Source of the DNA: a virus
Strand: one strand, 5' to 3'
IMG/VR virus record: IMGVR_UViG_3300025289_000025
Location: 26,297 to 90,296 of that record
Length of the DNA: 64,000 nt
The translations under genes were made by a program, and so were the position numbers. Under the pieces are notes generated by a model that did no database searches, was not told where the DNA came from, and saw only the letters and a list, made by a program, of their open reading frames with translations. This document shows positions 1-64,000 of this stretch, piece by piece. The number at the start of each line of letters is the position of its first letter. Position 1 is the first letter of the stretch.

Positions 1-1
1 A

Positions 2-1669
2 ATGGGTGATATTAATTCTTCCGCAACATATAGTTGGATTCCTGGGGCTAATGCTTTATATGAGGGAGGTGCACTCCCTGAAATGTTTGGGACTCATAGA
101 GTTGTCCCCCCACTTATTTCTCATTTTATTGAAATTGTTGGAAATAAACAATATTTAAATTTATTATTCGCCGTAGCAGGTCATCAGGTAGATAGTATTT
201 CTGATGTTCGAATAAATGAAATAGACTCTAATAATTTCGTGGGAATTTTAATAGAAACTAGATTAGGAACGATTTTTCAAGGCGTTATCCCTTTTTTCGG
301 GGATTCTCGTTATGATCACTCTGTAAGCGTAAGGTTACAAGACCCCGTTACAATTAATATTACTGGTTGTTCTGGTGATGGAAATACCATGACTATTACA
401 GCTGCGAATCATGGATTTTTTAATGGACAATTTGTCGATATAGTTGACGTTGGAGGAATTGATAATATTAATAATTTTACTTTTCAAATTAGTAATGTAA
501 CTAATGATACTTTTGATATATTTTGGGAAGATAATGGTTATCTATCAATGACCGGTTCTTATTCTGGTGGCGGAACGGCTACTAATGGCTGGATTGTTCG
601 GACTACTGATGGAAATGTGGTTGAAGGTTTGGGAGTAGGAATTGTTTTTCCTGCAGGATTATTTTATGCTAATGATGGGGGTGGATTATCTCCTCAAACA
701 ATTAGGTTATTTATAGAATACAGGGTAAGTGGTGCCGGCAATGCTTGGAATAGATTACAAACTGCAGAATATGCCACCACTGTAATTGATACTGGTGCAA
801 GATGGTCTGCCGGACGTTGGGATACTGTAGAGGGCATGATAGGTCTTCAATGGTTTGAAATAGAGGCTGGATCAAATGTTATAACAGACCATTATGACGG
901 AGAGCCGTATCCATTTGATGTATGGGCAGAATATGGGGAAGGAACGCATTTTATAGGAGAATGGCGGTGGATAATTTTCGGCAATTTTATAAATGTTGTT
1001 AGTTTAATCTATCAAAATTATGTGGAAATAACGGGGGGCCAAATAGAACCCCTACGAAAAATGTTTTTTAAGGATCTACTAGATGCAAATTCATATGATG
1101 TTAGGATGCGTCTAGCAGTCGCCTCTCCGTCTGGTTCTAGATATGGTAATGATATTATGTTCGAATCAATACAAGAGATAACATACGATGCTTTTAAATA
1201 TCCAGGTACGGCTTTATTAGCAATTCGTGCTCTTGCTACTGATCAGCTTTCTGGCGGAATGCCTAAGATTGATTGTTTGGTGACTAGGAGCACTGTTCCT
1301 GTATGGACTGGGGCGGCATATGTTTTGAAATCGGCCTCAAACCCTGCTTGGGTATCTTATCATTCGCTTCATAGGGCAATGCCGATAGAGGAGCCTCCTG
1401 TTGGAGCATGGGTCACCGTAAGCATGGTTGCCGGATTGGAGGGATCCAATAGTCTGCTCGACTCTGCTTCCCAGTTTCTTATTCGTTTGCCGAATTTGGT
1501 TGCCGGGCATTCCATCCAAGTGTCGGGTTTCACGAATTCAGTGAATAACGACACTTTCTTTGTGCTAAGCGTAAGCGCAGGGACCATCACGGTAGATTAT
1601 CCTCCTTATGGAATAGTAGATGAGGCTGCGGGGAATGACATAACAATAATTGATTTGGGAGTTATTTAG
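2..1669 (+). CDS. Tail tip / host-specificity protein (TipJ/gpJ-like), N-terminal part; may be truncated at the window edge
   Basis: Motifs PEMFGTHRV.PP, YPGTALLAIRALATDQLSGG.P.IDC.V and SNPAWV are typical of lambda-J-like tail tip proteins; contains inserted beta-rich modules. Confidence 0.75.
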   Translation: MGDINSSATYSWIPGANALYEGGALPEMFGTHRVVPPLISHFIEIVGNKQYLNLLFAVAGHQVDSISDVRINEIDSNNFVGILIETRLGTIFQGVIPFFGDSRYDHSVSVRLQDPVTINITGCSGDGNTMTITAANHGFFNGQFVDIVDVGGIDNINNFTFQISNVTNDTFDIFWEDNGYLSMTGSYSGGGTATNGWIVRTTDGNVVEGLGVGIVFPAGLFYANDGGGLSPQTIRLFIEYRVSGAGNAWNRLQTAEYATTVIDTGARWSAGRWDTVEGMIGLQWFEIEAGSNVITDHYDGEPYPFDVWAEYGEGTHFIGEWRWIIFGNFINVVSLIYQNYVEITGGQIEPLRKMFFKDLLDANSYDVRMRLAVASPSGSRYGNDIMFESIQEITYDAFKYPGTALLAIRALATDQLSGGMPKIDCLVTRSTVPVWTGAAYVLKSASNPAWVSYHSLHRAMPIEEPPVGAWVTVSMVAGLEGSNSLLDSASQFLIRLPNLVAGHSIQVSGFTNSVNNDTFFVLSVSAGTITVDYPPYGIVDEAAGNDITIIDLGVI

Positions 1670-1705
1670 CATGACTATTAAAGATATAAGGCGGGTTTCA
1701 TCATA

Positions 1706-3394
1706 ATGGCAATCACGGGGTATAAGAGTGAAGGTGTTCCAGCATCTAGAATTGATCTGGCTGCGTTTCAAGCATGGGCAGATTGGTGTATTGATATTTC
1801 AGAGGGAGCAGCACCTACTCCAATTCCTTTAGAATCTCATATTTATTTTGATACTGCATTCTCTCTTCGTAAAGCATTGGATATGGTTTCCTTGAATGGA
1901 AGGGGGACTATCGTTCAATTAGGTTCCAAGTTTACGGTGATTATTGATAAAGTAGAAGAAATAGCTGTTCAGAGATTTTTATTTACTATGGGAAATATCA
2001 AAAAAGATTCTTTTGCGGAAGAATTTTTACCGATGGGCGATAGGGCAAATGCTGTAGCTATAACTTATTTTGATAGAGAAATGGATTATATTCGTCAAAC
2101 AGTAGAAGTTTATTCCGACGATTTTGATACTTCTGATAAAGAAATTAATAAAACGTCAATAATTCTTTATGGTTGTACGAGCAGATACCAAGCAACAGAC
2201 CATGGTTCATTTTTAATAAAGTGTAACCGTTATGTCACGGTGACAGTCTCTTTCGATGCAGATGTAGATGCCATCGCTTGTCGTCCAGGGGATATAATAG
2301 ATGTTGCTCATGACGTTCCCAATTGGGGTCAAAGTGGTAGGGTAGTATCCGCCACTGTAAATACAATTACTCTGGATAAAGAAGTAGCAATTGATTCTTC
2401 TTTTCAATATATGGTAGGTATAAAACATATTGACGATGATTCTAGAGAAGAGATTGAAGTTGATGCTGCTACGATGGGAACAGGAAATTACTCTGTATTA
2501 CAAATTCTAACAAATTGGGTCAAAACCCCCGCATCTAACGCTTTATATTATTTTGGGAAAATTGATCAATTAACTAAGGCTGTTAGAATATTGAGGATTT
2601 CTAGATCATCTGATCAACGTAGGAAACTTTCTGGAGTAGAATACGTCCCAGAGGTTTATACAAGATCAGGATCTGTAGTTACTCCTGTTCTTCCGGCAGC
2701 GCAATCTCAAGCATGTGTTGGATTGTCTGCTACAGAAATATGGAGTGGAGGAACAATTTCTTCAGTTTCTCTTTTATGGAGAGGTTTCGCATTAACTTGG
2801 TATGTATATAGAAGTAGTGGCGTTTCTTGGATTTTATTAGGAACTACCAATGGATTGAATTACACCGACTCTGGTTTATCTTATGGTATGAATTACACTT
2901 TCTCCGTTTCTCCTACGGCGAATCCAAATGATGCTAATGCAGATCAAGTAACCGTAAATGTTTCTGGAGCTAACGTAAAAATTGAAGTTGTAGATTCCAT
3001 AGGAATGGTAGATGGTACTATTAAAGTTCAGAATTATAATAGAAGAATAATGGAATTACTGGAAGCTGACGATTATGGGAAGGGGGGTACGCATAAGAGG
3101 AGACTTTCAGAATCTATAGGAATTACTGATGCTATTATTAAAGTTCAGAATTATAATAGAAGAATTTCTGAATCCCCTGGTGTATTGGATTCCTCAGTAT
3201 CTGGATTCGTTCTATTTATCGTTACTAGTGATATAGCAGGAGTAACGGATTCGCTAGCAATTAAAATAATACAAGGTAGAATAATAAGTGAATCATTGGG
3301 TATACCAGATTCCTTGGTTTCTGGGCTGGTTCCGTCTACTGTCGTAGGAGATTCTATAGGAGTATCAGATTCTTTAGCAATCGTAATAATTTAG
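1706..3394 (+). CDS. Tail tip protein C-terminal part (phage-tail_3 domain, FN3-like domain, S-D-x-x-G repeats)
   Basis: IDLAAFQAWADWC, FLFTMGNIKKDSF, LYGCTSRYQA and ACRPGDIIDVAHD..WG.SGRV continue the gpJ architecture. The C-terminus carries the same repeats as the next gene. Confidence 0.75.
   Translation: MAITGYKSEGVPASRIDLAAFQAWADWCIDISEGAAPTPIPLESHIYFDTAFSLRKALDMVSLNGRGTIVQLGSKFTVIIDKVEEIAVQRFLFTMGNIKKDSFAEEFLPMGDRANAVAITYFDREMDYIRQTVEVYSDDFDTSDKEINKTSIILYGCTSRYQATDHGSFLIKCNRYVTVTVSFDADVDAIACRPGDIIDVAHDVPNWGQSGRVVSATVNTITLDKEVAIDSSFQYMVGIKHIDDDSREEIEVDAATMGTGNYSVLQILTNWVKTPASNALYYFGKIDQLTKAVRILRISRSSDQRRKLSGVEYVPEVYTRSGSVVTPVLPAAQSQACVGLSATEIWSGGTISSVSLLWRGFALTWYVYRSSGVSWILLGTTNGLNYTDSGLSYGMNYTFSVSPTANPNDANADQVTVNVSGANVKIEVVDSIGMVDGTIKVQNYNRRIMELLEADDYGKGGTHKRRLSESIGITDAIIKVQNYNRRISESPGVLDSSVSGFVLFIVTSDIAGVTDSLAIKIIQGRIISESLGIPDSLVSGLVPSTVVGDSIGVSDSLAIVII
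3021..3165 (+). repeat. Direct repeat ttaaagttcagaattataatagaagaat (2 copies, ~3021 and ~3138) encoding KVQNYNRRI
   Basis: Exact ~28-nt duplication read from the sequence. Confidence 0.85.
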
Positions 3395-3500
3395 GATAGA
3401 AATATTAGTGATCTCTTGTTGCTGAAGAATAAATTTCAGTGATGACCCCGGAGGTTTCTATGACCCTGTCCCTTAATGCCGCCCGTGGGGGGTAAGGTAG

Positions 3501-6500
3501 ATGGCTACCGAGCGTATCTATCCTGCAAGTGATGTAACAACCAACTGGAATGGATGGTCTGCCCCTCCGCATTGGTCGCGTGTAGACGATGCTTATGGAT
3601 CGGAAACGGAGGCGGATGGAGGGCTTGCCGGGGACAACAACTCCGTAGAAGAATTCACCATGGCGAATGTATCCGTCATGGGGGCATCAGATACCGCAAC
3701 CGGGATAGGTATTTATATATGGTCGAAAAGCGAAAGCAGCACAGAGTCGATAGATGTTCAATATTCCATCGACAACGGGTCTAACTGGTCCTCCGTTGTA
3801 AACGTAGTAGTTAATCAAACGAGTTACGCCTATGGAATAGCGTCGTGGTCCGGCCTGTCTCTGACTCAATCGCAGATCAACGCGATGAACATACGGCTTA
3901 CATGCCCGAATGAGAATGTCGATTGGGTCTATACCTCCGCAGTTTCGGTTCTGGTGACTTATACGGCGGGCGGAACTAATTTTACCAGAGAATTAGCAAA
4001 TAGTTTGGGGATCTCTGATGTTCTATATAGACAGTTAGTACGGAGATATGAAAATATAGAATCCATCGGAGTTCCAGACTCTATCCTTTGTTCCCTGTCC
4101 TTTATTCGTCCGATTGGGGATAGTTTTGGATTAGTAGACTCCAGAGATATTGTAAAGTCAATGATTCGTAGGCCCACGGAAGTGTTGGAATTGGGAGATT
4201 ACGAAAGAATTATTAGACAAATAGTCAGATACATATCTGATAGTGAGAATATCTCAGATTCTTCTATTCTTGTTCATCTTATCAATCGTTATCTTTCTGA
4301 TTCATTAGGTTTGGCAGATTCTAATAATCGTTATATCACCCTTCGTAAATATCTTACTGATACTGTTGGAATAACGGATGCTGAAATAGTTATTAATTCC
4401 ATCGTTCGTTATCTTTCTGATATTTTGGGATTATCTGATATACAAAGTAAAATGATTGGCAAGATAGTTGCAGAATCAACTGGTATTATGGATACTTTGA
4501 GTAAGATTGGTAATATGGTTAGAGTTCTATCTGAATCAGAGGGAATGACAGATTCAATAAACCGTATTCTTCAGAAAGTTGCCCAACTATCTGATTCTAT
4601 TGGAATAGTAGATTATCAATTAATAATTAAATCCCTATCTCGAATTATTTCTGAAAATGAAGAAATAGGCGATTCTTCCCTTCGGTATTTAAACATGATT
4701 CGTGACTCTTTTGATTCTATGGGGATTTCCGATCATTCTATTACAGTAATTGCATTAATTAGGACCCTATCAGAATCTTTGGGAATAACTGATTCAGAAG
4801 TTTGGGCACTCCTTCGTAGTAGGGTTATTTCTGATACCACTAGTGCATTTGATTTTCAAGCAAAAACTATTGGTAAGGTTCTTTCAGATATTTTGGGGGT
4901 TTCTGATTCTATAGCAAGGGCCTCTTTAGCAAGCAGATATATTTCAGATATTCTTGGATTATCTGATGTTGTTTCTAGGATATTGGTAAAACGGCTGACT
5001 CAACCAGATGTTATTGGGTTAGTAGATGTATTTTATGAAACAGAAATAAATCTATTTGTTGCAATAGTGGCAGAGGCGATTGGTATTACTGACGCCCAAG
5101 TTAAATCCTCTACTTTGGGAAGAATAGTTTCTGATGCTTTTAATCTTTATGATGTATCTTTCCGAACGGTTTTGTATAGTCGTGCTTTCTTGGAAATAGA
5201 GGGAATTAGTGATTATAGCTCTAGATTAATGGAGGCGGTGCGTTATTTATCTGATTCTGGAGGAACGTCTGATTATTTGAATAGAGTAATGGGGCACATT
5301 CGGTTGGAGTCTGATTCTATAGCAATGACAGATAATTTAACACATATTAAGTCCCTTTTAAAAAATATATCTGATTCTATTGGACTTACTGATTCCCAAT
5401 CAAATATTATTCATTTGGTCCGTGCGGTTTATGATTCTTTGACTATAAACGATACGTTGGATCGTCATATATCTTTTGTTCGTTCCTATTCAGAATCGAT
5501 TGAAATTTTAGACATTTTCTATGGTATAGAAGTTAATTTGCTAGTTTCTGAAATTTCAGATGTTATTGGATTAGTAGACGATAAATCTCAAGCCTTCATT
5601 AAAACTATATTGATTAGTAATTTATTAGGAATTTCTGATTCTAACATTAAATCTTTTTTAAAACAAATTTCCGATACAATGGGATTGTCAGATACCATTC
5701 AACGTCATTTGACGATTCAACGAATTCTTTTTGATACTGAGGGTCTTTCGGATACTCTGATCAAATCAATTGCTAAGACTCTATCGGAAGCATTGGGAAT
5801 AATTGATTCGACTGTTCGTTATCGTACTCTTCAGAAAATTCTTTCTGAATCTCTGGATTTGTCAGATTCTCAGTATAGGATAATTGTAAAAATATTTTCC
5901 TTATATGAAAATTTAGGGTTGACAGATGCAAGAGTAAAATTATTGGCTAAGACGATTGGGGAATCCTTAAATTTAAATGATTACCAGTTACGATCCTTAA
6001 GTTTCATTAGAGCTATGATGGAAGGATTAGAATTATCCGATTCCTATGTAAGAGCATTGAAGGTAAAAAGAGAGTCATTGGAAGAAGTTGGTCTTGTAGA
6101 TATAAATATTCAATATCTTGCATTAATTGTATCTAGAATTCTGTCTGAGCCTGTTGGAATTACGGATTCCTACCAAGCCATATTTTATGTTGCTAGGATC
6201 ATAGCCGAATCCTTAGATTTGTCTGACGAGCAACTTAGGATTTTGGATGTTAACAGAATAGTATCAGAATCTTTATCTTTTGTAGACATAGCTCCTAGAA
6301 CGGTTAATTTGACTAGAATGTCCGTAGACTCTGTTGCCTTAGCCGATTCTCTATTATCTTTGGTTATGAAATTACGTTATTTATCAGAATCCTTCGAATT
6401 GACGGATTCTCAATATTATCAGTTGGAAATGATAAGGGAATTGGCAGAAACGGAGGGGATTTCTGATTTCCTTCTTAGATCTATTTCTGTTAATAGATTT

Positions 6501-6932
6501 GTGGCAGATTCTACTGGAGTTACAGATAGTTTGAGAAGAGTTCTTGAAATACTTCGTAGTCAAACGGATTCTGTTGGAATTACGGATACTGCGGAGTGGA
6601 AAAAGATTCTTGTTTTGATATTAACGGAATCTATTTCTCTAAATGATTCTGAATTTAGAACGATGCTTTATTGGATTCATCAGTATGACGTAGTAGGACT
6701 CGCTGATGGTCAATTCCGGTCAGTTAGTTATCAAAGATTTTTATCTGATTTGCTTAATGTACTAGATAGGTTAGGATTAGACCAAGTAATAGCAAAAATA
6801 ATTCGTGAAAAGTTGTATGTTTCACTTGCAGTTTATAAACGGTTCTTGATGGAGATTGATGCTCTTAATCCCCAAGTAAGTATAAACGTTCAGGATAGGA
6901 GAGTTGAATTAAATATCCTCAGAATGAAGTAA
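3501..6932 (+). CDS. Large repeat protein, putative tail fibre/appendage: N-terminal beta-sandwich plus ~45-50 degenerate ~20-aa repeats
   Basis: Motif R-x-[LI]-S-[DE]-S-[LI]-G-[LI]-[ST]-D recurs from about aa 160 to 1100; located in the tail module. Confidence 0.6.
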   Translation: MATERIYPASDVTTNWNGWSAPPHWSRVDDAYGSETEADGGLAGDNNSVEEFTMANVSVMGASDTATGIGIYIWSKSESSTESIDVQYSIDNGSNWSSVVNVVVNQTSYAYGIASWSGLSLTQSQINAMNIRLTCPNENVDWVYTSAVSVLVTYTAGGTNFTRELANSLGISDVLYRQLVRRYENIESIGVPDSILCSLSFIRPIGDSFGLVDSRDIVKSMIRRPTEVLELGDYERIIRQIVRYISDSENISDSSILVHLINRYLSDSLGLADSNNRYITLRKYLTDTVGITDAEIVINSIVRYLSDILGLSDIQSKMIGKIVAESTGIMDTLSKIGNMVRVLSESEGMTDSINRILQKVAQLSDSIGIVDYQLIIKSLSRIISENEEIGDSSLRYLNMIRDSFDSMGISDHSITVIALIRTLSESLGITDSEVWALLRSRVISDTTSAFDFQAKTIGKVLSDILGVSDSIARASLASRYISDILGLSDVVSRILVKRLTQPDVIGLVDVFYETEINLFVAIVAEAIGITDAQVKSSTLGRIVSDAFNLYDVSFRTVLYSRAFLEIEGISDYSSRLMEAVRYLSDSGGTSDYLNRVMGHIRLESDSIAMTDNLTHIKSLLKNISDSIGLTDSQSNIIHLVRAVYDSLTINDTLDRHISFVRSYSESIEILDIFYGIEVNLLVSEISDVIGLVDDKSQAFIKTILISNLLGISDSNIKSFLKQISDTMGLSDTIQRHLTIQRILFDTEGLSDTLIKSIAKTLSEALGIIDSTVRYRTLQKILSESLDLSDSQYRIIVKIFSLYENLGLTDARVKLLAKTIGESLNLNDYQLRSLSFIRAMMEGLELSDSYVRALKVKRESLEEVGLVDINIQYLALIVSRILSEPVGITDSYQAIFYVARIIAESLDLSDEQLRILDVNRIVSESLSFVDIAPRTVNLTRMSVDSVALADSLLSLVMKLRYLSESFELTDSQYYQLEMIRELAETEGISDFLLRSISVNRFVADSTGVTDSLRRVLEILRSQTDSVGITDTAEWKKILVLILTESISLNDSEFRTMLYWIHQYDVVGLADGQFRSVSYQRFLSDLLNVLDRLGLDQVIAKIIREKLYVSLAVYKRFLMEIDALNPQVSINVQDRRVELNILRMK

Positions 6933-6942
6933 GGAGGGAAAT

Positions 6943-7230
6943 ATGAGCATAAAAGAGTTTACAAATGGGGATACAGTTTGGCTTCAAGCTACCTTTAGAA
7001 CAAACTCAAAAGTTTTATTTGATCCTACTTCTACTTGGGGAAATATTTGGGATTCCTCCTCTAATCATATAGGTATATCTGCTTTCACCAAAAGTGTCAC
7101 AGGAGTTTACGTTTATGGTTGGCAAACAGATCCTAGCAGTCATGCCAATGGGGATGTTGTATTTGATGCTTACGGATATTACGGAGGGAAGATATATGTC
7201 CATCGTGGAACCCTTTTCCGTTTGGTGTAA
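6943..7230 (+). CDS. Small virion protein (BppU/adaptor-like Ig fold)
   Basis: GDTV.L.ATF...DP...TGVY.Y.W pattern; strong RBS (aaggaggg) upstream. Confidence 0.5.
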   Translation: MSIKEFTNGDTVWLQATFRTNSKVLFDPTSTWGNIWDSSSNHIGISAFTKSVTGVYVYGWQTDPSSHANGDVVFDAYGYYGGKIYVHRGTLFRLV

Positions 7231-7331
7231 TTTTTCATAGAAAGGGAGAACCATAAACGATATAATAAAAAGGATTCTAACTGGGAACCAAAATGTTCCG
7301 AACACCCCATGTAGAGAAGGAGGAAGGGAAA

Positions 7332-7883
7332 ATGAATGAGCAATTAAGAAGGGATTTAGATGCAAAACTGGCGGCGTTTCTCAAAGAAACTGAAGGAGAT
7401 CTTCCCATTGAGAAAATGGGAATTCTCGGGTGTGTTCGTCACCGTTTGTATGGCCCTGATGGTACACTGAAGCAGGAAGGTCATAAGTTTAACCTAGTAA
7501 ACTCTATTGGGGATAAGTATCTCTCTGTCTATTTGTCGGGGGCAGGGGTGTTGCCGGGATCTATGTGGGCAGAGCTTGGTGTTAATACCACCGCTCCGGT
7601 GAAGGCTGGAACTGGTTTGGGGACTTTAATTGCTACTTCGTCCCTAGCAACTTCCGCTTCCTATCCGCAGAATGTCAACTCATTCGGTACGGGTTCCGGT
7701 GAGTGGACAATTTGGCGGTTCTCTTGGGGCGCGGGCGTAGCAACCAACGGGTCTATCGGAGAAGTGGGAATGCGGACTCAGGCTGGTTCCTTTGTAGCCC
7801 ATGCGTTGGTGGCTCCGAACGTGAACAAGGCTGCTGGCGATACGCTGCAGATCGACTGGGGCTGGAAATTTTTAGGGGCATAA
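7332..7883 (+). CDS. Tail collar/fibre-associated structural protein
   Basis: NLV...G...TTAP....T.L ... ATNGSIGEVG ... VNKAAGDTLQIDW pattern seen in phage tail-collar-like proteins; start placed at the ATG after a ggaagg RBS. Confidence 0.55.
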   Translation: MNEQLRRDLDAKLAAFLKETEGDLPIEKMGILGCVRHRLYGPDGTLKQEGHKFNLVNSIGDKYLSVYLSGAGVLPGSMWAELGVNTTAPVKAGTGLGTLIATSSLATSASYPQNVNSFGTGSGEWTIWRFSWGAGVATNGSIGEVGMRTQAGSFVAHALVAPNVNKAAGDTLQIDWGWKFLGA

Positions 7884-7935
7884 TACCCAATAGAATCAGG
7901 TACTTAGGCGTGCTACAAAGTTCTTTCCTTCTTGT

Positions 7936-7969
7936 TCATGGGGCATCTCCGAAAGGGGGTGCCTCATGA
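7936..7969 (+). promoter_or_regulatory. 15-bp hairpin (GAAA loop) covering the RBS and ATG of the HNH gene; possible terminator
   Basis: tcatggggcatctcc-gaaa-gggggtgcctcatga, followed by ttcttgtt. Confidence 0.7.
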
Positions 7970-8646
7970 TTCTTGTTCCCCCTAGAACAACCGATATGAC
8001 TGGGACCCAATTCTTTCGTTTGACTGTATTAGGTCTTTCTAGAATTGATAAAGACAAACGGGGGACTACTTCTTTTTGGGAATGCCTCTGCGAATGCGGA
8101 AATTATCATATTGTTGCTAAAGATAAACTCAAACTAACAAAAAGTTGTGGATGTTTGAAAAGGGAGATTATCAAAGCCGGGGCAAATTTCAAACATGGTT
8201 TTTGTAAGGATGGTCAGATAACTCCGGAATATAGTTGTTGGTCAGGAATGAAGGATCGTTGCTATTGTGAAACCAATCGCAAGTATCCTCGTTACGGTGG
8301 AAGAGGAATTACCATTTGCGATGAATGGAGATATAATTTTGAGGCTTTTCTTGCATATATGGGACCCTGTAATGGGAAAATAATTGATAGAATTGAAGCA
8401 GACGGTAACTATGAACCGGGTAATTGCCGTTGGGTAACTCCTGCAATATCCAATAGAAATTATTCAACTAGAAATCGTAATTATACCCATAATGGCGAAA
8501 CAAAGTGTTTGAAGGATTGGGCAGCTCATTTTGGCATAAACTATGCTACCCTCTGGCAACGAATTAAAGATGGCCTAAGTTTTGAGGAAGCCATAGCCCA
8601 TCGCCTTAGAGAAAAAATTGTCGTTAGTCAGGTTATTTCTATTTAA
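7966..8646 (+). CDS. HNH homing endonuclease
   Basis: WECLCECG, KSCGC, YGGRGITICDEW and IDRIEADGNYEPGNCRW are motifs of the common phage HNH family. Confidence 0.85.
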   Translation: MILVPPRTTDMTGTQFFRLTVLGLSRIDKDKRGTTSFWECLCECGNYHIVAKDKLKLTKSCGCLKREIIKAGANFKHGFCKDGQITPEYSCWSGMKDRCYCETNRKYPRYGGRGITICDEWRYNFEAFLAYMGPCNGKIIDRIEADGNYEPGNCRWVTPAISNRNYSTRNRNYTHNGETKCLKDWAAHFGINYATLWQRIKDGLSFEEAIAHRLREKIVVSQVISI

Positions 8647-11612
8647 ACGTATTTCCCTTCTCTCAAAGACATTTGATGTTTAAGAATTCCACCAACAATT
8701 TGAGAAGCTATTTCAGAATTAGGGAATCTAGTTTTAACATCTCGTAATTGAATTCCATCTAGAATAAAAGTAAATATCATATCTTGCCCCAATCCTAGTA
8801 AAGCGTTAGCAGTTGAATATAATTCAATCGCATCTAACATAATAGGATCAGCGGGATTTGGTAAAAATTTAGTTTCAAATATATGCTTAGCCCTCATAGC
8901 CCACTCCCGACAGAAATCATCTGGAGGAGTCCCAGGGGGAAAACGATTCATTCTATCTTTTATGATATGAATACAATCCCTCATGAATAGGAATTTCATC
9001 AAATCCCGATCAGGGCATTCTTTGTAATCTCGAAGAAGCAAATCAATATTTCTGAGGAATCTTTCATTTCTGATTTTATCTGTTAAATACCCGTCATGAC
9101 CAATCCAAAAGTCTGGCATAATAATTCCCAAACCAAATCCCTTGTTCAATTCTAATTCGGGATGTTCATGAATCAAGCCAAAGAATTTGGCCCCCGTATT
9201 GTTTCTAAATAAGCGTGTAGGTAGGTCGGGCTTAAAAGGATTGGGGGGGTCTACGGACAAATGATGTTGTTGTATGCCATATCCGTTAAAGGGGTTCGCC
9301 CGAAGATATTTATTAACGTTTTCTGGATTGAGTAGAACTTCATCAGAGTCAATCCAAAGTATCCAATCTCCCTTTGCATCTTTGATGCTTAGGTTTCTGG
9401 CGGCTCCGAATCCTTCCTTGAGAGGGTCAATTCCTTTTAAAATCTTGGCCCCATATTTTTGAGCAATTTCTTTGGTGCTATCATTAGTTTTCGGATCTAC
9501 TGCAATAATGATTTCGTCGGCTATTTTAGAAACAGATTTCAAACATCTATGAAGCATATCTTCTGCATTATATGCTATCATACAAACTGAGAGAGTTTCC
9601 TTTGGAGCTTGCCATACCATCTTTCTTTCAAAATTAACACGGTTAGTCGGAATGCTAGAATCCTTAGTATATGAGATAAAGTGGTGCCCAATAACTTCTC
9701 CAGAATTGATTCTTCCCGTAGATCTAAAGAAAACTTTGATATCTTTTTTCTCACTAAACATATCCAAAATGTCGTTCATTTCGTAATGGCGAACGTGGCA
9801 TCTATGGGGGAAGGTATAGTATGATAAATATTCCCAAGGTCCATATGGAACTGTCAAGTAAATAGTTCCCCCTTCTTTGCATAAAGTTTCTAATTGATCA
9901 ATAAGATGATAGGGGTCAATAACATGTTCTAATACTTCATTGCAAAATACTAAGTCAAAAGTCCCCCCGCCTATTTCTAATATTTTTTCTATAGGATGAG
10001 AGGTCATTTCATCTGTAGATATGAATTTAATATTTTTATGCTCAGAATATTTTTCTTTGCATTTGTTAGCAGTATCAATAGTTTTTCTAGTTATATCTAG
10101 CCCCAAAAATTGACTATCTGGGAAAAGATTTGCCATTCTAATGGTTTGATGCCCAATCCAGCAGCCGTAATCAAGGACTTTTTCATACGGACCAGAAGTT
10201 TCCAAAAACTCTTTCATAATCAACCATCGTGGCTCACTTCCGCTAGTTTCAAAGTGACTAACTTTGGCCCCTTCATGCTTTGTTCCCTCTATAGGAGCAT
10301 CTACTTTTTTATATTGTTCTCTATATGTTTCAGGAGATTCCATAAAAGAGAAATTATCATGGATATATTTAACATCATTCTTTACCAAATTGAGATTATG
10401 GCATTCTCTTTCAAAATGTACGGCAACCCCATTTTCTTTTGCTTCTATAATATTACACATTTCAATATCAGAATTTTTAAAGAAATGCTTATACAATCTA
10501 GCGGGGTTACTTGATTTTTTTCTCATAATTTTATCAGATATATTTAACAATCGATCTGCTACAGGCCCCCAAATCAATGTTTTCCCGTGTTCCATACCCG
10601 CTATGGACATGTTTTTAGTAATAGAGGGCTTATTTAAAAGTTCTTCAATAACTTTAATAAATTCATTTTGGCAAGCCTCCGTAGAAGCTAGTCCAAAATC
10701 AGTAGTATTGATAAATTTAGTGGCACCAGGATGAAGAGTTTCTACCAATGCGGCGGTTGGAGTCGTAATGAAAGGAAGTCCGCAAGCTTGGGCTTCGATA
10801 GCACTAATGCAAGAAATCTCATCAAACTCTGTGGGGTAAACGTAAGCCCAAGAACGAGAATATAAATCATATAATTGAGCTTTTGTTAAAGATCCCAGTA
10901 ATTGAACGTTGGGAAGTGCTTTGCACCTTTCCCAAAGATGTTCGTAATATGCTCTTATCCCCGGAACGGTATTGTCATAGTGGGCTACCATAAGTTTTAC
11001 AGAGATTTCTTTCTTGAGAAATTTTTCCATAATTCCATTTTCTTTGACAAGATTTTCCAGACCTCGTTCTGGTCTAGCACAGTAGACCATTTGCCCTAAA
11101 CTTCTGACGGAATTGAGTCCGTCAGGAATCAAGGAAACGTCTATCCCATTTCTGATCACTTCAATTGCTTCTTCGGGGATTTCATAAATTTCTTTATATT
11201 GATTCTTTTGAAATTGAGACATAAGAAGAACGCGATCAACTTGAGTTAAAATTCCCCTCATATTTGGGGCAGTTCTTTTGAGAGCGAGGTCATGGCACCA
11301 TAAATAACAAGTTTTAGCATTATGGGGGGTTTGAAGAATACCAAAATCTCTGGATACGATGAGCATATCTATATCTGAATGAGACATTAATTCTTGACCT
11401 TGTTGTAGGGGGATGTACATTACCCCCCTGATTCCCATTGGAGCATCGCAAGGACTCAGAACTACCACCCTATTTCTTCCGCCAAAAGCATCTTTTTTAG
11501 AAGCAAAGGATTCTGCTAATTGAATAGCGGCGGTTTCTGATCCCCCTAATGAGCTTTTGGCCAAGGTGTTGCCATCGTGTTTCATTCCGGGGGAAACAAT
11601 GATAATATTCAT
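8643..11612 (-). CDS. Three-domain fusion: GT4 glycosyltransferase + class I SAM methyltransferase + GT2 glycosyltransferase
   Basis: GT-B motifs LGGSETA, PERGL, EISCISAIEAQACG; MTase motifs VLDYGCWIG, FDLVFCNEVLEHV; GT2 motifs LSVCMIAYNAE, AARN, WIDSDE, RLFRN, IHE. Confidence 0.9.
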   Translation of the reverse strand: MNIIIVSPGMKHDGNTLAKSSLGGSETAAIQLAESFASKKDAFGGRNRVVVLSPCDAPMGIRGVMYIPLQQGQELMSHSDIDMLIVSRDFGILQTPHNAKTCYLWCHDLALKRTAPNMRGILTQVDRVLLMSQFQKNQYKEIYEIPEEAIEVIRNGIDVSLIPDGLNSVRSLGQMVYCARPERGLENLVKENGIMEKFLKKEISVKLMVAHYDNTVPGIRAYYEHLWERCKALPNVQLLGSLTKAQLYDLYSRSWAYVYPTEFDEISCISAIEAQACGLPFITTPTAALVETLHPGATKFINTTDFGLASTEACQNEFIKVIEELLNKPSITKNMSIAGMEHGKTLIWGPVADRLLNISDKIMRKKSSNPARLYKHFFKNSDIEMCNIIEAKENGVAVHFERECHNLNLVKNDVKYIHDNFSFMESPETYREQYKKVDAPIEGTKHEGAKVSHFETSGSEPRWLIMKEFLETSGPYEKVLDYGCWIGHQTIRMANLFPDSQFLGLDITRKTIDTANKCKEKYSEHKNIKFISTDEMTSHPIEKILEIGGGTFDLVFCNEVLEHVIDPYHLIDQLETLCKEGGTIYLTVPYGPWEYLSYYTFPHRCHVRHYEMNDILDMFSEKKDIKVFFRSTGRINSGEVIGHHFISYTKDSSIPTNRVNFERKMVWQAPKETLSVCMIAYNAEDMLHRCLKSVSKIADEIIIAVDPKTNDSTKEIAQKYGAKILKGIDPLKEGFGAARNLSIKDAKGDWILWIDSDEVLLNPENVNKYLRANPFNGYGIQQHHLSVDPPNPFKPDLPTRLFRNNTGAKFFGLIHEHPELELNKGFGLGIIMPDFWIGHDGYLTDKIRNERFLRNIDLLLRDYKECPDRDLMKFLFMRDCIHIIKDRMNRFPPGTPPDDFCREWAMRAKHIFETKFLPNPADPIMLDAIELYSTANALLGLGQDMIFTFILDGIQLRDVKTRFPNSEIASQIVGGILKHQMSLREGKYV

Positions 11613-11848
11613 CAGCAATCTCCTATGATAGTACGAATATTCTTTTTATTTGTTCGAATAATCTCAATAAGAGCATCTATTATGAAATATGGACTAGCAA
11701 CCATTGGTTTGGCGGTATCTTGGGGAACTGCCGAATGTATAGGGCATTTATACCATCTGGTTCGGGGACAAGTACATTTTATTTTACTCTCATTGCAAAC
11801 ACAAGAAAGATTTCTACAAATTGAGCACTCGCTATCAGGAGTTTTCAT
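11612..11848 (-). CDS. Small Cys-rich hypothetical protein
   Basis: CSIC..SCVC..CTC..CPIH; stop overlaps the GT fusion start (TGATG). Confidence 0.55.
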   Translation of the reverse strand: MKTPDSECSICRNLSCVCNESKIKCTCPRTRWYKCPIHSAVPQDTAKPMVASPYFIIDALIEIIRTNKKNIRTIIGDC

Positions 11849-11991
11849 TTTGTCTCTTTCTTACTATCTTGGTATGCCTTTCTTGTTCCCTGCCAATACA
11901 TTGATCCATCCGCTCGTCTAGTTCTATGAGAGCCTCCAGGAAAATCTTTAGCTGCTTGTTTACGAAGTCTTTTTGCAACTGTTCTTCTCAT
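11845..11991 (-). CDS. Small basic hypothetical protein, 48 aa (MRRTVAKRLRKQAAK...)
   Basis: Translated by hand; ATGA overlap with the next gene; below the ORF-track cutoff. Confidence 0.55.
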   Translation of the reverse strand: MRRTVAKRLRKQAAKDFPGGSHRTRRADGSMYWQGTRKAYQDSKKETK

Positions 11992-12139
11992 TTTTATCCC
12001 TTTCATTTATTAGATGTTTCCCACTACAACCTCGTAATTTATAAACATCTGGATCTATTTCTATACAAATTGGTTTATAGTCGATACAGCCTAGAATAAT
12101 CTTACAATAACAATTATCTCCATAGCATATATATTCCAT
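11960..12139 (-). CDS. Small Cys-rich peptide, 59 aa, 7 Cys (MEYICYGDNCYCKIILGC...)
   Basis: Translated by hand; TAATG coupling to the stop of the radical SAM gene. Confidence 0.5.
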   Translation of the reverse strand: MEYICYGDNCYCKIILGCIDYKPICIEIDPDVYKLRGCSGKHLINERDKNEKNSCKKTS

Positions 12140-12861
12140 TATTTTACCCTGGCCATTCCTTCAGGAACATCTTCATGGCAAGTATTGCATTGAATATATG
12201 GTGTATGAATAATCTCTAAAGAATCGTCCCATACTGTTCCCAAAATCCCCCTAGAGTAGGCATCTTGGCAACAACGTGTTATATCTCCATTACTCATAAC
12301 CATTACTTGCCCATTTTTAAGCCATGGGCAAAGGACTCTAGATCTGTAATCTTCTGGAGTCCAGTTTATCAGTCCCCCCCAATTATTCGGTCTTATGATA
12401 GCATCTCGGGAATACCCAAATTGGACTTTAGGATATTCTAAACGCAATTTATTAAATAGTCCTACTGTTTTCATAGCTATAAACGCATCATGATCCGTAA
12501 CATCTATTGCATCTATTCCCGCATCAAGAATTTTACGGATTAATTCTTCGTCTGCCAAAATTCCATTTGTATTGGTACGGAGGCAGAGATACCGAGGCAT
12601 TATGGTTCGACAACGTTTAACCATTTCAATATATCGGGGGTGTAGAAAAGGCTCCCCCACCCCAAATAAATTGAGTTCTCTTTGGGTTCCTTTTTTAACA
12701 AATATTTCAAGTAATTTGAGAGTTTGTTCAAAGGTGGGCCATTCCATCAATCCAACTGGCCTATGCTCCCCTTGACCAGAACAGGGACAATATGGACAAG
12801 ATAGGTTACAAATTGAAGAAACTTCTAAATTTTTGATACATCCTATTTTTTGATAAATCAA
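12139..12861 (-). CDS. Radical SAM protein with SPASM/twitch domain
   Basis: CNLSCPYC motif, GVGEPFLHP, TNTNG, and C-terminal CPW...NGDITRCCQD...CNTC. Confidence 0.9.
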   Translation of the reverse strand: MIYQKIGCIKNLEVSSICNLSCPYCPCSGQGEHRPVGLMEWPTFEQTLKLLEIFVKKGTQRELNLFGVGEPFLHPRYIEMVKRCRTIMPRYLCLRTNTNGILADEELIRKILDAGIDAIDVTDHDAFIAMKTVGLFNKLRLEYPKVQFGYSRDAIIRPNNWGGLINWTPEDYRSRVLCPWLKNGQVMVMSNGDITRCCQDAYSRGILGTVWDDSLEIIHTPYIQCNTCHEDVPEGMARVK

Positions 12862-13550
12862 AGTAGTCCTAACGAATCTTCAGTATTGTTTGCAGCATAA
12901 TTTTCTTTACTAATCAAAATTCCGGCTTTCTCCATTCGGATTTTGAGTGCTCTCTCTGTCACCCCCAATTCATTTGCCATTGCTTCTGGAGACATTTTCT
13001 TTTTTATATAATATGCAGCAGCTTCCCTCAAATTTTTAAATCCTTTTTCAGTTAAAATTTTATTCCATTTTTCTTTAACGTCTGTTTTGGTAAAACCATC
13101 TTCATCTCGGTGGGAGGGTCTTTTCCCCTTTATTAATTCCCTCATCGGAAGACTTCTATCCCCATCCATTCTTATTCTTAGATACTCTATGGTTCTAGTA
13201 GTTACCCCCAACTCCATTGCCATTTCCGTATTTGTATATTTTTTCTTATATGTTTCCATTAAATCATCTATATCTTTAAACCCTTTAATTTGAGCAACAG
13301 AACCCCATTTATTCCAAAAGGAAGTGGGCATATCGTATGGGACGGTCAAATATGGTCTTAGAGATGCATAAACTGTGTTGGACTCCACTTCTATATCTTT
13401 TAACAACAACCATTGGTGGAGCGTTCGAAACGTACCCCCTTTGGTAATCCAGTCATTTACGAAGATGGATATGCCTTCGTGCCCTTCTTTTAAAATTAAT
13501 TCTTCAAATTTGCGAATGAATGGACGATGTTTAGATTTTATTCTAGACAT
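12858..13550 (-). CDS. Multi-HTH DNA-binding protein / transcription regulator
   Basis: Two HTH-like repeats, EMAMELGVTTRTI and AMANELGVTERAL. Confidence 0.6.
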   Translation of the reverse strand: MSRIKSKHRPFIRKFEELILKEGHEGISIFVNDWITKGGTFRTLHQWLLLKDIEVESNTVYASLRPYLTVPYDMPTSFWNKWGSVAQIKGFKDIDDLMETYKKKYTNTEMAMELGVTTRTIEYLRIRMDGDRSLPMRELIKGKRPSHRDEDGFTKTDVKEKWNKILTEKGFKNLREAAAYYIKKKMSPEAMANELGVTERALKIRMEKAGILISKENYAANNTEDSLGLL

Positions 13551-15462
13551 GGATTATACTTTCTCCCCCTTCTTTTATTACCAATATTCTACAATCGAAA
13601 CGATCTCTAAGTAAAGCATCATGATCGGTAACTAAAACTGCTTTTCCGTCATTTTCTGCTAAATAAGTAAATGTATCGAAGTTCGACTCTTTGCCCAAGT
13701 CATCGAGGGAATCATTCGGTTCATCGAAAGCGATGAAAGAAAAGTCTACGGAACACCCTTCTTTTATAAATTGAGAAAGTGCTCGGGAGATAGACAACCT
13801 AATTTTCTGTCTTTCTCCACCACTATACATTTCATAGGAAACTTCATCTCCGTTACTATCTACAATAGCAATATGAAATTCATCTTTAATGGTTCCTGAT
13901 CTAGTTTCCCTTTCTGTGGCCATAATAATATTTAATTCGGAACTGTACTCTGATAGGTGGTGCTGGGCCAGGGATTCCAATTGGGATATCATAGAATCAA
14001 ACAACATCATTCGAATCTTCTTGAACCCGTCTACCCAGAAATCAAAATATTTCTTTTTATCAAGTAAACCATTTTTAGTTTCATTCATTCCACGGATCTT
14101 TGACCCTAATTCCCTTATTTGCTTTTTCCTATTTTCCTCCATTTCTAGATAAGGATTAATTTCTTCAGATTTTTTTAGCATATCATTTTTCAAATTAGTT
14201 ATTGTAATTACTGAAGCGGATATAGTAGATTCCCCATCAGCTTGGGCATGGGATAATTCTACTTTCAAATCTCGTATGGAATCTTTAATCGTATCCAATT
14301 CCCTAATTTTTTTATCAATTTCATCTACCAATGATTTACTAACTTTTAGTTGATCTCTTAAACTTCTTTCCTTATCGGGAATAGTATCCCACTCTGATTT
14401 TATTCCCATTGCCTCTAATCCTAATTGATTTATTCGGGATTGGAGATATGACCCTGTAATGGTTTGGGCACAAAATGGACAAGGGCCTTCTCCCTGTTTT
14501 GTAAGAGTTTGAATTTCATTATTTATTTCATTCATATCTATTTTCAAATTATCTCTACGAAATACAAGAGCATTTAAATCTGACTGAATATTGTTAGTTC
14601 TATCGGATGCCTCTTGTTTAGTGCCGGTTTCTTTTATCAAAATATTTTTACTATTTTCAAAATGGGCTATCTTCAATTTAATTTTATTTGTTTTTTCGTC
14701 TATTCTAAGTTGAATGCTATTTAATTCATTCTCTTCTTCAACTAAACTTTCTTTCCAAGATGAAATACTGGCCACTCTTTCGGATTCAAAAGTATCTATA
14801 TTGATTTTGTATGAGGTAGATCGGACCCCAGTTAACTCTCCTTCTTTATTTCCAATAGATTTATCTAATTCAAGCACCAAGGACTGTAATGATTTTGCCG
14901 ATTCCCCCGCCTTCAGACTACTGGACACATATTTGTCTAGACCCCTAACATCTGTTAAAATTTTGGCACGTTCTGCAGGTTTTAGATCTGGGAAATTATT
15001 GAAATCCCTTCCGAACATTACAGCGCATTGAAAAGAAATGAAATTTATTTGTAATACTTTTTCTAATTCATTTTGCTTAACTTGGTATGTTGCATTTTTA
15101 AATAATTCTGTTTCTTCTTTCCAAATTTTCAAATTGGGTGTTTTCTTTCGTTCAATAGTTCTCTCTGTTTTATACATAACGGAATCTGCTGTAAATACAG
15201 TTTGAATCAGGGCTTGTTTTTCTTTTTTATGTATAATTTCATCCTTATACCGATTTTTTCGGCAAAGTTCCCCAAACCACCCATAACAAAAACTTTCTAG
15301 TAACGTCGATTTTCCACTTCCATTTGATTGACTCTTCTCGTCATCCAAATTCCTTCCGTCTATTTGGATGGTTTTTCCTTCATAATTGGCCATGGAAAAT
15401 TCGAATGTTTTACGGAAAGACATGAATCCTTTTCCACTTATAGATATTAATCGAATTAGCAT
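13543..15462 (-). CDS. sbcC: SbcC/Rad50-like (gp46) ATPase
   Basis: Walker A NGSGKS, coiled coil with CPFC zinc hook, signature YSGGERQK, Walker B FDEP. Confidence 0.92.
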   Translation of the reverse strand: MLIRLISISGKGFMSFRKTFEFSMANYEGKTIQIDGRNLDDEKSQSNGSGKSTLLESFCYGWFGELCRKNRYKDEIIHKKEKQALIQTVFTADSVMYKTERTIERKKTPNLKIWKEETELFKNATYQVKQNELEKVLQINFISFQCAVMFGRDFNNFPDLKPAERAKILTDVRGLDKYVSSSLKAGESAKSLQSLVLELDKSIGNKEGELTGVRSTSYKINIDTFESERVASISSWKESLVEEENELNSIQLRIDEKTNKIKLKIAHFENSKNILIKETGTKQEASDRTNNIQSDLNALVFRRDNLKIDMNEINNEIQTLTKQGEGPCPFCAQTITGSYLQSRINQLGLEAMGIKSEWDTIPDKERSLRDQLKVSKSLVDEIDKKIRELDTIKDSIRDLKVELSHAQADGESTISASVITITNLKNDMLKKSEEINPYLEMEENRKKQIRELGSKIRGMNETKNGLLDKKKYFDFWVDGFKKIRMMLFDSMISQLESLAQHHLSEYSSELNIIMATERETRSGTIKDEFHIAIVDSNGDEVSYEMYSGGERQKIRLSISRALSQFIKEGCSVDFSFIAFDEPNDSLDDLGKESNFDTFTYLAENDGKAVLVTDHDALLRDRFDCRILVIKEGGESIIHV

Positions 15463-15463
15463 A

Positions 15464-15724
15464 TCATCTCCGTCTTTTTGGGTTTGCAGAGGGAATCAAA
15501 CTCCATAAAAACTTTTGCGAATGAACTTTACAAGAAAAAACAATCATTTCACTTTCCATTTTTTTCCTCACTTCATTTTCATATTCATCAATACGTTTTG
15601 ACATTAAAATTATGGATGTAATTTCCTTTTTGTGGTTTTCATTTACTTTCACTTTTTTGAAAGGCACTGGGGATACTTCAACAATGATTTCCCTTTTTCT
15701 CTTTATTAAAAGAGGCCGTCTCAT
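15464..15724 (-). CDS. Hypothetical protein
   Basis: Fills the gap between sbcD and sbcC with overlapping start/stop codons. Confidence 0.5.
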   Translation of the reverse strand: MRRPLLIKRKREIIVEVSPVPFKKVKVNENHKKEITSIILMSKRIDEYENEVRKKMESEMIVFSCKVHSQKFLWSLIPSANPKRRR

Positions 15725-16806
15725 TTGAATAATTCAATGCCCACCCGGATAAGATCCACTTGGTTTAGCCCAGATCCTTCAATGTTATTTTGAACATATA
15801 AATTTATGATAGAATCATCATCCTCTACCATTTCAGGAGGAATTTGAGATTGATGATGACGAATAATATTTACTTGGAAGGAAATTCCCCTAGCACCCGC
15901 ACCTTGTAATTTAAATCGAATATCATTTTTGATTTCTGGACCCCATTGGGAGGTTGGAACATCCCCGACCACTCTGATATAATTGCCTTCCAAGTTGGTT
16001 GCTTTATCCCACTGGTCAGGAAACGATCTAACATCCAATGATTTGAACTCTGGGTATTTAAGTTTAATTGGGGCAAGTTTTTTGGTTTTAGAATTGAGTA
16101 ACCAAATAAATCGGTTCTGCCCTTCGTCAGAAAATCGTATTTGATAAGGGCTTCCAACATATTGGACTTGCCCAATTGCCTGGCACTTATGAACATGGCC
16201 CGAGATGTAGAGTGTTTTGGGGTTGAAAAAATATGAATCCATTCTTCCGGGTATTTCTCTTCCAGTTTCATAAGTTACTCCGGGGATTTCTTGATGAAAA
16301 AATACTATGTCGGGATTTTGAGAATTTATTCCTTTCAAATCTGTTAGGAAATCTTCAAATTTTCTTTCATAAGGAATAAATCCAATTTTTACTCCGTCTA
16401 TTCTAGTAATCATTTGAGTTAACGTTATCAAACAAAGATCAAATAATTTAGCAATTGGATATTTGGGCAAGTTGAAATCGTGATTACCGAGTAACGCTGT
16501 ATGTAGAACTTCTCCTTTTTCTATTTCTGATAACATTTTGTTACATTCAATAAGTAAGTGGGAGGGAACTTTATCTTTAAGCTCAAATAAATCTCCGAGG
16601 GAATAAACCCATTTAATTTCAGGATGACTTCGTAAAATATCTATGATTTGTTGAAGAATATTTAGTCCTTCTACTAAACGAGAATTTAGTCCTGTTTTTT
16701 TATCAACTTGTTCGAACTCTTTACGTTCATGAAGATGAAGATCAGAAAATATGAGCGAGTCTGGTTGAATGTCGAATGGGGAATGTGGTCTAAGTAGTTT
16801 TCTCAA
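15721..16806 (-). CDS. sbcD: SbcD/Mre11-like (gp47) nuclease
   Basis: Metallophosphoesterase motifs SDLH, GDLF, GNHD, SGHVH, YVGSPYQ. Confidence 0.92.
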   Translation of the reverse strand: MRKLLRPHSPFDIQPDSLIFSDLHLHERKEFEQVDKKTGLNSRLVEGLNILQQIIDILRSHPEIKWVYSLGDLFELKDKVPSHLLIECNKMLSEIEKGEVLHTALLGNHDFNLPKYPIAKLFDLCLITLTQMITRIDGVKIGFIPYERKFEDFLTDLKGINSQNPDIVFFHQEIPGVTYETGREIPGRMDSYFFNPKTLYISGHVHKCQAIGQVQYVGSPYQIRFSDEGQNRFIWLLNSKTKKLAPIKLKYPEFKSLDVRSFPDQWDKATNLEGNYIRVVGDVPTSQWGPEIKNDIRFKLQGAGARGISFQVNIIRHHQSQIPPEMVEDDDSIINLYVQNNIEGSGLNQVDLIRVGIELFK

Positions 16807-17291
16807 TTTCTGACCCTCTGTTTAATTTTTGGATTCAAAAATTGAAATCCATATCTTGCTAAGACGTATGCATCGCATAAATTATCATCATCGAAATCTA
16901 CCCCAAATTTCTTGTGCACTGATAAAAGCATAAGGTCTTTTTTTGAATTTCCTTTTCCAGTTACAAATTTTTTTAATACAGTTGGAGGAACGATGATAAA
17001 AGGATAATTCGCCATAAATAAATCTCGTTTTATTATTCCTGCAAGCTCTCCTAATTGAAATATACTGATTGTTTTGGTGATACCAAAAGCAGGACCTTCT
17101 ATCATTATTAGATCAGGTTTAATCTTACCGACGGATAATCCAATACTAATTGCTATTTTTGTTAATCTTGGTGTATTTTCCTCTTTGGAAGAAGATGTTA
17201 TGAGTCGTTGTTCTACTATTCTCCAATTATTATCTACGGCTACCAATCCAGTTGCACATAATGATAAATCTAGCCCCATCACTATACTCAT
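16803..17291 (-). CDS. ruvC: RuvC-like Holliday junction resolvase
   Basis: MGLDLSLCATG, MIEG, LKKFVTGKGNSKKD, DDNLCDA. Confidence 0.88.
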   Translation of the reverse strand: MSIVMGLDLSLCATGLVAVDNNWRIVEQRLITSSSKEENTPRLTKIAISIGLSVGKIKPDLIMIEGPAFGITKTISIFQLGELAGIIKRDLFMANYPFIIVPPTVLKKFVTGKGNSKKDLMLLSVHKKFGVDFDDDNLCDAYVLARYGFQFLNPKIKQRVRN

Positions 17292-17298
17292 GGGTTTT

Positions 17299-17739
17299 TC
17301 ATCCTCTCTGACTTCCAAAGAATTCAACCAAAACAACTTCACCATCCAATGATTTAGCCGTTAGTTCTTTTCCGGGGAAATATTTCAATTTAATTATAGA
17401 CCAAAATAATCCCCGTATAGATTTCAAAGCCTCCGTTTTCCATCTTACTTCTTCTTCTCTTCTTTTTGATTCTGTTACGGTATGACTAGTTATATCTAAT
17501 TTTATCGTATTAATTTGATCTACTATTATATCTGATATGGAAAACATCAGTTTTTTCCAACCAGATAATTGCAATAAAATTATTTCTTGAGGTTGAACGG
17601 GGGTTCCTTTATATTTCCAATTTGGTAATTGTAAAAGTATGGCTGATCCGAATAGCTCTTTAGTCAAATGGGTTAAAAATAATTCCCATCGTTTTTCTTC
17701 AACGTTAGGACTTAAATTGACGACCTTATTTTCATTCAT
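17299..17739 (-). CDS. Hypothetical protein
   Basis: Tightly packed ORF between recA and ruvC. Confidence 0.55.
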   Translation of the reverse strand: MNENKVVNLSPNVEEKRWELFLTHLTKELFGSAILLQLPNWKYKGTPVQPQEIILLQLSGWKKLMFSISDIIVDQINTIKLDITSHTVTESKRREEEVRWKTEALKSIRGLFWSIIKLKYFPGKELTAKSLDGEVVLVEFFGSQRG

Positions 17740-17740
17740 A

Positions 17741-18784
17741 TTAATTCCTACTTTTTGGTGAACGTTCTGTTCTAAACTGAGAATCAATTTCTTCCCACAT
17801 ATTTATAACAGCTTCTTTGAGTTGAGATTGAAGATTATTCTCTTCTATATGTTTAATAGATTTTTCAAGACTAATGAATTCCTCCGTTACGGCCCAATAT
17901 TTTTTGTTACCAGACATTTCTTTAATGTACACTAAATTTCCCCATAGATCGTCAAGCCCATAATCAAAAATTATGAATATATCGGCTTCTCTATATGGGG
18001 CGTCTATAGAACTTTTTATTACCGTTACTTTGGATTTTACTCCAATTACTTTTTCAACCTCTACTGCTCCTATTTTTACTTTTTTCTTGATTTTAGATCC
18101 TAATGTAGGTGTTACTTCTAAACGTAGAGATGCTAAAAATGGGATAGCATTTCCACCACCAGTTTTAGTTCTTTTTTGCCCAGGTAATGCATCTTGGATA
18201 TCTTGTACTTGATTTGTTAGTACGACCAAACGATTTTTCTTGGATATTTCTGCTTTTGCCTTTCGGCATAATTGATGGAATTCTTTCGCTCTTGAACTAC
18301 CTCTTTTATCCCCCTTTTCATCTTCTAATGAAGACATTAAAACAGCAACGCTATCTATGGCTGTCAAACTAACTCCCCCATTTTCAGATTCAGGGGTTTC
18401 CATAATTAAATTTTCTACTTCTTTAACAGTAGTAGGATTTGATAAATCTTCTTTATTAATTTTGATCCCCATATATTTTAACCAATCTGGAGTCATTCGA
18501 CGTTCGGCATCTCCTATTTTGGTTATACCACCAGTATTTTGGACATAGGCTACCATCTCTCCAAGAACGGAGGTTTTTCCACTAGAAGGGGGTCCAGAAA
18601 TTTCCATAAGTATACCGGAGGGAACTCCTCCCCCACGTATGCGTCTACCACTGATCGCCAAATCTAGTAACGTGGACCCCGTAGAAACCATGCGACTTTT
18701 ATCTATAAGTACTTCTTCCTCTTCTTCATGTATAGCCACTAACCCTTTTGCTACATCTTGTATTTTGCGTTTAATCAATGGCAT
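17741..18784 (-). CDS. recA: RecA/UvsX recombinase
   Basis: STGS..LDLA, GPPSSGKT, DAE, IDSVA, TNQ, GGNAIPFLASLRL. Confidence 0.93.
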   Translation of the reverse strand: MPLIKRKIQDVAKGLVAIHEEEEEVLIDKSRMVSTGSTLLDLAISGRRIRGGGVPSGILMEISGPPSSGKTSVLGEMVAYVQNTGGITKIGDAERRMTPDWLKYMGIKINKEDLSNPTTVKEVENLIMETPESENGGVSLTAIDSVAVLMSSLEDEKGDKRGSSRAKEFHQLCRKAKAEISKKNRLVVLTNQVQDIQDALPGQKRTKTGGGNAIPFLASLRLEVTPTLGSKIKKKVKIGAVEVEKVIGVKSKVTVIKSSIDAPYREADIFIIFDYGLDDLWGNLVYIKEMSGNKKYWAVTEEFISLEKSIKHIEENNLQSQLKEAVINMWEEIDSQFRTERSPKSRN

Positions 18785-19637
18785 TCTGATCTCCTTTTAA
18801 TAAAACTCTCCATTTGTTGTATAAATCCCTCTTTAAAAAACTAGAAAATCCATAATCCATGCATATTCCCTCAAATATATTGAAATCTAATTTATCTGGT
18901 ACTAAATCTACCGAAGTGGATCTTTTATGAGGAAGTTTCACTAAGGAATAATTAAAAGTAGGATCAAAAGCATGTATATCTTGATATTTTTTTGAACTAA
19001 CTCCTAATTCTGATTTTAAATATTTTATAGCAGTTTTCTCGCCAACTCCAACTACTCCTTTTATATTATCAGATGAACACCCTGCGACCGATTTAACGTA
19101 GTACCACATATTAGGGTCTATCCCTTTTTCTTCTATGAAATCATCTTTAGAGTAAATTTTCTTTTCTCTTGGATTATAAATAGATACTTTTGAATTTAAT
19201 AATTGGTATAAATCTTCGTCCGACGTTACAATATAAGTATGATCAAATTCCCAAGCATGGTCATTAGCTATATGAGCAATAATATCGTCTGCTTCTAATC
19301 CAGTTTGAATAAAATTATTTTGAAATCCTAATTTAGGAAGAATCTTTGTACGAATTTCCGTAAATTGGGGTTTACCAGAACGAATTATATCTTCCATCTC
19401 GGGATCTTCAATTTGAGGGCGTTTTTTATAATCAGGGTAAACATCTCTACGATATGATTTTCTAGAATCCCAAGCAAATGTAAATCGAGGTTGTTCAAAA
19501 TCCTCCGATAACTTTAAAATTTCTCTCATGAAACCAAATATAACTCCAGTGGAATGTTCCTCATAAGAGAGTCCCATCATTGATAGCATGGCTCTGTATG
19601 CTATGAAATTAGAATCAATTATTAAAAGATTGCTCAA
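18771..19637 (-). CDS. 5'-3' exonuclease / RNase H (PolI 5'-nuclease family)
   Basis: LIIDSN..AYR, YPDYK, EADDII, TSDEDLYQL, SDNIKGV.GVGEKTA. Confidence 0.92.
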   Translation of the reverse strand: MSNLLIIDSNFIAYRAMLSMMGLSYEEHSTGVIFGFMREILKLSEDFEQPRFTFAWDSRKSYRRDVYPDYKKRPQIEDPEMEDIIRSGKPQFTEIRTKILPKLGFQNNFIQTGLEADDIIAHIANDHAWEFDHTYIVTSDEDLYQLLNSKVSIYNPREKKIYSKDDFIEEKGIDPNMWYYVKSVAGCSSDNIKGVVGVGEKTAIKYLKSELGVSSKKYQDIHAFDPTFNYSLVKLPHKRSTSVDLVPDKLDFNIFEGICMDYGFSSFLKRDLYNKWRVLLKGDQNAID

Positions 19638-19921
19638 ATTTTTTCCTTAATTTTTAACTTAGGATGGTGACGATAATGACGTAACGGGTCTTTGATAGAT
19701 CTTCCAGTTTTATCTGTAAGTAGAACTTTGTATTGAGATAATTCCGGCATAAGATCATCTGGATAAAAAGTTTCTTTCATTTCTTCTAAAAGTTTGACCA
19801 TTTTCTTTTGCCAATTATATGGCATTGAAATTAATCCTACTCTAGGAAGAACTAAGTATGATGCATAAGTTAATCCAAACCATTCGTGCATAGGATCTTC
19901 TTTGATAACTTCTTTTTTCAT
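19634..19921 (-). CDS. Conserved phage hypothetical protein
   Basis: FGLTYASYLVLPR...MP..WQ motif. Confidence 0.6.
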   Translation of the reverse strand: MKKEVIKEDPMHEWFGLTYASYLVLPRVGLISMPYNWQKKMVKLLEEMKETFYPDDLMPELSQYKVLLTDKTGRSIKDPLRHYRHHPKLKIKEKI

Positions 19922-19930
19922 TTTATAGTC

Positions 19931-20044
19931 CTTGGGAAGTGGGATATAAGCCTCAAGAGAGGCAGTCCCTTATCCGGCTGGTAGCTCCCACTCCCCAAGT
20001 CTGGATGACGCAGTTTGAATATGGTATAGGGCACCCCATCATCC
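19931..20044 (-). ncRNA. Candidate structured RNA (intergenic)
   Basis: 14-bp closing stem cttggggagtggga/tcccacttcccaag around a gcctc-tctt-gaggc hairpin, plus an adjacent ggatga/tcatcc stem; GC-rich within an AT-rich genome. Confidence 0.4.
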
Positions 20045-20045
20045 A

Positions 20046-20303
20046 TTATTTAACAACCCATTTTCTAACTTCTTCCATTTCAAATAATTCTTCTCGTAAA
20101 CAATTTTGACATTTCCTAATATGGGTGGTTTGTTTCATAATAAGGGGAAGTAGTTTTTCTCTAATAGGAGTTTCAGTAGGAGGAAAGGAACTACCATTTA
20201 CTAATTTGCGCCCATCCCCCCATTTTTGATGTAACTCAAAAACTTTCCAAGAATATTGAAGGCCGTGATTTTCACAATTATCTAATTTCTGTTTTACTAT
20301 CAT
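20046..20303 (-). CDS. Hypothetical protein
   Basis: RBS ggaggg upstream. Confidence 0.55.
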   Translation of the reverse strand: MIVKQKLDNCENHGLQYSWKVFELHQKWGDGRKLVNGSSFPPTETPIREKLLPLIMKQTTHIRKCQNCLREELFEMEEVRKWVVK

Positions 20304-20320
20304 TTTCCCTCCTAATTAAT

Positions 20321-20560
20321 TTGGTGGTTAGGGGTGCCATCGTCCCAAGACATTCGCTTGGTCAGCACGGTTACCATCCGTGTCCGTACCGGAAAATCTA
20401 ACCAGACATACGGAACACCCCCCCAACCAATGCACCAGTTTCAGCCCCCTACACAAGGCTTAACGCTCCCTGGAGCAATCAAAAAGGGGACGGACAGTTG
20501 GGAAGAAGTGATAGGCTATCCCGAACCAATACACCCCGACCGTCTGTGACCGTCCCCATA
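20321..20560 (-). ncRNA. Candidate structured RNAs downstream of ssb: a four-way junction and a terminator-like long stem
   Basis: Several nested stems (see findings); ggggacgg/ccgtcccc followed by TTTTT. Confidence 0.45.
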
Positions 20561-20564
20561 TGTA

Positions 20565-21773
20565 TTACCCTCTTGGTCTTAAACCACGTCTGGGTCCTGC
20601 AGTGGCAGGAGCCGCAGTGGTTGCTACCGGAGCCGCTGCTGCAGGAGCCGCAGGTCTAGGAGTTGGTCTAGGAGTTGCCGGGGCTGCAGGAGTAGGACGA
20701 GTAGCAGAGGGTGCAGAAGTCTCTGCGCCAGCCGCATCAATCTTATCCTTCTCAGCCGAGCAGTCATCCCAAATGGGGCAAGTAGCGCACTCGTTATACT
20801 TTTCACAATCTGCCCCAAATACTCCCCCAACAGGACAGATCTGGGCACCAGCCGTTACTGGAGTAGCGGCGGGGCGTTGACGGGGGGTGGGGGTTGGATT
20901 AACAGCCGGGGCAGGTATCGGAGGTTCCGCAGCAGGAGCAGGAGTTGCTCTGGTACGAAGTCGGGATTCTGCGGGAGCCGCTGTCGGTTGGGGTGCTGGG
21001 GATTCCTCTGTTGGGGGAGCTACATCCCCTCCCCCTCCTTGAAAAGCCAGATTAATTTCATCATAAGAAGAATAGTTGACGCAATCGTCCAAAATGAAAG
21101 CCGCATCCAAAACTTCATCAGGAATTTGGTAATTTCTGTCCACAAACTTATGGGCTAGAAATTCCGAATTCCTCTTGGTTCCCTTACGAGTAAAGGAGAT
21201 GGATTTCCCTGTATCTGGGTCTGAGAATGCCACGTACATATCAGTGGATTTTCCAGCCCCCCGAACGGGGGTCTTAGCCAAAGGTGCAATATGCTTCTCC
21301 ATAAACCAGTGGGCGGCATCGAAGATCTGAACCCCCTTGTTCTCTTCCTTATCATTATCGTAGCACAGGATATTGTAGATACTCCGACGTTTGGGGGTGA
21401 GTTCCTTTACCAGATCCTCATCATAATCCTCCTGCCGGCGAACCTCTTCACGATATTCGCAAATGGGGCAGGACTTATTATAATTGCGAGCGGGGCAAAC
21501 ATAAGCATCTTGATTTACCCCTACCTGATAATGAACCCAAAGAATCAATACATAATTGGGTTCCCCAGGCTTGGTATTAGGATCATGGTCTCCAGCAAGG
21601 AAGGGAATAATATCGATAAGATGTTCCCCCTCCCCACATTTCCAAAGTTTGCTAACGTATTCATCTTTGAAAATGTTTTTAAACTGCCCAGAGTCATCCC
21701 GCTTTTCGTATGACTCTTGGGTTTTCTTTGCCAGAGATTCTTTCATCGCCGCACGTCTGTCAAGCGTGGCCAT
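20565..21773 (-). CDS. Single-stranded DNA-binding protein (gp32-like) with Pro/Ala linker and Cys-rich C-terminal module
   Basis: WVHY.VG....YVCP....KSCPICE, FSDPDTGKSISF; located in the replication module. Confidence 0.75.
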   Translation of the reverse strand: MATLDRRAAMKESLAKKTQESYEKRDDSGQFKNIFKDEYVSKLWKCGEGEHLIDIIPFLAGDHDPNTKPGEPNYVLILWVHYQVGVNQDAYVCPARNYNKSCPICEYREEVRRQEDYDEDLVKELTPKRRSIYNILCYDNDKEENKGVQIFDAAHWFMEKHIAPLAKTPVRGAGKSTDMYVAFSDPDTGKSISFTRKGTKRNSEFLAHKFVDRNYQIPDEVLDAAFILDDCVNYSSYDEINLAFQGGGGDVAPPTEESPAPQPTAAPAESRLRTRATPAPAAEPPIPAPAVNPTPTPRQRPAATPVTAGAQICPVGGVFGADCEKYNECATCPIWDDCSAEKDKIDAAGAETSAPSATRPTPAAPATPRPTPRPAAPAAAAPVATTAAPATAGPRRGLRPRG

Positions 21774-21892
21774 TTCTTTTTCCTCCTTCTTTTATTTTAT
21801 TAAATTAGTAACTGCTGCCTTTAGGTGGCAGAGGAAACTCCCTCCTTTCGATTAACTTGACTTATATACTCGCCGAACTTATAATAATTTAC

Positions 21893-22288
21893 ATGGCAAG
21901 ATATGTTCGAAATGTTAAGGCAATTTTTAATCTTAAATTGCATTTGATATGGTGCACCAAATACCGCCGCCCTGTGCTTGTAGAGGATATTGAAAAGAGG
22001 CTTAGGATATTGCTTTATACCAAGACAAAAGAATTGGAAATGGTAATTTACTCTTTGGATATAAATCCAGATTATGTCCATATATTTATAGAATTTGACC
22101 CTCGTCAAGGGATTGCTGAAATTGTAAATCGACTGAAGGGTTTCACTAGTCGAATATTGCGTCGGGAGTTTTCTTCGTTGCGTTCTCGATTGCCTACTCT
22201 TTGGAGTCGTAGTTATTATGCTGGAACTGTAGGGCAAGTTTTGGGAGTAACAATACGAATGTATATAGACTCGCAAAAGGGAAAGTAG
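21893..22288 (+). CDS. tnpA: IS200-type Y1 HUH transposase (HUH motif reads YVH)
   Basis: HLIWCTKYRR, PDYVHIF, LKG.TSR, LWSRSYY, YIDSQ. Confidence 0.9.
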   Translation: MARYVRNVKAIFNLKLHLIWCTKYRRPVLVEDIEKRLRILLYTKTKELEMVIYSLDINPDYVHIFIEFDPRQGIAEIVNRLKGFTSRILRREFSSLRSRLPTLWSRSYYAGTVGQVLGVTIRMYIDSQKGK

Positions 22289-23416
22289 ATGTTCAAAGCT
22301 TTCAAATATCGACTTGAACCAAATGTGAATCAAACTAGGGAACTTGAAACATCCCTTGAAACCCACAGAAGACTTTACAATGCCTGTTTGAGGTGGCGAA
22401 AGGAATCTTATGAAACAAATAAACATGGCGTTAATTATGTGGAACAATCGGCCCAATTTACCCTTGATCGAAAGATAAACCCATACTATGCTAGAATCAA
22501 TTTTTCCTCTGCTCAAGCAACAATGCGCAATTTGGATAAGGCTTTCAAAGCGTTCTTTCGCCGTGTTAAATCTGGCGGAAAGCCGGGCTACCCGAGATTC
22601 AAAGCAAGAAATCAATTTCATTCGATAACGTTTCCATCTGGTGGCGGAGATGGTGCCCGGATAATAGGTAATAAACTGAGGCTTCAACATATTGGACTGG
22701 TACGAATCAATTTGCATCGCCTCATTGAAGGTACAGTTAAAACTATTAATATTAAAAGAGAATTGGATAAATGGTATGTGACGGCGGTTTGCAAATTCCC
22801 CCTGGTGCCTCAAATAATTACATGTAAGCCTATTATTGGTATTGACGTTGGGTTGGAAAGTTTCTTGACTACTAGTGATGGAGAGCATATCTATCCTCTT
22901 CAACCGATGAAGCCAAATCTTGGCAAACTTCGAATCTCCCAACGCAGTTTGAGTAGAAAGAAAAAAGGATCGAATAGTAGAGAAAAACAACGAAGGATTG
23001 TTTCCAAATTGTACTTGAAAATATCGAATGTACGAAAGGATGCTCATCATAAAATTGCGGTGAATTTGATCAATCGCTACGGAGCTTTTGTGGTGGAGAG
23101 CTTGAACGTCCAAGGGATGGTCAAGAACCACCGATTGGCACGAGCGGTGTTGGATGCTGGCTGGGCTAGCTTCCTTATGATATTGAAGAACAAGGCTGAA
23201 AGCGCCGGTCTTCGATACGAAGAGGTGAGTGCGCGTTATACTTCGCAGATATGTCCTGAGTGCGGCAAGGTTAAAAAGAAAACCTTGAGTGAGCGGAGGC
23301 ATGATTGTGATTGTGGGTATAGTGCGCACAGAGATCATGCGGCGGCGCGAGTAATTCTCGCCCGTGGTATACAGGCTGGGACGCAGCCTGAAGGACTTAA
23401 TGTTAGTGTTAGCTAA
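22289..23416 (+). CDS. tnpB: RNA-guided endonuclease TnpB
   Basis: KAFKYRL.PN, GYPRFK, RuvC-I GIDVG, RuvC-II VVESL, zinc finger TSQICPECG..CDCG, RuvC-III HRDHAAA. Confidence 0.95.
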   Translation: MFKAFKYRLEPNVNQTRELETSLETHRRLYNACLRWRKESYETNKHGVNYVEQSAQFTLDRKINPYYARINFSSAQATMRNLDKAFKAFFRRVKSGGKPGYPRFKARNQFHSITFPSGGGDGARIIGNKLRLQHIGLVRINLHRLIEGTVKTINIKRELDKWYVTAVCKFPLVPQIITCKPIIGIDVGLESFLTTSDGEHIYPLQPMKPNLGKLRISQRSLSRKKKGSNSREKQRRIVSKLYLKISNVRKDAHHKIAVNLINRYGAFVVESLNVQGMVKNHRLARAVLDAGWASFLMILKNKAESAGLRYEEVSARYTSQICPECGKVKKKTLSERRHDCDCGYSAHRDHAAARVILARGIQAGTQPEGLNVSVS

Positions 23417-23435
23417 CATGTTCTTAGAAGCCGCC

Positions 23436-23654
23436 TCATTTATGTGGCGGAGCGTCACTTTTGCCCTCCGGTCCCTTTTGGGGGTTATCCTTGAACACGT
23501 CAAGGAGTTTTTTGGTGTGACTAATTTTAGTGTCCCACCAACTGTTCATACACGCTGTGGCTATTACCCTAACCACCATATATATAGCCATTAGTGATAA
23601 GGGTATTCCAACTACAGCTATTAATATTTGTTCCCACAGTTTTAAATCATTCAT
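23436..23654 (-). CDS. Small membrane protein; 3' end altered by the IS insertion
   Basis: One hydrophobic segment; the last codons lie inside the IS right end. Confidence 0.55.
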   Translation of the reverse strand: MNDLKLWEQILIAVVGIPLSLMAIYMVVRVIATACMNSWWDTKISHTKKLLDVFKDNPQKGPEGKSDAPPHK

Positions 23655-24151
23655 TCGGTCCTCTTTCTGGCCTTGAGGAGAGATCGTTGGTGGGCGGTGG
23701 CGTCATCTGCTAATTTTCCTACCTCTGTGGTATCCAACCGAACTTGAGAAAAGTAACCAGAGATGTACAGAGCCACCAATCTCTCCAACATGGACCGGCG
23801 TTGATCTAGTGCTTCTTTTGCGGCGGAATAAATATTCACCGCATATTGTGCATCTGATATTTCTTTCTCGGCTTTATTCACCTCCTCGTTGGATTCTAAA
23901 GCTGCATTTATGGAACCCTCCGTTACTTTATCTATTTTATACTCCGCAGGGCGAGCACGTACATCCATATTTATATTAGATTTAATTACCATTGCCCTCC
24001 TTTTTGCTTCGTCTCTGACTCGGATGGCTTCTGAGTATTCTATTGACCACTTTAGGAAACGTCTTGGCTGGTCGAGGCATGCAATATCGAGGTTGTCTTT
24101 ATCAATTTCTAAGTCTTTTTCAATTTCTGAAATTTCTAATTCGTCGCTCAT
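23651..24151 (-). CDS. UvsY-like recombination mediator
   Basis: DLEID..NLD....QP, KVTEGSI, all-helical, ~166 aa; lies next to ssb. Confidence 0.6.
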   Translation of the reverse strand: MSDELEISEIEKDLEIDKDNLDIACLDQPRRFLKWSIEYSEAIRVRDEAKRRAMVIKSNINMDVRARPAEYKIDKVTEGSINAALESNEEVNKAEKEISDAQYAVNIYSAAKEALDQRRSMLERLVALYISGYFSQVRLDTTEVGKLADDATAHQRSLLKARKRTE

Positions 24152-24154
24152 TTC

Positions 24155-24346
24155 TTATTTCCCCCCTAACATTTTATCGAACACATTTTTATAAATTTCT
24201 TTAATTCCCTCCGCTGCTAGAGTATTTTGTAGTAAAGAAGCAGCGGATTGGAGCACCGCTATCTTTTCTGCTATATCAAAACCATTTAGCTCTTTGATGC
24301 CTGTAAGCACTTTCGCAACTCCTTCATTTATTTTATTAACGTCCAT
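24155..24346 (-). CDS. Hypothetical protein
   Basis: Packed ORF with RBS. Confidence 0.55.
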   Translation of the reverse strand: MDVNKINEGVAKVLTGIKELNGFDIAEKIAVLQSAASLLQNTLAAEGIKEIYKNVFDKMLGGK

Positions 24347-24355
24347 ATTTTCCCC

Positions 24356-25285
24356 TTATATTAGAGTAGACATGTAACAACTTGCAATTAATCCGGCTTT
24401 TCCAGAATCATAAAAATTGTTTGAGAATTCAGCCATCAATCTAACTACTCTCTCTCCATTCTTATGGTCCCCATTTAAAAGTACGGAGGCAAGATACCCA
24501 AGAACCGCTCTGCGAACTGATTCAGCTTCCTGATCCACTCCCTTCAACATTATGGATAATTCTTTCCAACGATTTTCGCCCTTCTCTTTAGCCATAATTT
24601 TGCGGCACAAGTCAATAATGACAGTCTCACTAGGTAAATTTTCATTGATAGCTTCAAGTTGTTTCTCTTCCTCTTGGATATCAATGATTTGATCCAAAAT
24701 GACCAATGCTTTTCTAGCACACCCTTCTGCGGAGAATAGAATGTCACTTTTCACCTTTTCCGATAATTGAACGTTCTCTGAGGTTAAAATCCAATTTATC
24801 AAGGAAATCATATCGTGTTTTCGTAGAGTTGAAACGTTATATGTGGTGGATCTAGTTTTAATTGTTTTCAACAATTTCTCTGGTTCTGTAGTACAAAGAA
24901 TGAAATAGACTCCCTTTGGGGGTTCTTCTAGAATTTCTAACATTGCATTCTGAAAATCGGCGGTAGATTTGTGACATTCGTTCAGAATGATTACTCTTAT
25001 GTCCCCATACAATGGCTCAAACTGGCAACTAGCTATAATTTCTCTAGCAGTATCAATCCCCCGCATATCAGATATATTATATTGAGCTAAATCCATTTCA
25101 GAACATTTCAACATGTTAGCGATTATTCTTGCGAGGGTTGTTTTTCCGCATCCACTTGGACCAGATAGTAAAATGGTATGTGGTTTATCTTCTCTTGATA
25201 AAATTGATTTTAGGCTTTCCTTAATATTTTCATTTCCAAAAAACTCCTCTAGATTTTTTGGGCGATACGACAATTGCAAAGGCAT
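24356..25285 (-). CDS. Clamp loader, DnaX (gamma/tau)-like AAA+ ATPase
   Basis: YRPKNLEEFFGN, GPSGCGKTTLARI, NECH, LEEPP, FILCTTEPEK. Confidence 0.9.
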   Translation of the reverse strand: MPLQLSYRPKNLEEFFGNENIKESLKSILSREDKPHTILLSGPSGCGKTTLARIIANMLKCSEMDLAQYNISDMRGIDTAREIIASCQFEPLYGDIRVIILNECHKSTADFQNAMLEILEEPPKGVYFILCTTEPEKLLKTIKTRSTTYNVSTLRKHDMISLINWILTSENVQLSEKVKSDILFSAEGCARKALVILDQIIDIQEEEKQLEAINENLPSETVIIDLCRKIMAKEKGENRWKELSIMLKGVDQEAESVRRAVLGYLASVLLNGDHKNGERVVRLMAEFSNNFYDSGKAGLIASCYMSTLI

Positions 25286-25300
25286 AGGTTCTCTCCTTAC

Positions 25301-25330
25301 CTTATACTACAGGATTTCCTACATTTTCAA
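25301..25330 (-). promoter_or_regulatory. Putative promoter carrying the shared AATCCTGTAGTA motif
   Basis: Minus strand reads TTGAAA-atgtaggaaatcctgtag-TATAAG; the motif recurs at ~40775 and ~49042, and its core at ~48289. Confidence 0.55.
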
Positions 25331-25342
25331 CTTTTAACTCCC

Positions 25343-28300
25343 TCATACTAAAAAATCCCAGGATTGGTTAATTTTTCCTATTTTTATATCAGATATTAAT
25401 GGGACAATGATCCAAGGATTGTTCGCTAAAACATCTTTAGTCATCACTTTTTTAGTGGTTTCTATTACATGATCTATTTCGTTTGGGTTAGTATCTATAA
25501 TTATAGAATCATGGATTTGTCCTATTAATTTAGATTTCCATTTTTCTTCTTTTGATATTTCATTTATTTTAATTATTGATTCTAAAAGTACGTGGAATGC
25601 TGTGCCTTGAATTACGGAATTTATAATTTCATTTTTGGTTAAAAATCCCCTTCGTCGGAAGCCATGCATCATTTCAACATATCCGTTTTGTTGGTATGAT
25701 TTTATTAGTCCATCTTGAAATTTTTTAATCCCACGATATTTTAGCCAAAATTCTCGCTCTGCTTTTTGAACTCTCATTATAGGTAGATCATGGTATCCTC
25801 TGCTAATTAAATCTGCATGAATATTTTTATAATAACTGCCGTAAAAGAGGGCAAAAACCATGGCGTTCTTGGCATCGAATCTCATTATTTTTGCATCGAA
25901 TCCCTTTAGTTGTAAAAAATCTGCCCACTCTTGATGAATATCCGCTCCATCTATACGTTCTTTCATTAATACAGGGTCTTTGGAATAGCAAGCTAAAATG
26001 CCGACTTCATGCCCCCCATAATCAGCCTCAGCTAATAGGTTTCCTGGAGAGGGAATTATTCCATTTCTTACCATAGTCATAGATTCTTTATCTCTTTTGG
26101 GAATGTTTTGCATATTGGGGGAGTCCATAGAACTTCTGCCTGTTCTTACTAAATGTAAATTAGAATTAGGATGTAATTTTTTATTGACTTGTAAACCTAA
26201 AATTCCATCAATATAAGTAGTCTTCAATTTATCCAATTTTCTTTTTTTAACCAAATCTTTTGCGAAGGGTATATCCAAACTTTCCACAACGTCTTTATCT
26301 ACGGAGTCCCCACCACCCTCCGTTTTTTTGATGGATTTTACTCCTAAGAATTCAAACAAAAGTTTTTTCATATCATCAGAAGAAGTTAATTTTATTTCTC
26401 TTCCTGTTTTAGATTTAAATAATTTTGCTTCTGGAGAGCGAAGTAATTGTTTTTCTAGGAAATCTAGTCTTTTTTCTAATTTTATTTGGGTATCTTGATA
26501 ATATTCTACGTTTACTGAGATCCCTTCCATTTCCATATCAGAAAAAGCAAGAACTCCTTTATGAAATAAATCGTAGGCTTTAGAAGCGGCGAGGGATTCC
26601 TTATTCCCCTTATCCATGAAATCCCATTGCCGTTCCGCCAATCTCATCGTGAAATAAGCATCTAATCCGTTATATTTCAATAGCTCATTTAATGGGCACT
26701 TCTGCATAGTATTAAATTTAGTTCCCGGAAGGGCCTTTTTGAATTTAGAAATATCCCCTCCGTATTCATACCCCCAATTTATAAACGTTTGAAAATCTAG
26801 CCCTGTAAATCCTGCTCGTTCATCTACGATATGAGAACAAACCATTGTATCCCAATACCATCCTTTTGGCTCTTCTCCAATTATGATTTTACTCCACGGA
26901 TGCTCCATCTGAATATTCTGGGCTACTTTTAATATTTCTGGGTCGGAGAGTACCCCTCGCCATGCCTTATTCAACGCTTCTAACTGTCCTGATTGCCACG
27001 CTCCGGGGTAGGAGTAGGGCCAGGCATAGGCTATGTCCTCCCCGTAGATAGCGACAGCCGTAGACACAATAGAGTGGCCGGGATAGTAGGGACGGAGGCC
27101 AGTAGTTTCATAATCAAATGCTATCGTTGGTTTTTGTTCTTTAATCGTTTTGAGAATATCTAAAATTTCATCTGTATTGGTTAGACATTTTATCTTTTGG
27201 GAATAATCAATTTCTTCTATTTCTGGTAAATTTGAAGTTATTTGTTCCATTGCCCATTGGAGGTCTAATTTGAAAATGTTCTCTGCGTCAGGATTTCTGA
27301 TAACGAAAGAGGGATGGTATAGTGGGATAACCCAAGCCTTCGTTTGAACATCAGGAATGCAAAGTTTTCTCCATCTCCCAATAGATAAATTTGTTGAAAT
27401 AGGTTGAGTCCTATTCATGAAAAACGCCTCTACTGCTTTTGCGCCAAAAAGTAGTATATACTTCGGTTGAAATTGTTGTATCGCTGCTCGCCAGTTAGGT
27501 TCGCAAGCTTTGATTTCCCGTGTAGTCGGAGTTCGGTTGCTCCCCTTCTCGTTGGTTGGCCGGCAATTATGATGAATTACTCTATTTGCTATAAAACTAT
27601 TGTCCTCTTCTACTTCTATGCAAGTTAAAGACATTCTTTTTCCTATAGGAATTTTTTCTATAGAAACTATTTCTACTTCGGTGAATTGATATTCTTGATT
27701 ATGATTCTTTATTAATCTTTCTATTGGGGAAATAGGATTTTTAGAGGAAACTCGGAGTAATTCATAATTATAATTTTTAGCTAGTATGTTTTTTTTCGTT
27801 TGATCATTTTTAACTGATTTTTGTCCGTTCCTATCCGGATTATCTACTTCCACTAGCAAATTATACTTTGGCAAAAAGAAATCATAATTTAATGTTTCAA
27901 TGGCAAATTGAGAAATGAATTGTATTTTTTTATCGGATAAATAATTTGCTAAAGACCCCTCTCCAAATCCTATTGTGATAGGAGATATACTAGATAATTT
28001 ATTTTCAGATTCTTTAATTTTGGCCCATTTTATTCTGCCTTTTAGCTTAGCTTCCTTAGTTACTTTCCCCCCCGTCATCTTCCCCCAAACGCCCAGTTTA
28101 GCCGATCTTCTTACTTTTTCATGGGCTTTCTCCCTAAGTTTTTCTCCATATTTATCCTCTAAGTATTTACTTTCGCAGATTAAAGAACAAATATTTTCCC
28201 CATAAGAATTAGTTTTAAAAAAAATACCCCCACAAATTATACATTTTTCTCCTATGGCTATTATTCTATCTCCTTTATTTAATTGACGTGCATAAACCCA

Positions 28301-28867
28301 ATTTTCTTTATTGTCTATTTTAGATAAAAATCTATGTGAAGAGGTAACAACAAATTCTTTCAAACTTCTATTTTTATAAGGAGAATTGATCCTCCCCACT
28401 TTAATTTTGTAAACTTCTTCAGTAATTCTTTTAAGGTGCTTGGGAAGATCTTGAATTCTAGATATTACCTTTCTAAATCTTCCTTTATGGGTTAATACTA
28501 AATCCCCCACCTTAACTTTAGATACAGGTTTATACCCATCTATAGTAAATATAGGAACTTGATGATAAACAAAACACGCTACGGCATTAGTTTTTCTGAA
28601 ATCTCTATCTAGATCGTACCCCATAATCCTAAAGCATTTTCTAAGAAAATGGCCAGTTTCTCCTATAAATTGATTGTTCAGTTGATCTTCTCGCTCACCA
28701 CTAGCTTCCCCCAATATGAAGGTTTTAAGTTTTCCTTCACCAGTGGGGGGAATATTTGGGGATAGGGTACGATTTTTCAGCCCACATGCGTCACAACCTA
28801 CGGCCCCTCGGGGGGTTTTTGGTTGGGCTGCTTTAGCAGGAGTTGGTATATCAAAGAACCCTCGCAT
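25343..28867 (-). CDS. polA: Family A DNA polymerase with N-terminal family-4 uracil-DNA glycosylase-like domain (intein-interrupted) and 3'-5' exonuclease
   Basis: UDG motifs CDAC, GEASGERED, TNAVA|CRP, YHPS; exonuclease FDYETTGL, YNGLDA; polymerase RTGRSS..PNMQNIP, ADYGGHE, R.DAK..VF..FYG, QIHDS. Confidence 0.93.
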   Translation of the reverse strand: MRGFFDIPTPAKAAQPKTPRGAVGCDACGLKNRTLSPNIPPTGEGKLKTFILGEASGEREDQLNNQFIGETGHFLRKCFRIMGYDLDRDFRKTNAVACFVYHQVPIFTIDGYKPVSKVKVGDLVLTHKGRFRKVISRIQDLPKHLKRITEEVYKIKVGRINSPYKNRSLKEFVVTSSHRFLSKIDNKENWVYARQLNKGDRIIAIGEKCIICGGIFFKTNSYGENICSLICESKYLEDKYGEKLREKAHEKVRRSAKLGVWGKMTGGKVTKEAKLKGRIKWAKIKESENKLSSISPITIGFGEGSLANYLSDKKIQFISQFAIETLNYDFFLPKYNLLVEVDNPDRNGQKSVKNDQTKKNILAKNYNYELLRVSSKNPISPIERLIKNHNQEYQFTEVEIVSIEKIPIGKRMSLTCIEVEEDNSFIANRVIHHNCRPTNEKGSNRTPTTREIKACEPNWRAAIQQFQPKYILLFGAKAVEAFFMNRTQPISTNLSIGRWRKLCIPDVQTKAWVIPLYHPSFVIRNPDAENIFKLDLQWAMEQITSNLPEIEEIDYSQKIKCLTNTDEILDILKTIKEQKPTIAFDYETTGLRPYYPGHSIVSTAVAIYGEDIAYAWPYSYPGAWQSGQLEALNKAWRGVLSDPEILKVAQNIQMEHPWSKIIIGEEPKGWYWDTMVCSHIVDERAGFTGLDFQTFINWGYEYGGDISKFKKALPGTKFNTMQKCPLNELLKYNGLDAYFTMRLAERQWDFMDKGNKESLAASKAYDLFHKGVLAFSDMEMEGISVNVEYYQDTQIKLEKRLDFLEKQLLRSPEAKLFKSKTGREIKLTSSDDMKKLLFEFLGVKSIKKTEGGGDSVDKDVVESLDIPFAKDLVKKRKLDKLKTTYIDGILGLQVNKKLHPNSNLHLVRTGRSSMDSPNMQNIPKRDKESMTMVRNGIIPSPGNLLAEADYGGHEVGILACYSKDPVLMKERIDGADIHQEWADFLQLKGFDAKIMRFDAKNAMVFALFYGSYYKNIHADLISRGYHDLPIMRVQKAEREFWLKYRGIKKFQDGLIKSYQQNGYVEMMHGFRRRGFLTKNEIINSVIQGTAFHVLLESIIKINEISKEEKWKSKLIGQIHDSIIIDTNPNEIDHVIETTKKVMTKDVLANNPWIIVPLISDIKIGKINQSWDFLV
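27566..28576 (-). mobile_element. Contiguous intein (337 aa) with DUF559/Vsr-like endonuclease, inside the UDG domain
   Basis: Starts CFVYHQ..GYKPV..VKVGDLVLTHKG, block B TSSH, endonuclease YDFFLP...VEVD, ends VIHHN followed by +1 Cys. Confidence 0.92.
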
Positions 28868-29074
28868 TTATATTTTTTCCAACCCCACTTCCACATGTCC
28901 CACTACGAATCGGGGTTTGGTATCTCCTAGACTAGTCACATCTATCATGGCTATAGTTATATTCTCAACTCTTACTTCAGTTTGGTCTATAAATAATCCT
29001 ACCATTTGTGATATTATTCTTTGCATATTATTTTCCATCTTTTTTTTTCAATCCTAATTTGATTAATGTCCATA

Positions 29075-29729
29075 TTAATGCTCCCTCCAGCACATAGGAT
29101 CGAAGCCCTTTTTCTTGGCAATTTCATCAGCTATCCATTCGAATTGAGGAAACTTTTCAATAAAGAATCTTGTCATTTCCCCAGTACAAAAAGCACAATC
29201 CCCTCCGTCAGCCAACCAAAATAAATTTAATATGAATCTAGCAGTCTCTTCATCCATTAATCTTTCCCTTCCCAAGGATCTTGGGGGTGCGCCCCGTGGC
29301 ATTTTACCATTATGGTAGGTGGTTTCTCCCTTTTCCCTGCAGAATATTCTGGATCTTTGAAATCCAACACTGGAATTTTACCCGCATAATAACTTTTGCA
29401 GCGAGGACAAACTGATTTTGACTCATCAGAAGGAGTAAGAATAATACTTGTCTTAATCTTTTTGTCTTTCTTTTTCATTTTTATTTGCAACTTTTTGGTT
29501 GAGGACTACCATGAGCATAATCACTCTTATCATACACTTGAATCACCGATGTGGGGGCCTTAGCAGGTAAGATATTTCCCATTGACCATTTAAGTGGATA
29601 GGCTACTACAAATTCAAGTCCATCTATACACACTGTTTTTACTATTATTCCAGGAGAAAATTGAACTTCAGAAAGAATAATAATTCCTATAAAAATTGCC
29701 CCAACTAATTTACTAAAATAATTTCTCAT
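29075..29729 (-). other. Three small hypothetical ORFs (29075-29302, 29257-29490, 29481-29729)
   Basis: Tightly packed; the last has an N-terminal hydrophobic/signal segment. Confidence 0.45.
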
Positions 29730-29737
29730 ACAATCTC

Positions 29738-30802
29738 CTATTTTCCTACTGATGCAACCATAATATGACTAAATTTCTCCGAAGAGAACAACAATGATTT
29801 CTTAACTCCGCTCATACGGAATTGACGGGTGATTCCTAAAATTTTTTTGAAAAAGTCAGGTTGTACTTTAAGTTCAATTCCTTCTTCAAAATGACCTTTT
29901 TTCCAATCAACTCCGTCAACAATTTCCCCTGCTTCTTTCCCCGCCCGAATTTCTAAAACTCCCTTGGAATAGGAAAGAGAAACTTTTGATAAAGCATCCC
30001 ATCCATCTCCACTAGCACCAGCCAGGATTTTAGCCCTTTCCAACGGAGCCTCCAATCCCTTGGGAAACTCAAGAGGATCAGCAGTCATATCAAATTTCAT
30101 AACTTCGAACAGTCCCACAATCTTCTTGGAAGGGTAATCCCCTGCTAGTACCCTTGAACTATAGATAGCTCCCCTTTCGTTAGAGAAATGAGCCCATGCC
30201 TTTGATAAAGCAATAATTTCAAAGTTCTCTTCTAATTTCATAAGCCCTTCCACCGTTTTGGTTGGGAGGGTAAATGCGCTAGTGACTGCTTCCAACATGG
30301 TATAGATGGACACCCGGTAATTGTCTGTAGAAACTGCTTTATTTTCGAAGAAATGAACCCCTGCCAAAGGTCCCAAAGCTGGCCCCGTCCCTGCGCTGAA
30401 TGAACAAAGTTCCATTCCCACTTGGAAGTCTTTGGGGAGATAGAACCATTCCAATCCATCTGTTTGAACAGCCCAAGCCCTCTCTAGAGAACTGGTAATC
30501 TGTTCTTTTTGAAGAGGGTTCATTTTGAGAGTAGTCTTCCCCCCCTTAACTTGAAATTTACCGTCGTCATTCATCTTGATATCAATTTCTTCGGCTTCCA
30601 TTTTGGATAAAACCTTGTACAATTCTTCTGCTCTAACAGCTGTTCTGATTCCCGTTTCAAGGGGGAAGGAGCAACTGATATCCTCCTTGTACGACCGGAC
30701 CCAGTTTTCATCGAATAGAATAAAATCTGATCCGATGGCACTGGATTTGTCAATCCCCATCATTACAGATTTGATAGCATTTAACAGATCAACTTTTTTC
30801 AT
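29738..30802 (-). CDS. Sliding clamp, DNA polymerase III beta-like
   Basis: 354 aa; STDNYR, SRVLAGDYP and a three-domain beta-clamp pattern; near the clamp loader and polymerase. Confidence 0.8.
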   Translation of the reverse strand: MKKVDLLNAIKSVMMGIDKSSAIGSDFILFDENWVRSYKEDISCSFPLETGIRTAVRAEELYKVLSKMEAEEIDIKMNDDGKFQVKGGKTTLKMNPLQKEQITSSLERAWAVQTDGLEWFYLPKDFQVGMELCSFSAGTGPALGPLAGVHFFENKAVSTDNYRVSIYTMLEAVTSAFTLPTKTVEGLMKLEENFEIIALSKAWAHFSNERGAIYSSRVLAGDYPSKKIVGLFEVMKFDMTADPLEFPKGLEAPLERAKILAGASGDGWDALSKVSLSYSKGVLEIRAGKEAGEIVDGVDWKKGHFEEGIELKVQPDFFKKILGITRQFRMSGVKKSLLFSSEKFSHIMVASVGK

Positions 30803-31107
30803 TTTTCCCTCCCCATAAAAGTTTTATTCCAGGCATCTTTTAACTTTTTAACATTTAATATCATAGGAGTAGCAAATGGTGTTTTTGTTCCTTCTAAATA
30901 TATAGGTGGTTGAGTTACCCCTGAATAAACTCGGATCCAAATTTTTCCGAAAAATAAAATAGATAATCTTTCTTTCCAATCTGCTTTCCAACAAGATATA
31001 CAAATTTGTCCGTCATTCCAAATGGGAAGTGGGGAACATTCTTTATCTGTCATTTCTGCTGGTTTTTGTAAATCTTTTGTTTTCTCAGAAAAATCTATAG
31101 GTTTCAT
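30799..31107 (-). CDS. Conserved phage hypothetical protein
   Basis: CSPLP...ISCW....ERL..LF.G.IW.....QPP motif. Confidence 0.6.
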   Translation of the reverse strand: MKPIDFSEKTKDLQKPAEMTDKECSPLPIWNDGQICISCWKADWKERLSILFFGKIWIRVYSGVTQPPIYLEGTKTPFATPMILNVKKLKDAWNKTFMGREK

Positions 31108-31910
31108 ATTTCCTCCATTTTGATATAAGAAAAAATTTCCCTTTTTTCCAAAGGGCAAAGTTTGTCCTTAAATGCCTCAAGATTTTTGTTATCTAGAGAT
31201 CCCCCATCATTAACCAATTTATTTTGGTTCAATATGATAGGATCTGTATAGAAAATATATCTCAAATATTCGTTTAAAAATTTGATATTTCGGGAGAAAT
31301 TGAACCGGAAATAAATTTGGGAGTACCCCAAATCCCATATATTTACCCCCAAAATATAATTATTTTTATCTACCAAAATTTTTCTATTATTACCATGAAA
31401 AAGGTAATTTAGCATAACTTCATCATCATGTATTTCTTGATCTTCCCCCTTGGTACCAACCCATTCCAGAAATAACTTTTTCAAATCCTCCTCATGATCA
31501 GAGGTTGCTTCAATATATCGTAGGGGGGCATTCCCATATCGGCCAGGGAATTTGCGAATATTTTTCCTAAAGATAGACCAACGACCCCCTTCCATTTTCA
31601 AAAAGTTTTTGGGATCATAGATATACTCAAAGGATAAAAATTCCTTCTTATAATCTGAGGACATTTCCCAATTATGAAAACAAGCCCAAATTTTGTTCAT
31701 GGGAATAATCCAATCTGAAGGAGGGCTTTTAACTAACTCCCCCGTTAGTGAATTTATTGGCGGCCCTATGAACCACTCGTGTTGTTTCCAATATACATAA
31801 TCTCCACAAGTTTGCTCTTCAATTCCAGATCGTTCAAAATATTCTTGACTGCATGGAAAAGTTGGAGTAATTTTATATTTCTCAAGCAATTTTAAGTAAT
31901 TACTTTTCAC
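31104..31910 (-). CDS. DUF2156 / LPG-synthase C-terminal-like GNAT protein (aminoacyl-tRNA-dependent transferase fold)
   Basis: EYIYD...L.MEGG.W..FRKNIRKF and C-terminal NDGGSLD...L..FK..L.P. Confidence 0.65.
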   Translation of the reverse strand: MKSNYLKLLEKYKITPTFPCSQEYFERSGIEEQTCGDYVYWKQHEWFIGPPINSLTGELVKSPPSDWIIPMNKIWACFHNWEMSSDYKKEFLSFEYIYDPKNFLKMEGGRWSIFRKNIRKFPGRYGNAPLRYIEATSDHEEDLKKLFLEWVGTKGEDQEIHDDEVMLNYLFHGNNRKILVDKNNYILGVNIWDLGYSQIYFRFNFSRNIKFLNEYLRYIFYTDPIILNQNKLVNDGGSLDNKNLEAFKDKLCPLEKREIFSYIKMEEI

Positions 31911-32531
31911 CGACTTTTCCTTTCAACAGCCTCAACGATATTCTCCACCGCTTCTTTTTGCCTATCCGTTACATGACTATTTTCTTCTACAGTATTTGCA
32001 ATCCCCGACAGCGTTTCTTCGGCCCAATCGTAATCTGGGTCTGATAAATAATCATTTATTTCTTCTATGAAATTTTCCCAACTACATTCTTGACACATTT
32101 ATGGTTATCCTCCTCTGCTCGTATAATTCCTATATCAACCCCTTCTTCAAGGATGAATATTTTTACTTTTCCTTTCATTCCTATAGGCAAATTATCTTCT
32201 GCTAGTTTTCTAATTTTTTCAGAATTTTCTGGTTTAATTTTGTAAGGAATCTTGATAATCATTAGATCGTTTTCTCTAACTTCTAGCGTTTGAACACTTT
32301 TAACAAACTCAATTTCGTTCATATTTTTTCCTCTACAGTTTTAAACGAGGCGGACCATCCACATCCAGACCAATGTTTGCAGGGACCATTTACTTTGCAA
32401 TAGGGGCATGGGCCATCTAACTTTCCCCATAGTCGATTTATCTCTTTAAGTATTGACTTCAATTCCTCTGGTTCGCATATCCCACATAGGGCAAAGGGAG
32501 GTACTTCGTGGGTACAATTAGAAAGTCTCAT
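31907..32531 (-). other. Three small hypothetical ORFs (31907-32098, 32065-32322, 32319-32531)
   Basis: Overlapping start/stop codons. Confidence 0.5.
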
Positions 32532-32961
32532 TTTTTCCCACCGTCTTCAGCGCGGCGCGGCAGATGGCGAGAGGGGCGGACGGTTCATCCCATCCCTGCT
32601 TACCATCAACGACAGTACATGACTTTTTGTCGATCCCGGTTCCCCTCTCTTCGCCTATCGCGTCTCTCATAACACAAATCCACGACGCTCCGTCATACCA
32701 TTCATTACCAATAACGCTTACTTTCCATTGGTTTTGTCTGAAATGCTCCATGACCTGCCACGCAGCGGAAATGGAGGTGGAATACATCGGAGGCCCAGCT
32801 TTCTTTGGGAAACACTTGCCCATTTCATGCTCACACTTCATGTCATTCATCATCTCGCCTATATGAAAGCGACTCCATCCGTCGCATGGCACAGACCCCA
32901 TGATCTTCTCCGCCACCAGCGCGTCCATCTCGCGTCCTGTGAGCATATCGTCGGGATTCAT
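32518..32961 (-). CDS. Phage ABA-sandwich domain protein
   Basis: GREMDALVAEKIMG, P.YSTSISAAWQV, APLAICRAAL; GC-rich segment. Confidence 0.8.
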   Translation of the reverse strand: MNPDDMLTGREMDALVAEKIMGSVPCDGWSRFHIGEMMNDMKCEHEMGKCFPKKAGPPMYSTSISAAWQVMEHFRQNQWKVSVIGNEWYDGASWICVMRDAIGEERGTGIDKKSCTVVDGKQGWDEPSAPLAICRAALKTVGKNETF

Positions 32962-33072
32962 TTATTTCCCCCTCCCTCGGCTTCGCGTTTCTTTCTTTCC
33001 TCATCCCCAGGAAAATCCTTCGTCCAATCAAGTCCCCCCTTATCCAATAATCCCTTTGGAGAAACCCCCGAC

Positions 33073-33903
33073 TTAGATGATTTTCCTCCTTTTGAGGATT
33101 GGCTCAGCAACCGTTCGACTAACTTTTTGGATATACTCCCCGTTTTCCGACTTTTTCCGCCCATGCATAACCTCCCCTAAATCAGCTATTGTCCCGCAGT
33201 CGTCATAAATGCACCCCGCAATAACCCCTGATATATTATTATGCAATCCCTCAATTATAAAGTATTGCAGTTCTTCTGGAAAATAAATGTCTACCTTCTC
33301 ATTGAAATTAAATAGTGCCAAGAAATCACCAGTCCTCATTCCCATGGGGGAAAGAGAATCTGGAAGAACATCTTCTGGTTCTGTTAGGCCGAGGCCCTCC
33401 ATTTCCATTTTTCTTTCGAGTTGGATTAGAGATCCGACATAGATATCTCGTTGGAGTATTTTTAGTTCCCCCCCTTTAGTTACAAATTCAATATGCGATA
33501 AATTCTCGTCCAAGAGATCCAACGAAGATTTGCTAAAGGAAATTTTCCATTTCATTTTATCAGGACTATAAAATTTATAAAACAATTCTTCAACTTCTTG
33601 AAAAGTTTGATTGGGGATTCGGCATCTCTTGCTACGTATGAATTCCTCCCCTTTTTGAAGGAAAGTTATATTACTTCCGTCCGCAGTAAAATTTGGGGAA
33701 TCATAATCGCTCAAGAAAAATCTAATGGGGTCTTTGAATTCATTAACCGATGTTTCAAACCGAAGTAGTATAGTCTTATCGGAGTTCATAATATAAATGA
33801 TATTTTCCCAACAGAATACAGCGTTTTTTTGAGTACCCCCCTGTTCCAAAGCAACTCCGTAAGTGAATACCCTTTCAACCTCTAATTCATTTCGAAGTCC
33901 CAA
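33073..33903 (-). CDS. Hypothetical protein, possible second (PCNA/gp45-like) clamp-fold protein
   Basis: About 250-aa alternating beta/alpha pattern; IYIMNSDKTILLRFE resembles a clamp strand. Weak support. Confidence 0.35.
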   Translation of the reverse strand: MGLRNELEVERVFTYGVALEQGGTQKNAVFCWENIIYIMNSDKTILLRFETSVNEFKDPIRFFLSDYDSPNFTADGSNITFLQKGEEFIRSKRCRIPNQTFQEVEELFYKFYSPDKMKWKISFSKSSLDLLDENLSHIEFVTKGGELKILQRDIYVGSLIQLERKMEMEGLGLTEPEDVLPDSLSPMGMRTGDFLALFNFNEKVDIYFPEELQYFIIEGLHNNISGVIAGCIYDDCGTIADLGEVMHGRKKSENGEYIQKVSRTVAEPILKRRKII

Positions 33904-34201
33904 TTCAATTCCCCCTTGGAAATAGAGTCATAGGAACTGTAGATCCCTTGGATATCTCAAATGTTTTTCTATCTGCAATTTCCTTCCCCTTGGTAAATAC
34001 GGTTATCCATACAGTAAAGAATAGTATACAAACTTGAATGGCCAATTGCAATAATAATATAATTGTTAATACAAAAGATTTCCCCAATTTAACCCCCCGT
34101 TGGACTAAATCTTTTCCTTCTTTTTTAAGATTCATTTGTAACATCCTGTAGATTGAATAATCCTTGTGTGTCCGATTGGAAATGACCTCTCTATTTTTAG
34201 T

Positions 34202-34405
34202 TCATTTTTCAATTTTTTTCTCCCTCATTTTTCTATGATATTCTATTTTAGCTTCTGACATTTTTTGTCTAGTTTCTTTGCTCATAGGATGTTCTTGATA
34301 ATATTTTATTTTGAATTCCGATAATTTGGTCTTTCTTTCTTTGCTCCAAGGTTCGTGCATCATTCTATTTATTTTATTAACTATTACATATATCCCAGAA
34401 GCCAT
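34202..34405 (-). pseudogene. Internally deleted GIY-YIG endonuclease remnant
   Basis: MASGIYVIVNKIN is joined directly to NUMOD3-like repeats (SKETRQKMSEAK); the YIG and catalytic Arg/Glu region is missing. Confidence 0.6.
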
Positions 34406-34410
34406 TATTT

Positions 34411-35082
34411 TTATTCCTTTATTTCCAATAGATTAAAAAACCCCTCTGCTCCCGATTGAAAATGGCCTTTCATATATTTATTCCCTTGTAAAAACCACTC
34501 TAACCCCCTTCTTTTTACGGAGTTGGAGAAAGTATAAAAGCATTCATCTGATTTTTTATGTTTATTTAATAGTCCAATGAAACAAAATTTATTTATGCAA
34601 TGATTTGCAGTCGTCCTGTCAAACTTAAATTCAATTGCTGATTGATCTGGCCCAAATTCTCTTCTAATGAAATCTACAATATCTGGAACTTTTATTTTAG
34701 TTAATTTATTTTCAGAATATATTTTGATAAAATATCGCCACATATACCAACTGAGGCGATCATTAGGATTCACCCCATGATTTTCCACGTAGTCTAAATC
34801 AACTCTCCCCTCCCCATCCATAACTGTTTTTTTGTTGGCCTCTATACAACTTTTAGAATATGCAGTAGAGTCAGGATATTTGGGTTTCTTTGTTCTTTTC
34901 TTTTTTTCCGCAGTTACTTCAAAAGCTAAACGAGAAAATTTAATTGAAACTTCTACTAATCCCATATTGGATTTGGCATGGATGGTAAATTCCTTAACAT
35001 CATCAAGCATTTCGTTGGTTTCTGCATTAACCACTTTAACATCTTTGACCAATCCTGTAGGACTAACAATTTTCAGTTTCAT
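34411..35082 (-). CDS. Hypothetical protein with C-terminal winged-helix-like region
   Basis: 223-aa ORF. Confidence 0.55.
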   Translation of the reverse strand: MKLKIVSPTGLVKDVKVVNAETNEMLDDVKEFTIHAKSNMGLVEVSIKFSRLAFEVTAEKKKRTKKPKYPDSTAYSKSCIEANKKTVMDGEGRVDLDYVENHGVNPNDRLSWYMWRYFIKIYSENKLTKIKVPDIVDFIRREFGPDQSAIEFKFDRTTANHCINKFCFIGLLNKHKKSDECFYTFSNSVKRRGLEWFLQGNKYMKGHFQSGAEGFFNLLEIKE

Positions 35083-35246
35083 TTGGAACCTTTCTTTTTC
35101 TTGGTAGGAATAATTAGAGGAGGTTTATATTCATCTATTAAAGATTGCAAAACTTCTTGTGGGCAACCGCCATTATATTTACAATTGCAAGTAGATGCCC
35201 TTAAATAATCTTTAGCAGCCTTGATCAATTTTTTTGTATAATCCAT

Positions 35247-35627
35247 TTATTCGCCTTCCGTTAATTCGGCATCTATGGCTGTTTTTTCCACCCACTTATA
35301 TTTACAAGAACAACTACGATGGAGATGCCCTTTTTCTCCGTAGGGGCATTTTAAATTTTCATTTGGTATATAATACGGATATTTTGTTTCTAAATCCCAA
35401 CGTATTCCTAAGCAAAAATAGGTATATATAGGGCTAGAATGACATATAGGGCATTTAGAGTTTTCACAAAAAGGTTGAATAGTTTGCGAAGGAAGGGGGT
35501 TAGGCCATTCTATGGGATTAGTTAGAATACTCCCACATCTTTTACAATGGGTTCCCCCTATTAATATCCCCCTTTTAGGATTGGTAGCAACAGGCTTATG
35601 AATTCCCCAAAAACAACGTAAATTCAT
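35247..35627 (-). CDS. Cys-rich hypothetical protein
   Basis: CFWGIH, CKRCG, CPIC. Confidence 0.55.
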   Translation of the reverse strand: MNLRCFWGIHKPVATNPKRGILIGGTHCKRCGSILTNPIEWPNPLPSQTIQPFCENSKCPICHSSPIYTYFCLGIRWDLETKYPYYIPNENLKCPYGEKGHLHRSCSCKYKWVEKTAIDAELTEGE

Positions 35628-36007
35628 ATCCTCGCCTCTGTAAATACTTTATTCCATAATATCGTTATAGGTATTTTCAATTTCCGTACTCCATATTGTT
35701 CTGGAAATCGGATAGCAAATTCCAACTCCCCCGATTCTTTGACTAATACAAATAAAATCATATCGGCCTCTGTTCCCTTATCAAAGTGGAATCTCCCTCT
35801 TCTTCTCTTCCATTTTCCCTTAACACTTTCTGAATGTATCCATTCTTGGCACGATTTTATTTCTATCTTTGCATCTCCCACCGTAACGTCGTATCCAGCT
35901 TTATAATCTGGTTTAATCGGAGGATCTTTGAAAAAGTCCCCCAAATATTTGAGTACTCTTTCGTCAGATTCGCTCCAGTGTCTTGAAAAGAATCCTTTAT
36001 TTTTCAC
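35624..36007 (-). CDS. PD-(D/E)XK-like nuclease
   Basis: YDVTV...IEIKSC motif. Confidence 0.5.
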   Translation of the reverse strand: MKNKGFFSRHWSESDERVLKYLGDFFKDPPIKPDYKAGYDVTVGDAKIEIKSCQEWIHSESVKGKWKRRRGRFHFDKGTEADMILFVLVKESGELEFAIRFPEQYGVRKLKIPITILWNKVFTEARI

Positions 36008-37704
36008 CGGACCAAATTTTCTAACATTTCTAAGCGGAAGTCAGAACTTTCAATATATCTCCAAACTATATTTCCTTCTCGATCTCTTCCATAAGGTTCA
36101 ATTCCCTGGGCCCAATCCACCTGATATGCTTGATGTCCCCCAAGATTCCACGAATTCTTTACTTCTTGCATTAAGGTTTCTGATAACCACCCCCCACGTT
36201 CCTCTACGAAAGCGTTATATTTCCCCCACGTTACTGGGTGGGGTCCGTTATCCCGAACAAACCTAGCAGCAATCATGTTGTTCCCGTAGGAGAACCCTCC
36301 ACCCAGGGGTAAGTAAACATCTGATACGGAGCAGCAGATTTCATCATTATTGATCGGGGAATTCCCGAAATCGAAGGTGGAAGTTGAAAATCCCTCGGAT
36401 TTCATCATTTTCATAAATTCTCCTAAAATCAAAGAACCCAACCACTGACTATCTGACATTAGCAAAAACATTCTACGAAAATCTATTCCTTCCATTTCCA
36501 TTTGGCGTTCAACTCCAGGGGCAGAAGCGGAGTAGCTATATGTATCAAAAGTGATATGTTTAATCCCTGCTTCCCTGACTCCCTGTATCCATTTTTGAAC
36601 ATAATAAGGATCATCGTTCACAAAGACCATGAATGGCTCGATCCTTGCGACAACCCTAACCCCTGCATCCGTAAGGGCTTTTACAGCAAGCATGCGTTTC
36701 TCAAAAGACGGGGCGCCAGGTTCCAACTTTTTATTTAGAATACCATCTGAAGATATCGCCGTCATATGAACAGCAGCACCACCTTTATTATCTGCTAGTG
36801 CCCTAACGTAATCTTCTCTTCCGATTAACGCAGACTTAGTGTTCACCATTATGGGATATGCAATATCAGATAAATATTGCATAAAATTCAAACTGATTCC
36901 TTTTTGAGCTTCGATAGGAAGAAAATCTTCAAATCGAATTCCTAGACGGATGGGAATTTGTAGACTGATTGCTTTATTTAATTCTGGGCCATCTATTTTC
37001 TTTCCCCTATATGGCATTAATTTATCCATCTCTGCTCGAAAGTATTCTGGACGGCAGTGGCGTATTCCAATTTCCTTGGGGTTATCAAAGAATGAAGTAT
37101 AAAGAGAACTGCGAAAAGAGTCCGCAAAACAATTATGTACAAGAATTCCCTCTGCAAAATAATTATTATTAGGTTGACACTCAAAATTATAGACTATTTT
37201 TTTACCACTAGTTTTTGCTCTAGATATAGATTCAATTCTACTCCATTCCCATTTAGAAACACTATTAGATTTAGAATAATATGGGGATATCATCATATCA
37301 TGCATATTTAATTTATTTGCTTCTATCCAACCCCTAGTAGTAAATATTGTATGCTCTGGGGTTAACTTTAGAATATTATTTTTAGTTTTGATAACTATTA
37401 AGTCTTCGGTAGCTCTGCTCATTATTTTTTGAACGATTGATTTTTCTTCTATCAATAAACTATTATAAGTATTTAGAGAAACAACCTCATCTCCCTCTTT
37501 AATTTTTTCTATATTCTTTTTTATACCATTCCACATTTGTATTTTGGTTTTAGGAGGTAAACAATATTTGCATGCGTAGCTGCAATTATGAACTAATTGG
37601 GAAGATGCAAAGAAATTGCTATTTCTATCTACAGTTAAATCAAATACAGCAGTAGGTTTACTAATTTTCCGTAGACTTTTTATTTTCTTAAATCTAGTTT
37701 GCAT
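36004..37704 (-). CDS. Radical SAM paralog B, C-terminal precursor: split-intein C half (40 aa) + CSYACKY + mini-intein (144 aa) + radical SAM body
   Basis: VFDLTV..NSNFFA...VHN|CSYACKY|CLPP...VHN|CFADSF; the body has NTKS, LEPGAPS..KR and ARIEPF, as in SPL-like radical SAM enzymes. Confidence 0.9.
   Translation of the reverse strand: MQTRFKKIKSLRKISKPTAVFDLTVDRNSNFFASSQLVHNCSYACKYCLPPKTKIQMWNGIKKNIEKIKEGDEVVSLNTYNSLLIEEKSIVQKIMSRATEDLIVIKTKNNILKLTPEHTIFTTRGWIEANKLNMHDMMISPYYSKSNSVSKWEWSRIESISRAKTSGKKIVYNFECQPNNNYFAEGILVHNCFADSFRSSLYTSFFDNPKEIGIRHCRPEYFRAEMDKLMPYRGKKIDGPELNKAISLQIPIRLGIRFEDFLPIEAQKGISLNFMQYLSDIAYPIMVNTKSALIGREDYVRALADNKGGAAVHMTAISSDGILNKKLEPGAPSFEKRMLAVKALTDAGVRVVARIEPFMVFVNDDPYYVQKWIQGVREAGIKHITFDTYSYSASAPGVERQMEMEGIDFRRMFLLMSDSQWLGSLILGEFMKMMKSEGFSTSTFDFGNSPINNDEICCSVSDVYLPLGGGFSYGNNMIAARFVRDNGPHPVTWGKYNAFVEERGGWLSETLMQEVKNSWNLGGHQAYQVDWAQGIEPYGRDREGNIVWRYIESSDFRLEMLENLVR
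37132..37563 (-). mobile_element. Mini-intein (144 aa) at the third Cys of CxxxCxxC
   Basis: Starts CLPPKT, block B LTPEH, block F VYNFE..NNNYFAEG, ends HN followed by +1 Cys. Confidence 0.92.
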
Positions 37705-38839
37705 TTATTAAAATCTCCCTGATTTTTCCAATGTAAATAGTTTTAGGGGAAGAAACTGTTTTAAGTTCGTCAATGGCTTTTAAAATAGTTTTATCCACAT
37801 CTTTAGCAAAAATAGAATTAGTGTCTATTCTTATGACTGATATTTGAAATAATTTATCTACATAATCATCTCTTTTACGATCTCTTTTTATCCCCTCTTC
37901 TGAATAATGGTCACTATAACCATCGTATTCTATAATTATTTTAAAATCCGGCAAATAAGCATCGGCAAGAATATAAGAAAAATCTAATTGTCCCAATTGA
38001 AAGAAGCACTCCGGTTCGTATTTAAATCCCATAGAATCTAAATATTCATAAAGTTTCCTTTGCCCTTCGGATATCCCCCCGTTTTTCTTTATGGTTTCTT
38101 TTGCTTTAGCCCAAACTAGTCTAGCAGTTTCTGGATCCTTCATGGGATTGTTATTAGATAACATTCTATTCTTAGCATCCAAACGTTCTCTTCCTTTATT
38201 AGGATGTACATAACCATCTAAAGCACAAGTTCTTTTATAAGACTCGATCATTCTATTTCTTATCTCCAGAACCTTCATGGGGTTATCTTCCTTCATTCTA
38301 GCAGAAGCTATATCCTTGGCTTCCTCAGACATTTTGCTAGGTTTTCCTAATAAATCAGGCCTTAATCTACCTTTATTTGGGTGAACAAAATTAGGATCAT
38401 TTAATGTTTTCATTAGAGATTCATGACTTTTATTTTTAATCTCTTCATCTTTCATAGGATTATTTTCTTTCATTCTAACAGAGGCATTTTCTTTCATTTT
38501 CTTTGTCCAAATTGCCCCCGGTTTTCCCGTCCGGGATTTTGATATCCTTTCCCTAGTCTGTTCTGAACAAATTCTTCTTCTATTAGCATCTCCTATTTTT
38601 TTCTTAACTTCTTCTCTGCAGGCAGGATTAGTATCTCCGAACATACTATCATATTTTCCTTGCTTCCATTGTTCTTTCTTTATTTCAGATTGAATTTGTC
38701 GGGATTCTTCTGATATTCCATTTCTGATAGCTTCTTTTTCTTTTTCTGTCCTTGGAATACCTTTATTCCAAGCTGCTTGCACCCCTGTTTTCCCTTTATT
38801 CCAAGGAATGCAGCCTTTGGCTGGTCCTCGTTTACCCAT
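37694..38839 (-). CDS. Free-standing homing endonuclease: NUMOD3/NPMK repeats + DUF559/Vsr-like nuclease
   Basis: PWNKG, NPMKD repeats, ISEGQ.KLY, ADAY.P....EYDG..DH...D..RD; overlaps both intein halves. Confidence 0.85.
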   Translation of the reverse strand: MGKRGPAKGCIPWNKGKTGVQAAWNKGIPRTEKEKEAIRNGISEESRQIQSEIKKEQWKQGKYDSMFGDTNPACREEVKKKIGDANRRRICSEQTRERISKSRTGKPGAIWTKKMKENASVRMKENNPMKDEEIKNKSHESLMKTLNDPNFVHPNKGRLRPDLLGKPSKMSEEAKDIASARMKEDNPMKVLEIRNRMIESYKRTCALDGYVHPNKGRERLDAKNRMLSNNNPMKDPETARLVWAKAKETIKKNGGISEGQRKLYEYLDSMGFKYEPECFFQLGQLDFSYILADAYLPDFKIIIEYDGYSDHYSEEGIKRDRKRDDYVDKLFQISVIRIDTNSIFAKDVDKTILKAIDELKTVSSPKTIYIGKIREILINAN

Positions 38840-39390
38840 TAATATATCTCCAAAAGTAAGTCGTCTTCATTAAGTTGCCCGGCTTCTACCCACCCTCGTT
38901 TGGTAAAAATTTGGTGATCTTCCGTAACAACTAGAAGTCCTTTTTCAGTTTCTATTTCTACTAAATTAGTTTTTTCTGAAGAAGATGATAACAAAACTTG
39001 GGTAAACTCTACTTTTTTGGTCGATTCGTTATATGAGGCTATCTCATCCCCCACCTTTATATCTTCAATTTTTTTGAATCCTGTTTTAGTAGTAATCAAT
39101 TGACCTTTTGCTATGCAGTATAGTGCATCATAAACATCTGCATTAAGGGGCATGGGGCAATGATTTTTTCTTAGGCTCACTTCAAGGAAAGAAGTAATTT
39201 CATCTTTATTGAGCAATCTTTGTTTTATTTCAAATTTTTCACTATCGAATGAAAATTCCTTGTATCCAATTTTTCTACCCTTTTCTTTAACTAGTCCTTT
39301 ATGTTTTTCTAGAAAGTCCAGCATTCCTCTTCTTGGGATGATGTTCTTCACCAGTTCACGCAACTCCCAATATCCGTTAAATAATTTCAT
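38839..39390 (-). CDS. Radical SAM paralog B, N-terminal precursor: 91-aa extein + split-intein N half (92 aa, starting at 39117)
   Basis: HCPMPLNADVYDALY|CIAKGQLI.T..G.KKIEDIKVGD, block B VTEDH, GWVEAG.L; ends with no C-terminal HN. Confidence 0.9.
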   Translation of the reverse strand: MKLFNGYWELRELVKNIIPRRGMLDFLEKHKGLVKEKGRKIGYKEFSFDSEKFEIKQRLLNKDEITSFLEVSLRKNHCPMPLNADVYDALYCIAKGQLITTKTGFKKIEDIKVGDEIASYNESTKKVEFTQVLLSSSSEKTNLVEIETEKGLLVVTEDHQIFTKRGWVEAGQLNEDDLLLEIY

Positions 39391-39685
39391 TTATTTTAAT
39401 ATCTCCTATTTCTTCTTCCAATTCATTTTCATCAAATTCGTCAATATCAATTTCTATTTTATACCAATATCTGAAAAATGCTTTTTTCAATTTTCTTTTA
39501 AATGCTAACGCCTCTAACTTAGTATCGAATAACCATTCCATATCCCTATACATAATTCCTTCGTCATCATATGTCCCCGCTGCCCACCAATGTTTACTAT
39601 CTTCGGCCATAGCCAAATCGCTTACAAATTTCCATTCTTCCATATTAGAAACTTCAATATTTAAAGTCAATTCGTATTTGGTCAA
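39377..39685 (-). CDS. Hypothetical acidic protein
   Basis: Overlaps both neighbours. Confidence 0.55.
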   Translation of the reverse strand: MTKYELTLNIEVSNMEEWKFVSDLAMAEDSKHWWAAGTYDDEGIMYRDMEWLFDTKLEALAFKRKLKKAFFRYWYKIEIDIDEFDENELEEEIGDIKINEII

Positions 39686-40437
39686 TGATTCGCTCTTTTC
39701 TTAGCTGCTATTCTCATCTTTATTTTAGTTTCTTCAGATTTTGGTTTTCCTTTACCGGATAAACTCATTTTTTTCTTAGTCTCCTCAGAAAGAGGTTTTC
39801 CTTTTAAAGCTAAACTTATTTTTTCTTTATGTTCTTTAGAAAGATGTTTTCCTTTATTAGCTAAACTTAATTTTCTTTTTAACTCCTCCGAAAGAATATG
39901 TTTTCCTTTATTGGCCAAACCTATTTTTGCTTTAGTTTCTTCAGAAGGATGTTTTCCTATATGTATTAAACTCATTCTTTTTCTAGTTTCTTCTGTATGG
40001 TGTTTCCCAAATAAAGGGTGATTTTCTCCTTTATTAGCTAAACTTATTTTCCCCCTCGTTTCTTCTGAATTTATTTTTCCATTATGAGCTAAACTTATTT
40101 TTTTCTTAGTTTTTTCTGTATGCTTATACCCCAAAGTAGAACTAGCATATCTACAAATATCATATCCATATATTCGATCATATGATTTATAAAAGTCTTT
40201 CCAATATTGTTCCCTAGTAGTTAATTGATCTAAATATTTAATTATTTCTATTACCATAAATACAAAAGATTCTTCCCCATATTTATAATAAGCTGCTTGT
40301 ATATGTTTAGTATGTTTTCCCTTACGAAGTTCCGTCAAATGTTGATTCCATCTGTTATACACGTCTTTAGAAGATCCTATATATTTCTTTCCGTTGATTC
40401 TATTAAGAATCATATATACCCCAGATATTCTTTTCAT
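39682..40437 (-). CDS. GIY-YIG homing endonuclease with NUMOD3 repeats
   Basis: SGVY.I.N..NGKKYIGSS, REQYW, and repeated SEETK.K.S...KG. Confidence 0.92.
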   Translation of the reverse strand: MKRISGVYMILNRINGKKYIGSSKDVYNRWNQHLTELRKGKHTKHIQAAYYKYGEESFVFMVIEIIKYLDQLTTREQYWKDFYKSYDRIYGYDICRYASSTLGYKHTEKTKKKISLAHNGKINSEETRGKISLANKGENHPLFGKHHTEETRKRMSLIHIGKHPSEETKAKIGLANKGKHILSEELKRKLSLANKGKHLSKEHKEKISLALKGKPLSEETKKKMSLSGKGKPKSEETKIKMRIAAKKRANH

Positions 40438-40493
40438 TTAAAGCCCTATCATCGTATTTTATTTCTCAAACCCATCCATATATTCTCGTTTGG

Positions 40494-41125
40494 TCAATTA
40501 TCTCTCCTTCCTTGTCCGGGGGGAGAATTAGTTGGTCTTGGAGTAGTAGGAGGGGAATTCCATCCCCCTTTGCACATATTGTTAAGGGGAGTAGGGGGTG
40601 GCGGAGGGGTTGGAACGTTAGGCATTTTAGTAGGCATTCTAGGTTGGTAACTTCTTCGTTTGTATTTTCTTTCCCCAGCCCCCCATAAATAGCACACTAA
40701 TCCCCAAGCTAGAAAAAGGATGAGGTCTTCCCAAGTATACATCGTAACGTGCACTATATATCGCCCTCCCTATATATACTACAGGATTTCTTGTCGTTTC
40801 ACCCTAAAATTTATAATATTTATTGTATATCTTCATATATTGGCACGGTCACGCATCTCCTCGCCCTTTTTCCATCCCAAGTTTTTGGTAAAAAACAAGC
40901 TCCCATATCCTCTTTCGTTTTGATATTTACTACGATCATTATTAATTTTTTAACCACCAAAAGTGGTCCCTTTTCATCCAATGTATATGTTACTGTATAA
41001 TAAGTTCCTTTTGGAATTCTCTTGATAAATTGAAGAACTTCCCATTTAGCTGTATACAATCTTTGATTATCAACCTCTAGCATATCATTATTTATTAAAA
41101 TAGTTCTAGTCACCGAAATTCCCAT
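40494..41125 (-). other. Two hypothetical ORFs (40494-40754, membrane/Pro-rich; 40820-41125)
   Basis: ORF track; the shared promoter-like motif lies between them at ~40775-40803. Confidence 0.5.
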
Positions 41126-41126
41126 T

Positions 41127-43394
41127 TTATCTCCCTAACGTATCTTTAAAATATTTTATTGTATATTGCAATCCTTCTTTAAAATTTACTTTTGGCCTCC
41201 ATTTTAATATTTCTTTGGCCAAAGATATATCTGGCTTTCTCCTAGTAGGATCATCTAATGGCAAAGATTTGAATTCTAATTTAGAATCAGATTCGGTTAA
41301 ATTTACTATGAGATTTGCTACGTCCACTATTTTCAATTCTTCTGGATTCCCCAAATTAATAGGGCCCACATATTTATCCTGTTCCATCATAGATATCAAA
41401 CCATTCACAGTATCACTTATATAGCAAAAAGATCGAGTTTGTTTTCCATTTCCATAAATGGTTATAGGTTTACTCGTTAATGCTTGAACTATAAAATTAG
41501 ATACTACCCTTCCATCGTTTATTTTCATATTGGGGCCATAAGTATTATGGCAAGATATTAAATCTCCTCCAATAAAATTTTCAAAATTTTTCACGGAGAA
41601 ATCATAAACATTCTCTTCTATTAAATCAAATTTTTTTATATCTTTGATATGCGCCCATTGAATATCGCTATTCTTTTTTCTTTGTAATTTTTGAACTACG
41701 GTATCTAATCTAGATATATCATAATGGCTTAATCCTTGCACCGTTATTAAGTATCCTTTATAAAGTTTGGGATTATCTTTACTGCATGTAGTATAATAGC
41801 AACAGGTACTCCCAATTATCCCAAATTTTAATAAAATTAAATTTAAATTGTCTATCAAATTTATGCTAGATGAACTAAAAATTAATTTATTACCAGTAGT
41901 TTTAGCATCGTGGTTTCCATCCCCTTCCCAAAATCCTAAAAGGAACCATTTAAGTTGATCTTTGGGTAATTGTATAATCCAATCTGGAATAATTTTTTCT
42001 AGTTGTTTTTTAATTCCAAATTCAAAATATTTAGTTACCAATTCAAAAATGATTTTACTACGAATACAAATATGAGGTTTTGTATCTGAGGAATAAATTT
42101 TTGTTTCTAATTCAAATAAATTATAAATTATTTGATTTAATTTTTGAAGGTATTTCAAATCAGAATAAAAATGTAATTGATAATCCCCCCCATTATTATT
42201 TACTAAACTTCCTTCTGCAACATAAAAACCTAAAAACCACAAAAATTCCTCCATAATATTAATATTATTTTTAATAATATGCTTAGAATCATCTAGAACG
42301 ATATAATCATTGGAGTTTAGTATAATATTATTACTTTTGAGAAAACTGGATTTTATTCTTTTGACTCTTTTGAAATTATTTATAGTTGATGGTAATCCAA
42401 CACCACTTTGTTTACATTTATTTATAAAATATTTATTGTTAATAATCCTTTCTAAATCATCATCATTAGATACATAAAAATTAAAATCTTGTTTTAGAAT
42501 ATTTGATATTTTAAATGGCATTAATGGAATATCTATCCATTTTATTTGATTTGGTATAGCAATAATATCACCAATTACCAAATCTTTGACAAATTTTTCT
42601 TGAATTTTCTGATTTTTATTTAAAATGAAAACTCCATGATCCTCCGTCAATTTTATTTGTTTTCCCCAAGTTAAAAATAATTCGTAGCCGTTTTTTGTCA
42701 CTTTATGTTTATGGATTCCACTAATAGGGGAAAGAACATATCGGTTATCTTTACCAAAGCAAGGAACTATTATATTTTCTATCTCATTTTTTATATCGTC
42801 ATAGCAATCTATAAATTTTTTATACTTTAAAATACCATTTTTATAGTAAATAACTTTTTGGTCCCCCGTAAGACTATTGAATATTCTAACCACCCGGATG
42901 GGAACATTATTTTGTCTGTAGTAATCGAAAAATAACGTCTCTGCACATCTTTTCCCTTCATCATAGCATGATCTAATTCCGATTGGATTTACATTGCCCC
43001 AATATTCCTCCGTTTGAGGATGTTCTTGGGGATTCCCGTATACTTCTGATGTGGATGCTTGCAATATTTTAGCTTTAGTCCTCTTGGCTAATCCTAGCAT
43101 ATTTATAGCCCCGTGAACTATCGTCTTAGTGGTTTGAACGGGGTCCTTTTGGTAATAAATTGGGGATGCCGGAGCCGCTAGATTATATATCTCGTCTACT
43201 TCAATATATAGGGGAAAGGTTACATCATGACGTAATAATTCAAAATTAGGATTAGTCATTAATGGAATAATATTTTTTTTGGTAGAAGAAAAAAAATTGT
43301 CTAAGCAAATAACTTCATTTCTCAATTCCAATAATTTTTTACATAGGTGAGATCCAATAAAACCGGCTCCCCCCGTTACTAATATTCTTTTCAA
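41127..43394 (-). CDS. UDP-glucuronate decarboxylase (UDP-xylose synthase)-like SDR, intein-containing
   Basis: [36 protein letters not shown]|[19 protein letters not shown]; the spliced product is 311 aa. Confidence 0.93.
41544..42875 (-). mobile_element. Contiguous intein (444 aa) with LAGLIDADG endonuclease
   Basis: Starts SLTGDQ, block [14 protein letters not shown] and [15 protein letters not shown], ends CHN followed by +1 Thr. Confidence 0.93.
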
Positions 43395-44572
43395 AATAGA
43401 AGTCCTTTCTTATCTTCAACGGAGCCTTCTTCTTTTCTTCCATAAATATTCATACCATTTTTATCTTTATCTAAAACTTTAATTTCTGGGCTATCATTCA
43501 AAGAGAAATATTGTCCCTTTCCATTCCAAATTTCTTTCATTCGATCATAAGCCTCAGGCTGTCGAAAGGTTATTGCTTCCATATCATCCCAACAAACTAA
43601 CCCCTTTTCCATTATTATTTTACAAGCATGTTGAAAAGTAAATTCGTAGGGAACGAATAGCCCATCAACTCCACAACAACTTTCACAAGAATTACTAAAT
43701 GGAAAATTTACAAAATCAGGGGAGGACGCAGGGACGTTTTTATTTTTCAAAATTTCTCTAAATTGTTTTCCTACGGGAGTCCAATTTTCATCTAGATTCT
43801 TTTCCAAAAGTTTGACGTAATTATATCCTCTGCTTTCGAATTCTTTTTGAGCTATTTTGTAATTTGACGTTCGATAATTGAAAAAACTAACATGTTTAGC
43901 TCCAGTACGAGATGCCATCTCAGCGTACCCTTCCAACATGTCTTCTTTTGAATTGATTCCCACTAGGATTGGTTCCCAACGCACAGCCGTCCAAATACCC
44001 ATGTCGTTTAGCGTCTTAACTAGGGACCATCTCATAGATGGGGGAGGTAATCCCGGCTCCAATTTATAATTCAGAGTGTCACTTCCCCCCATGATAGAAA
44101 TGATAATAGCTACGTTTATATCTTTCAGAAGGTCCAAATATTTTTTTAATCCGACGTAATGGCTTTTCGTTTCGATGATCATGGGTACTTTATATTCTTT
44201 GAATAATTTGAGAACTGGGACAACTACGTTATCCCTCATATCTTCTAAACAGAATGTTTCTGCTTTGCTTCCCATATTAAAAGGGAGTCCTCTACGAAGA
44301 CATTGAATATTCCAATTATCGTAATATTTATCTGATCCAAAGGCTTTATCAAATAATTGTTTAAAGTCATCTGGATTACAGGCCCTTACTAAATCTCTTG
44401 TCCACCCCGTATAATAATGGTTATATAGTCCTGCCTCCATTTCTCTACAAAAACAATTATGAACTAGTACCCCGTCTGCAAAATAATTGGGGTTATCTTC
44501 CACTTCTATATTAAATACTTGAATAGTTTCTTCTTCAGGCATAACTTTTGATATTTCTACCCATTTAAGCAT
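43391..44572 (-). CDS. Radical SAM paralog A, C-terminal precursor: split-intein C half (39 aa, 44456-44572) + radical SAM body
   Basis: [21 protein letters not shown]|CFCREM; body has IETKS, LEPGLP...R, VRWEPI and ESCCG. Confidence 0.9.
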
Positions 44573-45537
44573 TGCAATTTCTCCACGATTATACTTTCTA
44601 AATTTGGGAGGTCTTCTGGCAATATTCGGATAGTTTTAACCCCATAACAAAATTTCAGTAATCGGTCTCTTATAGAATCTAATTTTGGTCCTTTCCCATC
44701 TCGATGAGTATAAAACCCGTCATATTCCCAAGCTATGTTGTTTATCGGGTCGTAGGCATCTACGAAAATATAAGAATACGGTTCTCCTTTGAAAATAAAT
44801 TGTTGTTCGGGGAAAAATTTTATTTTTAAATTATTCAAAGCGGAATATAATGCTTTTTGTCCCTTTGATATATGGCCGTTAGTATTTAAAATAGCGAATA
44901 TATTTTTTAAGTGTTTAGCAAAGTTTTCAGGTTGAGTATGGGACCAATGTCGTTCCCCAGAAGATTTTGCAGCTATAATAGGATCTTTCATTGGATTATT
45001 ATTAGTCATTCTTTCTATAGACCACTCGTTTCTCTTCCCCGTATTAGGATGAACGTATCCTTCTTGAGCATAGGTTTTTCTATGACTAACTAAGGATTTT
45101 GCTAAAATTTTAGGATCTTTCATAGGATTTGTTCTTTTAAAGAAATTATTAGAATTATGGCAAGGATTTTTATCTGAAGATAGTTCTATTTTTCTACAGC
45201 TCATACAAATTTTGCTCCCCGAACATTTTTTAGAACCGCAAATACAAATAACTGATTCTAAAGATCCTTCTGGGTATTTTTTCTTTTTTAATTTCATCGG
45301 GTTTTGATCGGTGGTTAATAAAATATCCCAACATTTTCTACAATGTTTATGATCCTTAAAAATTTCCTCCCCACAAACAACGCAATGGGATACTATTTTA
45401 GGCTTAATTTTAGGGGTAGGTCTACATCTAGGGTCTTTTATAGATACTAATTTTTTCCAACAATCCCAACATCTTTTAGAAGTGCCCCTCCAAACTATTT
45501 TACCACAATCTATGCAAGTAGGGATTTCATTTTTCAT
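44557..45537 (-). CDS. Free-standing homing endonuclease: CxxC repeats + NPMK repeats + DUF559/Vsr-like nuclease
   Basis: ISKGQKALY, SYIFVDAYDP....EYDG..TH...D..RD; paralog of 37694-38839. Confidence 0.85.
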   Translation of the reverse strand: MKNEIPTCIDCGKIVWRGTSKRCWDCWKKLVSIKDPRCRPTPKIKPKIVSHCVVCGEEIFKDHKHCRKCWDILLTTDQNPMKLKKKKYPEGSLESVICICGSKKCSGSKICMSCRKIELSSDKNPCHNSNNFFKRTNPMKDPKILAKSLVSHRKTYAQEGYVHPNTGKRNEWSIERMTNNNPMKDPIIAAKSSGERHWSHTQPENFAKHLKNIFAILNTNGHISKGQKALYSALNNLKIKFFPEQQFIFKGEPYSYIFVDAYDPINNIAWEYDGFYTHRDGKGPKLDSIRDRLLKFCYGVKTIRILPEDLPNLESIIVEKLQCLNG

Positions 45538-45934
45538 AAATTAATACTTTATCCCCCTTTATTAATTCCCCTGCTTCCACCCACCCCCGATCAGTAAATA
45601 CTTTATGATTTTTAGTTATTTTCAATAATTTATTTCCTATTTTTATTTTGATAATTTCTGAACTCCTATTCATAGTATGTTTAATTAATTTAGATTCTAC
45701 TTCAAATGTTTTTTCATTATAAGTTAATACTTTATCCCCTACTTTCAACTCTTCTATAGGTTTAGAAGTACCATTTGATAAGTTAATTGGTGTATCTCCT
45801 GATAGACACATCCAATTGCAACCTGCACTGCAACCAGCAAAGCAATCCCCCCCGAATGCTTGAGGACAACAAAGACTATCTGAACGAAATCCTACGATGG
45901 AACCAAATTTTAATTCTCTAATATCTTTTTTCAA
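45527..45934 (-). CDS. Radical SAM paralog A, N-terminal precursor: 42-aa extein + split-intein N half (93 aa, starting at 45808)
   Basis: CCPQAFGGDCFAGCSAGCNWM|CLSGDT.I....G..KPIEELKVGD, block B ITKNH, GWVEAGEL; TTG start. Confidence 0.88.
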   Translation of the reverse strand: MKKDIRELKFGSIVGFRSDSLCCPQAFGGDCFAGCSAGCNWMCLSGDTPINLSNGTSKPIEELKVGDKVLTYNEKTFEVESKLIKHTMNRSSEIIKIKIGNKLLKITKNHKVFTDRGWVEAGELIKGDKVLIYEK

Positions 45935-46332
45935 GATACGGCCTTTTCTTTTAATTCGAAGGGACCTTTTCTATCTTTTAGACTAAAATTCCCCAAAACT
46001 TTTTGTAAACATCTTTTTTGGTCTTCTGCTTCATCTATTGTCATTTCTGCGTTATAAATAGGAATAATTTTATCGCCCTTTAAATTAAATCCCACATTGT
46101 AAATCCAAATTTTATTGATATTGGGTATTATATGAGAAGTTGGTTTTATTAGTGTACCAGCCCCAACAAAACCATTAAGATATGTAATAACGTGAGCTAT
46201 TTTTACACGAGAATAAAAATACTCTAATTCAATAAATAATGTATCTCTCTGTTTTTTAGTAATATTTTTATTCTTACAACTTTCGTCCCACATATTATAG
46301 GTGTCTAGACTAAATGGAAATTCTCCATCCAT
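45931..46332 (-). CDS. Hypothetical protein
   Basis: RBS aggag; overlaps the next gene. Confidence 0.55.
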   Translation of the reverse strand: MDGEFPFSLDTYNMWDESCKNKNITKKQRDTLFIELEYFYSRVKIAHVITYLNGFVGAGTLIKPTSHIIPNINKIWIYNVGFNLKGDKIIPIYNAEMTIDEAEDQKRCLQKVLGNFSLKDRKGPFELKEKAVS

Positions 46333-46367
46333 TTATTGATTCTCCTTAATCCTAGTATTTTCTTTCA

Positions 46368-47210
46368 TCAATACCCCACTGGGAGTTCAAACGGAGAACA
46401 ATATTCTACGGGGACGATAACTTCACTAAAATATTTATTCAGAGATTTCCTAATATATTCCAAATAGGGAACATCAGATGGATAAATATTCATGATTAAA
46501 GAAGCTGCCACGTCCATTGCCCACATATCTTTTGAGGAAATTAAAACATTTGCTGGTTTGGGTATCCCACATTGTTCTGAATATTCTGATCCCACTATAC
46601 CATCCATTACGCAAGCAGCTATTCTATCTTTGATAAGAAAATATAAATCATGGAGTCTCTTATGAAGAATATCATAACTTCCGCGAGGATGCATGCTTCC
46701 CTTTTGGGCCATCATGCCCATCGTATTTTTTATAGCCCCCGTTACAATTGCAATATTATGAACCTTTAGTTTGGGAACGTTGATAACAAAATCGCATTCT
46801 AGCATCGTGTTAGAAAATTTAGCCCCAAATAATGATAGATGCCCATCTCTTCTATGCAAGGTAAATTCGTGAAATCTTGGGCCTTCTTGAAGTCCTATTA
46901 ACTGAACTCCGTATCGTTTTGGAAGTTGGTCATATCCAGATAATTTAATTGTGTACTCGAATTGGTCTTTAAATCCGCAATCTCCCACTACTATATCATT
47001 AGCTCCATTATTCATTAAATATTCAATTACTATAGAAATAACTTCAACTCTAGTAGTAGATGCTATATCCCATTTTGTAGGAGGGCAAACTAGATTGGGC
47101 TTTACGAAAATCTTTTTACCGTGGCAATCAGGAAAGTATTGCCAAAACTCTCGGGGGATATTTTCTAACTTCAAATTTGCGTAATCTGTTTCCCTATGAA
47201 ATTGAATCAA
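46368..47210 (-). CDS. DUF362 domain protein
   Basis: IFVKPNLV, VVGD, INVPKLKVH, TGAIKN.MG, MDGIVG, AMDV. Confidence 0.85.
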   Translation of the reverse strand: MIQFHRETDYANLKLENIPREFWQYFPDCHGKKIFVKPNLVCPPTKWDIASTTRVEVISIVIEYLMNNGANDIVVGDCGFKDQFEYTIKLSGYDQLPKRYGVQLIGLQEGPRFHEFTLHRRDGHLSLFGAKFSNTMLECDFVINVPKLKVHNIAIVTGAIKNTMGMMAQKGSMHPRGSYDILHKRLHDLYFLIKDRIAACVMDGIVGSEYSEQCGIPKPANVLISSKDMWAMDVAASLIMNIYPSDVPYLEYIRKSLNKYFSEVIVPVEYCSPFELPVGY

Positions 47211-47402
47211 TTATAACCTCGCTATTGGTAATACTATAGTTTTGGAATTGTTTATTATTTCTGCTAAAGTATCTTTAGCGACACTTTTTGCCAATATAGA
47301 GTTTGGGGATGCTACATCTACCCATATTTCTTTCCCCATTAATTTAAATATCACTCGCCATTCAGATACCCCAGATTTTTCATTTGCTGCCATCTATTCT
47401 CC

Positions 47403-47522
47403 TAAAATCGGGCCAGAGTTAGGTAGTATCTGGCTGCCCGCCTTAACACCAACTTGAGTTCCGCTATCGGTTCTGGATAACCCGTTGGTAATCGCGCTTC
47501 CTCAAGTAGCGGTATGATTTTA
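47403..47522 (-). ncRNA. Candidate structured RNA
   Basis: taaaatc/gatttta closing stem, with acttgag/ctcaagt and cggg..ccaga/tctgg..cccg stems inside. Confidence 0.35.
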
Positions 47523-47524
47523 TT

Positions 47525-48253
47525 TCAATTAACCGTGAACGACCCGTTGGCCACAGTGACTACCCCCATCTTTTCTAAAACATTCAAGGAGGACTTCACC
47601 ACCGTAGCAGATTCCTTTGCGTTATTCTTTCCGCCCTGATCAATATAATGCTGATTAGCCGACGCTACCAACTCCTCGATAGTCCCCGTTTTTAACGCAG
47701 TAAGAGTGCCCCCCAAAGATGACCAACGATTGAACGCTTTGGGAGTCGGACCCTTCCGAGCAACCTTCTCCTTGGGGGGCTTGGGGGCCTTTGCGGAAGC
47801 CGGGGCCTTTGCCACAGCAGGAGCAGCTGCTACTGGGGTAGGTGCTGTCGTAGCCGGTGCCGGGGGAGCCGGGGCTGGGGTACTCGCTACAGGGGCAGGA
47901 GCAGCAGGAGCCGGGGCAGGAGCCGCAGGAGGACGTCCAACACGACGGGCTGCAATTGGAGGAGGCGGGGGGGGCGGCTCAGGAGCAGGAGGCGGCTCCA
48001 GTTCTGTCTCTGGGGGGGCTTCCTCTCCCTGATCCAGACCCAAAGTAGTCAGAATCTCATTGTACAGGTTGATAATATTTGCATTGAAGGTTCCAGGGGC
48101 ATCCACCTCGGCCTTTTCCACTGCGTCAAGAAACGCAGGGATCAAAAGTTCCTTGGAAACCTTGTCTGCATTCTTGACCCCAACTTCTGTAGCACATGCG
48201 ATTAACTTACTGTGAACAATTTTCTTCACGAGCTTCGGGTCAAAATTCGGCAT
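47525..48253 (-). CDS. Pro/Ala-rich protein with basic C-terminal winged-helix-like domain (possible nucleoid/DNA-binding protein)
   Basis: Long PAPA linker, Lys-rich; codon usage differs from neighbours; ggag RBS before ATG 48253. Confidence 0.5.
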   Translation of the reverse strand: MPNFDPKLVKKIVHSKLIACATEVGVKNADKVSKELLIPAFLDAVEKAEVDAPGTFNANIINLYNEILTTLGLDQGEEAPPETELEPPPAPEPPPPPPPIAARRVGRPPAAPAPAPAAPAPVASTPAPAPPAPATTAPTPVAAAPAVAKAPASAKAPKPPKEKVARKGPTPKAFNRWSSLGGTLTALKTGTIEELVASANQHYIDQGGKNNAKESATVVKSSLNVLEKMGVVTVANGSFTVN

Positions 48254-48361
48254 GACTTTGCCCTCCAATAGAGTTTTTGTACTACTGCATACTACAGCCA
48301 ACAAATAGGGATAACTTAAAGTTGCTGCTAGTAAAATATTCACCCCTCCTTTCTGACATAG

Positions 48362-48999
48362 TCACCCCTTTGCTACAAGTAATTGTTTTTGTTTTCTTTT
48401 ATCCAACACCATCTTTTTATAATTGGGATCTGCCCATCTTTCTCTTATCTTATCTACACTCATTTTTTTATACTCAGGATCTAACCATTTTTCTCTCATT
48501 TTTCTTTTAGTTTCTTCAGGCAGAGGTTTTCCTTTCCTTGCTAAACTATTATTCCTATTATTTTCTTCGGTGCGTCGTTTTCCTAAGTTGGATAATCTTA
48601 TTCTTTCTTTAGTTTCTTCACTATGGTGTTTACCCCACCTATTATTATTTTCTCCTCTTCTGGTTAAACTCAACCTTTGTTTTGATTCATCAAACCAATA
48701 CGAAGATGCAACTATTCTGCAAAGATTATATCCATTTTCTGGAAGATATGATTTATAGTAATCTATCCAAATTTGTTCTCTTTTTTCAATTTGTATTTGT
48801 CTTTAACAATTTCTATTATCATAAAAACAAATGCTTCTTCCCCAAATTCATTATAGGCTTCTTGAAGGCGAAGACAAGGGTTGATCCCCTTACGAAGTAA
48901 TCGCAAATGGGTGTTCCATCTACCAAACAAATCTTTAGTAGACCCCACATATATTTTTCTATTTTCCCTGTTTGTGATTCTATACACCCCAGATGCCAT
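48362..48999 (-). pseudogene. Frameshifted GIY-YIG/NUMOD3 endonuclease
   Basis: Reads TTG AAA AAA GAG at ~48781, where the intact paralog at ~59170 has TTG AAA GAA AGA. A -1 shift restores REQIWIDYYKSY and joins ORF 48362-48673. Confidence 0.85.
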
Positions 49000-49076
49000 G
49001 CATAACCACCACCTTCCCCGGCCTTTTTCCCCTGTAGTTATTACTACAGGATTCCCCACGAAATCATATTAAATTA

Positions 49077-49907
49077 CTATTGATCGTTTTCTTCTTCGTT
49101 CAGAAGACAGAATATTGAAAATCCCCCTTCCTTATCATTTATTATTTTATTCTTATCCGACTCTTTCTGATTTAGCCACCATTTCATCATTTCTTCTCCA
49201 GTTTCCCATTTAGAAAAACCAGAGGTTACTTTCAATCCGTCTATATTTCTTTTATCTATACATCTTTGAAAAGCCCTAATATACGCTTCTCTATATTTTG
49301 GCCATCTTTCCCCATCTCTTATCATTTGCTTAGTAGTCTGTAATGGGCACATAATGCAACCTAATCTTTTAAATCCTTCATCATATAATTTACAATACGA
49401 TAAATTGTTGAATTTTATATAACTCCAAACGTTGCCAATAGACCAATCAATAATAGGATGTAGATATCTTTTACTATGATCTCGTCTACAAATTTCTACC
49501 ATTCCTCTTTTGGATCTTTTATTTGATTCTTGTGCCCTAATTCCAGTCATCACTAATCTGTCGGACCCCCCCCCTCTCTCCTTCAGATATCCACAACAAT
49601 ATCGTACTACTCTGGTAGGAGGCATTCTTTTCTTTACTATTAAGCCCCACATACTTATTTCGGGGTACGATATATGAACTTCAGGGTGTTGATCACGAAT
49701 AAACTTAACCAATTCAGGGGGATCCACCGTAGTTAAATTATAATGGGCATCAAATTTAACTTTTGCTCTTTTAACTAAATCCAATATCACCACAGAATCT
49801 TTTCCACCAGAAAATGCGATGTAGTACCCATCAGGAGGTTCAAAATTCTGAATTCTTGCTATCGAGATATCAGATAATTTACCCCAAATATTTTCTGGTT
49901 CGTTCAT
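49077..49907 (-). CDS. PAPS reductase family protein
   Basis: AFSGGKDS, RYCC..LKE, GIRAQES..R, PIIDWS, LYD.GFKRLGCIMCP. Confidence 0.9.
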   Translation of the reverse strand: MNEPENIWGKLSDISIARIQNFEPPDGYYIAFSGGKDSVVILDLVKRAKVKFDAHYNLTTVDPPELVKFIRDQHPEVHISYPEISMWGLIVKKRMPPTRVVRYCCGYLKERGGGSDRLVMTGIRAQESNKRSKRGMVEICRRDHSKRYLHPIIDWSIGNVWSYIKFNNLSYCKLYDEGFKRLGCIMCPLQTTKQMIRDGERWPKYREAYIRAFQRCIDKRNIDGLKVTSGFSKWETGEEMMKWWLNQKESDKNKIINDKEGGFSIFCLLNEEENDQ

Positions 49908-49913
49908 TATAAT

Positions 49914-51311
49914 TTATCCTCTATCTTTTTGATATGGATGTATTCCCTTACTAGAAAAACTTTCTGGTTCAATTCTTCCTTTTTTATGTAGGTATTGGGG
50001 CAGAACAATACTAAACGAATGATCAGAACAAACACGGCCTATTTGCATTTTATCCATTTTCCAATGATCTATTAAGGCGTTTATGAAAATTTCCACCCAT
50101 TCACGAGGCCCCGTTAACAAATTTAATCTAGGATTCAATTGTCTTGGAATATCAAATAAACGATTGGCTCCTCTAATAAATTGATTTTCTTCTAGTCGAG
50201 TAAGTTTCTTAGGAATTCCCAATAAAACTTTATCAATATAGATTTCTTTTAACCAAATTGTGGTTTGGGGGTTCTTTTCTTTTTCACTCTTTACAACGGA
50301 GGTGACTGGTTTGGGTTCATTTTCCAAACAATACAAAAATTGACTCTTAATCAATGAAGCAAAACGATTATAAAAAAAAGTAGCTAATCCCAAGTTTTTA
50401 AAAAATGATTTATTTATGGGTTGATAATCCAAATTAGTAGCCATTAATTTATATTTATCTATCCCTGAAATTATTTCTTCTTTTGAATACTTCTTATTAT
50501 CAGTTAAACCCTCTCCTATAAAAAATTCCCCGTCCAATACTTTTTCTATAGTAGAAACTATATTTAAAAATGTTTTTGTGGGAAAACCATATCCTTGTCC
50601 ATTGATTGGAGGAATGTGATGATGGGGTAATCCGGGGGAACTATTCCAATAATTAATAATATCTAACGTTTCTTTTCTATATTGTTGACGGGGGGGTTTT
50701 TCAAAAACAATCGGAGAATTTATTTTTCTTTTGATTAAAGAGAGGGTTGAATTTAGACTTAAACCATTCATACCGGTTTCACCCGCTTCTGGTGAAACCG
50801 AGGAGTCTTTATGAGAGAAAGAACGAAGTTCTTTCGAACTTAAAGACTCTGGTTCTTTAGATTTTAGATTTAGATCTTTTAGTTCTTTACTAGGACCGGA
50901 AAACCTTTCCGCTCCAGACCGGAAATCATTTTCCGGTCCATAGGTTAATTTTTTACACTCGGTATAAGATATATTCATTTTGATTTGATCCTCGAAGAAA
51001 GGGTGCCAAGGAAATACATAATTATTATGAAAATGTTTTACTCTCTCTATCCCCGTAGGAGCTATTAATATAATGAAACCCCCACTCTCTAGTTCTTTAA
51101 GAATATTTCTAATTTGTCGTTCTGATATTCCTAATTCTCTTGATAAAGTATTTTGTGACGGGTAACAAAATCCTTTTTCCCCCGCATATCTAGCTAGTTG
51201 GCCGTAGCAAAGTTTAGCGGAGGAAGATAAATCAGGATTTCTGGAAATGGCATAGGGGATTTTAACTCCATCAAAAGTTATATTAGGATTGAAAAGTTCC
51301 CCAATTTTCAT
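49914..51311 (-). CDS. Replication initiator-like protein (N-terminal HTH_36)
   Basis: LSSSAKLCYG.L......CYPSQ.TL..ELGISERQI; internal inverted repeats; adjacent to the DnaB gene cluster. Confidence 0.7.
   Translation of the reverse strand: MKIGELFNPNITFDGVKIPYAISRNPDLSSSAKLCYGQLARYAGEKGFCYPSQNTLSRELGISERQIRNILKELESGGFIILIAPTGIERVKHFHNNYVFPWHPFFEDQIKMNISYTECKKLTYGPENDFRSGAERFSGPSKELKDLNLKSKEPESLSSKELRSFSHKDSSVSPEAGETGMNGLSLNSTLSLIKRKINSPIVFEKPPRQQYRKETLDIINYWNSSPGLPHHHIPPINGQGYGFPTKTFLNIVSTIEKVLDGEFFIGEGLTDNKKYSKEEIISGIDKYKLMATNLDYQPINKSFFKNLGLATFFYNRFASLIKSQFLYCLENEPKPVTSVVKSEKEKNPQTTIWLKEIYIDKVLLGIPKKLTRLEENQFIRGANRLFDIPRQLNPRLNLLTGPREWVEIFINALIDHWKMDKMQIGRVCSDHSFSIVLPQYLHKKGRIEPESFSSKGIHPYQKDRG
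50772..50940. repeat. Cluster of inverted repeats, candidate replication origin
   Basis: cggtttcacc..ggtgaaaccg; ggaccggaaaa..gaccggaaa..ttttccggtcc; tandem tttaga runs. Confidence 0.5.
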
Positions 51312-51386
51312 TTATTTTCCCCCTAGTAGAGATCGTTTATATTTTTATTATATATTTTTATTTGTTTATAGATTAAATTTTTTAAT

Positions 51387-51755
51387 CTACGGTTCTTTTG
51401 TTTTTAATAAGAATTTTTCTAAATAATCAAAATTTATTGAATATTTATTTTTTGGGGGAAACCCTATTCTTTTTACAGATAAAATTCCCACGTTTATTAG
51501 TTTTCTGGTTGCTATTTTTTGTTTATATGGGCTTAACCCAGTTCTTTTTTTTATAAATTTTCTGCCTACGAAAAAAGATTCCCCCAGTAAAATGCGTTGA
51601 TCGTTTTCTAAAAGAAATTGATAACTTATTAGCTCTGAAAGAAAAAAGGAGGTGTCCCAACCTAAATTTTTTCCTACGGAAATATTTAAACCTATGTTAT
51701 TTTTATTATTTTTATCTACTACGTAATTTTGGATAATACTTTTAAAGTTACTCAT
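51387..51755 (-). CDS. Winged-helix protein (replication-protein N-terminal-like)
   Basis: TGLS...Q..A..KL...GIL...R.G.P.K..Y.IN. Confidence 0.6.
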   Translation of the reverse strand: MSNFKSIIQNYVVDKNNKNNIGLNISVGKNLGWDTSFFLSELISYQFLLENDQRILLGESFFVGRKFIKKRTGLSPYKQKIATRKLINVGILSVKRIGFPPKNKYSINFDYLEKFLLKTKEP

Positions 51756-53319
51756 CTTTCTTTTTCTCCCCACTTTTATTTCCATCATAAAATATAATTT
51801 CTGTATCCAAAACGGGCATTCCTGTTTCCAGTTGTTGTAAAGCCATTACTTGTCGTCTTTTATTGAAATGTTTCCATCTATGTTCGATAACCCCCATTCT
51901 CCATACTCCCCTCTCTTTTTCGTCGGGTGTTTGATCTAATGTCATCATAATATCAACGTGTGCAAGGATATAAGCATTTACTCCGATATCCCCCTCATCT
52001 TGCATATCTTTTTTAAGCGCCGATCTGCCTACCCCCAATGATTGCGCCCCGGTTACTACTAAGGCTGATCTAGTTTGGGCTAATCTTTTATGGGCTTTAA
52101 ATACGTCATCCACTTCGTGTCTAGGATCATTATATTTTTGTTCTGGTCGTATAATGGAGGCATAGTCTGTAATAATGACGTCAGGAATAAAACCCTCTAC
52201 CATTTCTAATTCATCCAGGCTTTCTTCTACGTCAGCCATGGTAGCTGAATAAGCGGGGAAACTAATGATTCTTAATAAGTTTTTTCCAAACATCTTCTGA
52301 AACTTTTTAATCTCTTTACGGGTATTAGGCAACGTTAATTTAGGCCGATCTGCCGTGAAGAACCACGTTGTAGCCAAGAAATTGCCCCCTCCGGGTATCG
52401 ACCTACAGGCCGTACAGGGTTTATATTGTCCGGGGGCTTTAGGGTCGAATTTAGGGGGCCGATTTTCTCTATTCATCCTTTGGACGTTATTGCAAGAGTT
52501 ATCTTGATTATTTAAACAATCGAAGCAAGGGAAAATATATTCTTGATTTTCTTCTCCTTCCCCCATAACACCAAGTTGTTTATATATTCTGACGGCTTGG
52601 TGTTTATCTTTCATTTCGAAGGACATGTAAACTACTCTTTTTCTAGATAACATAGCATCGAATGCAAAATCTTGTAACGAAAAACTTTTTCCACGTTTCA
52701 TTGGCCCCATTACAGCTACCAACCATCCTCTATATAAATCACCTAATAAATCTCCTAACTTGCCTTTCATTCTAAATAACGGAATGTCTTTTTCTTCGAA
52801 AACTGAATTTAAAAAAGTAGAGTCATCTAATGGTTTGGACCAATTATACGAAATAGCATCAACTATCTTTTTATGGTTTTCGTAGAATTTTTCTGCTTCT
52901 TCGTTCTTTCCAATATCTAACAGAGAATTAATCCCCTCAGCAACCCTCCGTAAATGACGGGTTTTTAAATATTCCCTCCCTTTATCAATAATAAAATCTT
53001 CATTGATTCCGTCAGGGCCTCCTTCTGATAAATATTCTTCTGATAGTTTAGTCAGGAATAATCCAACCTCTTCATCTAATCCCTGTTTGAGTTTCCCTTT
53101 TTCTGTTTCATATAAATCTTTGATATGCTTCTTTGGAGCTACTTTATATTTATCATAATATTCAATAACCCATCTAATTATGTTTTTGCTGACTTCCAAC
53201 TCGAAAATATTTGGGTCGGAAAATGGTAGAAGGTGTGCAGCAATCTTATCGGATATGATTATACCCGTAAGTATCCTTTTTTCGACCCCCCTGTCGGAAT
53301 GGTGAATCCGTCTGAGCAT
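51748..53319 (-). CDS. dnaB: DnaB-like replicative helicase with Cys-rich insertion
   Basis: GPMKRGKS, SFEM, IITDYA, TGAQ; insert CFDC..C...CTAC. Confidence 0.8.
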   Translation of the reverse strand: MLRRIHHSDRGVEKRILTGIIISDKIAAHLLPFSDPNIFELEVSKNIIRWVIEYYDKYKVAPKKHIKDLYETEKGKLKQGLDEEVGLFLTKLSEEYLSEGGPDGINEDFIIDKGREYLKTRHLRRVAEGINSLLDIGKNEEAEKFYENHKKIVDAISYNWSKPLDDSTFLNSVFEEKDIPLFRMKGKLGDLLGDLYRGWLVAVMGPMKRGKSFSLQDFAFDAMLSRKRVVYMSFEMKDKHQAVRIYKQLGVMGEGEENQEYIFPCFDCLNNQDNSCNNVQRMNRENRPPKFDPKAPGQYKPCTACRSIPGGGNFLATTWFFTADRPKLTLPNTRKEIKKFQKMFGKNLLRIISFPAYSATMADVEESLDELEMVEGFIPDVIITDYASIIRPEQKYNDPRHEVDDVFKAHKRLAQTRSALVVTGAQSLGVGRSALKKDMQDEGDIGVNAYILAHVDIMMTLDQTPDEKERGVWRMGVIEHRWKHFNKRRQVMALQQLETGMPVLDTEIIFYDGNKSGEKKKDE

Positions 53320-53325
53320 GTAAAA

Positions 53326-53580
53326 CTACTTTTTTTGGACTACATTTATATTGATGGAAAACTCTTCGTGATTTGGAATGCGAAGGAATCCTCCCGTGCT
53401 GGCGACCGTGATACTTTTTCCAGATTTGGATTCCCCAAATTCTTTATTTAAGTCTATTTCTAGGACCAAAATCCCTTCGTCTTGAACAGCCATTATTATA
53501 TTTTTTACTTTATTTTTCCCCTCCAACTCTGCAATTCTAGCTTCTAAATCTTGAATAGTTTTATCAGTTTTTTTGTCCAT
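53326..53580 (-). CDS. Conserved hypothetical protein
   Basis: IDL..EFG.SKSGKS..VASTGG motif. Confidence 0.65.
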   Translation of the reverse strand: MDKKTDKTIQDLEARIAELEGKNKVKNIIMAVQDEGILVLEIDLNKEFGESKSGKSITVASTGGFLRIPNHEEFSININVVQKK

Positions 53581-54274
53581 TTCTATTCCCCCCCGTTTTA
53601 TATGGTTGAATTACACTAGGATCTTTAGTAATATTCCAATGATTTCCCTCATTCCACAGACTTAACTGCGGGAAAAATACTATATTCTCTATTCTCTTCC
53701 AAGTAAACCATAAAATAACTTGTAATTGATTAGGCAATAATTTATGTTTTTTAGCTACTTTGAAAAATGCTTCGGCCATTTCATTGTATCTTTTCAGGGA
53801 AGACACTAATTTCAATTCCGCTACTTCTTTCATTCGATATCGTCTACCAGAATAAATAGAACACATGTGTCCGTCAAGTGTTATATATTTAGGATTTTTG
53901 GGGTATAGAATATTCAAGTAAAAATTTCTAGTTTTCACTCCGTCCGTTTCTGCTAAGAAATCTTTATTTCCCACTAAAAAATCATACGCTCTATTTCTGC
54001 ATTGATTGTAGGTAGATACAGTGATTTCTTTTGGGGATATTTTTTTATTGGCCCCAATCATAATACTGACTAGAGATCGTAAATTTCCTTGGTAATCATT
54101 ATTTGGGGATAGAGCAACGAAAGTGGCGACTGTTTGACAGAATCCAAATTCATAGTAATCGGCTATGCTTTTTAGCATTTTGTTATATCTTGCGTAGGCA
54201 ACTTTTCCTTCTTCAATATCGATGGAATCTGCTAGAGCAAATACTTTTTCTATGTTGGTTATTTTGGTTTTCAT
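53564..54274 (-). CDS. HhH DNA-glycosylase-fold-like phage protein
   Basis: ALSPNN, KT.NFY.NI, ITLDGHM, P.QLQ..LW; C-terminal PQLSLW. Confidence 0.6.
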   Translation of the reverse strand: MKTKITNIEKVFALADSIDIEEGKVAYARYNKMLKSIADYYEFGFCQTVATFVALSPNNDYQGNLRSLVSIMIGANKKISPKEITVSTYNQCRNRAYDFLVGNKDFLAETDGVKTRNFYLNILYPKNPKYITLDGHMCSIYSGRRYRMKEVAELKLVSSLKRYNEMAEAFFKVAKKHKLLPNQLQVILWFTWKRIENIVFFPQLSLWNEGNHWNITKDPSVIQPYKTGGNRNGQKN

Positions 54275-55200
54275 CGTAACGATCCCATCAACTCTTTCCC
54301 CTGCTCCACCGTTAATTCTCCGGGATCTTTCACATTATTTAGCATAACTATCTCGCAGGGGCACCACCATATCATCCTTGCCAAGCGGTTAGCGGATTTC
54401 TGAGCTTCTATTTCACTATCGTACAGTATGGTTACATTCTGGGGATTTAGTTCCCTCAGTAGAGTAACTTGTCGGTCAGTCCACGCCGTTCCGTAAGTGG
54501 CTACGGAGCCGGCACCACACTTCAATTGATCAATAGGCCCCTCTACAACCAGAAGGTTACTCCCTGGGGGGGCTTCGTCAAATCCATACAGTGTGTTTTT
54601 TGCTGGTAAAATGCTCTTTTCCTCCTCAAGATTTCTATATTTTATTTCTGACCTCCCCGTTACATCTCGACCCACCCAAGTCACTAATCGTCCTCGAAGT
54701 GTTATTGGGAGAATTAAACGAAATTTAAAATGACCTACGTGCCCACCATAATAAAATTCTCTACTTCTTATGAACACTTCTGGATCAAATCCTCTTTTGA
54801 CCAAGAATTTTATTACTATATCAGGAACAATCGGCCAAGATAATTTTATAAAATTTTTAGGTATTTTTAAATGAGATATCTTAGAATTAGATTCTTCTGG
54901 AAGATTGAATAATCCCATCCGGTTAAAGTCTTGATACTTCTCAATCACTTCTAAAGTTTCAGAAAAAGTGACGTGGTTCTCTATTGCTTTTACCAGTTTA
55001 GCGATACTCCCTTTTTTCCCGCACTTCCAACAGGAGACAAAATTTGAGTTGATATTCACTCCCAAGTGTTCCCCCGAATCCGAACACCACAGACACGAAA
55101 TACCAATCCATCCTCGATCCATTCTCTCAGAATTGAAAGATATTCCTTTATCGTTCAGATAGGATACTACATCAAACAGGGCTATGGTTAAATCATTCAT
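54271..55200 (-). CDS. DNA primase (zinc finger + Toprim)
   Basis: CLWC..H, CWKCG, GRDV, VVEGPID, YDSE, KDPGE. Confidence 0.9.
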   Translation of the reverse strand: MNDLTIALFDVVSYLNDKGISFNSERMDRGWIGISCLWCSDSGEHLGVNINSNFVSCWKCGKKGSIAKLVKAIENHVTFSETLEVIEKYQDFNRMGLFNLPEESNSKISHLKIPKNFIKLSWPIVPDIVIKFLVKRGFDPEVFIRSREFYYGGHVGHFKFRLILPITLRGRLVTWVGRDVTGRSEIKYRNLEEEKSILPAKNTLYGFDEAPPGSNLLVVEGPIDQLKCGAGSVATYGTAWTDRQVTLLRELNPQNVTILYDSEIEAQKSANRLARMIWWCPCEIVMLNNVKDPGELTVEQGKELMGSLR

Positions 55201-55717
55201 TACTGTCTCTTGTTGGAATAAATTGACTAACTTTGAATTTATATCCTCCCCATATAAGGGAGACAATTTTTCCTTTTTCATCTCTTTTTATGTTTATAGC
55301 TATTAGATGATTAGCAGCCATTATTTCTGCTTCTGGCTCATTTACTATGAATTCCCCTATATTATTTATTCCATCTATTTTAGCTAATATTTTTTTCTCA
55401 ATATTAGAAAATTCAGGGTCTAATATTTCAAATGCCACTTTGGCCATGGCATCTGATATTATTTTTGCTCTTTCCCTTTTCATCCAATCCTTAGTAGTAA
55501 TTTCTTTGGCTCCATATTCTACTGCTAATTTTCTCTTAGATGGAGTGAGATCATAATGAGGGTGTTTGCTATTATGAATCCACTCTTTTTTCATTCCTAT
55601 CTTATTTGCAAAGATATGTAGTTCTTCTAAATCTCCGTCAGTGAACATATGGCAATTTGCAGTTTCTTTCCCCCAAACTACCCAATCATATTCTTTTAAT
55701 TCATCGACGTAGATCAT
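55193..55717 (-). CDS. DUF4031 domain protein
   Basis: IYVD, CHMFTD..EELH.FA..IG, HYDL...KR..AV..GA. Confidence 0.8.
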   Translation of the reverse strand: MIYVDELKEYDWVVWGKETANCHMFTDGDLEELHIFANKIGMKKEWIHNSKHPHYDLTPSKRKLAVEYGAKEITTKDWMKRERAKIISDAMAKVAFEILDPEFSNIEKKILAKIDGINNIGEFIVNEPEAEIMAANHLIAINIKRDEKGKIVSLIWGGYKFKVSQFIPTRDSNE

Positions 55718-57031
55718 TGTGTGTTTTTTTTGAAGGGGATCACTTTTCCCTCTTTTGGCATTTCTTTTGCTATTTCTGTAGGAGTTTCGGCAGAAGTTCC
55801 TATGGGGGGAAGTATTAAATCTATAATCATTTTTTTATCCCCCATTTCAAACTGTTCTCCATTTATTTGTGGTGCTCTTAATACCCAAGACATTTTAGAA
55901 CATTGTTCTGGGGAGAAAAAAATTATAGTAAAATCCATATTATACCAATCTGGTATTATGTTCGGGGTAAATTTTTCTATTCTAGCAAAAATAAAGTTTC
56001 CCCCAACACGCGTTATTTTTACTATAGAACCAACCTCAATGTTTCCTACTTTATTTATGTCCACGTTTTGTCCTATGATTTTCACATAGTCTGCAATATC
56101 TATATAGTTGTTCAGCTTCGTTTCTATCTACGCTTGTTTTGTATCTTGGGTCTGCTCTTCGAAATGAAGGGCAATCTGCATTTGTATGAAACTTTACGTC
56201 TTTGATATAGGTCAATGGATGTCTAGCTACGAATACTTTTTCCATTATTTTTCCTTTCTTTTTAACACTCTTTTTCTTATTATGATATTGAATTAAGTTT
56301 TTCTTTGAATTCCTTTAGTACAGATTCAAATTCTTTTTTGCTGGATTTAAATTCTCCGGTGCCTAAAAAGTAATCGGCAGTACCATTCACTTTACGTTTG
56401 CTTATCTCCAATTCGTATAATGTACCGCCAGAAATATAACTATGGGATTTATGAAGTTCTATATGCATAGTTTCAGATTCTCTTTTAATATAGTGAATGG
56501 ATTCATAATCATCCTCGCTACAATCATGTTTTACATAAATGGGGAATTCTACGTCTACTGTAATTTCTTTTTCAATTTTAGTCTTCAATTTAATTTTCAT
56601 TATTTTACCCCTCGAAATATTTAATGAGTGCGTCGGCATCTTGATAATAAGGTTCCTTTTGGTCATCGGTTAATTCGTCCCACCGAAGGGATCTTGTCTT
56701 ATCTGGATGAAGGTAGGACACTGTATGTTTGTAGATAAATTCAGATGCTAACTTACTCCGGTCTAGTTTGTTGCGGAAGGATTTGATATATTCTGGGGCG
56801 CATATTTGGCAATATGGTAATGCATTTTCAGCTTGTTCCGTTATAACGTGGTAGCATCCATATTTCATCTTATCCTCCTCACCACGTTACTACATAATTT
56901 AGAGTAGCCGCAGCAAGCCAATATAGGGCCATTCTCCATTCTGATATCCCTTTGATAGCGTACCCAATAGAAGATCCTAATGCTAGTATTACCATAATGG
57001 TAGGTAATATTTTTTCTATGGGTATATTCAT
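55714..57031 (-). other. Run of small hypothetical ORFs (55714-56085, 56051-56245, 56280-56600, 56605-56868, and a membrane peptide at 56879-57031)
   Basis: Tightly packed, same strand; the last was translated by hand. Confidence 0.5.
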
Positions 57032-57134
57032 TGCCATCGTTTATCTCTATTAAATGGAATTATTATGCTCATCTTTTCCGACATAAATCTTCTTATTTAT
57101 TAAATTTGTAGTTTTATAAATAATATATGTTTTA

Positions 57135-58544
57135 TTAAAATTGTTCATTTCCCATCCATCCCTCGTCAAAATATAAAACTAACCTTAGTCCAAAATGCTC
57201 AACTAAATAGCGTGAACTAATATCTAGAATATCTACCAAAATAACATCATCTTTTATTCCAGGAACGGTGCGCAATCCCCTCCCGAGGGATTGTATTGTA
57301 TTAATTTCTGATTTTCCTCCGGCAGCGTTTATAATTGCCCCTAATGTAGGAATATCGACCCCTTCTTTCCAAACTGCATCTGCAATTACTACATCTACCA
57401 ATCCTTCATTTAAATCTTTTTTTATTGTTGTACGAGTGGTTCCAGGTATCTTACTCCAAACAAATTCAATTCGTAGATGAGGAAATAATCTATGTGCCAT
57501 ATCAAGAATATTATTTCCATGTTGTACAAGTGATACGATGATAAGTACGGTTCTGCCAGCTTTTACTAAATTATCAGCCGTTTGTAGAACTAGTTTATGG
57601 CGTCGGCTATTGAACGTTACGGAATATTTATATACTTCCTGATATGACTTCGCTTCTCTAGCGGCCAACGTAATGGGCAACTTTTTTAGAATAACTTTTA
57701 TTTTTGCCAATCTTTCCACCTCTGAAATTTTCTTTTTTGAAATGACTGGCCCTATGTAACCTTCAAGTGCTAGTTGTCCTTTCCCCTCATGAGGGAGGGT
57801 GGCAGTAAACCCAATTTTGAATGGGCAATCAATTGATGATAATACTTTAGCGTAGGATCCACCACCCTCCGTACTAAACGGTTTTGAAAATCTAGCGCAG
57901 TGATGAGTTTCGTCGATTACTACTATATCTATTTCTTTGAAAAATAAACTATCCGATGGAATATCTTTTAATGTTTGAATCGTCGCTATAGTTATTCTAT
58001 TTGGGGAATTATATCCTCCCCCCAGTTTGCCTACTTCTTTGGGAAAAAACTCAGAGGCGCGTTCAAATGTTTGCTCTAATATGTCTTTAGTATTTACTAC
58101 AATAAGACTGTTTAAATCAGGAAATAAAGAAATAAAAGATAGAAAAATTATTGTTTTTCCCGAGCCGGTAGGGTGAAAAATTACCCCTCGTATATTCGTA
58201 AGAATATTTTTTATAGCAAAGACTTGATCCGGTTTTAATTTAAGTCCTCTCGGAATAGTGATATTTTCTATTTGGTCATCAGTAAAATATGGTATTAGTG
58301 GTAATGGTGGTTCCTCTATGTTAATAGGTATGTTGTTTGATATACAATAATTTTTTACTCTAGGAATAAACCCGGTTAAAAATTCGCCTTTTTTAACTAA
58401 TGGTTTATAATATTCTTTTTCCACTCGTCTAAATTGAGTTTGGCGCCAATACGTTTCTTTATATTTTAGGAAATCTGCCAAAATTTTAGCGTCTTCATAA
58501 GTATTAACCTTGCTGAATATAGAATTTATTATTTTTATATTCAT
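57135..58544 (-). CDS. Superfamily 2 helicase (UvsW-like)
   Basis: PTGSGKT, DETHH, FTAT, EGVDIP, QSLGRGLR. Confidence 0.92.
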   Translation of the reverse strand: MNIKIINSIFSKVNTYEDAKILADFLKYKETYWRQTQFRRVEKEYYKPLVKKGEFLTGFIPRVKNYCISNNIPINIEEPPLPLIPYFTDDQIENITIPRGLKLKPDQVFAIKNILTNIRGVIFHPTGSGKTIIFLSFISLFPDLNSLIVVNTKDILEQTFERASEFFPKEVGKLGGGYNSPNRITIATIQTLKDIPSDSLFFKEIDIVVIDETHHCARFSKPFSTEGGGSYAKVLSSIDCPFKIGFTATLPHEGKGQLALEGYIGPVISKKKISEVERLAKIKVILKKLPITLAAREAKSYQEVYKYSVTFNSRRHKLVLQTADNLVKAGRTVLIIVSLVQHGNNILDMAHRLFPHLRIEFVWSKIPGTTRTTIKKDLNEGLVDVVIADAVWKEGVDIPTLGAIINAAGGKSEINTIQSLGRGLRTVPGIKDDVILVDILDISSRYLVEHFGLRLVLYFDEGWMGNEQF

Positions 58545-59410
58545 TGCTTAGTTTCTTTTTGTTTATTGTATCTTATCTTTTGAGATTTAGATATTTTATC
58601 GTGGTATTCTTTACTATCCATTATGTTTTTCATTTTTTCTTGAAATTTAGGATTTGCCCATCGTTTATGGGCAGCTTTTGCTATTTTTGCTTTAGTCTCT
58701 GCAGAGTGGGGTTTTCTCGGCCTTCCCTTTTGGGCTATAGACATATTAGCTCTAGCTTCTTCACTCCTAACTTTTCCTTTGTTTGATGCGGACACTTTAG
58801 CTCTCCATTCAGGATCTTTGGCTATTTCTCTATTTCTAAAGGCGATTTTATTTTTGGTTTCCGTACTTAGAGGTTTTCTATTATTTTGGCCATCTAACAT
58901 TTTTTTTCTTAGTTCTGGATTTTCCCACATCTTTTTAGTTATCTTTGCCATTTTAGATTTATATTCTGGATCGGATAGACTTTTTTTTAGATTTGTCATA
59001 ATTCTTTCTCTGCATTCAGGATTTGCCCAATTTCTTTTGGTGGCCACAGATCTTTTGGCACATGTTTCTGGAGTATGTTTTACTCCTAAGCAATTTTCAG
59101 CTTTAGGACATATATCATATCCATATCTCGGATCATATGATTTATAAAAATCTTTCCAAATTTGTTCTCTTTCTTTCAATTTTGTTTTATCTTTTATTAC
59201 TTCTATAATTACGAACATAAAATTCCTTTCACCATATTTGTTATAAGCTCTTTGAAGAGTTATAGAGTGATGGTTTCCGTAACGAAGTTGGCCTAAATGA
59301 AACTTCCATCTAGATTTAAAATTAGCAGCGGACCCCACATAAACTTTACCATTCATTACATTTAATATCTTGTATACTCCGCCATAAGTAGGCCATATTA
59401 ATTTTCTCAT
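58541..59410 (-). CDS. GIY-YIG homing endonuclease with NUMOD3 repeats
   Basis: GGVYKI.N..NGKVYVGSA, RW..H, EREQ.W, GYDI. Confidence 0.92.
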   Translation of the reverse strand: MRKLIWPTYGGVYKILNVMNGKVYVGSAANFKSRWKFHLGQLRYGNHHSITLQRAYNKYGERNFMFVIIEVIKDKTKLKEREQIWKDFYKSYDPRYGYDICPKAENCLGVKHTPETCAKRSVATKRNWANPECRERIMTNLKKSLSDPEYKSKMAKITKKMWENPELRKKMLDGQNNRKPLSTETKNKIAFRNREIAKDPEWRAKVSASNKGKVRSEEARANMSIAQKGRPRKPHSAETKAKIAKAAHKRWANPKFQEKMKNIMDSKEYHDKISKSQKIRYNKQKETKQ

Positions 59411-61374
59411 TACTTAAACCCCCCACATTTGCATCTCAGGTGAGGATTATTCCCCTCAAGCCTCCGTCCATTATCCATAAATACCATACACCCCGATGCT
59501 ATGTATTTATTTTTTCCATTTATGACTACTTCTTTCGAAATTAAACAATGAAGTTCTTTACTGTGCTCGCAAGTATCGCAATGATCCTCATACCATTCTT
59601 CAGTATGTAAAACTTTATGGCTCATTTACTCTCCCTAATTTCTTTTTCTTGAGAATAATGAGCTTTTAATATATCTACAGAATCTATAAATTTTTTCCAA
59701 TTACTATGCCATTCACCACAGTTGGGGCATTCTCTCAAAATTTGCCCCATTTTATAAACTATTTTTAATAATTCGACTTCTTTTTCTTCTTGTAAATTTC
59801 GTTGTTTTCCCTCTCGATACCCCCACCACCAAACTAATATTAATATTATGAGAATTAGAAATCCGCAAATTGCTATTTCTATAGCTGGAGTCATTTTATT
59901 TCTCCCTTATCACCACTTTCTCTACATTTTTGAATATCAGTTGGCGGATTAACTGAGTAAATGAACGCTTCCTTGAGCGGATATATTTTCATTATCCTAT
60001 TTCCCTTTCTACAATTCAATTGTCCTTTCTCTGCCATCTCAACGCAATCTCCTTTGATGCAATTGCTATCTGCATTTTTATCCACATAGCATACCCATCT
60101 TTTCTCAGCACATCCAAATAAGATAATGGATAAAATTAGACTGAATTTAACTAATTTTTTCATTTTATTTCTCCTCTGGTGGGGATAGTATAGCATTAAT
60201 TTTTTTGCATATATCATGCGGGAGGATTCTATCAGAACCATACTTTTGACATATGCAATCTTGTATGGTTTCTTTTATTTGATTTAGTTGGGATTTCAAT
60301 TTTGACATAGGATGTTCCGGGCATTTTTCAATGTGCTCTTTGAGAATATCGGCCATTGATACAGGGGTGCTCTCCTTGGGTCCATATCGGTGACCACAGT
60401 AGACACATGTGATCCAATTTCCTGATTGGAGATCATCTATCCAATTTTTCAATTCCTCTTCTTTGAGAAGAGATGCACGGAGGGATTTTACGAGAACCCC
60501 TTCTGGTCCTTTGCAACCATTTGCTATTATTTCCCTTTCTATATTTCTTAATCTTTCGTCGGTGTTTTGTATTATTAGATTCATTATTTTTCTCCCTTTG
60601 GTACTCTTACAGCCTTTTTTCCACTTTCCATCCGATAAGTATTTCTCCCATTAGCTTCGTTGAAATCCTTCACGGCGTTCTTAAATTCATCGACGCCATT
60701 TAAATCTTCATAGGCATCTTCGTAAAGGTTCTCGCAAAGTCTTTCCAAAATATCTTCTACATCAAGTTTAAGAATATTTTCAGTTTCTGCGATATATACG
60801 AATTCAGGTAGTTTTTCTTCATCATTACAACATATTAAATCTTCTAAAGTAGCATAATAAGAATCATTGAATACTACGGGACCGTCCCAATTTTCTAATT
60901 TCTCTGCCTTCTCCATTTGTTCTTTATCTCGACAGTCGTAGCACATCAGATTATGTACGGAGGGGGTTTCCTTTTCACAAATTTTACAGATGCCCTTCTT
61001 ACAACAATTCTCTGCTATGTCGTGAACGTGGGGGAGTTTGCAGGAAGAACAATAAGAAATATTCGTTGGGTTTCCCTCTTTCGTAAATAATGGGATGGCG
61101 TTCATTATTTTCCCTCTTTCTTAATCGTAAATCCCCCCATTTTAGCAGGTTGACCGTCTATGTTTGCCCTTGCAATAAAAATATCATCTGTAGTCATATG
61201 TTCAGTAATTTTTTCTGTAAGAACTGGAACTTCTGATATTGTTGTTTGTTTACCATTAGGAAAAGTACCTACTTCTCTGAATGTTACGGTTAATGTATCC
61301 CCCGGTCGCATATGAAAATTACGTTTTTCTTGCCCAGTAACTACAAATTCAGTAACTTTAGGATTCTTTTTCAT
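59410..61374 (-). other. Run of small hypothetical ORFs (59410-59625, 59622-59894, 59891-60163 lipoprotein-like, 60165-60584, 60584-61105, 61105-61374)
   Basis: Overlapping start/stop codons; the ~60160 ORF has an LFGC lipobox. Confidence 0.55.
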
Positions 61375-62114
61375 TTTCCACCCCCCAATTGGATTAACAA
61401 GTCTCTATCTGTCGGAGTTCCCCACGGGATACACCAACGCCCAGGTACGCAGGATTCCAACCACCTTTCCATTGTTTGAACGTAATCTCCAGGTATTCCA
61501 CTGAAATACCTACTATCTCCTAGGGGGTGAACAGACATTTCTATGAATCCTACTTTGCTTACCAACTCTTTCAGTTCGGGGTCCTCTTCAATAAGTATCC
61601 ACTCCCCGCCTTCTATGTCACATTTCAAGTAGTCAATTTTTTCTTCGATCTGGAAAACCCTTATAAGTAAATCTTTGAGTGATATAGTAGTAGCCATACT
61701 TTCAATAGGAAAATCCCCATCCATTTTAAAAACTAAAGAACGTTGGCCAGAACTGTTCATATTGGTGGCCATAAATAATGGCAAAGAGTCTCCAGAATGG
61801 TTTGTTACTGCCATAGGAATTACGGTTATTTTATTTGTTAATTTATTCTCTATAATATTTCTGGTAAGAATTTGAATATTTAGCTCTGAAGGTTCGAAGG
61901 CATATACCTTTGCCCCCAATTTAGCTGCTGCTATGGATACTATCCCAATATGTGCTCCAATATCAACTACTACATCTAAGGGACCCTTGTGTTCCTTTAT
62001 ATTTTTTGGTGCTTGATCTATTAAAAATTTATCGTTTTCAAGAATCCATAACTCTGTTCCATCTTTCAAGTATGCTTTTTTTGCATTAATTTTGTAAGCA
62101 ATTGGTTTTTCCAT
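61371..62114 (-). CDS. FkbM family methyltransferase
   Basis: VVDIGAHIG, YAFEP, LKCDIEGGE. Confidence 0.9.
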   Translation of the reverse strand: MEKPIAYKINAKKAYLKDGTELWILENDKFLIDQAPKNIKEHKGPLDVVVDIGAHIGIVSIAAAKLGAKVYAFEPSELNIQILTRNIIENKLTNKITVIPMAVTNHSGDSLPLFMATNMNSSGQRSLVFKMDGDFPIESMATTISLKDLLIRVFQIEEKIDYLKCDIEGGEWILIEEDPELKELVSKVGFIEMSVHPLGDSRYFSGIPGDYVQTMERWLESCVPGRWCIPWGTPTDRDLLIQLGGGK

Positions 62115-62121
62115 CTTCCCC

Positions 62122-62697
62122 TCACGTTATTCTTATTTTTCTTTTACAAATTACACAAGTTTTTATAAAAGGCAATCGGGGAGAACAACAATATTCTGAA
62201 AGATACTTCTCCAATGTTCCTCCCTGTTGGGTCATACTCTCAATTGATGCTTTATAGCAGGGATCGCATACATATAGGCTTCCCCCATGACCATACATAA
62301 ATCTATAAACAGCACCACATTTATTACAAATCCATTCTGCACCGTTGTTATTATAACTTCTTGCTAATCCCCCATGCCAACTATGATTACAAATTTTCCA
62401 AGATTCGTCTTTTTCTTTTTCATCTTCCCAAATATGGATACAATCTATATATTTACAATTTTTACAAAATCTTATCCCCCCGTACCCCCTACCCCAAGGA
62501 GATCCAAAACGTTCGTCTTCCCCATTATTTTGTAGGGATATATGATATTCTCCGGAAGGAACTTTTTTACTCCAATGGAGATTGGCATTAATAAAATTAT
62601 GATGAACCAGACAAACTTTTCTATTTGATATGTTATGGGTTTCTGCTACGGATTTTTCATCCCATTCATAAATTTTACCGTACAATTCAATTTTCAT
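62122..62697 (-). CDS. Cys-rich hypothetical protein
   Basis: Multiple CxxC motifs. Confidence 0.5.
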   Translation of the reverse strand: MKIELYGKIYEWDEKSVAETHNISNRKVCLVHHNFINANLHWSKKVPSGEYHISLQNNGEDERFGSPWGRGYGGIRFCKNCKYIDCIHIWEDEKEKDESWKICNHSWHGGLARSYNNNGAEWICNKCGAVYRFMYGHGGSLYVCDPCYKASIESMTQQGGTLEKYLSEYCCSPRLPFIKTCVICKRKIRIT

Positions 62698-62845
62698 CAC
62701 CCCTCCTTACAACACGTTTATTTCATCCTTCATCTCTCACCCCCTGCGCGGGCGGCGGACTCTGTAATTCGTCCTGAACATCCTCATGCATTCCTTACAT
62801 ATCCTCCCGTTCCCGCTATCAGCATCGCAACGATTAGCAGATGTA

Positions 62846-63376
62846 TCATTTTCCCTCCTTCTCCGCGAGCCGGGAGAGGGCGGCGAGTAACGGATCAACC
62901 GGCTCGATGTAATCGGGTATCTCCTTCGACAAGTAACGAACAAATTTCCCGTGCGTCTCAGCGTAGGCGATTTCGTTCCGTGTGCTTTCGCCGATGTACC
63001 CGCCGATGTCGAGCACCCACACCCAATCACATAGGTCGATCTTACGTAGGTGAAGTTCATCCAATTTCTTCTTCGTCTCCGCGTCAGGGAAAACACGCTC
63101 GTGATGCCCCCACAGCCCGACCGCAAGGACGATATTTCCTTCACCGGTAAGCCTGGCGTTCTCAGCGATCCACGCCTGCTTGAAGCGCGTTGATCCGCAG
63201 ATACAGACAATGGGCGGCTTCATGGCGCACACCTGCCCCTCCTTCTCCGCTCTCGCGGAATCCCGTTCCTTCAACACGGCGCGTAAAGATTCCGTCACGA
63301 GATCACCCGGCACTAACCCGTTGAGGATATCATTGCCGGTAAGTCTCGGATCATCCGCTTTCGTTATCAGTTCCAC
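62846..63376 (-). CDS. Nucleoside 2-deoxyribosyltransferase-like protein
   Basis: ICGSTRF, LH.RKID..D, GGYIGEST..EI.YA...GK; GTG start after ggagga. Confidence 0.7.
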   Translation of the reverse strand: MELITKADDPRLTGNDILNGLVPGDLVTESLRAVLKERDSARAEKEGQVCAMKPPIVCICGSTRFKQAWIAENARLTGEGNIVLAVGLWGHHERVFPDAETKKKLDELHLRKIDLCDWVWVLDIGGYIGESTRNEIAYAETHGKFVRYLSKEIPDYIEPVDPLLAALSRLAEKEGK

Positions 63377-63384
63377 GTTTCCTC

Positions 63385-63645
63385 CTACTCGGTGAGATAT
63401 TTGATGAGGGCATCGGCGAGTCTCCGGTATGTCTCCCTCGCTTCCCCTTGTTCTTTCCACCAGTCAAGCGACTCGGCACACTCATGGTCATTACGATGGA
63501 TCACCTTCGCCATCTTCTCCCGGTCCAACTTCTCCCGGAAGCGGACGCATTGAGGACACTCTATTTCTTTGAGTAAGTAAGCATGTTCATTGCAACTCTC
63601 AGTAACATATCCCTTGATGTCACACAGGCACTTATCTTTACTCAT
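63385..63645 (-). CDS. Hypothetical protein, paralog of 56605-56868
   Basis: Shares FR.KLDR.K.A and ADALIKY. Confidence 0.6.
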   Translation of the reverse strand: MSKDKCLCDIKGYVTESCNEHAYLLKEIECPQCVRFREKLDREKMAKVIHRNDHECAESLDWWKEQGEARETYRRLADALIKYLTE

Positions 63646-63656
63646 CTCTCCTCCCC

Positions 63657-63839
63657 CTATTTCCGCCGGATGGCTTCTACTACTGCTTTCGCTAAATCGT
63701 GTTCTCTCGGACTGGACATATTGATTGTTGGTGACAAAAGGTGTTTCTTTATATTCCAATCATACGGCCTATACCCCTGCCACCAGCGTATTGCGGCCCA
63801 TTCGATAACAGACCATTCTGATTTCTTCAGCATCTTCAT
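63657..63839 (-). CDS. Hypothetical protein
   Basis: Packed ORF. Confidence 0.45.
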   Translation of the reverse strand: MKMLKKSEWSVIEWAAIRWWQGYRPYDWNIKKHLLSPTINMSSPREHDLAKAVVEAIRRK

Positions 63840-64000
63840 TTCCCCCGTGCGGCGGTGATAGCGGCGTGGAGCGTTTCATGAGGTACACACGGCTGGTAAT
63901 CATGGTCGATTGTGAACGCCTTCGGATGGATATGGATGCGGGTGTTATAGTGATTCTTCATCAGCCACTCCTCGTCCTCCCTGCGCTCCTTCAGTTCCTT

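Follow-up and report, generated by a model that had tools for sequence, protein, structure and literature searches.

The phage DNA analysed here, a window of 64,000 nt covering positions 26,297-90,296 of IMG/VR record IMGVR_UViG_3300025289_000025 (90,296 bp in total, 97% complete), carries within its replication module a cassette of genes that we regard, with moderate confidence, as a putative post-replicative DNA base modification system protecting the phage DNA. In role and in position, this cassette would be the equivalent of the 7-deazaguanine (FolE/QueCDE/DpdA) module or of the DNA methylases of related phages. Its core consists of two radical SAM proteins (RS2 and RS1), a clamp-like protein (p276) and a transferase (GNAT268). 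An initial annotation had also placed a modification pathway in this module; the slot shared with 7-deazaguanine and methylase genes, and the homology of the radical SAM proteins to M6 gp53, speak for that idea, but the gene set proposed at the time was wrong in part. The phage occurs in groundwater, sediment and soil metagenomes, in 20 runs, all of them available as contigs only.

The cassette and its slot in the replication module

All genes for which coordinates are given below lie on the minus strand. The cassette occupies a variable slot bordered upstream by a DnaB-like helicase (51748-53319), assigned from a weak AAA_25 match and from HMM synteny in relatives, and downstream by the beta sliding clamp (29738-30802; DNA_pol3_beta_2, E 4.7e-5), which comes after the gene for the transferase in 48 of 49 transferase-anchored loci. 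A primase (54271-55281; DNAG_N, Toprim_2) and a UDG(intein)-exonuclease-PolA polymerase (25343-28867; Pfam, sequence) complete the module. The UDG domain and the motif A DYGGHEVG noted earlier for the polymerase were both found; the gene, on the other hand, lies outside the interval 31104-54274 to which the pathway had been assigned. The atypical motif is peculiar to the lineage of the window and has no link to the cassette: six polymerase ORFs of cassette-bearing relatives display DYSGLEVR, DYSQLEVR, DFSGLEVR or DYKAIEVC.

Starting from GNAT268, 55 IMG/VR loci with 30-65% identity were collected, several of them near-identical to one another, and only loci with a sufficiently long flank were counted for each gene. 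p276 was present in 49 of 50 of these transferase-anchored loci, RS1 in 43 of 44 and RS2 in 35 of 40, in the constant order RS2-RS1-p276-GNAT268-clamp; every miss was a close relative in which insertions displace the gene beyond the flank. RS2, RS1, p276 and GNAT268 thus form a conserved travelling block, the core cassette. Of the genes originally grouped together, the GNAT and both radical SAM genes do travel with one another and DUF362 does so in one subclade, but the UDP-glucuronate decarboxylase, the PAPS reductase and DUF7178 do not; conversely, two members of the set had been overlooked, p276 and a Pro/Ala-rich protein.

The slot was further surveyed in 42 replication modules retrieved via the clamp loader (40-50% identity, with the exception of L081, a 79%-identical close relative) and extending at least 6 kb upstream. 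Three contained the full cassette, one was cut inside it, none showed a partial cassette, and the remaining 38 were devoid of it; the cassette is accessory, all-or-none. In 28 of the 42 modules, the space between DnaB and the clamp is taken by 7-deazaguanine genes (FolE, QueC, QueD (PTPS) and QueE by Pfam), with a DpdA-like phrog_887 protein adjoining the clamp, and in four by C5 or N6/N4 DNA methylases. L088, one of these four, carries a DpdA-like gene in addition and is counted among the 28. Because the slot holds DNA-modification genes in related phages, the cassette probably makes a modified DNA base. Reasoning from slot position is guilt by association.

In five records that bear the cassette, three of which reach a completeness of 97% or more, QueC (PF06508) did not score above cut-off (0/5), nor did the DpdA-like protein of L090 as query give a match (0/5, no positive control being among the five). 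The two gene sets are largely mutually exclusive; the exclusion is not strict, since the cassette loci L069 and L043 have a DpdA-like and a QueD-like gene, respectively. DNA methylases stand beside the cassette in some relatives.

The block moves: on the clamp-loader tree, the 32 cassette holders do not form one clade (AU p 1.75e-27). How many independent transfers took place can be given only loosely, because the 18 state changes counted lie no more than some 2 SD under the 22.3 ± 2.1 obtained in shuffles (17 of 500 shuffles gave 18 or fewer) and the tree may be poorly resolved. By sequence search the cassette family appears to be virus-only: among 185,579 species genomes, RS2 has no relative and GNAT268 has two, both on short MAG contigs, while the GNAT268 family itself comprises 414 clusters at 50% identity. 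A tblastn search of 50,697 phage records with RS2 and GNAT268 gave no match.

The proteins of the core cassette

p276 (33073-33903) is predicted to adopt a two-domain sliding-clamp fold. The AlphaFold2 model (pLDDT 78, pTM 0.77) retrieves yeast PCNA as best match from the PDB by Foldseek (E 6.3e-10), and all matches listed down to rank 50 are PCNA or clamps, with TM scores of just 0.43-0.55; in the viral structure library BFVD, the best named matches are likewise nearly all clamps or PCNA. The protein ends in a basic C-terminal tail, K/R-rich in most of 41 relatives. A PCNA fold would imply DNA as the substrate.

Both radical SAM genes are interrupted by a split intein whose two halves flank an endonuclease ORF, as recognized from Pfam matches (Hint/intein) and translations. 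RS2 (43391-45934) is made up of three ORFs, an N-extein with IntN (45527-45934), the endonuclease ORF (44557-45537), and IntC with the C-extein (43391-44572, C-extein 43391-44455). RS1 (36004-39390) follows the same plan with N-extein and IntN (38839-39390), endonuclease ORF (37694-38839) and a third ORF (36004-37704) in which IntC is followed by a 7-residue extein, an additional mini-intein and the C-extein (36004-37131). The earlier description as two SPL-like radical SAM paralogs is borne out by their mutual identity of 24% (E 3e-30) and by weak matches to PA0069/Rv2578c models, with the amendment that both genes are in pieces. These SplB-type models are the sole NCBIfam matches and fall below cut-off (NF033668, 49.7 bits vs 360; NF038135, 43 bits vs 430); NCBIfam also holds a model for an intein-bearing Rv2578c family, NF038136.

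The RS2 ortholog of the relative L005 is intein-free, 395 aa long and 89% identical, and the CxxxCxxC motif (C35, C39, C42) is invariant in the RS2 family. RS1 would after splicing present the cluster motif CSYACKYC; 35 of 46 distinct RS1-HMM reading frames listed have CxxxCxxC, and the other 11 are frames ended by the locus edge or C-terminal pieces of intein-split genes. RS2 of the window would after splicing give Cx3Cx3C, not CxxxCxxC. Since, moreover, three proteins depend on intein splicing, the window's own copy of the cassette may be partly impaired.

The RS2 model (AlphaFold2, pLDDT 85.8) matches radical SAM enzymes with Z 13-16.6, the highest values being those for SPL (16.6, 257 residues aligned), PFL-AE (15.9) and SuiB (15.6); differences in Z below 1 were counted as ties, so that SPL and PFL-AE are tied. 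In hhalign comparisons with M6 gp53, the RS2 profile reached a probability of 85% (E 6e-6) and the RS1 profile 81% (E 1.2e-5, 215 columns, Cys motif included), compared with 0.3% for an unrelated phage radical SAM protein used as control. By sequence profile, RS1 and RS2 are thus remote homologs of this DNA-hypermodifying enzyme.

GNAT268 (31104-31910, 268 aa) is assigned as a double-GNAT protein of the DUF2156/LPG_synthase_C type. The earlier call as a DUF2156-like GNAT had to be secured indirectly: the window protein gave no direct Pfam (even at E<=10), NCBIfam or PHROG match, but its ESM Atlas model (pTM 0.84) aligns over residues 1-268 with TM 0.81-0.83 to bacterial proteins, all with PF09924, and PF09924 (LPG_synthase_C/DUF2156) is the only family match in the family itself, in 32 of 74 sampled members (best E 1.8e-7). 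The model points to the double-GNAT fold of aminoacyl-tRNA-dependent transferases, and use of aminoacyl-tRNA would be suggested by the fold only. DUF2156/MprF-C and FemX proteins take aminoacyl-tRNA as substrate, which makes a charged tRNA a plausible donor for GNAT268. No tRNA genes were found in the window.

A tentative mechanism

In the preferred reading, that of a base modification system, p276 would encircle or bind newly made DNA and thereby tether the enzymes. GNAT268 would move an aminoacyl group from charged tRNA to a base, with Mom, a single GNAT domain, as precedent, and RS1 together with RS2, probably as a pair, would act without oxygen on the base or on the appended group, by C-H abstraction or by rearrangement. 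A model for the latter step is M6 gp53 acting on glycinyl-thymine. The classical 5-hmdU route is excluded because a thymidylate synthase homolog is lacking: the initial annotation had seen none in the window, and PF00303 (ThyA) and PF02511 (ThyX) gave no matches across the whole 90,296-bp record in searches that included positive controls. Of five cassette-bearing relatives, none has ThyA and one has ThyX.

A bolder proposal, possible but rather doubtful, is that a large group of uncultured groundwater and soil phages produces a previously unknown base in an oxygen-independent manner. A dedicated PCNA-like clamp would travel along new DNA with a heteromeric pair of SPL/gp53-like radical SAM enzymes and a transferase of DUF2156 type, and radical C-H chemistry would attach an amino acid from charged tRNA to a canonical base. 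If true, no clamp-tethered DNA hypermodification machine would precede it, and Mom would be the only earlier case of aminoacyl-tRNA serving DNA modification.

Additional and passenger genes

Two further proteins accompany the core in part of the family. The Pro/Ala-rich two-domain protein (47525-48343), for which there is no Pfam match, was followed with an HMM built from relatives; of 38 cassette loci, 24 have it immediately ahead of the radical SAM genes, the sensitivity of the HMM being low for such a sequence, whereas 12 loci that show DnaB but no cassette all lack a match. It is a probable fifth cassette member. DUF362 (46368-47210; PF04015, E 3.2e-36), correctly recognized before, is present in all 11 loci retrieved through the RS2 subtype vs 4 of 38 transferase-anchored loci, and is an addition to the cassette in one subclade only. 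Its Pfam clan, CL0471, is shared with the N-terminal domains of LarA, according to PMC11770544.

The UXS-type SDR (41127-43394; GDP_Man_Dehyd, E 2.2e-46), which harbours a LAGLIDADG intein, was rightly identified as a UDP-glucuronate decarboxylase: its intein-free ortholog in L005, 85% identical to the N-extein of the window, matches human UXS1 over residues 2-309 with E 1.4e-110 (PDB phmmer), the next family following at 7.7e-36. It was encountered in none of 11 diverged cassette loci and in 4 of 33 transferase-anchored loci. Across five records the UXS-type SDR co-varies with a GT4 glycosyltransferase, and its role is most likely supply for the head-operon glycosyltransferases. The PAPS-reductase-family protein (49077-49907; PF01507 (PAPS_reduct), E 5e-27; phrog_424) is indeed present, but is specific to the lineage: it is missing from the equivalent place even in the closest relatives and was seen in 0 of 12 RS2-anchored and 0 of 33 transferase-anchored cassette loci; one of five whole records has PAPS_reduct at another place of the genome. 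It does not match the DndC model, attaining 16.8 bits with TIGR03183 against a cut-off of 290.4, over the PP-loop only (residues 28-48). The "HhH glycosylase-fold protein" of the initial annotation can only be the gene at 53564-54274, a DUF7178 protein (PF23802, E 1.6e-22) with no aGPT-Pplase match, which occurs in 1 of 12 RS2-anchored loci, 0 of 33 transferase-anchored loci and one of five whole records, that of a close relative. Compared with two M6 ORFs upstream of gp52 (the assignment as gp51 being inferred), it gave an hhalign probability of 0.1%. UXS, the PAPS reductase and DUF7178 thus stand outside the conserved cassette, each as a passenger of its own.

Alternative explanations

The pathway as first proposed, in which the GNAT, both radical SAM enzymes, UXS, DUF362, the PAPS reductase and DUF7178 would act on one base in a 5-hmdU- or Dnd-like fashion, is highly improbable. 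All of its genes lie on one strand within 23 kb, and in the window and its close relatives the UXS gene has RS2 on one side and RS1 on the other; the pathway is nevertheless contradicted by the co-occurrence data given above, by the covariation of UXS with GT4 and by the low DndC score. The analogy with 5-hmdU/aGPT-Pplase pathways fails too, as there is no thymidylate synthase homolog and the transferase is of another family. Pfam hmmscan of 30 ORFs between 24 and 59 kb, repeated at E<=10 for the extein parts and the endonuclease ORFs of the inteins, yielded no match to an aGPT-Pplase family; among the scanned ORFs no PLP enzyme and no Pfam kinase family was matched either.

PCNA-type clamps recruit repair enzymes, and SPL is a repair enzyme. 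The block might serve DNA repair, the SPL-like proteins reversing radical or photochemical thymine lesions upon recruitment by p276, alongside the UDG domain fused to the polymerase; the highest-Z match of RS2 is SPL, and relatives bear the JGI name "DNA repair photolyase". This is quite improbable. SPL is tied with PFL-AE and SuiB and is not among the matches at E<=1 in the PDB profile search, the NCBIfam scores lie far below cut-off, and UV lesions are unlikely because the phage comes from groundwater, sediment and soil metagenomes. Repair would also leave unexplained why there are two paralogs and a protein of tRNA-transferase fold, and why 7-deazaguanine or methylase genes substitute in the same slot. 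The last point bears equally on an accessory to the replisome or to nucleotide supply without lasting base modification, for instance an additional processivity clamp whose Fe-S/radical SAM partners would act on primers, nucleotides, a protein or a tRNA during replication, or would make a small-molecule effector. In favour of such an accessory are the invariable location of the genes within the replication operon, from helicase to clamp, the clamp fold of p276, and nucleoside natural-product pathways, which also use aminoacyl-tRNA-dependent transferases and radical SAM enzymes (PacB, in PMC13219725). It is unlikely, although less so than repair, as equally related replication modules, 38 of the 42 loci, function in the absence of the cassette and RS1 and RS2 are homologous to gp53, an enzyme working on DNA.

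Comparison with known systems

In the 5-hmdU-based thymidine hypermodification attributed to Lee et al. in 2018/2021, 5-hmdU is reportedly supplied by a dUMP hydroxymethylase, a thymidylate synthase homolog. The M6 cluster encodes, according to PMC8989533, gp51 (aGPT-Pplase2), gp52 (PLP decarboxylase), gp53 (an SPL-like radical SAM isomerase that converts glycinyl-thymine with DNA as substrate) and gp54 (5-hmdU DNA kinase). Like this cluster, the proposed system is phage-encoded; it would also be post-replicative and put SPL-like radical SAM enzymes to work on DNA. The two differ in that a thymidylate synthase homolog is lacking here and that aGPT-Pplase, PLP enzyme and kinase gave no match among the scanned ORFs, while the cassette has a pair of radical SAM paralogs, a protein of PCNA fold and a transferase of DUF2156 type.

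Mom of phage Mu is a GNAT acting on dsDNA, where it places glycine, taken from Gly-tRNA, on N6 of adenine (PMC13219725). GNAT268 resembles it as a phage protein of the GNAT superfamily with DNA as likely target, but Mom is a single enzyme, whereas the double-GNAT GNAT268 is always found with two radical SAM proteins and a clamp-like protein; between the two there is no sequence relation (hhalign probability 0.1%).

The 7-deazaguanine route first yields a free precursor base, which is then swapped into DNA. The corresponding module shares with the cassette its slot and the presence of a radical SAM enzyme (QueE); there are no protein families common to both, and the cassette is without transglycosylase. 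SPL (SplB) gives RS2 its highest structural score, tied with PFL-AE, and the SplB and PA0069/Rv2578c families (COG1533) provide the sole NCBIfam matches, far below cut-off; PDB sequence searches do not connect them, and the cassette genes are viral and paired in contrast to the lone bacterial repair gene.

Tet_JBP was not found in the genome in a search run without positive control. The ParB-dependent T-dioxygenases (5mYOX176/ParB176; PMC13229309) functionalise a base C-H bond post-replicatively, as is proposed for the cassette, without thymidylate synthase homolog and with a DNA-binding accessory protein. They are oxygen-dependent Fe(II)/2-oxoglutarate enzymes with a ParB partner (PMC13229309), whereas the cassette would rely on radical SAM chemistry, suited to anoxic habitats, and on a partner with PCNA fold.

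Gene arrangement of the replication region

The window covers the final 64 kb of an IMG/VR record of 90,296 bp that is estimated to be 97% complete, and from 8.6 kb to its end nearly all long ORFs lie on the minus strand. With names taken from Pfam, NCBIfam and PHROG scans, and read in the direction of transcription, the replication region opens with a primase (54271-55281, −), a DUF7178 protein (53564-54274, −) and a DnaB-like helicase (51748-53319, −), after which an HTH_36 protein (49914-51311), a PAPS_reduct protein (49077-49907, −), a GIY-YIG endonuclease in two ORFs (48362-49059), a Pro/Ala-rich protein (47525-48343, −), DUF362 (46368-47210, −) and a 133-aa ORF lead to RS2 (43391-45934, −), one of two radical SAM paralogs. 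The other, RS1 (36004-39390, −), is separated from it by UXS, a UDP-glucuronate decarboxylase gene with a LAGLIDADG intein (41127-43394, −), and by another GIY-YIG endonuclease (39682-40437). Several small ORFs follow, then p276, a 276-aa PCNA-fold protein (33073-33903, −), a Phage_ABA_S protein and GNAT268, a 268-aa DUF2156-type double-GNAT protein (31104-31910, −), and finally the beta clamp (29738-30802, −), a UDG(intein)-exonuclease-PolA protein (25343-28867, −) and the clamp loader (24356-25285). Endonuclease genes number at least five in this region, which also has five inteins or intein halves; the two-ORF GIY-YIG homing endonuclease, its GIY-YIG part 98 aa and its NUMOD-like part 103 aa long, is probably a decayed gene. 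The region has no megablast match among 50,697 phage records.

A four-gene cassette inherited as a block

The initial annotation had placed a candidate hypermodification pathway in the replication module, with UXS, DUF362, the PAPS reductase and a putative HhH protein (here DUF7178) among its members. The general idea is supported by gene position, block inheritance and remote homology, but the gene list had to be redrawn: RS1, RS2 and GNAT268 do occur together in relatives, whereas UXS, the PAPS reductase and DUF7178 occur apart from them. Scans with single proteins retrieved only near-identical contigs, in which RS2 and UXS are intein-free, the PAPS reductase is missing at that place and one extra radical SAM gene is present. 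An alignment of RS2 homologs led to 11 diverged loci (61-70% identity); DUF362 was found in all 11, RS1 and p276 in 10 each and GNAT268 in 9, all misses falling at contig ends, and UXS, the PAPS reductase, DUF7178 and the 133-aa ORF were each found in none of the 11.

Anchoring on the transferase GNAT268 gave 55 loci (30-65% identity, near-identical loci being included in the counts), which were scanned with HMMs built from the RS2-anchored set. Among the loci with a long enough flank, p276 is present in 49 of 50, RS1 in 43 of 44, RS2 in 35 of 40, the clamp in 48 of 49 and PolA in all 45, followed by the Pro/Ala-rich protein (24/38), DUF362 (4/38), UXS (4/33), and the PAPS reductase and DUF7178 (0/33 each). 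The loci that miss p276, RS1 or RS2 all belong to close relatives of the window, in which insertions displace the partner past the 10-kb flank. The order DnaB, Pro/Ala-rich protein, RS2, RS1, p276, GNAT268, clamp, PolA, clamp loader is constant, and at least 32 distinct replication modules bear the cassette, as we call the core of RS2, RS1, p276 and GNAT268. DUF362 accompanies only the RS2 subtype of the window. The SSB Pfam model has no match in the genome, so the Pro/Ala-rich protein may act in replication.

The cassette proteins

Both genes annotated as SPL-like radical SAM enzymes are indeed paralogs (24% identical, E 3e-30), with weak SplB-type NCBIfam matches, but both are fractured. RS2 is laid out as an N-extein with IntN, an endonuclease ORF, and IntC with the C-extein; RS1 is broken in the same manner and carries an additional mini-intein seven residues on, such that its motif CSYACKYC arises only after two splicing events. 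Trans-splicing of the window's RS2 (45527-45934 plus 43391-44572) yields C-SAG-C-NWM-C, that is Cx3Cx3C, in contrast to the CxxxCxxC of all 16 aligned family members. Judged from the motif, the extra residue, immediately before the intein insertion point, may alter cluster binding or impair the window's copy. Across most of the wider family, the RS2 position is taken by a diverged radical SAM gene that has kept CxxxCxxC.

The AF2 model of intein-free RS2 (pLDDT 85.8) predicts a fold whose best VIA match, SPL (Z 16.6), ties with PFL-AE (15.9). An SPL-like radical SAM protein of phage M6, gp53, isomerises N-alpha-glycinyl-thymine on DNA, according to PMC8989533. Located in the M6 record via its published Cys motif, gp53 aligns in hhalign with the RS2 profile at 85% probability over 118 columns and with the RS1 profile at 81% over 215 columns, the Cys motif being aligned, versus 0.3% for a control phage radical SAM. 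Neither RS2 nor GNAT268 has a tblastn match in the 50,697 phage records, which consequently hold no isolate with the cassette; the RS2 profile gave no match at E ≤ 1 among PDB sequences and no relatives among genome contigs. Nine of the 16 RS2 sequences in the alignment of its relatives end, after a low-confidence linker, in GL[LIF][FWY], which resembles a clamp-binding peptide; the ending is not general across the wider family, so that a conserved clamp-binding peptide on RS2 was discarded and the motif kept as a lead.

A model of p276 predicts a two-domain sliding clamp (pLDDT 78), for which Foldseek against the PDB returned yeast PCNA at E 6.3e-10 and nothing but clamps among the matches listed to rank 50; the ESM Atlas had offered only weak clamp leads (0.81-0.87) before this fold search confirmed the clamp fold. 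Most of 41 distinct relatives end in a disordered, K/R-rich tail (e.g. ...RRRK), unlike cellular PCNA, and this composition suggests direct DNA binding.

GNAT268 itself has no direct family match, and the label DUF2156-like holds at the family level. Its profile retrieved 414 clusters at 50% identity, all stand-alone proteins (228-321 aa in the best 150 of the 414 clusters), and PF09924, matched by 32 of 74 sampled members, was the only family found; tRNA use is a candidate function. The ESM Atlas model of GNAT268 resembles bacterial proteins, all with LPG_synthase_C, at a TM score of 0.81-0.83. Among PDB sequences the best profile match, a weak one (E 0.76), is 2hqy, which we take to be a DUF2156 structure. 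The search of genome contigs gave two short MAG contigs whose phylum labels conflict, and no host is therefore named. Mom of phage Mu, also a GNAT, uses Gly-tRNA and targets adenine in dsDNA, as stated in PMC13219725; it has no sequence relation to GNAT268, and serves as an analogy rather than as evidence of membership.

Accompanying genes and the polymerase

The name of UXS is secured by an intein-free ortholog in a close relative, whose match to human UDP-glucuronate decarboxylase has an E of 1.4e-110, and DUF362 and PAPS_reduct have solid Pfam matches; an identification of the latter protein as DndC fails (16.8 bits, where the cut-off is 290). In five relatives' records, all with the cassette, PAPS_reduct and DUF7178 are each present in one; two of the five have both a UXS-superfamily SDR and a GT4-like gene, and the other three have neither. 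This co-variation makes it more likely that UXS serves glycosylation, and a likely use for its product is the glycosyltransferase region behind the capsid gene, where the genome carries GT4, GT2-like, methyltransferase and B12-radical SAM genes. Given its position between RS2 and RS1, UXS may still be linked to the cassette in this lineage. Upstream of the window, past the capsid, positions 7836-15733 of contig G000:C1 encode a 1058-aa B12-binding radical SAM fusion together with three methyltransferase-fold proteins and a GT4 that matches 'GT4-conflict'; the GT2-like gene comes later, at 18527-19291.

Against PDB sequences, DUF362 gave a chance match only (E 0.2) and DUF7178 only an unrelated enzyme (E 0.049). 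Literature searches returned nothing on the function of DUF362, nothing joining DUF362, radical SAM and phage, and nothing on DUF7178; titles and abstracts retrieved for DUF2156 in phages and for Rv2578c with radical SAM held nothing relevant. One close relative (L005, IMGVR_UViG_3300025012_000952) has an extra 288-aa radical SAM gene with CPNKCWFC (2299-3165), missing in the window, between primase and DUF7178, and its record contains ThyX, which the window's genome lacks.

The UDG domain ascribed to the polymerase recurs in all seven relatives' polymerase ORFs examined. The atypical motif A of the window's polymerase (DYGGHEVG) is rejected as a marker of modified DNA, since cassette-bearing relatives show ordinary motifs (DYSGLEVR, DYSQLEVR, DFSGLEVR or DYKAIEVC), which makes it a lineage peculiarity. 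An intein sits inside the UDG domain (Intein_splicing, residues 138-434), and in relatives the same gene is present as separate UDG-exonuclease and polymerase ORFs.

Exchange at the DnaB-to-clamp interval and possible function

From a clamp-loader alignment the best 80 of 287 relatives were kept, 42 of them with 6 kb or more of upstream sequence. The clamp loaders of these 42 match that of the window at 40-50% (79% in L081, a close relative), as close as those of cassette holders, and yet only three of the 42 loci contain the full cassette, a further one being cut within it. The cassette is not simply part of the replication module: related modules run without it. In 28 of the 42 loci, 7-deazaguanine genes fill the slot between DnaB and clamp (11 loci if two or more visible Que genes are required); Pfam searches of L108 and L090 confirmed FolE, QueC, QueD and QueE, and a DpdA-like protein (phrog_887, 'queuine tRNA-ribosyltransferase') directly precedes the clamp. 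Four loci have C5 or N6/N4 DNA methylases; L088, one of these four, has a DpdA-like gene as well and belongs to the 28. The remaining slots hold a short gap or other genes. None of the 42 loci has a partial cassette where the flank would allow a whole one, and neither QueC above the cut-off nor a DpdA-like gene occurs in five records with the cassette, of which three are 97% complete or more. Exceptions are L069, with a DpdA-like gene between GNAT268 and clamp, and L043, with a QueD-like ORF. The cassette is interchangeable with the 7-deazaguanine module.

On a tree of 66 labelled clamp loaders the cassette holders are scattered, with 18 changes versus 22.3 ± 2.1 in 500 shuffles, 17 of which reach 18 or fewer; a tree constrained to unite them as one clade is worse by 654 log-likelihood units (AU p 1.75e-27). 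Such scatter implies repeated exchange, whether of the block or of the clamp-loader gene, and the four cassette genes remain together throughout the tree.

The balance tips slightly towards a DNA base modification system, and the specific model of a clamp-tethered, tRNA-dependent, radical SAM-based one is put forward only tentatively. Phage DNA hypermodifications serve to evade restriction and CRISPR and are a source of enzymes for biotechnology. To our knowledge, all characterised pathways begin with a modified nucleotide pool, a transglycosylase, a dioxygenase or a lone GNAT; paired radical SAM proteins with a clamp-fold and a tRNA-transferase-fold protein are a combination not known from other systems, widespread and, with four to five genes, a concrete, compact set for expression. 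Literature searches of the articles themselves found no description of the cassette. Phage dioxygenases oxidise thymine post-replicatively, one of them requiring a ParB-like partner on dsDNA, according to PMC13229309, and so offer a loose precedent both for a helper that binds DNA and for hypermodification in which no thymidylate synthase homolog takes part; a Tet_JBP search of the genome, run without a positive control, was empty. The phage is present in 20 runs from 16 studies of groundwater, sediment and soil metagenomes (2014-2016), each represented by contigs and flagged as a possible source, with no RNA runs listed among them. These habitats argue weakly against a role in UV repair and fit oxygen-sensitive radical SAM chemistry.

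The slot is also a place to seek further modification systems, as which three other gene sets may qualify. L097 has a radical SAM-SPASM protein (3018-4076) followed by an ORF matching the Asn-synthase-like protein of L106, L157 has a phrog_9298 radical SAM (3746-4915), and L106 combines a C5 methylase, the Asn-synthase-like protein and a methyltransferase (4231-5484), all in the same slot.

Follow-up and report, generated by a model that had tools for sequence, protein, structure and literature searches.

Two inteins seven residues apart on the cysteine motif of a phage radical SAM gene: probably independent selfish elements stacked at one homing hotspot

In the window (that is, the whole 64,000-nt stretch of DNA analyzed here, from a 90-kb uncultured phage), a radical SAM gene is interrupted twice within its CxxxCxxC motif. 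Judged by their sequences, both insertions are canonical class-1 inteins, independent of each other and of different lineage, lying on the codons of Cys1 and Cys3, respectively. It is quite likely that they are two independent selfish inteins stacked at a single homing hotspot, and that the need for dual splicing is a by-product of double parasitism with no evolved switch. Every part of the locus is on the minus strand, as follows.

38839-39390, minus strand: ORF A, a 91-aa N-extein followed by a 92-aa IntN (stop codon at 38839-38841)
39118-39390, minus strand: N-extein of the radical SAM protein, 91 aa, last residues ...DALY (...CPMPLNADVYDALY), aligning with the N-termini of uninterrupted homologs
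38842-39117, minus strand: IntN of the Cys1 split intein, 92 aa, Pfam PT-HINT (Cys1 codon at 39117-39115)
37694-38839, minus strand: ORF B, a free-standing homing endonuclease of 381 aa between the intein halves (37697-38839 without the stop codon)
36004-37704, minus strand: ORF C, a 40-aa IntC, the heptapeptide CSYACKY, a 144-aa mini-intein and a 375-aa C-extein
37585-37704, minus strand: IntC of the Cys1 split intein, 40 aa, last residues LVHN
37564-37584, minus strand: middle extein CSYACKY, 7 aa (21 nt), containing Cys1 and Cys2 of CxxxCxxC
37132-37563, minus strand: Cys3 mini-intein, 144 aa, without an endonuclease domain, from CLPP... to ...LVHN (...NNNYFAEGILVHN), Pfam Intein_splicing
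36007-37131, minus strand: C-extein, 375 aa, first residues CFADSF beginning with Cys3 (stop codon at 36004-36006)

The initial annotation had described two inteins seven residues apart at 37132-39117, a middle extein of only 21 nt at 37564-37584, and motif cysteines Cys1 and Cys3 that are each the +1 nucleophile of a different intein; all of these parts were recovered at those positions. Its statement that one trans- and one cis-splicing event are needed agrees with the layout, in which the split intein is divided between ORFs A and C and the mini-intein is contiguous in ORF C. Reading frames are open throughout the locus. The start of ORF B overlaps the stop of ORF A (TAATG) and its end overlaps the start of ORF C by 11 nt, and with such overlapping starts and stops the three ORFs are probably co-translated. 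Assembly error does not account for the double-intein locus. In three of four public runs (four studies), contigs spanned positions 35900-39500 with no difference, the fourth covered 36931-39500, and the locus was present in 20 runs from 16 studies; a variant protein with 99% identity (P0001) had the same layout. No intein-less allele of this phage was found among the contigs of the four runs, an absence that says little because contigs drop rare variants.

The IntN of the Cys1 intein begins with CIAKGQ (Cys1), contains VTEDH as block B and ends with EIY followed by the stop codon; it was recognized in ORF A by the Pfam PT-HINT model (38 bits, cut-off 27.7). The IntC starts with M, contains block F (VFDLTV..NSNFF) and ends with LVHN before the +1 Cys. 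Homologs of this IntN occupy the same site in seven other sequences (P0124, P0126, P0133, P0134, L015, L053 and L111), homologs of the IntC are found in four (L015, L053, P0062 and P0179), and L109 has a contiguous, cis form of the Cys1 intein. In a database variant of ORF A (P0125), 19 residues are missing inside IntN.

ORF B combines NPMK/NUMOD3-like repeats with a putative Vsr/DUF559-like nuclease domain at its C-terminus. By itself it had no Pfam match above cut-off and gave weak hits only, to phrog_9084 homing endonuclease (4.4e-5) and to DUF559/MTES_1575 (E ∼0.009, below cut-off); its assignment to a family depends on a profile of eight relatives, which matched PDB entries 3hrl (DUF559, E 1.7e-5) and 3r3p ('Mobile intron protein', E 2.7e-4). 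We take 3r3p to be I-Bth0305I, a Vsr-like homing endonuclease. As individual sequences, six of the eight family members matched DUF559 and three matched NUMOD3, and D293, E304, D306, H311, D320 and D324 are invariant in the family alignment. The layout is that of a fractured gene (Dassa 2009): the host gene is divided between two same-strand ORFs, one ending in an IntN and the next opening with an IntC, and a free-standing homing endonuclease ORF lies between the halves. This set of IntN, endonuclease and IntC also turned up without any Cys3 intein in L015, L018, L053, L056, L088, L112 and other loci. As far as sequence can tell, the Cys1 cassette forms a mobile element of its own.

The Cys3 mini-intein possesses the residues expected of class 1: its own Cys1 (CLPP...), block B LTPEH, VYNFEC preceding its C-terminal NNNYFAEGILVHN, and a +1 Cys. 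It was recognized in ORF C by the Pfam Intein_splicing model (68.7 bits, cut-off 35.8), and its insertion is precise and in frame relative to intein-less homologs (gap-free in 10 of 10 alignments). Orthologs occupy the same site in L003, L004, L006, L079 and P0002; the first four are the closest relatives by C-extein identity (84% for L003/L004/L006 and 81% for L079), in which the mini-intein is present and the Cys1 site is empty. Compared with the L003 ortholog, 101 of 144 aligned positions of the mini-intein are identical, and its pS of 0.62 and pN of 0.18 are similar to those of the exteins (0.66-0.73 and 0.19-0.20), values that gauge constraint only roughly since synonymous sites are near saturation. 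The mini-intein thus appears to be inherited vertically with the host gene and to be under selection.

When both inteins were excised in silico, a 473-aa protein with a restored CxxxCxxC was obtained; the motif is intact only once both are removed. Across 48 columns around the two junctions, the joined exteins aligned without gaps to each of ten uninterrupted homologs, which read C-x3-C-x2-C-F/Y-A-D. The C-extein, with 542 homologs at E<=1e-5, is the radical SAM core of a SplB/Rv2578c-like family, and the joined exteins and their homologs have both the CX3CX2C motif and the core domain that characterize radical SAM enzymes. The Pfam Radical_SAM model (cut-off 29.5) gave 22.3 bits for interrupted ORF C, below cut-off, and 29.9 bits for P0003, an uninterrupted homolog with 75% identity, just over it. 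The scores of P0003 against the NCBIfam PA0069 and Rv2578c radical SAM models (57.9 and 51.8 bits; cut-offs 360 and 430) are far under those cut-offs, so the enzyme is related to these equivalog families and is not a member of them. JGI labels relatives of the enzyme 'DNA repair photolyase'.

Cys1, TxxH, block F, the terminal HN and Cys+1 are all present in both inteins, which are 36% identical over the IntN region. Maturation would involve association of IntN with IntC and trans-splicing of ...DALY to CSYACKY, and cis-splicing of the mini-intein, by which CSYACKY would be joined to CFADSF. The two reactions would use different catalytic residues, and whichever comes first, the outcome should be one and the same 473-aa enzyme, its [4Fe-4S]-binding motif intact. 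The cis-reaction probably goes first in most molecules because it is intramolecular.

The distribution of the inteins among relatives is patchy. Of the 80 related viral loci, 68 have no intein at Cys1 or Cys3 and none has both; P0002 and L003 carry the Cys3 intein only, and L015, L053 and P0062 the Cys1 intein only. Pattern and profile searches revealed both sites occupied in seven other lineages, belonging to at least three radical SAM families, in the following combinations.

Cis plus trans: L085 type, P0177 and P0206
Trans plus trans (three-piece genes): P0179, L111/P0189 and L106/P0191
Cis plus cis: L097

In P0179 and L111, the piece consisting of IntC, peptide and intein N-lobe is a free-standing protein of 139-145 aa. 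L106 and L108 have near-identical IntC sequences, and only one of the two contains the Cys3 intein. More generally, the +1 residue of inteins in phage radical SAM genes was found to be Cys1, Cys2, Cys3 or an upstream Cys. This patchy spread, the homing endonuclease beside one of the inteins and the occurrence of all cis and trans combinations elsewhere look like the work of selfish elements at a homing hotspot.

The two inteins were probably acquired one after the other. The Cys1 cassette would have entered, most likely via homing or recombination, an allele in which the Cys3 mini-intein was already present; it should be noted that this order derives from unrooted similarity and that an L003 lineage from which the Cys1 cassette had been precisely lost would look no different. 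Such sequential invasion fits the haloarchaeal data in the cited parts of Turgeman-Grott 2023 (PMC10643990), where double inteins mostly arise by invasion of alleles that already hold one intein. On the other hand, recurrent double occupancy could mean that the layout is tolerated or even favored, which stacking of parasites leaves unexplained.

It was suggested in the initial annotation that the enzyme behaves as a two-input AND gate that splicing order or steric interference could regulate, and that the junction has the geometry of a disulfide redox trap. In the fullest form of this idea, the maturation of an oxygen-labile enzyme would be delayed until conditions become reducing, by splicing order, by steric interference or by a disulfide between Cys45 and Cys48 (Cys-3/Cys1). 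The geometry is indeed there: in C-K-Y|C, a Cys stands at -3 relative to the mini-intein Cys1, as in the Pyrococcus abyssi MoaA intein, whose activity is controlled by a native Cys-3/Cys1 disulfide according to the portions of two reviews cited here (PMC3922620 and PMC10663303). The heptapeptide also has three redox-active positions beside two splice junctions, and double occupancy recurs in the seven other lineages. However, what stands at -3 is just Cys2 of the motif, and the same holds wherever an intein occupies Cys3 of a CX3CX2C enzyme, so that the feature does not set the double layout apart; beyond this shared geometry the regulatory part of the redox-trap proposal found no support. Nor does the sequence support a gate, given that each intein occurs without the other in natural relatives. 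The precursor of such a single-intein relative corresponds to the product of the other splicing event, and hence each intein can do without the other and no particular order is needed. Moreover, the enzyme evidently does without such control at the 68 intein-free loci, and the homing endonuclease that accompanies the Cys1 intein points to a selfish element. Evolved regulation is thus unlikely.

An improbable relative of this proposal is that the cysteine-rich heptapeptide couples both junctions through a Cys-3/Cys1 or Cys+1 disulfide or a metal, so that the [4Fe-4S] site is assembled in a fixed order and only under reducing conditions; on that assumption, the presence of the Cys1 plus Cys3 layout in eight lineages, natural three-piece genes among them, would mark a selected natural tandem-splicing device.

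We consider it very unlikely that the gene is a decaying pseudogene, in which an intein no longer splices and any needed function is covered by the second radical SAM paralog of this genome, at 43391-45934. The existence of that paralog and the 19-residue gap in the IntN of P0125 would agree with decay, whereas the paralog shares just 24% identity and is in turn a gene fractured by a split intein, the splicing residues of both inteins are intact with all frames open, pN is far below pS in mini-intein and exteins relative to L003, and the locus is identical in contigs from four studies and recurs in the 20 runs from 16 studies. The order IntC, seven residues and intein N-lobe, which also stands alone in P0179 and L111, is that used in engineered intein-mediated peptide cyclization; release of a cyclic heptapeptide instead of, or besides, the enzyme, by reaction of the Cys1 IntC with the N-lobe of the related Cys3 intein, is nevertheless hardly credible, since 36% identity is low for cross-reactivity, going by orthogonal split inteins in general, the Cys3 intein is contiguous in the window so that its N-lobe would be bound by its own C-lobe, and cyclization would destroy an enzyme whose exteins are under purifying selection.

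The locus is a novel variation on the fractured gene theme. In common with the phage genes in the cited parts of Dassa 2009 (PMC2677866), it has N-extein plus IntN, an endonuclease ORF, and IntC plus C-extein on one strand with overlapping frames, a Vsr-like endonuclease with NUMOD-type DNA-binding motifs, and an IntN of ∼90 aa and an IntC of ∼40 aa. Unlike those genes, the host here is a radical SAM gene, absent from the enzyme types named there, the intein interrupts the gene at a cysteine that is an Fe-S ligand, and a second, contiguous intein follows seven residues on; a DnaE-1 locus with part of an additional intein is mentioned there, its spacing not being given in those parts. The P. 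abyssi MoaA intein likewise sits in an oxygen-sensitive radical SAM enzyme and has at -3 a Cys native to the extein, and differs in being a single, cis-splicing, archaeal intein, no second or split intein being mentioned in the cited portions of the reviews (PMC3922620 and PMC10663303). As in the phage, the haloarchaeal MCM-a intein and its neighbor MCM-d lie in one conserved catalytic domain, and single-intein, double-intein and intein-free mcm alleles co-exist, the double state being explained by sequential invasion; unlike the phage inteins, both are cis-splicing in cellular hosts, most have their own endonuclease domain, and no spacing as short as seven residues is given in the cited parts (Turgeman-Grott 2023; PMC10643990).

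No paper on this double-intein arrangement was found in our literature search, in which three-piece genes joined by two split inteins were encountered only as an engineered system. Such a system is the tandem trans-splicing that Shi and Muir reportedly described in 2005, a three-piece ligation with two orthogonal split inteins and a middle piece of IntC, extein and IntN. This man-made layout equals that of the natural relatives P0179 and L111, whereas the locus studied here has one split intein only and a natural middle extein of seven residues. The split dnaE gene (DNA polymerase) of Trichodesmium erythraeum, said to have been described by Liu and Yang in 2003, reportedly contains several inteins and needs both cis- and trans-splicing; its inteins are said to be far apart, outside any one short motif, and its split halves to have no endonuclease gene between them.

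The locus provides a natural test case for the folding and reaction of two HINT domains whose C-terminal and N-terminal junctions are just seven residues apart, and the wider applicability of the MoaA redox-trap idea is directly testable here. It also points to natural intein pairs in which orthogonality has to be maintained and a very short, cysteine-rich extein is tolerated, a property useful in multi-fragment protein ligation. For the radical SAM genes of phages, the findings mark the CX3CX2C codons as a multi-site homing hotspot and extend the clustering of inteins in active-site motifs from ATPase motifs to Fe-S ligands.

The host record comprises 90,296 bases with an estimated completeness of 97% (IMG/VR). 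In the window, three consecutive minus-strand ORFs, here called ORF A, ORF B and ORF C, agreed to the base with the two-intein layout described in the initial annotation, in which a split intein and a mini-intein interrupt the [4Fe-4S] motif of a radical SAM gene.

Pieces of the radical SAM gene
38839-39390, minus strand: ORF A, 183 aa, made up of N-extein (91 aa, terminal ...CPMPLNADVYDALY) and IntN (92 aa)
37694-38839, minus strand: ORF B, 381 aa, the middle gene
36004-37704, minus strand: ORF C, 566 aa, composed of the four parts below
First part of ORF C, minus strand: IntC, 40 aa, with block F VFDLTV..NSNFF and terminal LVHN
37584-37564, minus strand: heptapeptide CSYACKY
37563-37132, minus strand: mini-intein, 144 aa, with CLPP..., LTPEH and ...NNNYFAEGILVHN
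Last part of ORF C, minus strand: C-extein, 375 aa, first residues CFADSF

The IntN of ORF A has its Cys1 in CIAKGQ... and VTEDH as its TxxH block. ORF A stops where ORF B starts, the two codons overlapping (TAATG), and ORF B ends 11 nt into ORF C. Both flanking ORFs were recognized by Pfam, ORF C by Intein_splicing (68.7 bits, cut-off 35.8) and ORF A by PT-HINT (38 bits, cut-off 27.7). When the extein pieces were joined, they aligned with 10 out of 10 uninterrupted homologs with no gap over the 48 columns spanning both junctions, and CxxxCxxC was restored. On the basis of this alignment, the first motif cysteine (Cys1) serves as +1 residue for the split intein, the third (Cys3) does so for the mini-intein, and the second (Cys2) stands at position -3 relative to the mini-intein's own Cys1, exactly as had been proposed. 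The C-extein had 542 homologs at E<=1e-5; among the 120 matches listed, most were 460-480 aa long and shared the motif ...D-G-L-x-C-x3-C-x2-C-F/Y-A-D.... No solved relative was found when a host-family profile was compared with PDB sequences, and no deposited phage matched the locus by blastn.

Among public runs, 20 from 16 studies (groundwater, sediment and soil) contained 50% or more of the words sampled from 36900-39400. Four runs, one study each and possibly including the source sample of the record, were compared: three gave a single contig over 35900-39500 with 0 differences and the fourth covered 36931-39500, which rules out an assembly chimera. A frameshifted single gene was also ruled out, the IntN and IntC halves corresponding to natural split alleles. 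In addition, a database protein 99% identical to the window's (P0001) had the same layout, and the ORF A protein was recorded from 41 contigs. An ORF A variant of 164 aa (P0125) lacked 19 residues inside IntN and may represent either allele decay or faulty assembly. Neither an intein-less joint in the contigs of the four runs nor an RNA data set among the sequencing runs containing the locus was found, which is not evidence of absence in either case.

ORF B alone had no Pfam match at E<=0.01, only chance matches to PDB sequences by phmmer, and weak PHROG matches, among them 'homing endonuclease' at 4.4e-5; sub-threshold matches to DUF559/MTES_1575 covered its C-terminal 138 residues. Its relatives adjoined Cys1 split inteins in many of the retrieved loci, as shown by tblastn, and an alignment of eight of them revealed invariant D, E-x-D-G, H, D and R-D. 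The profile of these eight matched PDB 3hrl (DUF559) at 1.7e-5 and 3r3p ('Mobile intron protein'), which we take to be the I-Bth0305I catalytic domain, at 2.7e-4, while DUF559 was matched by six and NUMOD3 by three of the eight members. Judged from this profile, the ORF B family probably belongs among Vsr-like homing endonucleases. Dassa et al. (2009; PMC2677866) described a Vsr-like homing endonuclease between split-intein halves in phage 'fractured genes'. Around occupied and empty Cys1 sites, the DNA was conserved at the codon level only, and the endonuclease target was not clarified by this comparison.

To place the two inteins among relatives, 80 related viral loci were gathered with an alignment as query (a single C-extein query retrieved none). 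The great majority (68) had no intein at Cys1 or Cys3, eight had an intein at Cys3 only (L003, L004, L006, L079, L012, L067, L081 and L005, the last cut upstream), four had a split intein at Cys1 only (L015, L018, L053 and L056), and none of the 80 had both. Among the 36 listed homologs inspected, picked mainly for unusual length, only P0001 carried both. N-fragment homologs (n=15) ended at Cys1 in six cases, at Cys3 in seven and at an upstream Cys (H/CPMPLN, the slash marking the junction) in two, and two proteins (P0037 and P0154) had an intein with Cys2 as its +1 residue. The split-intein lineage (CIAEGQ... / ...NFF..LVHN) was also observed at the upstream Cys in P0014, P0121, P0130 and P0136, and a near-identical IntC start (MQTRFKKIK...) at Cys2 in P0037. 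The occurrence of one lineage at these sites suggests that the split intein moved between neighbouring Cys codons.

The closest relatives, L003/L004/L006 (84% C-extein identity) and L079 (81%), possess an ortholog of the mini-intein at Cys3 and an empty Cys1. Between the mini-intein and its 141-aa ortholog in L003, 101 of 144 aligned positions were identical. As dS was near saturation, we report pS and pN from the gapped codon alignment (0.62 and 0.18, respectively); the exteins gave close values (0.66-0.73 and 0.19-0.20). Since these values are alike, the mini-intein seems to have diverged together with its host gene under purifying selection. The Cys1 cassette would have been either gained in the window's lineage or lost in the other, the comparison being unrooted.

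We also looked for double occupancy in other lineages, by phmmer of the whole ORF C against 1.84 billion representatives (15 proteins examined among the 150 matches listed) and by scanning DNA for the degenerate pattern NFF-x4-LVHN-C-x3-C-x2-C. The pattern occurred in 11 stretches of viral contigs, four of them double and of one lineage (L085, L086, L089 and L092) and seven single, and in 22 stretches of metagenome contigs, four double (L097, L098, L106 and L111) and 18 single; no match was found in cellular genomes. When fused double-intein forms of more than 657 aa were sought, only two proteins came up, neither of them with two inteins, which is weak evidence.

Doubly occupied forms in database proteins (phmmer with ORF C) and metagenome contigs
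P0179, 139 aa: IntC + CPHKCSY + IntN
P0189 and P0191: same type as P0179
P0177: N-extein + contiguous Cys1 intein + CPFACRY + IntN
P0206: different N-extein + contiguous intein + CSGKCQY + IntN fused to endonuclease
L111, 357-2152 of a metagenome contig of 2192 nt, minus strand: three-piece radical SAM gene with two endonuclease genes
L097, 2365-5868: 1167-aa radical SAM protein of another family, with two contiguous inteins 7 residues apart

The viral locus L085 mirrors the window: its Cys1 is occupied by a contiguous intein and its Cys3 by a split one, and a zinc-finger endonuclease is fused to IntC. L111 has the order [N-extein+IntN] - [Vsr-like endonuclease] - [IntC + CPYNCRY + IntN] - [zinc-finger endonuclease], the last extending beyond the contig end. 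This gene offers a natural parallel to engineered three-piece trans-splicing, and P0179 resembles its middle piece. The junctions of L097 are LVHN/CPYSCTF/CLVGDS..., and its second intein contains a long insert of low complexity, with VSN rather than VHN as its terminus. Two further metagenome contigs, from another radical SAM family, share a near-identical IntC at Cys1 and differ only in Cys3 occupancy: this IntC is followed by extein in L108 and by a split intein at Cys3 in L106. In this pair, the second intein shows a presence/absence polymorphism within one genetic background. Counting the window's layout, both sites are filled in eight lineages, which cover all four cis/trans combinations. 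Four other proteins (P0190, P0233, P0247 and P0215), consist of tandem HINT domains joined by short linkers, and no radical SAM exteins could be recognised in them. They surfaced in the search only because ORF C comprises one and a half inteins, and are perhaps bacterial intein-like or pretoxin HINT repeats.

Although related, the Cys1 split intein and the Cys3 mini-intein have diverged (36% identity over IntN), and a complete set of catalytic residues is present in each. If the mini-intein spliced first, the product would be IntC-CSYACKYCFADSF..., the architecture of natural C-fragments (L015, L053 and P0062); if trans-splicing came first, it would be N-extein-CSYACKY-mini-intein-C-extein, the architecture of natural P0002 and L003. 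Both half-spliced intermediates resemble natural substrates of these intein families, so that no order would be required, and cis-splicing, being intramolecular, would probably lead. The Cys3 event would complete the Fe-S motif and the Cys1 event would attach the conserved 91-aa N-terminal domain; full activity would thus require both, as for any two-intein protein.

That the two inteins are paired for control of maturation, as a gate or a redox switch, appears unlikely. The initial annotation had likened the mini-intein to the Pyrococcus abyssi MoaA intein, for which reviews (PMC3922620 and PMC10663303) report that a native Cys-3/Cys1 disulfide controls splicing. The geometry is indeed the same; however, all single Cys3 inteins of this family have it too, because insertion at Cys3 of CX3CX2C creates it automatically, most relatives have no intein at all, and the sequence yields no sign of selection for control on intein pairing. 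The geometry behind the suggested redox trap is real, whereas regulation by it is unsupported. The AND gate with order-dependent regulation found no support either, the half-spliced forms matching natural single-intein architectures.

The window also holds a second fractured radical SAM gene.

Pieces of the second radical SAM gene
43391-45934, minus strand: paralog, 24% identical to the first
45527-45934, minus strand: N-fragment, ...CFAGCSAGCNWM + IntN
44557-45537, minus strand: related, paralog-associated endonuclease with zinc ribbons
43391-44572, minus strand: C-fragment, IntC + CFCREM...

The intein of the paralog is similar to the Cys3 type (it shares 41% identity with the mini-intein, with a 70-nt stretch 70% identical at the intein ends), and splicing would leave a C-x3-C-x3-C spacing. 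A 755-aa NAD-dependent epimerase/dehydratase-like ORF (41127-43394, minus strand) appears to contain a large intein that has LAGLIDADG-like blocks; in translation, this putative intein runs from ...VVRIFN/SLTGDQ... to ...ISCHN/TYGPN, with a Ser start and Thr at +1. Just upstream of the N-fragment of the first gene, a free-standing GIY-YIG-like ORF of 251 aa (39682-40437, minus strand) contains a run of ~51-nt tandem repeats (families D1/D2) encoding K-x-S-L-A-x-K-G-K modules, and probably represents a further homing endonuclease with NUMOD-like repeats.

Among described systems, the fractured gene of Dassa et al. (2009) comes closest; in the layout reported here, by contrast, the host enzyme is different, the insertion falls on an Fe-S ligand and a second intein follows after 7 residues. 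For neighbouring inteins of haloarchaeal MCM, PMC10643990 reports that double inteins mostly invade alleles already containing one, a pattern that fits the sequential origin proposed for the window's two inteins. In DnaB, insertion sites two residues apart are described by Novikova et al. (2016; PMC4760082), where the joint occupancy reported concerns b and a rather than those two sites. The NCBIfam model 'intein-containing Rv2578c family radical SAM protein' indicates that curators are aware of inteins in this wider group of enzymes. In a Campylobacter phage paper (PMC3322345), inteins and radical SAM are mentioned independently of each other, and the paper has no bearing on the present arrangement. 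Our literature search found no description of split inteins in radical SAM genes or of two inteins inside CX3CX2C; the supplements of Dassa et al. (2009) and Novikova et al. (2016) may list more hosts and may hold double inteins. For intein specialists, the value of the finding lies mainly in the recurrence of the arrangement and in its extension to natural three-piece genes.
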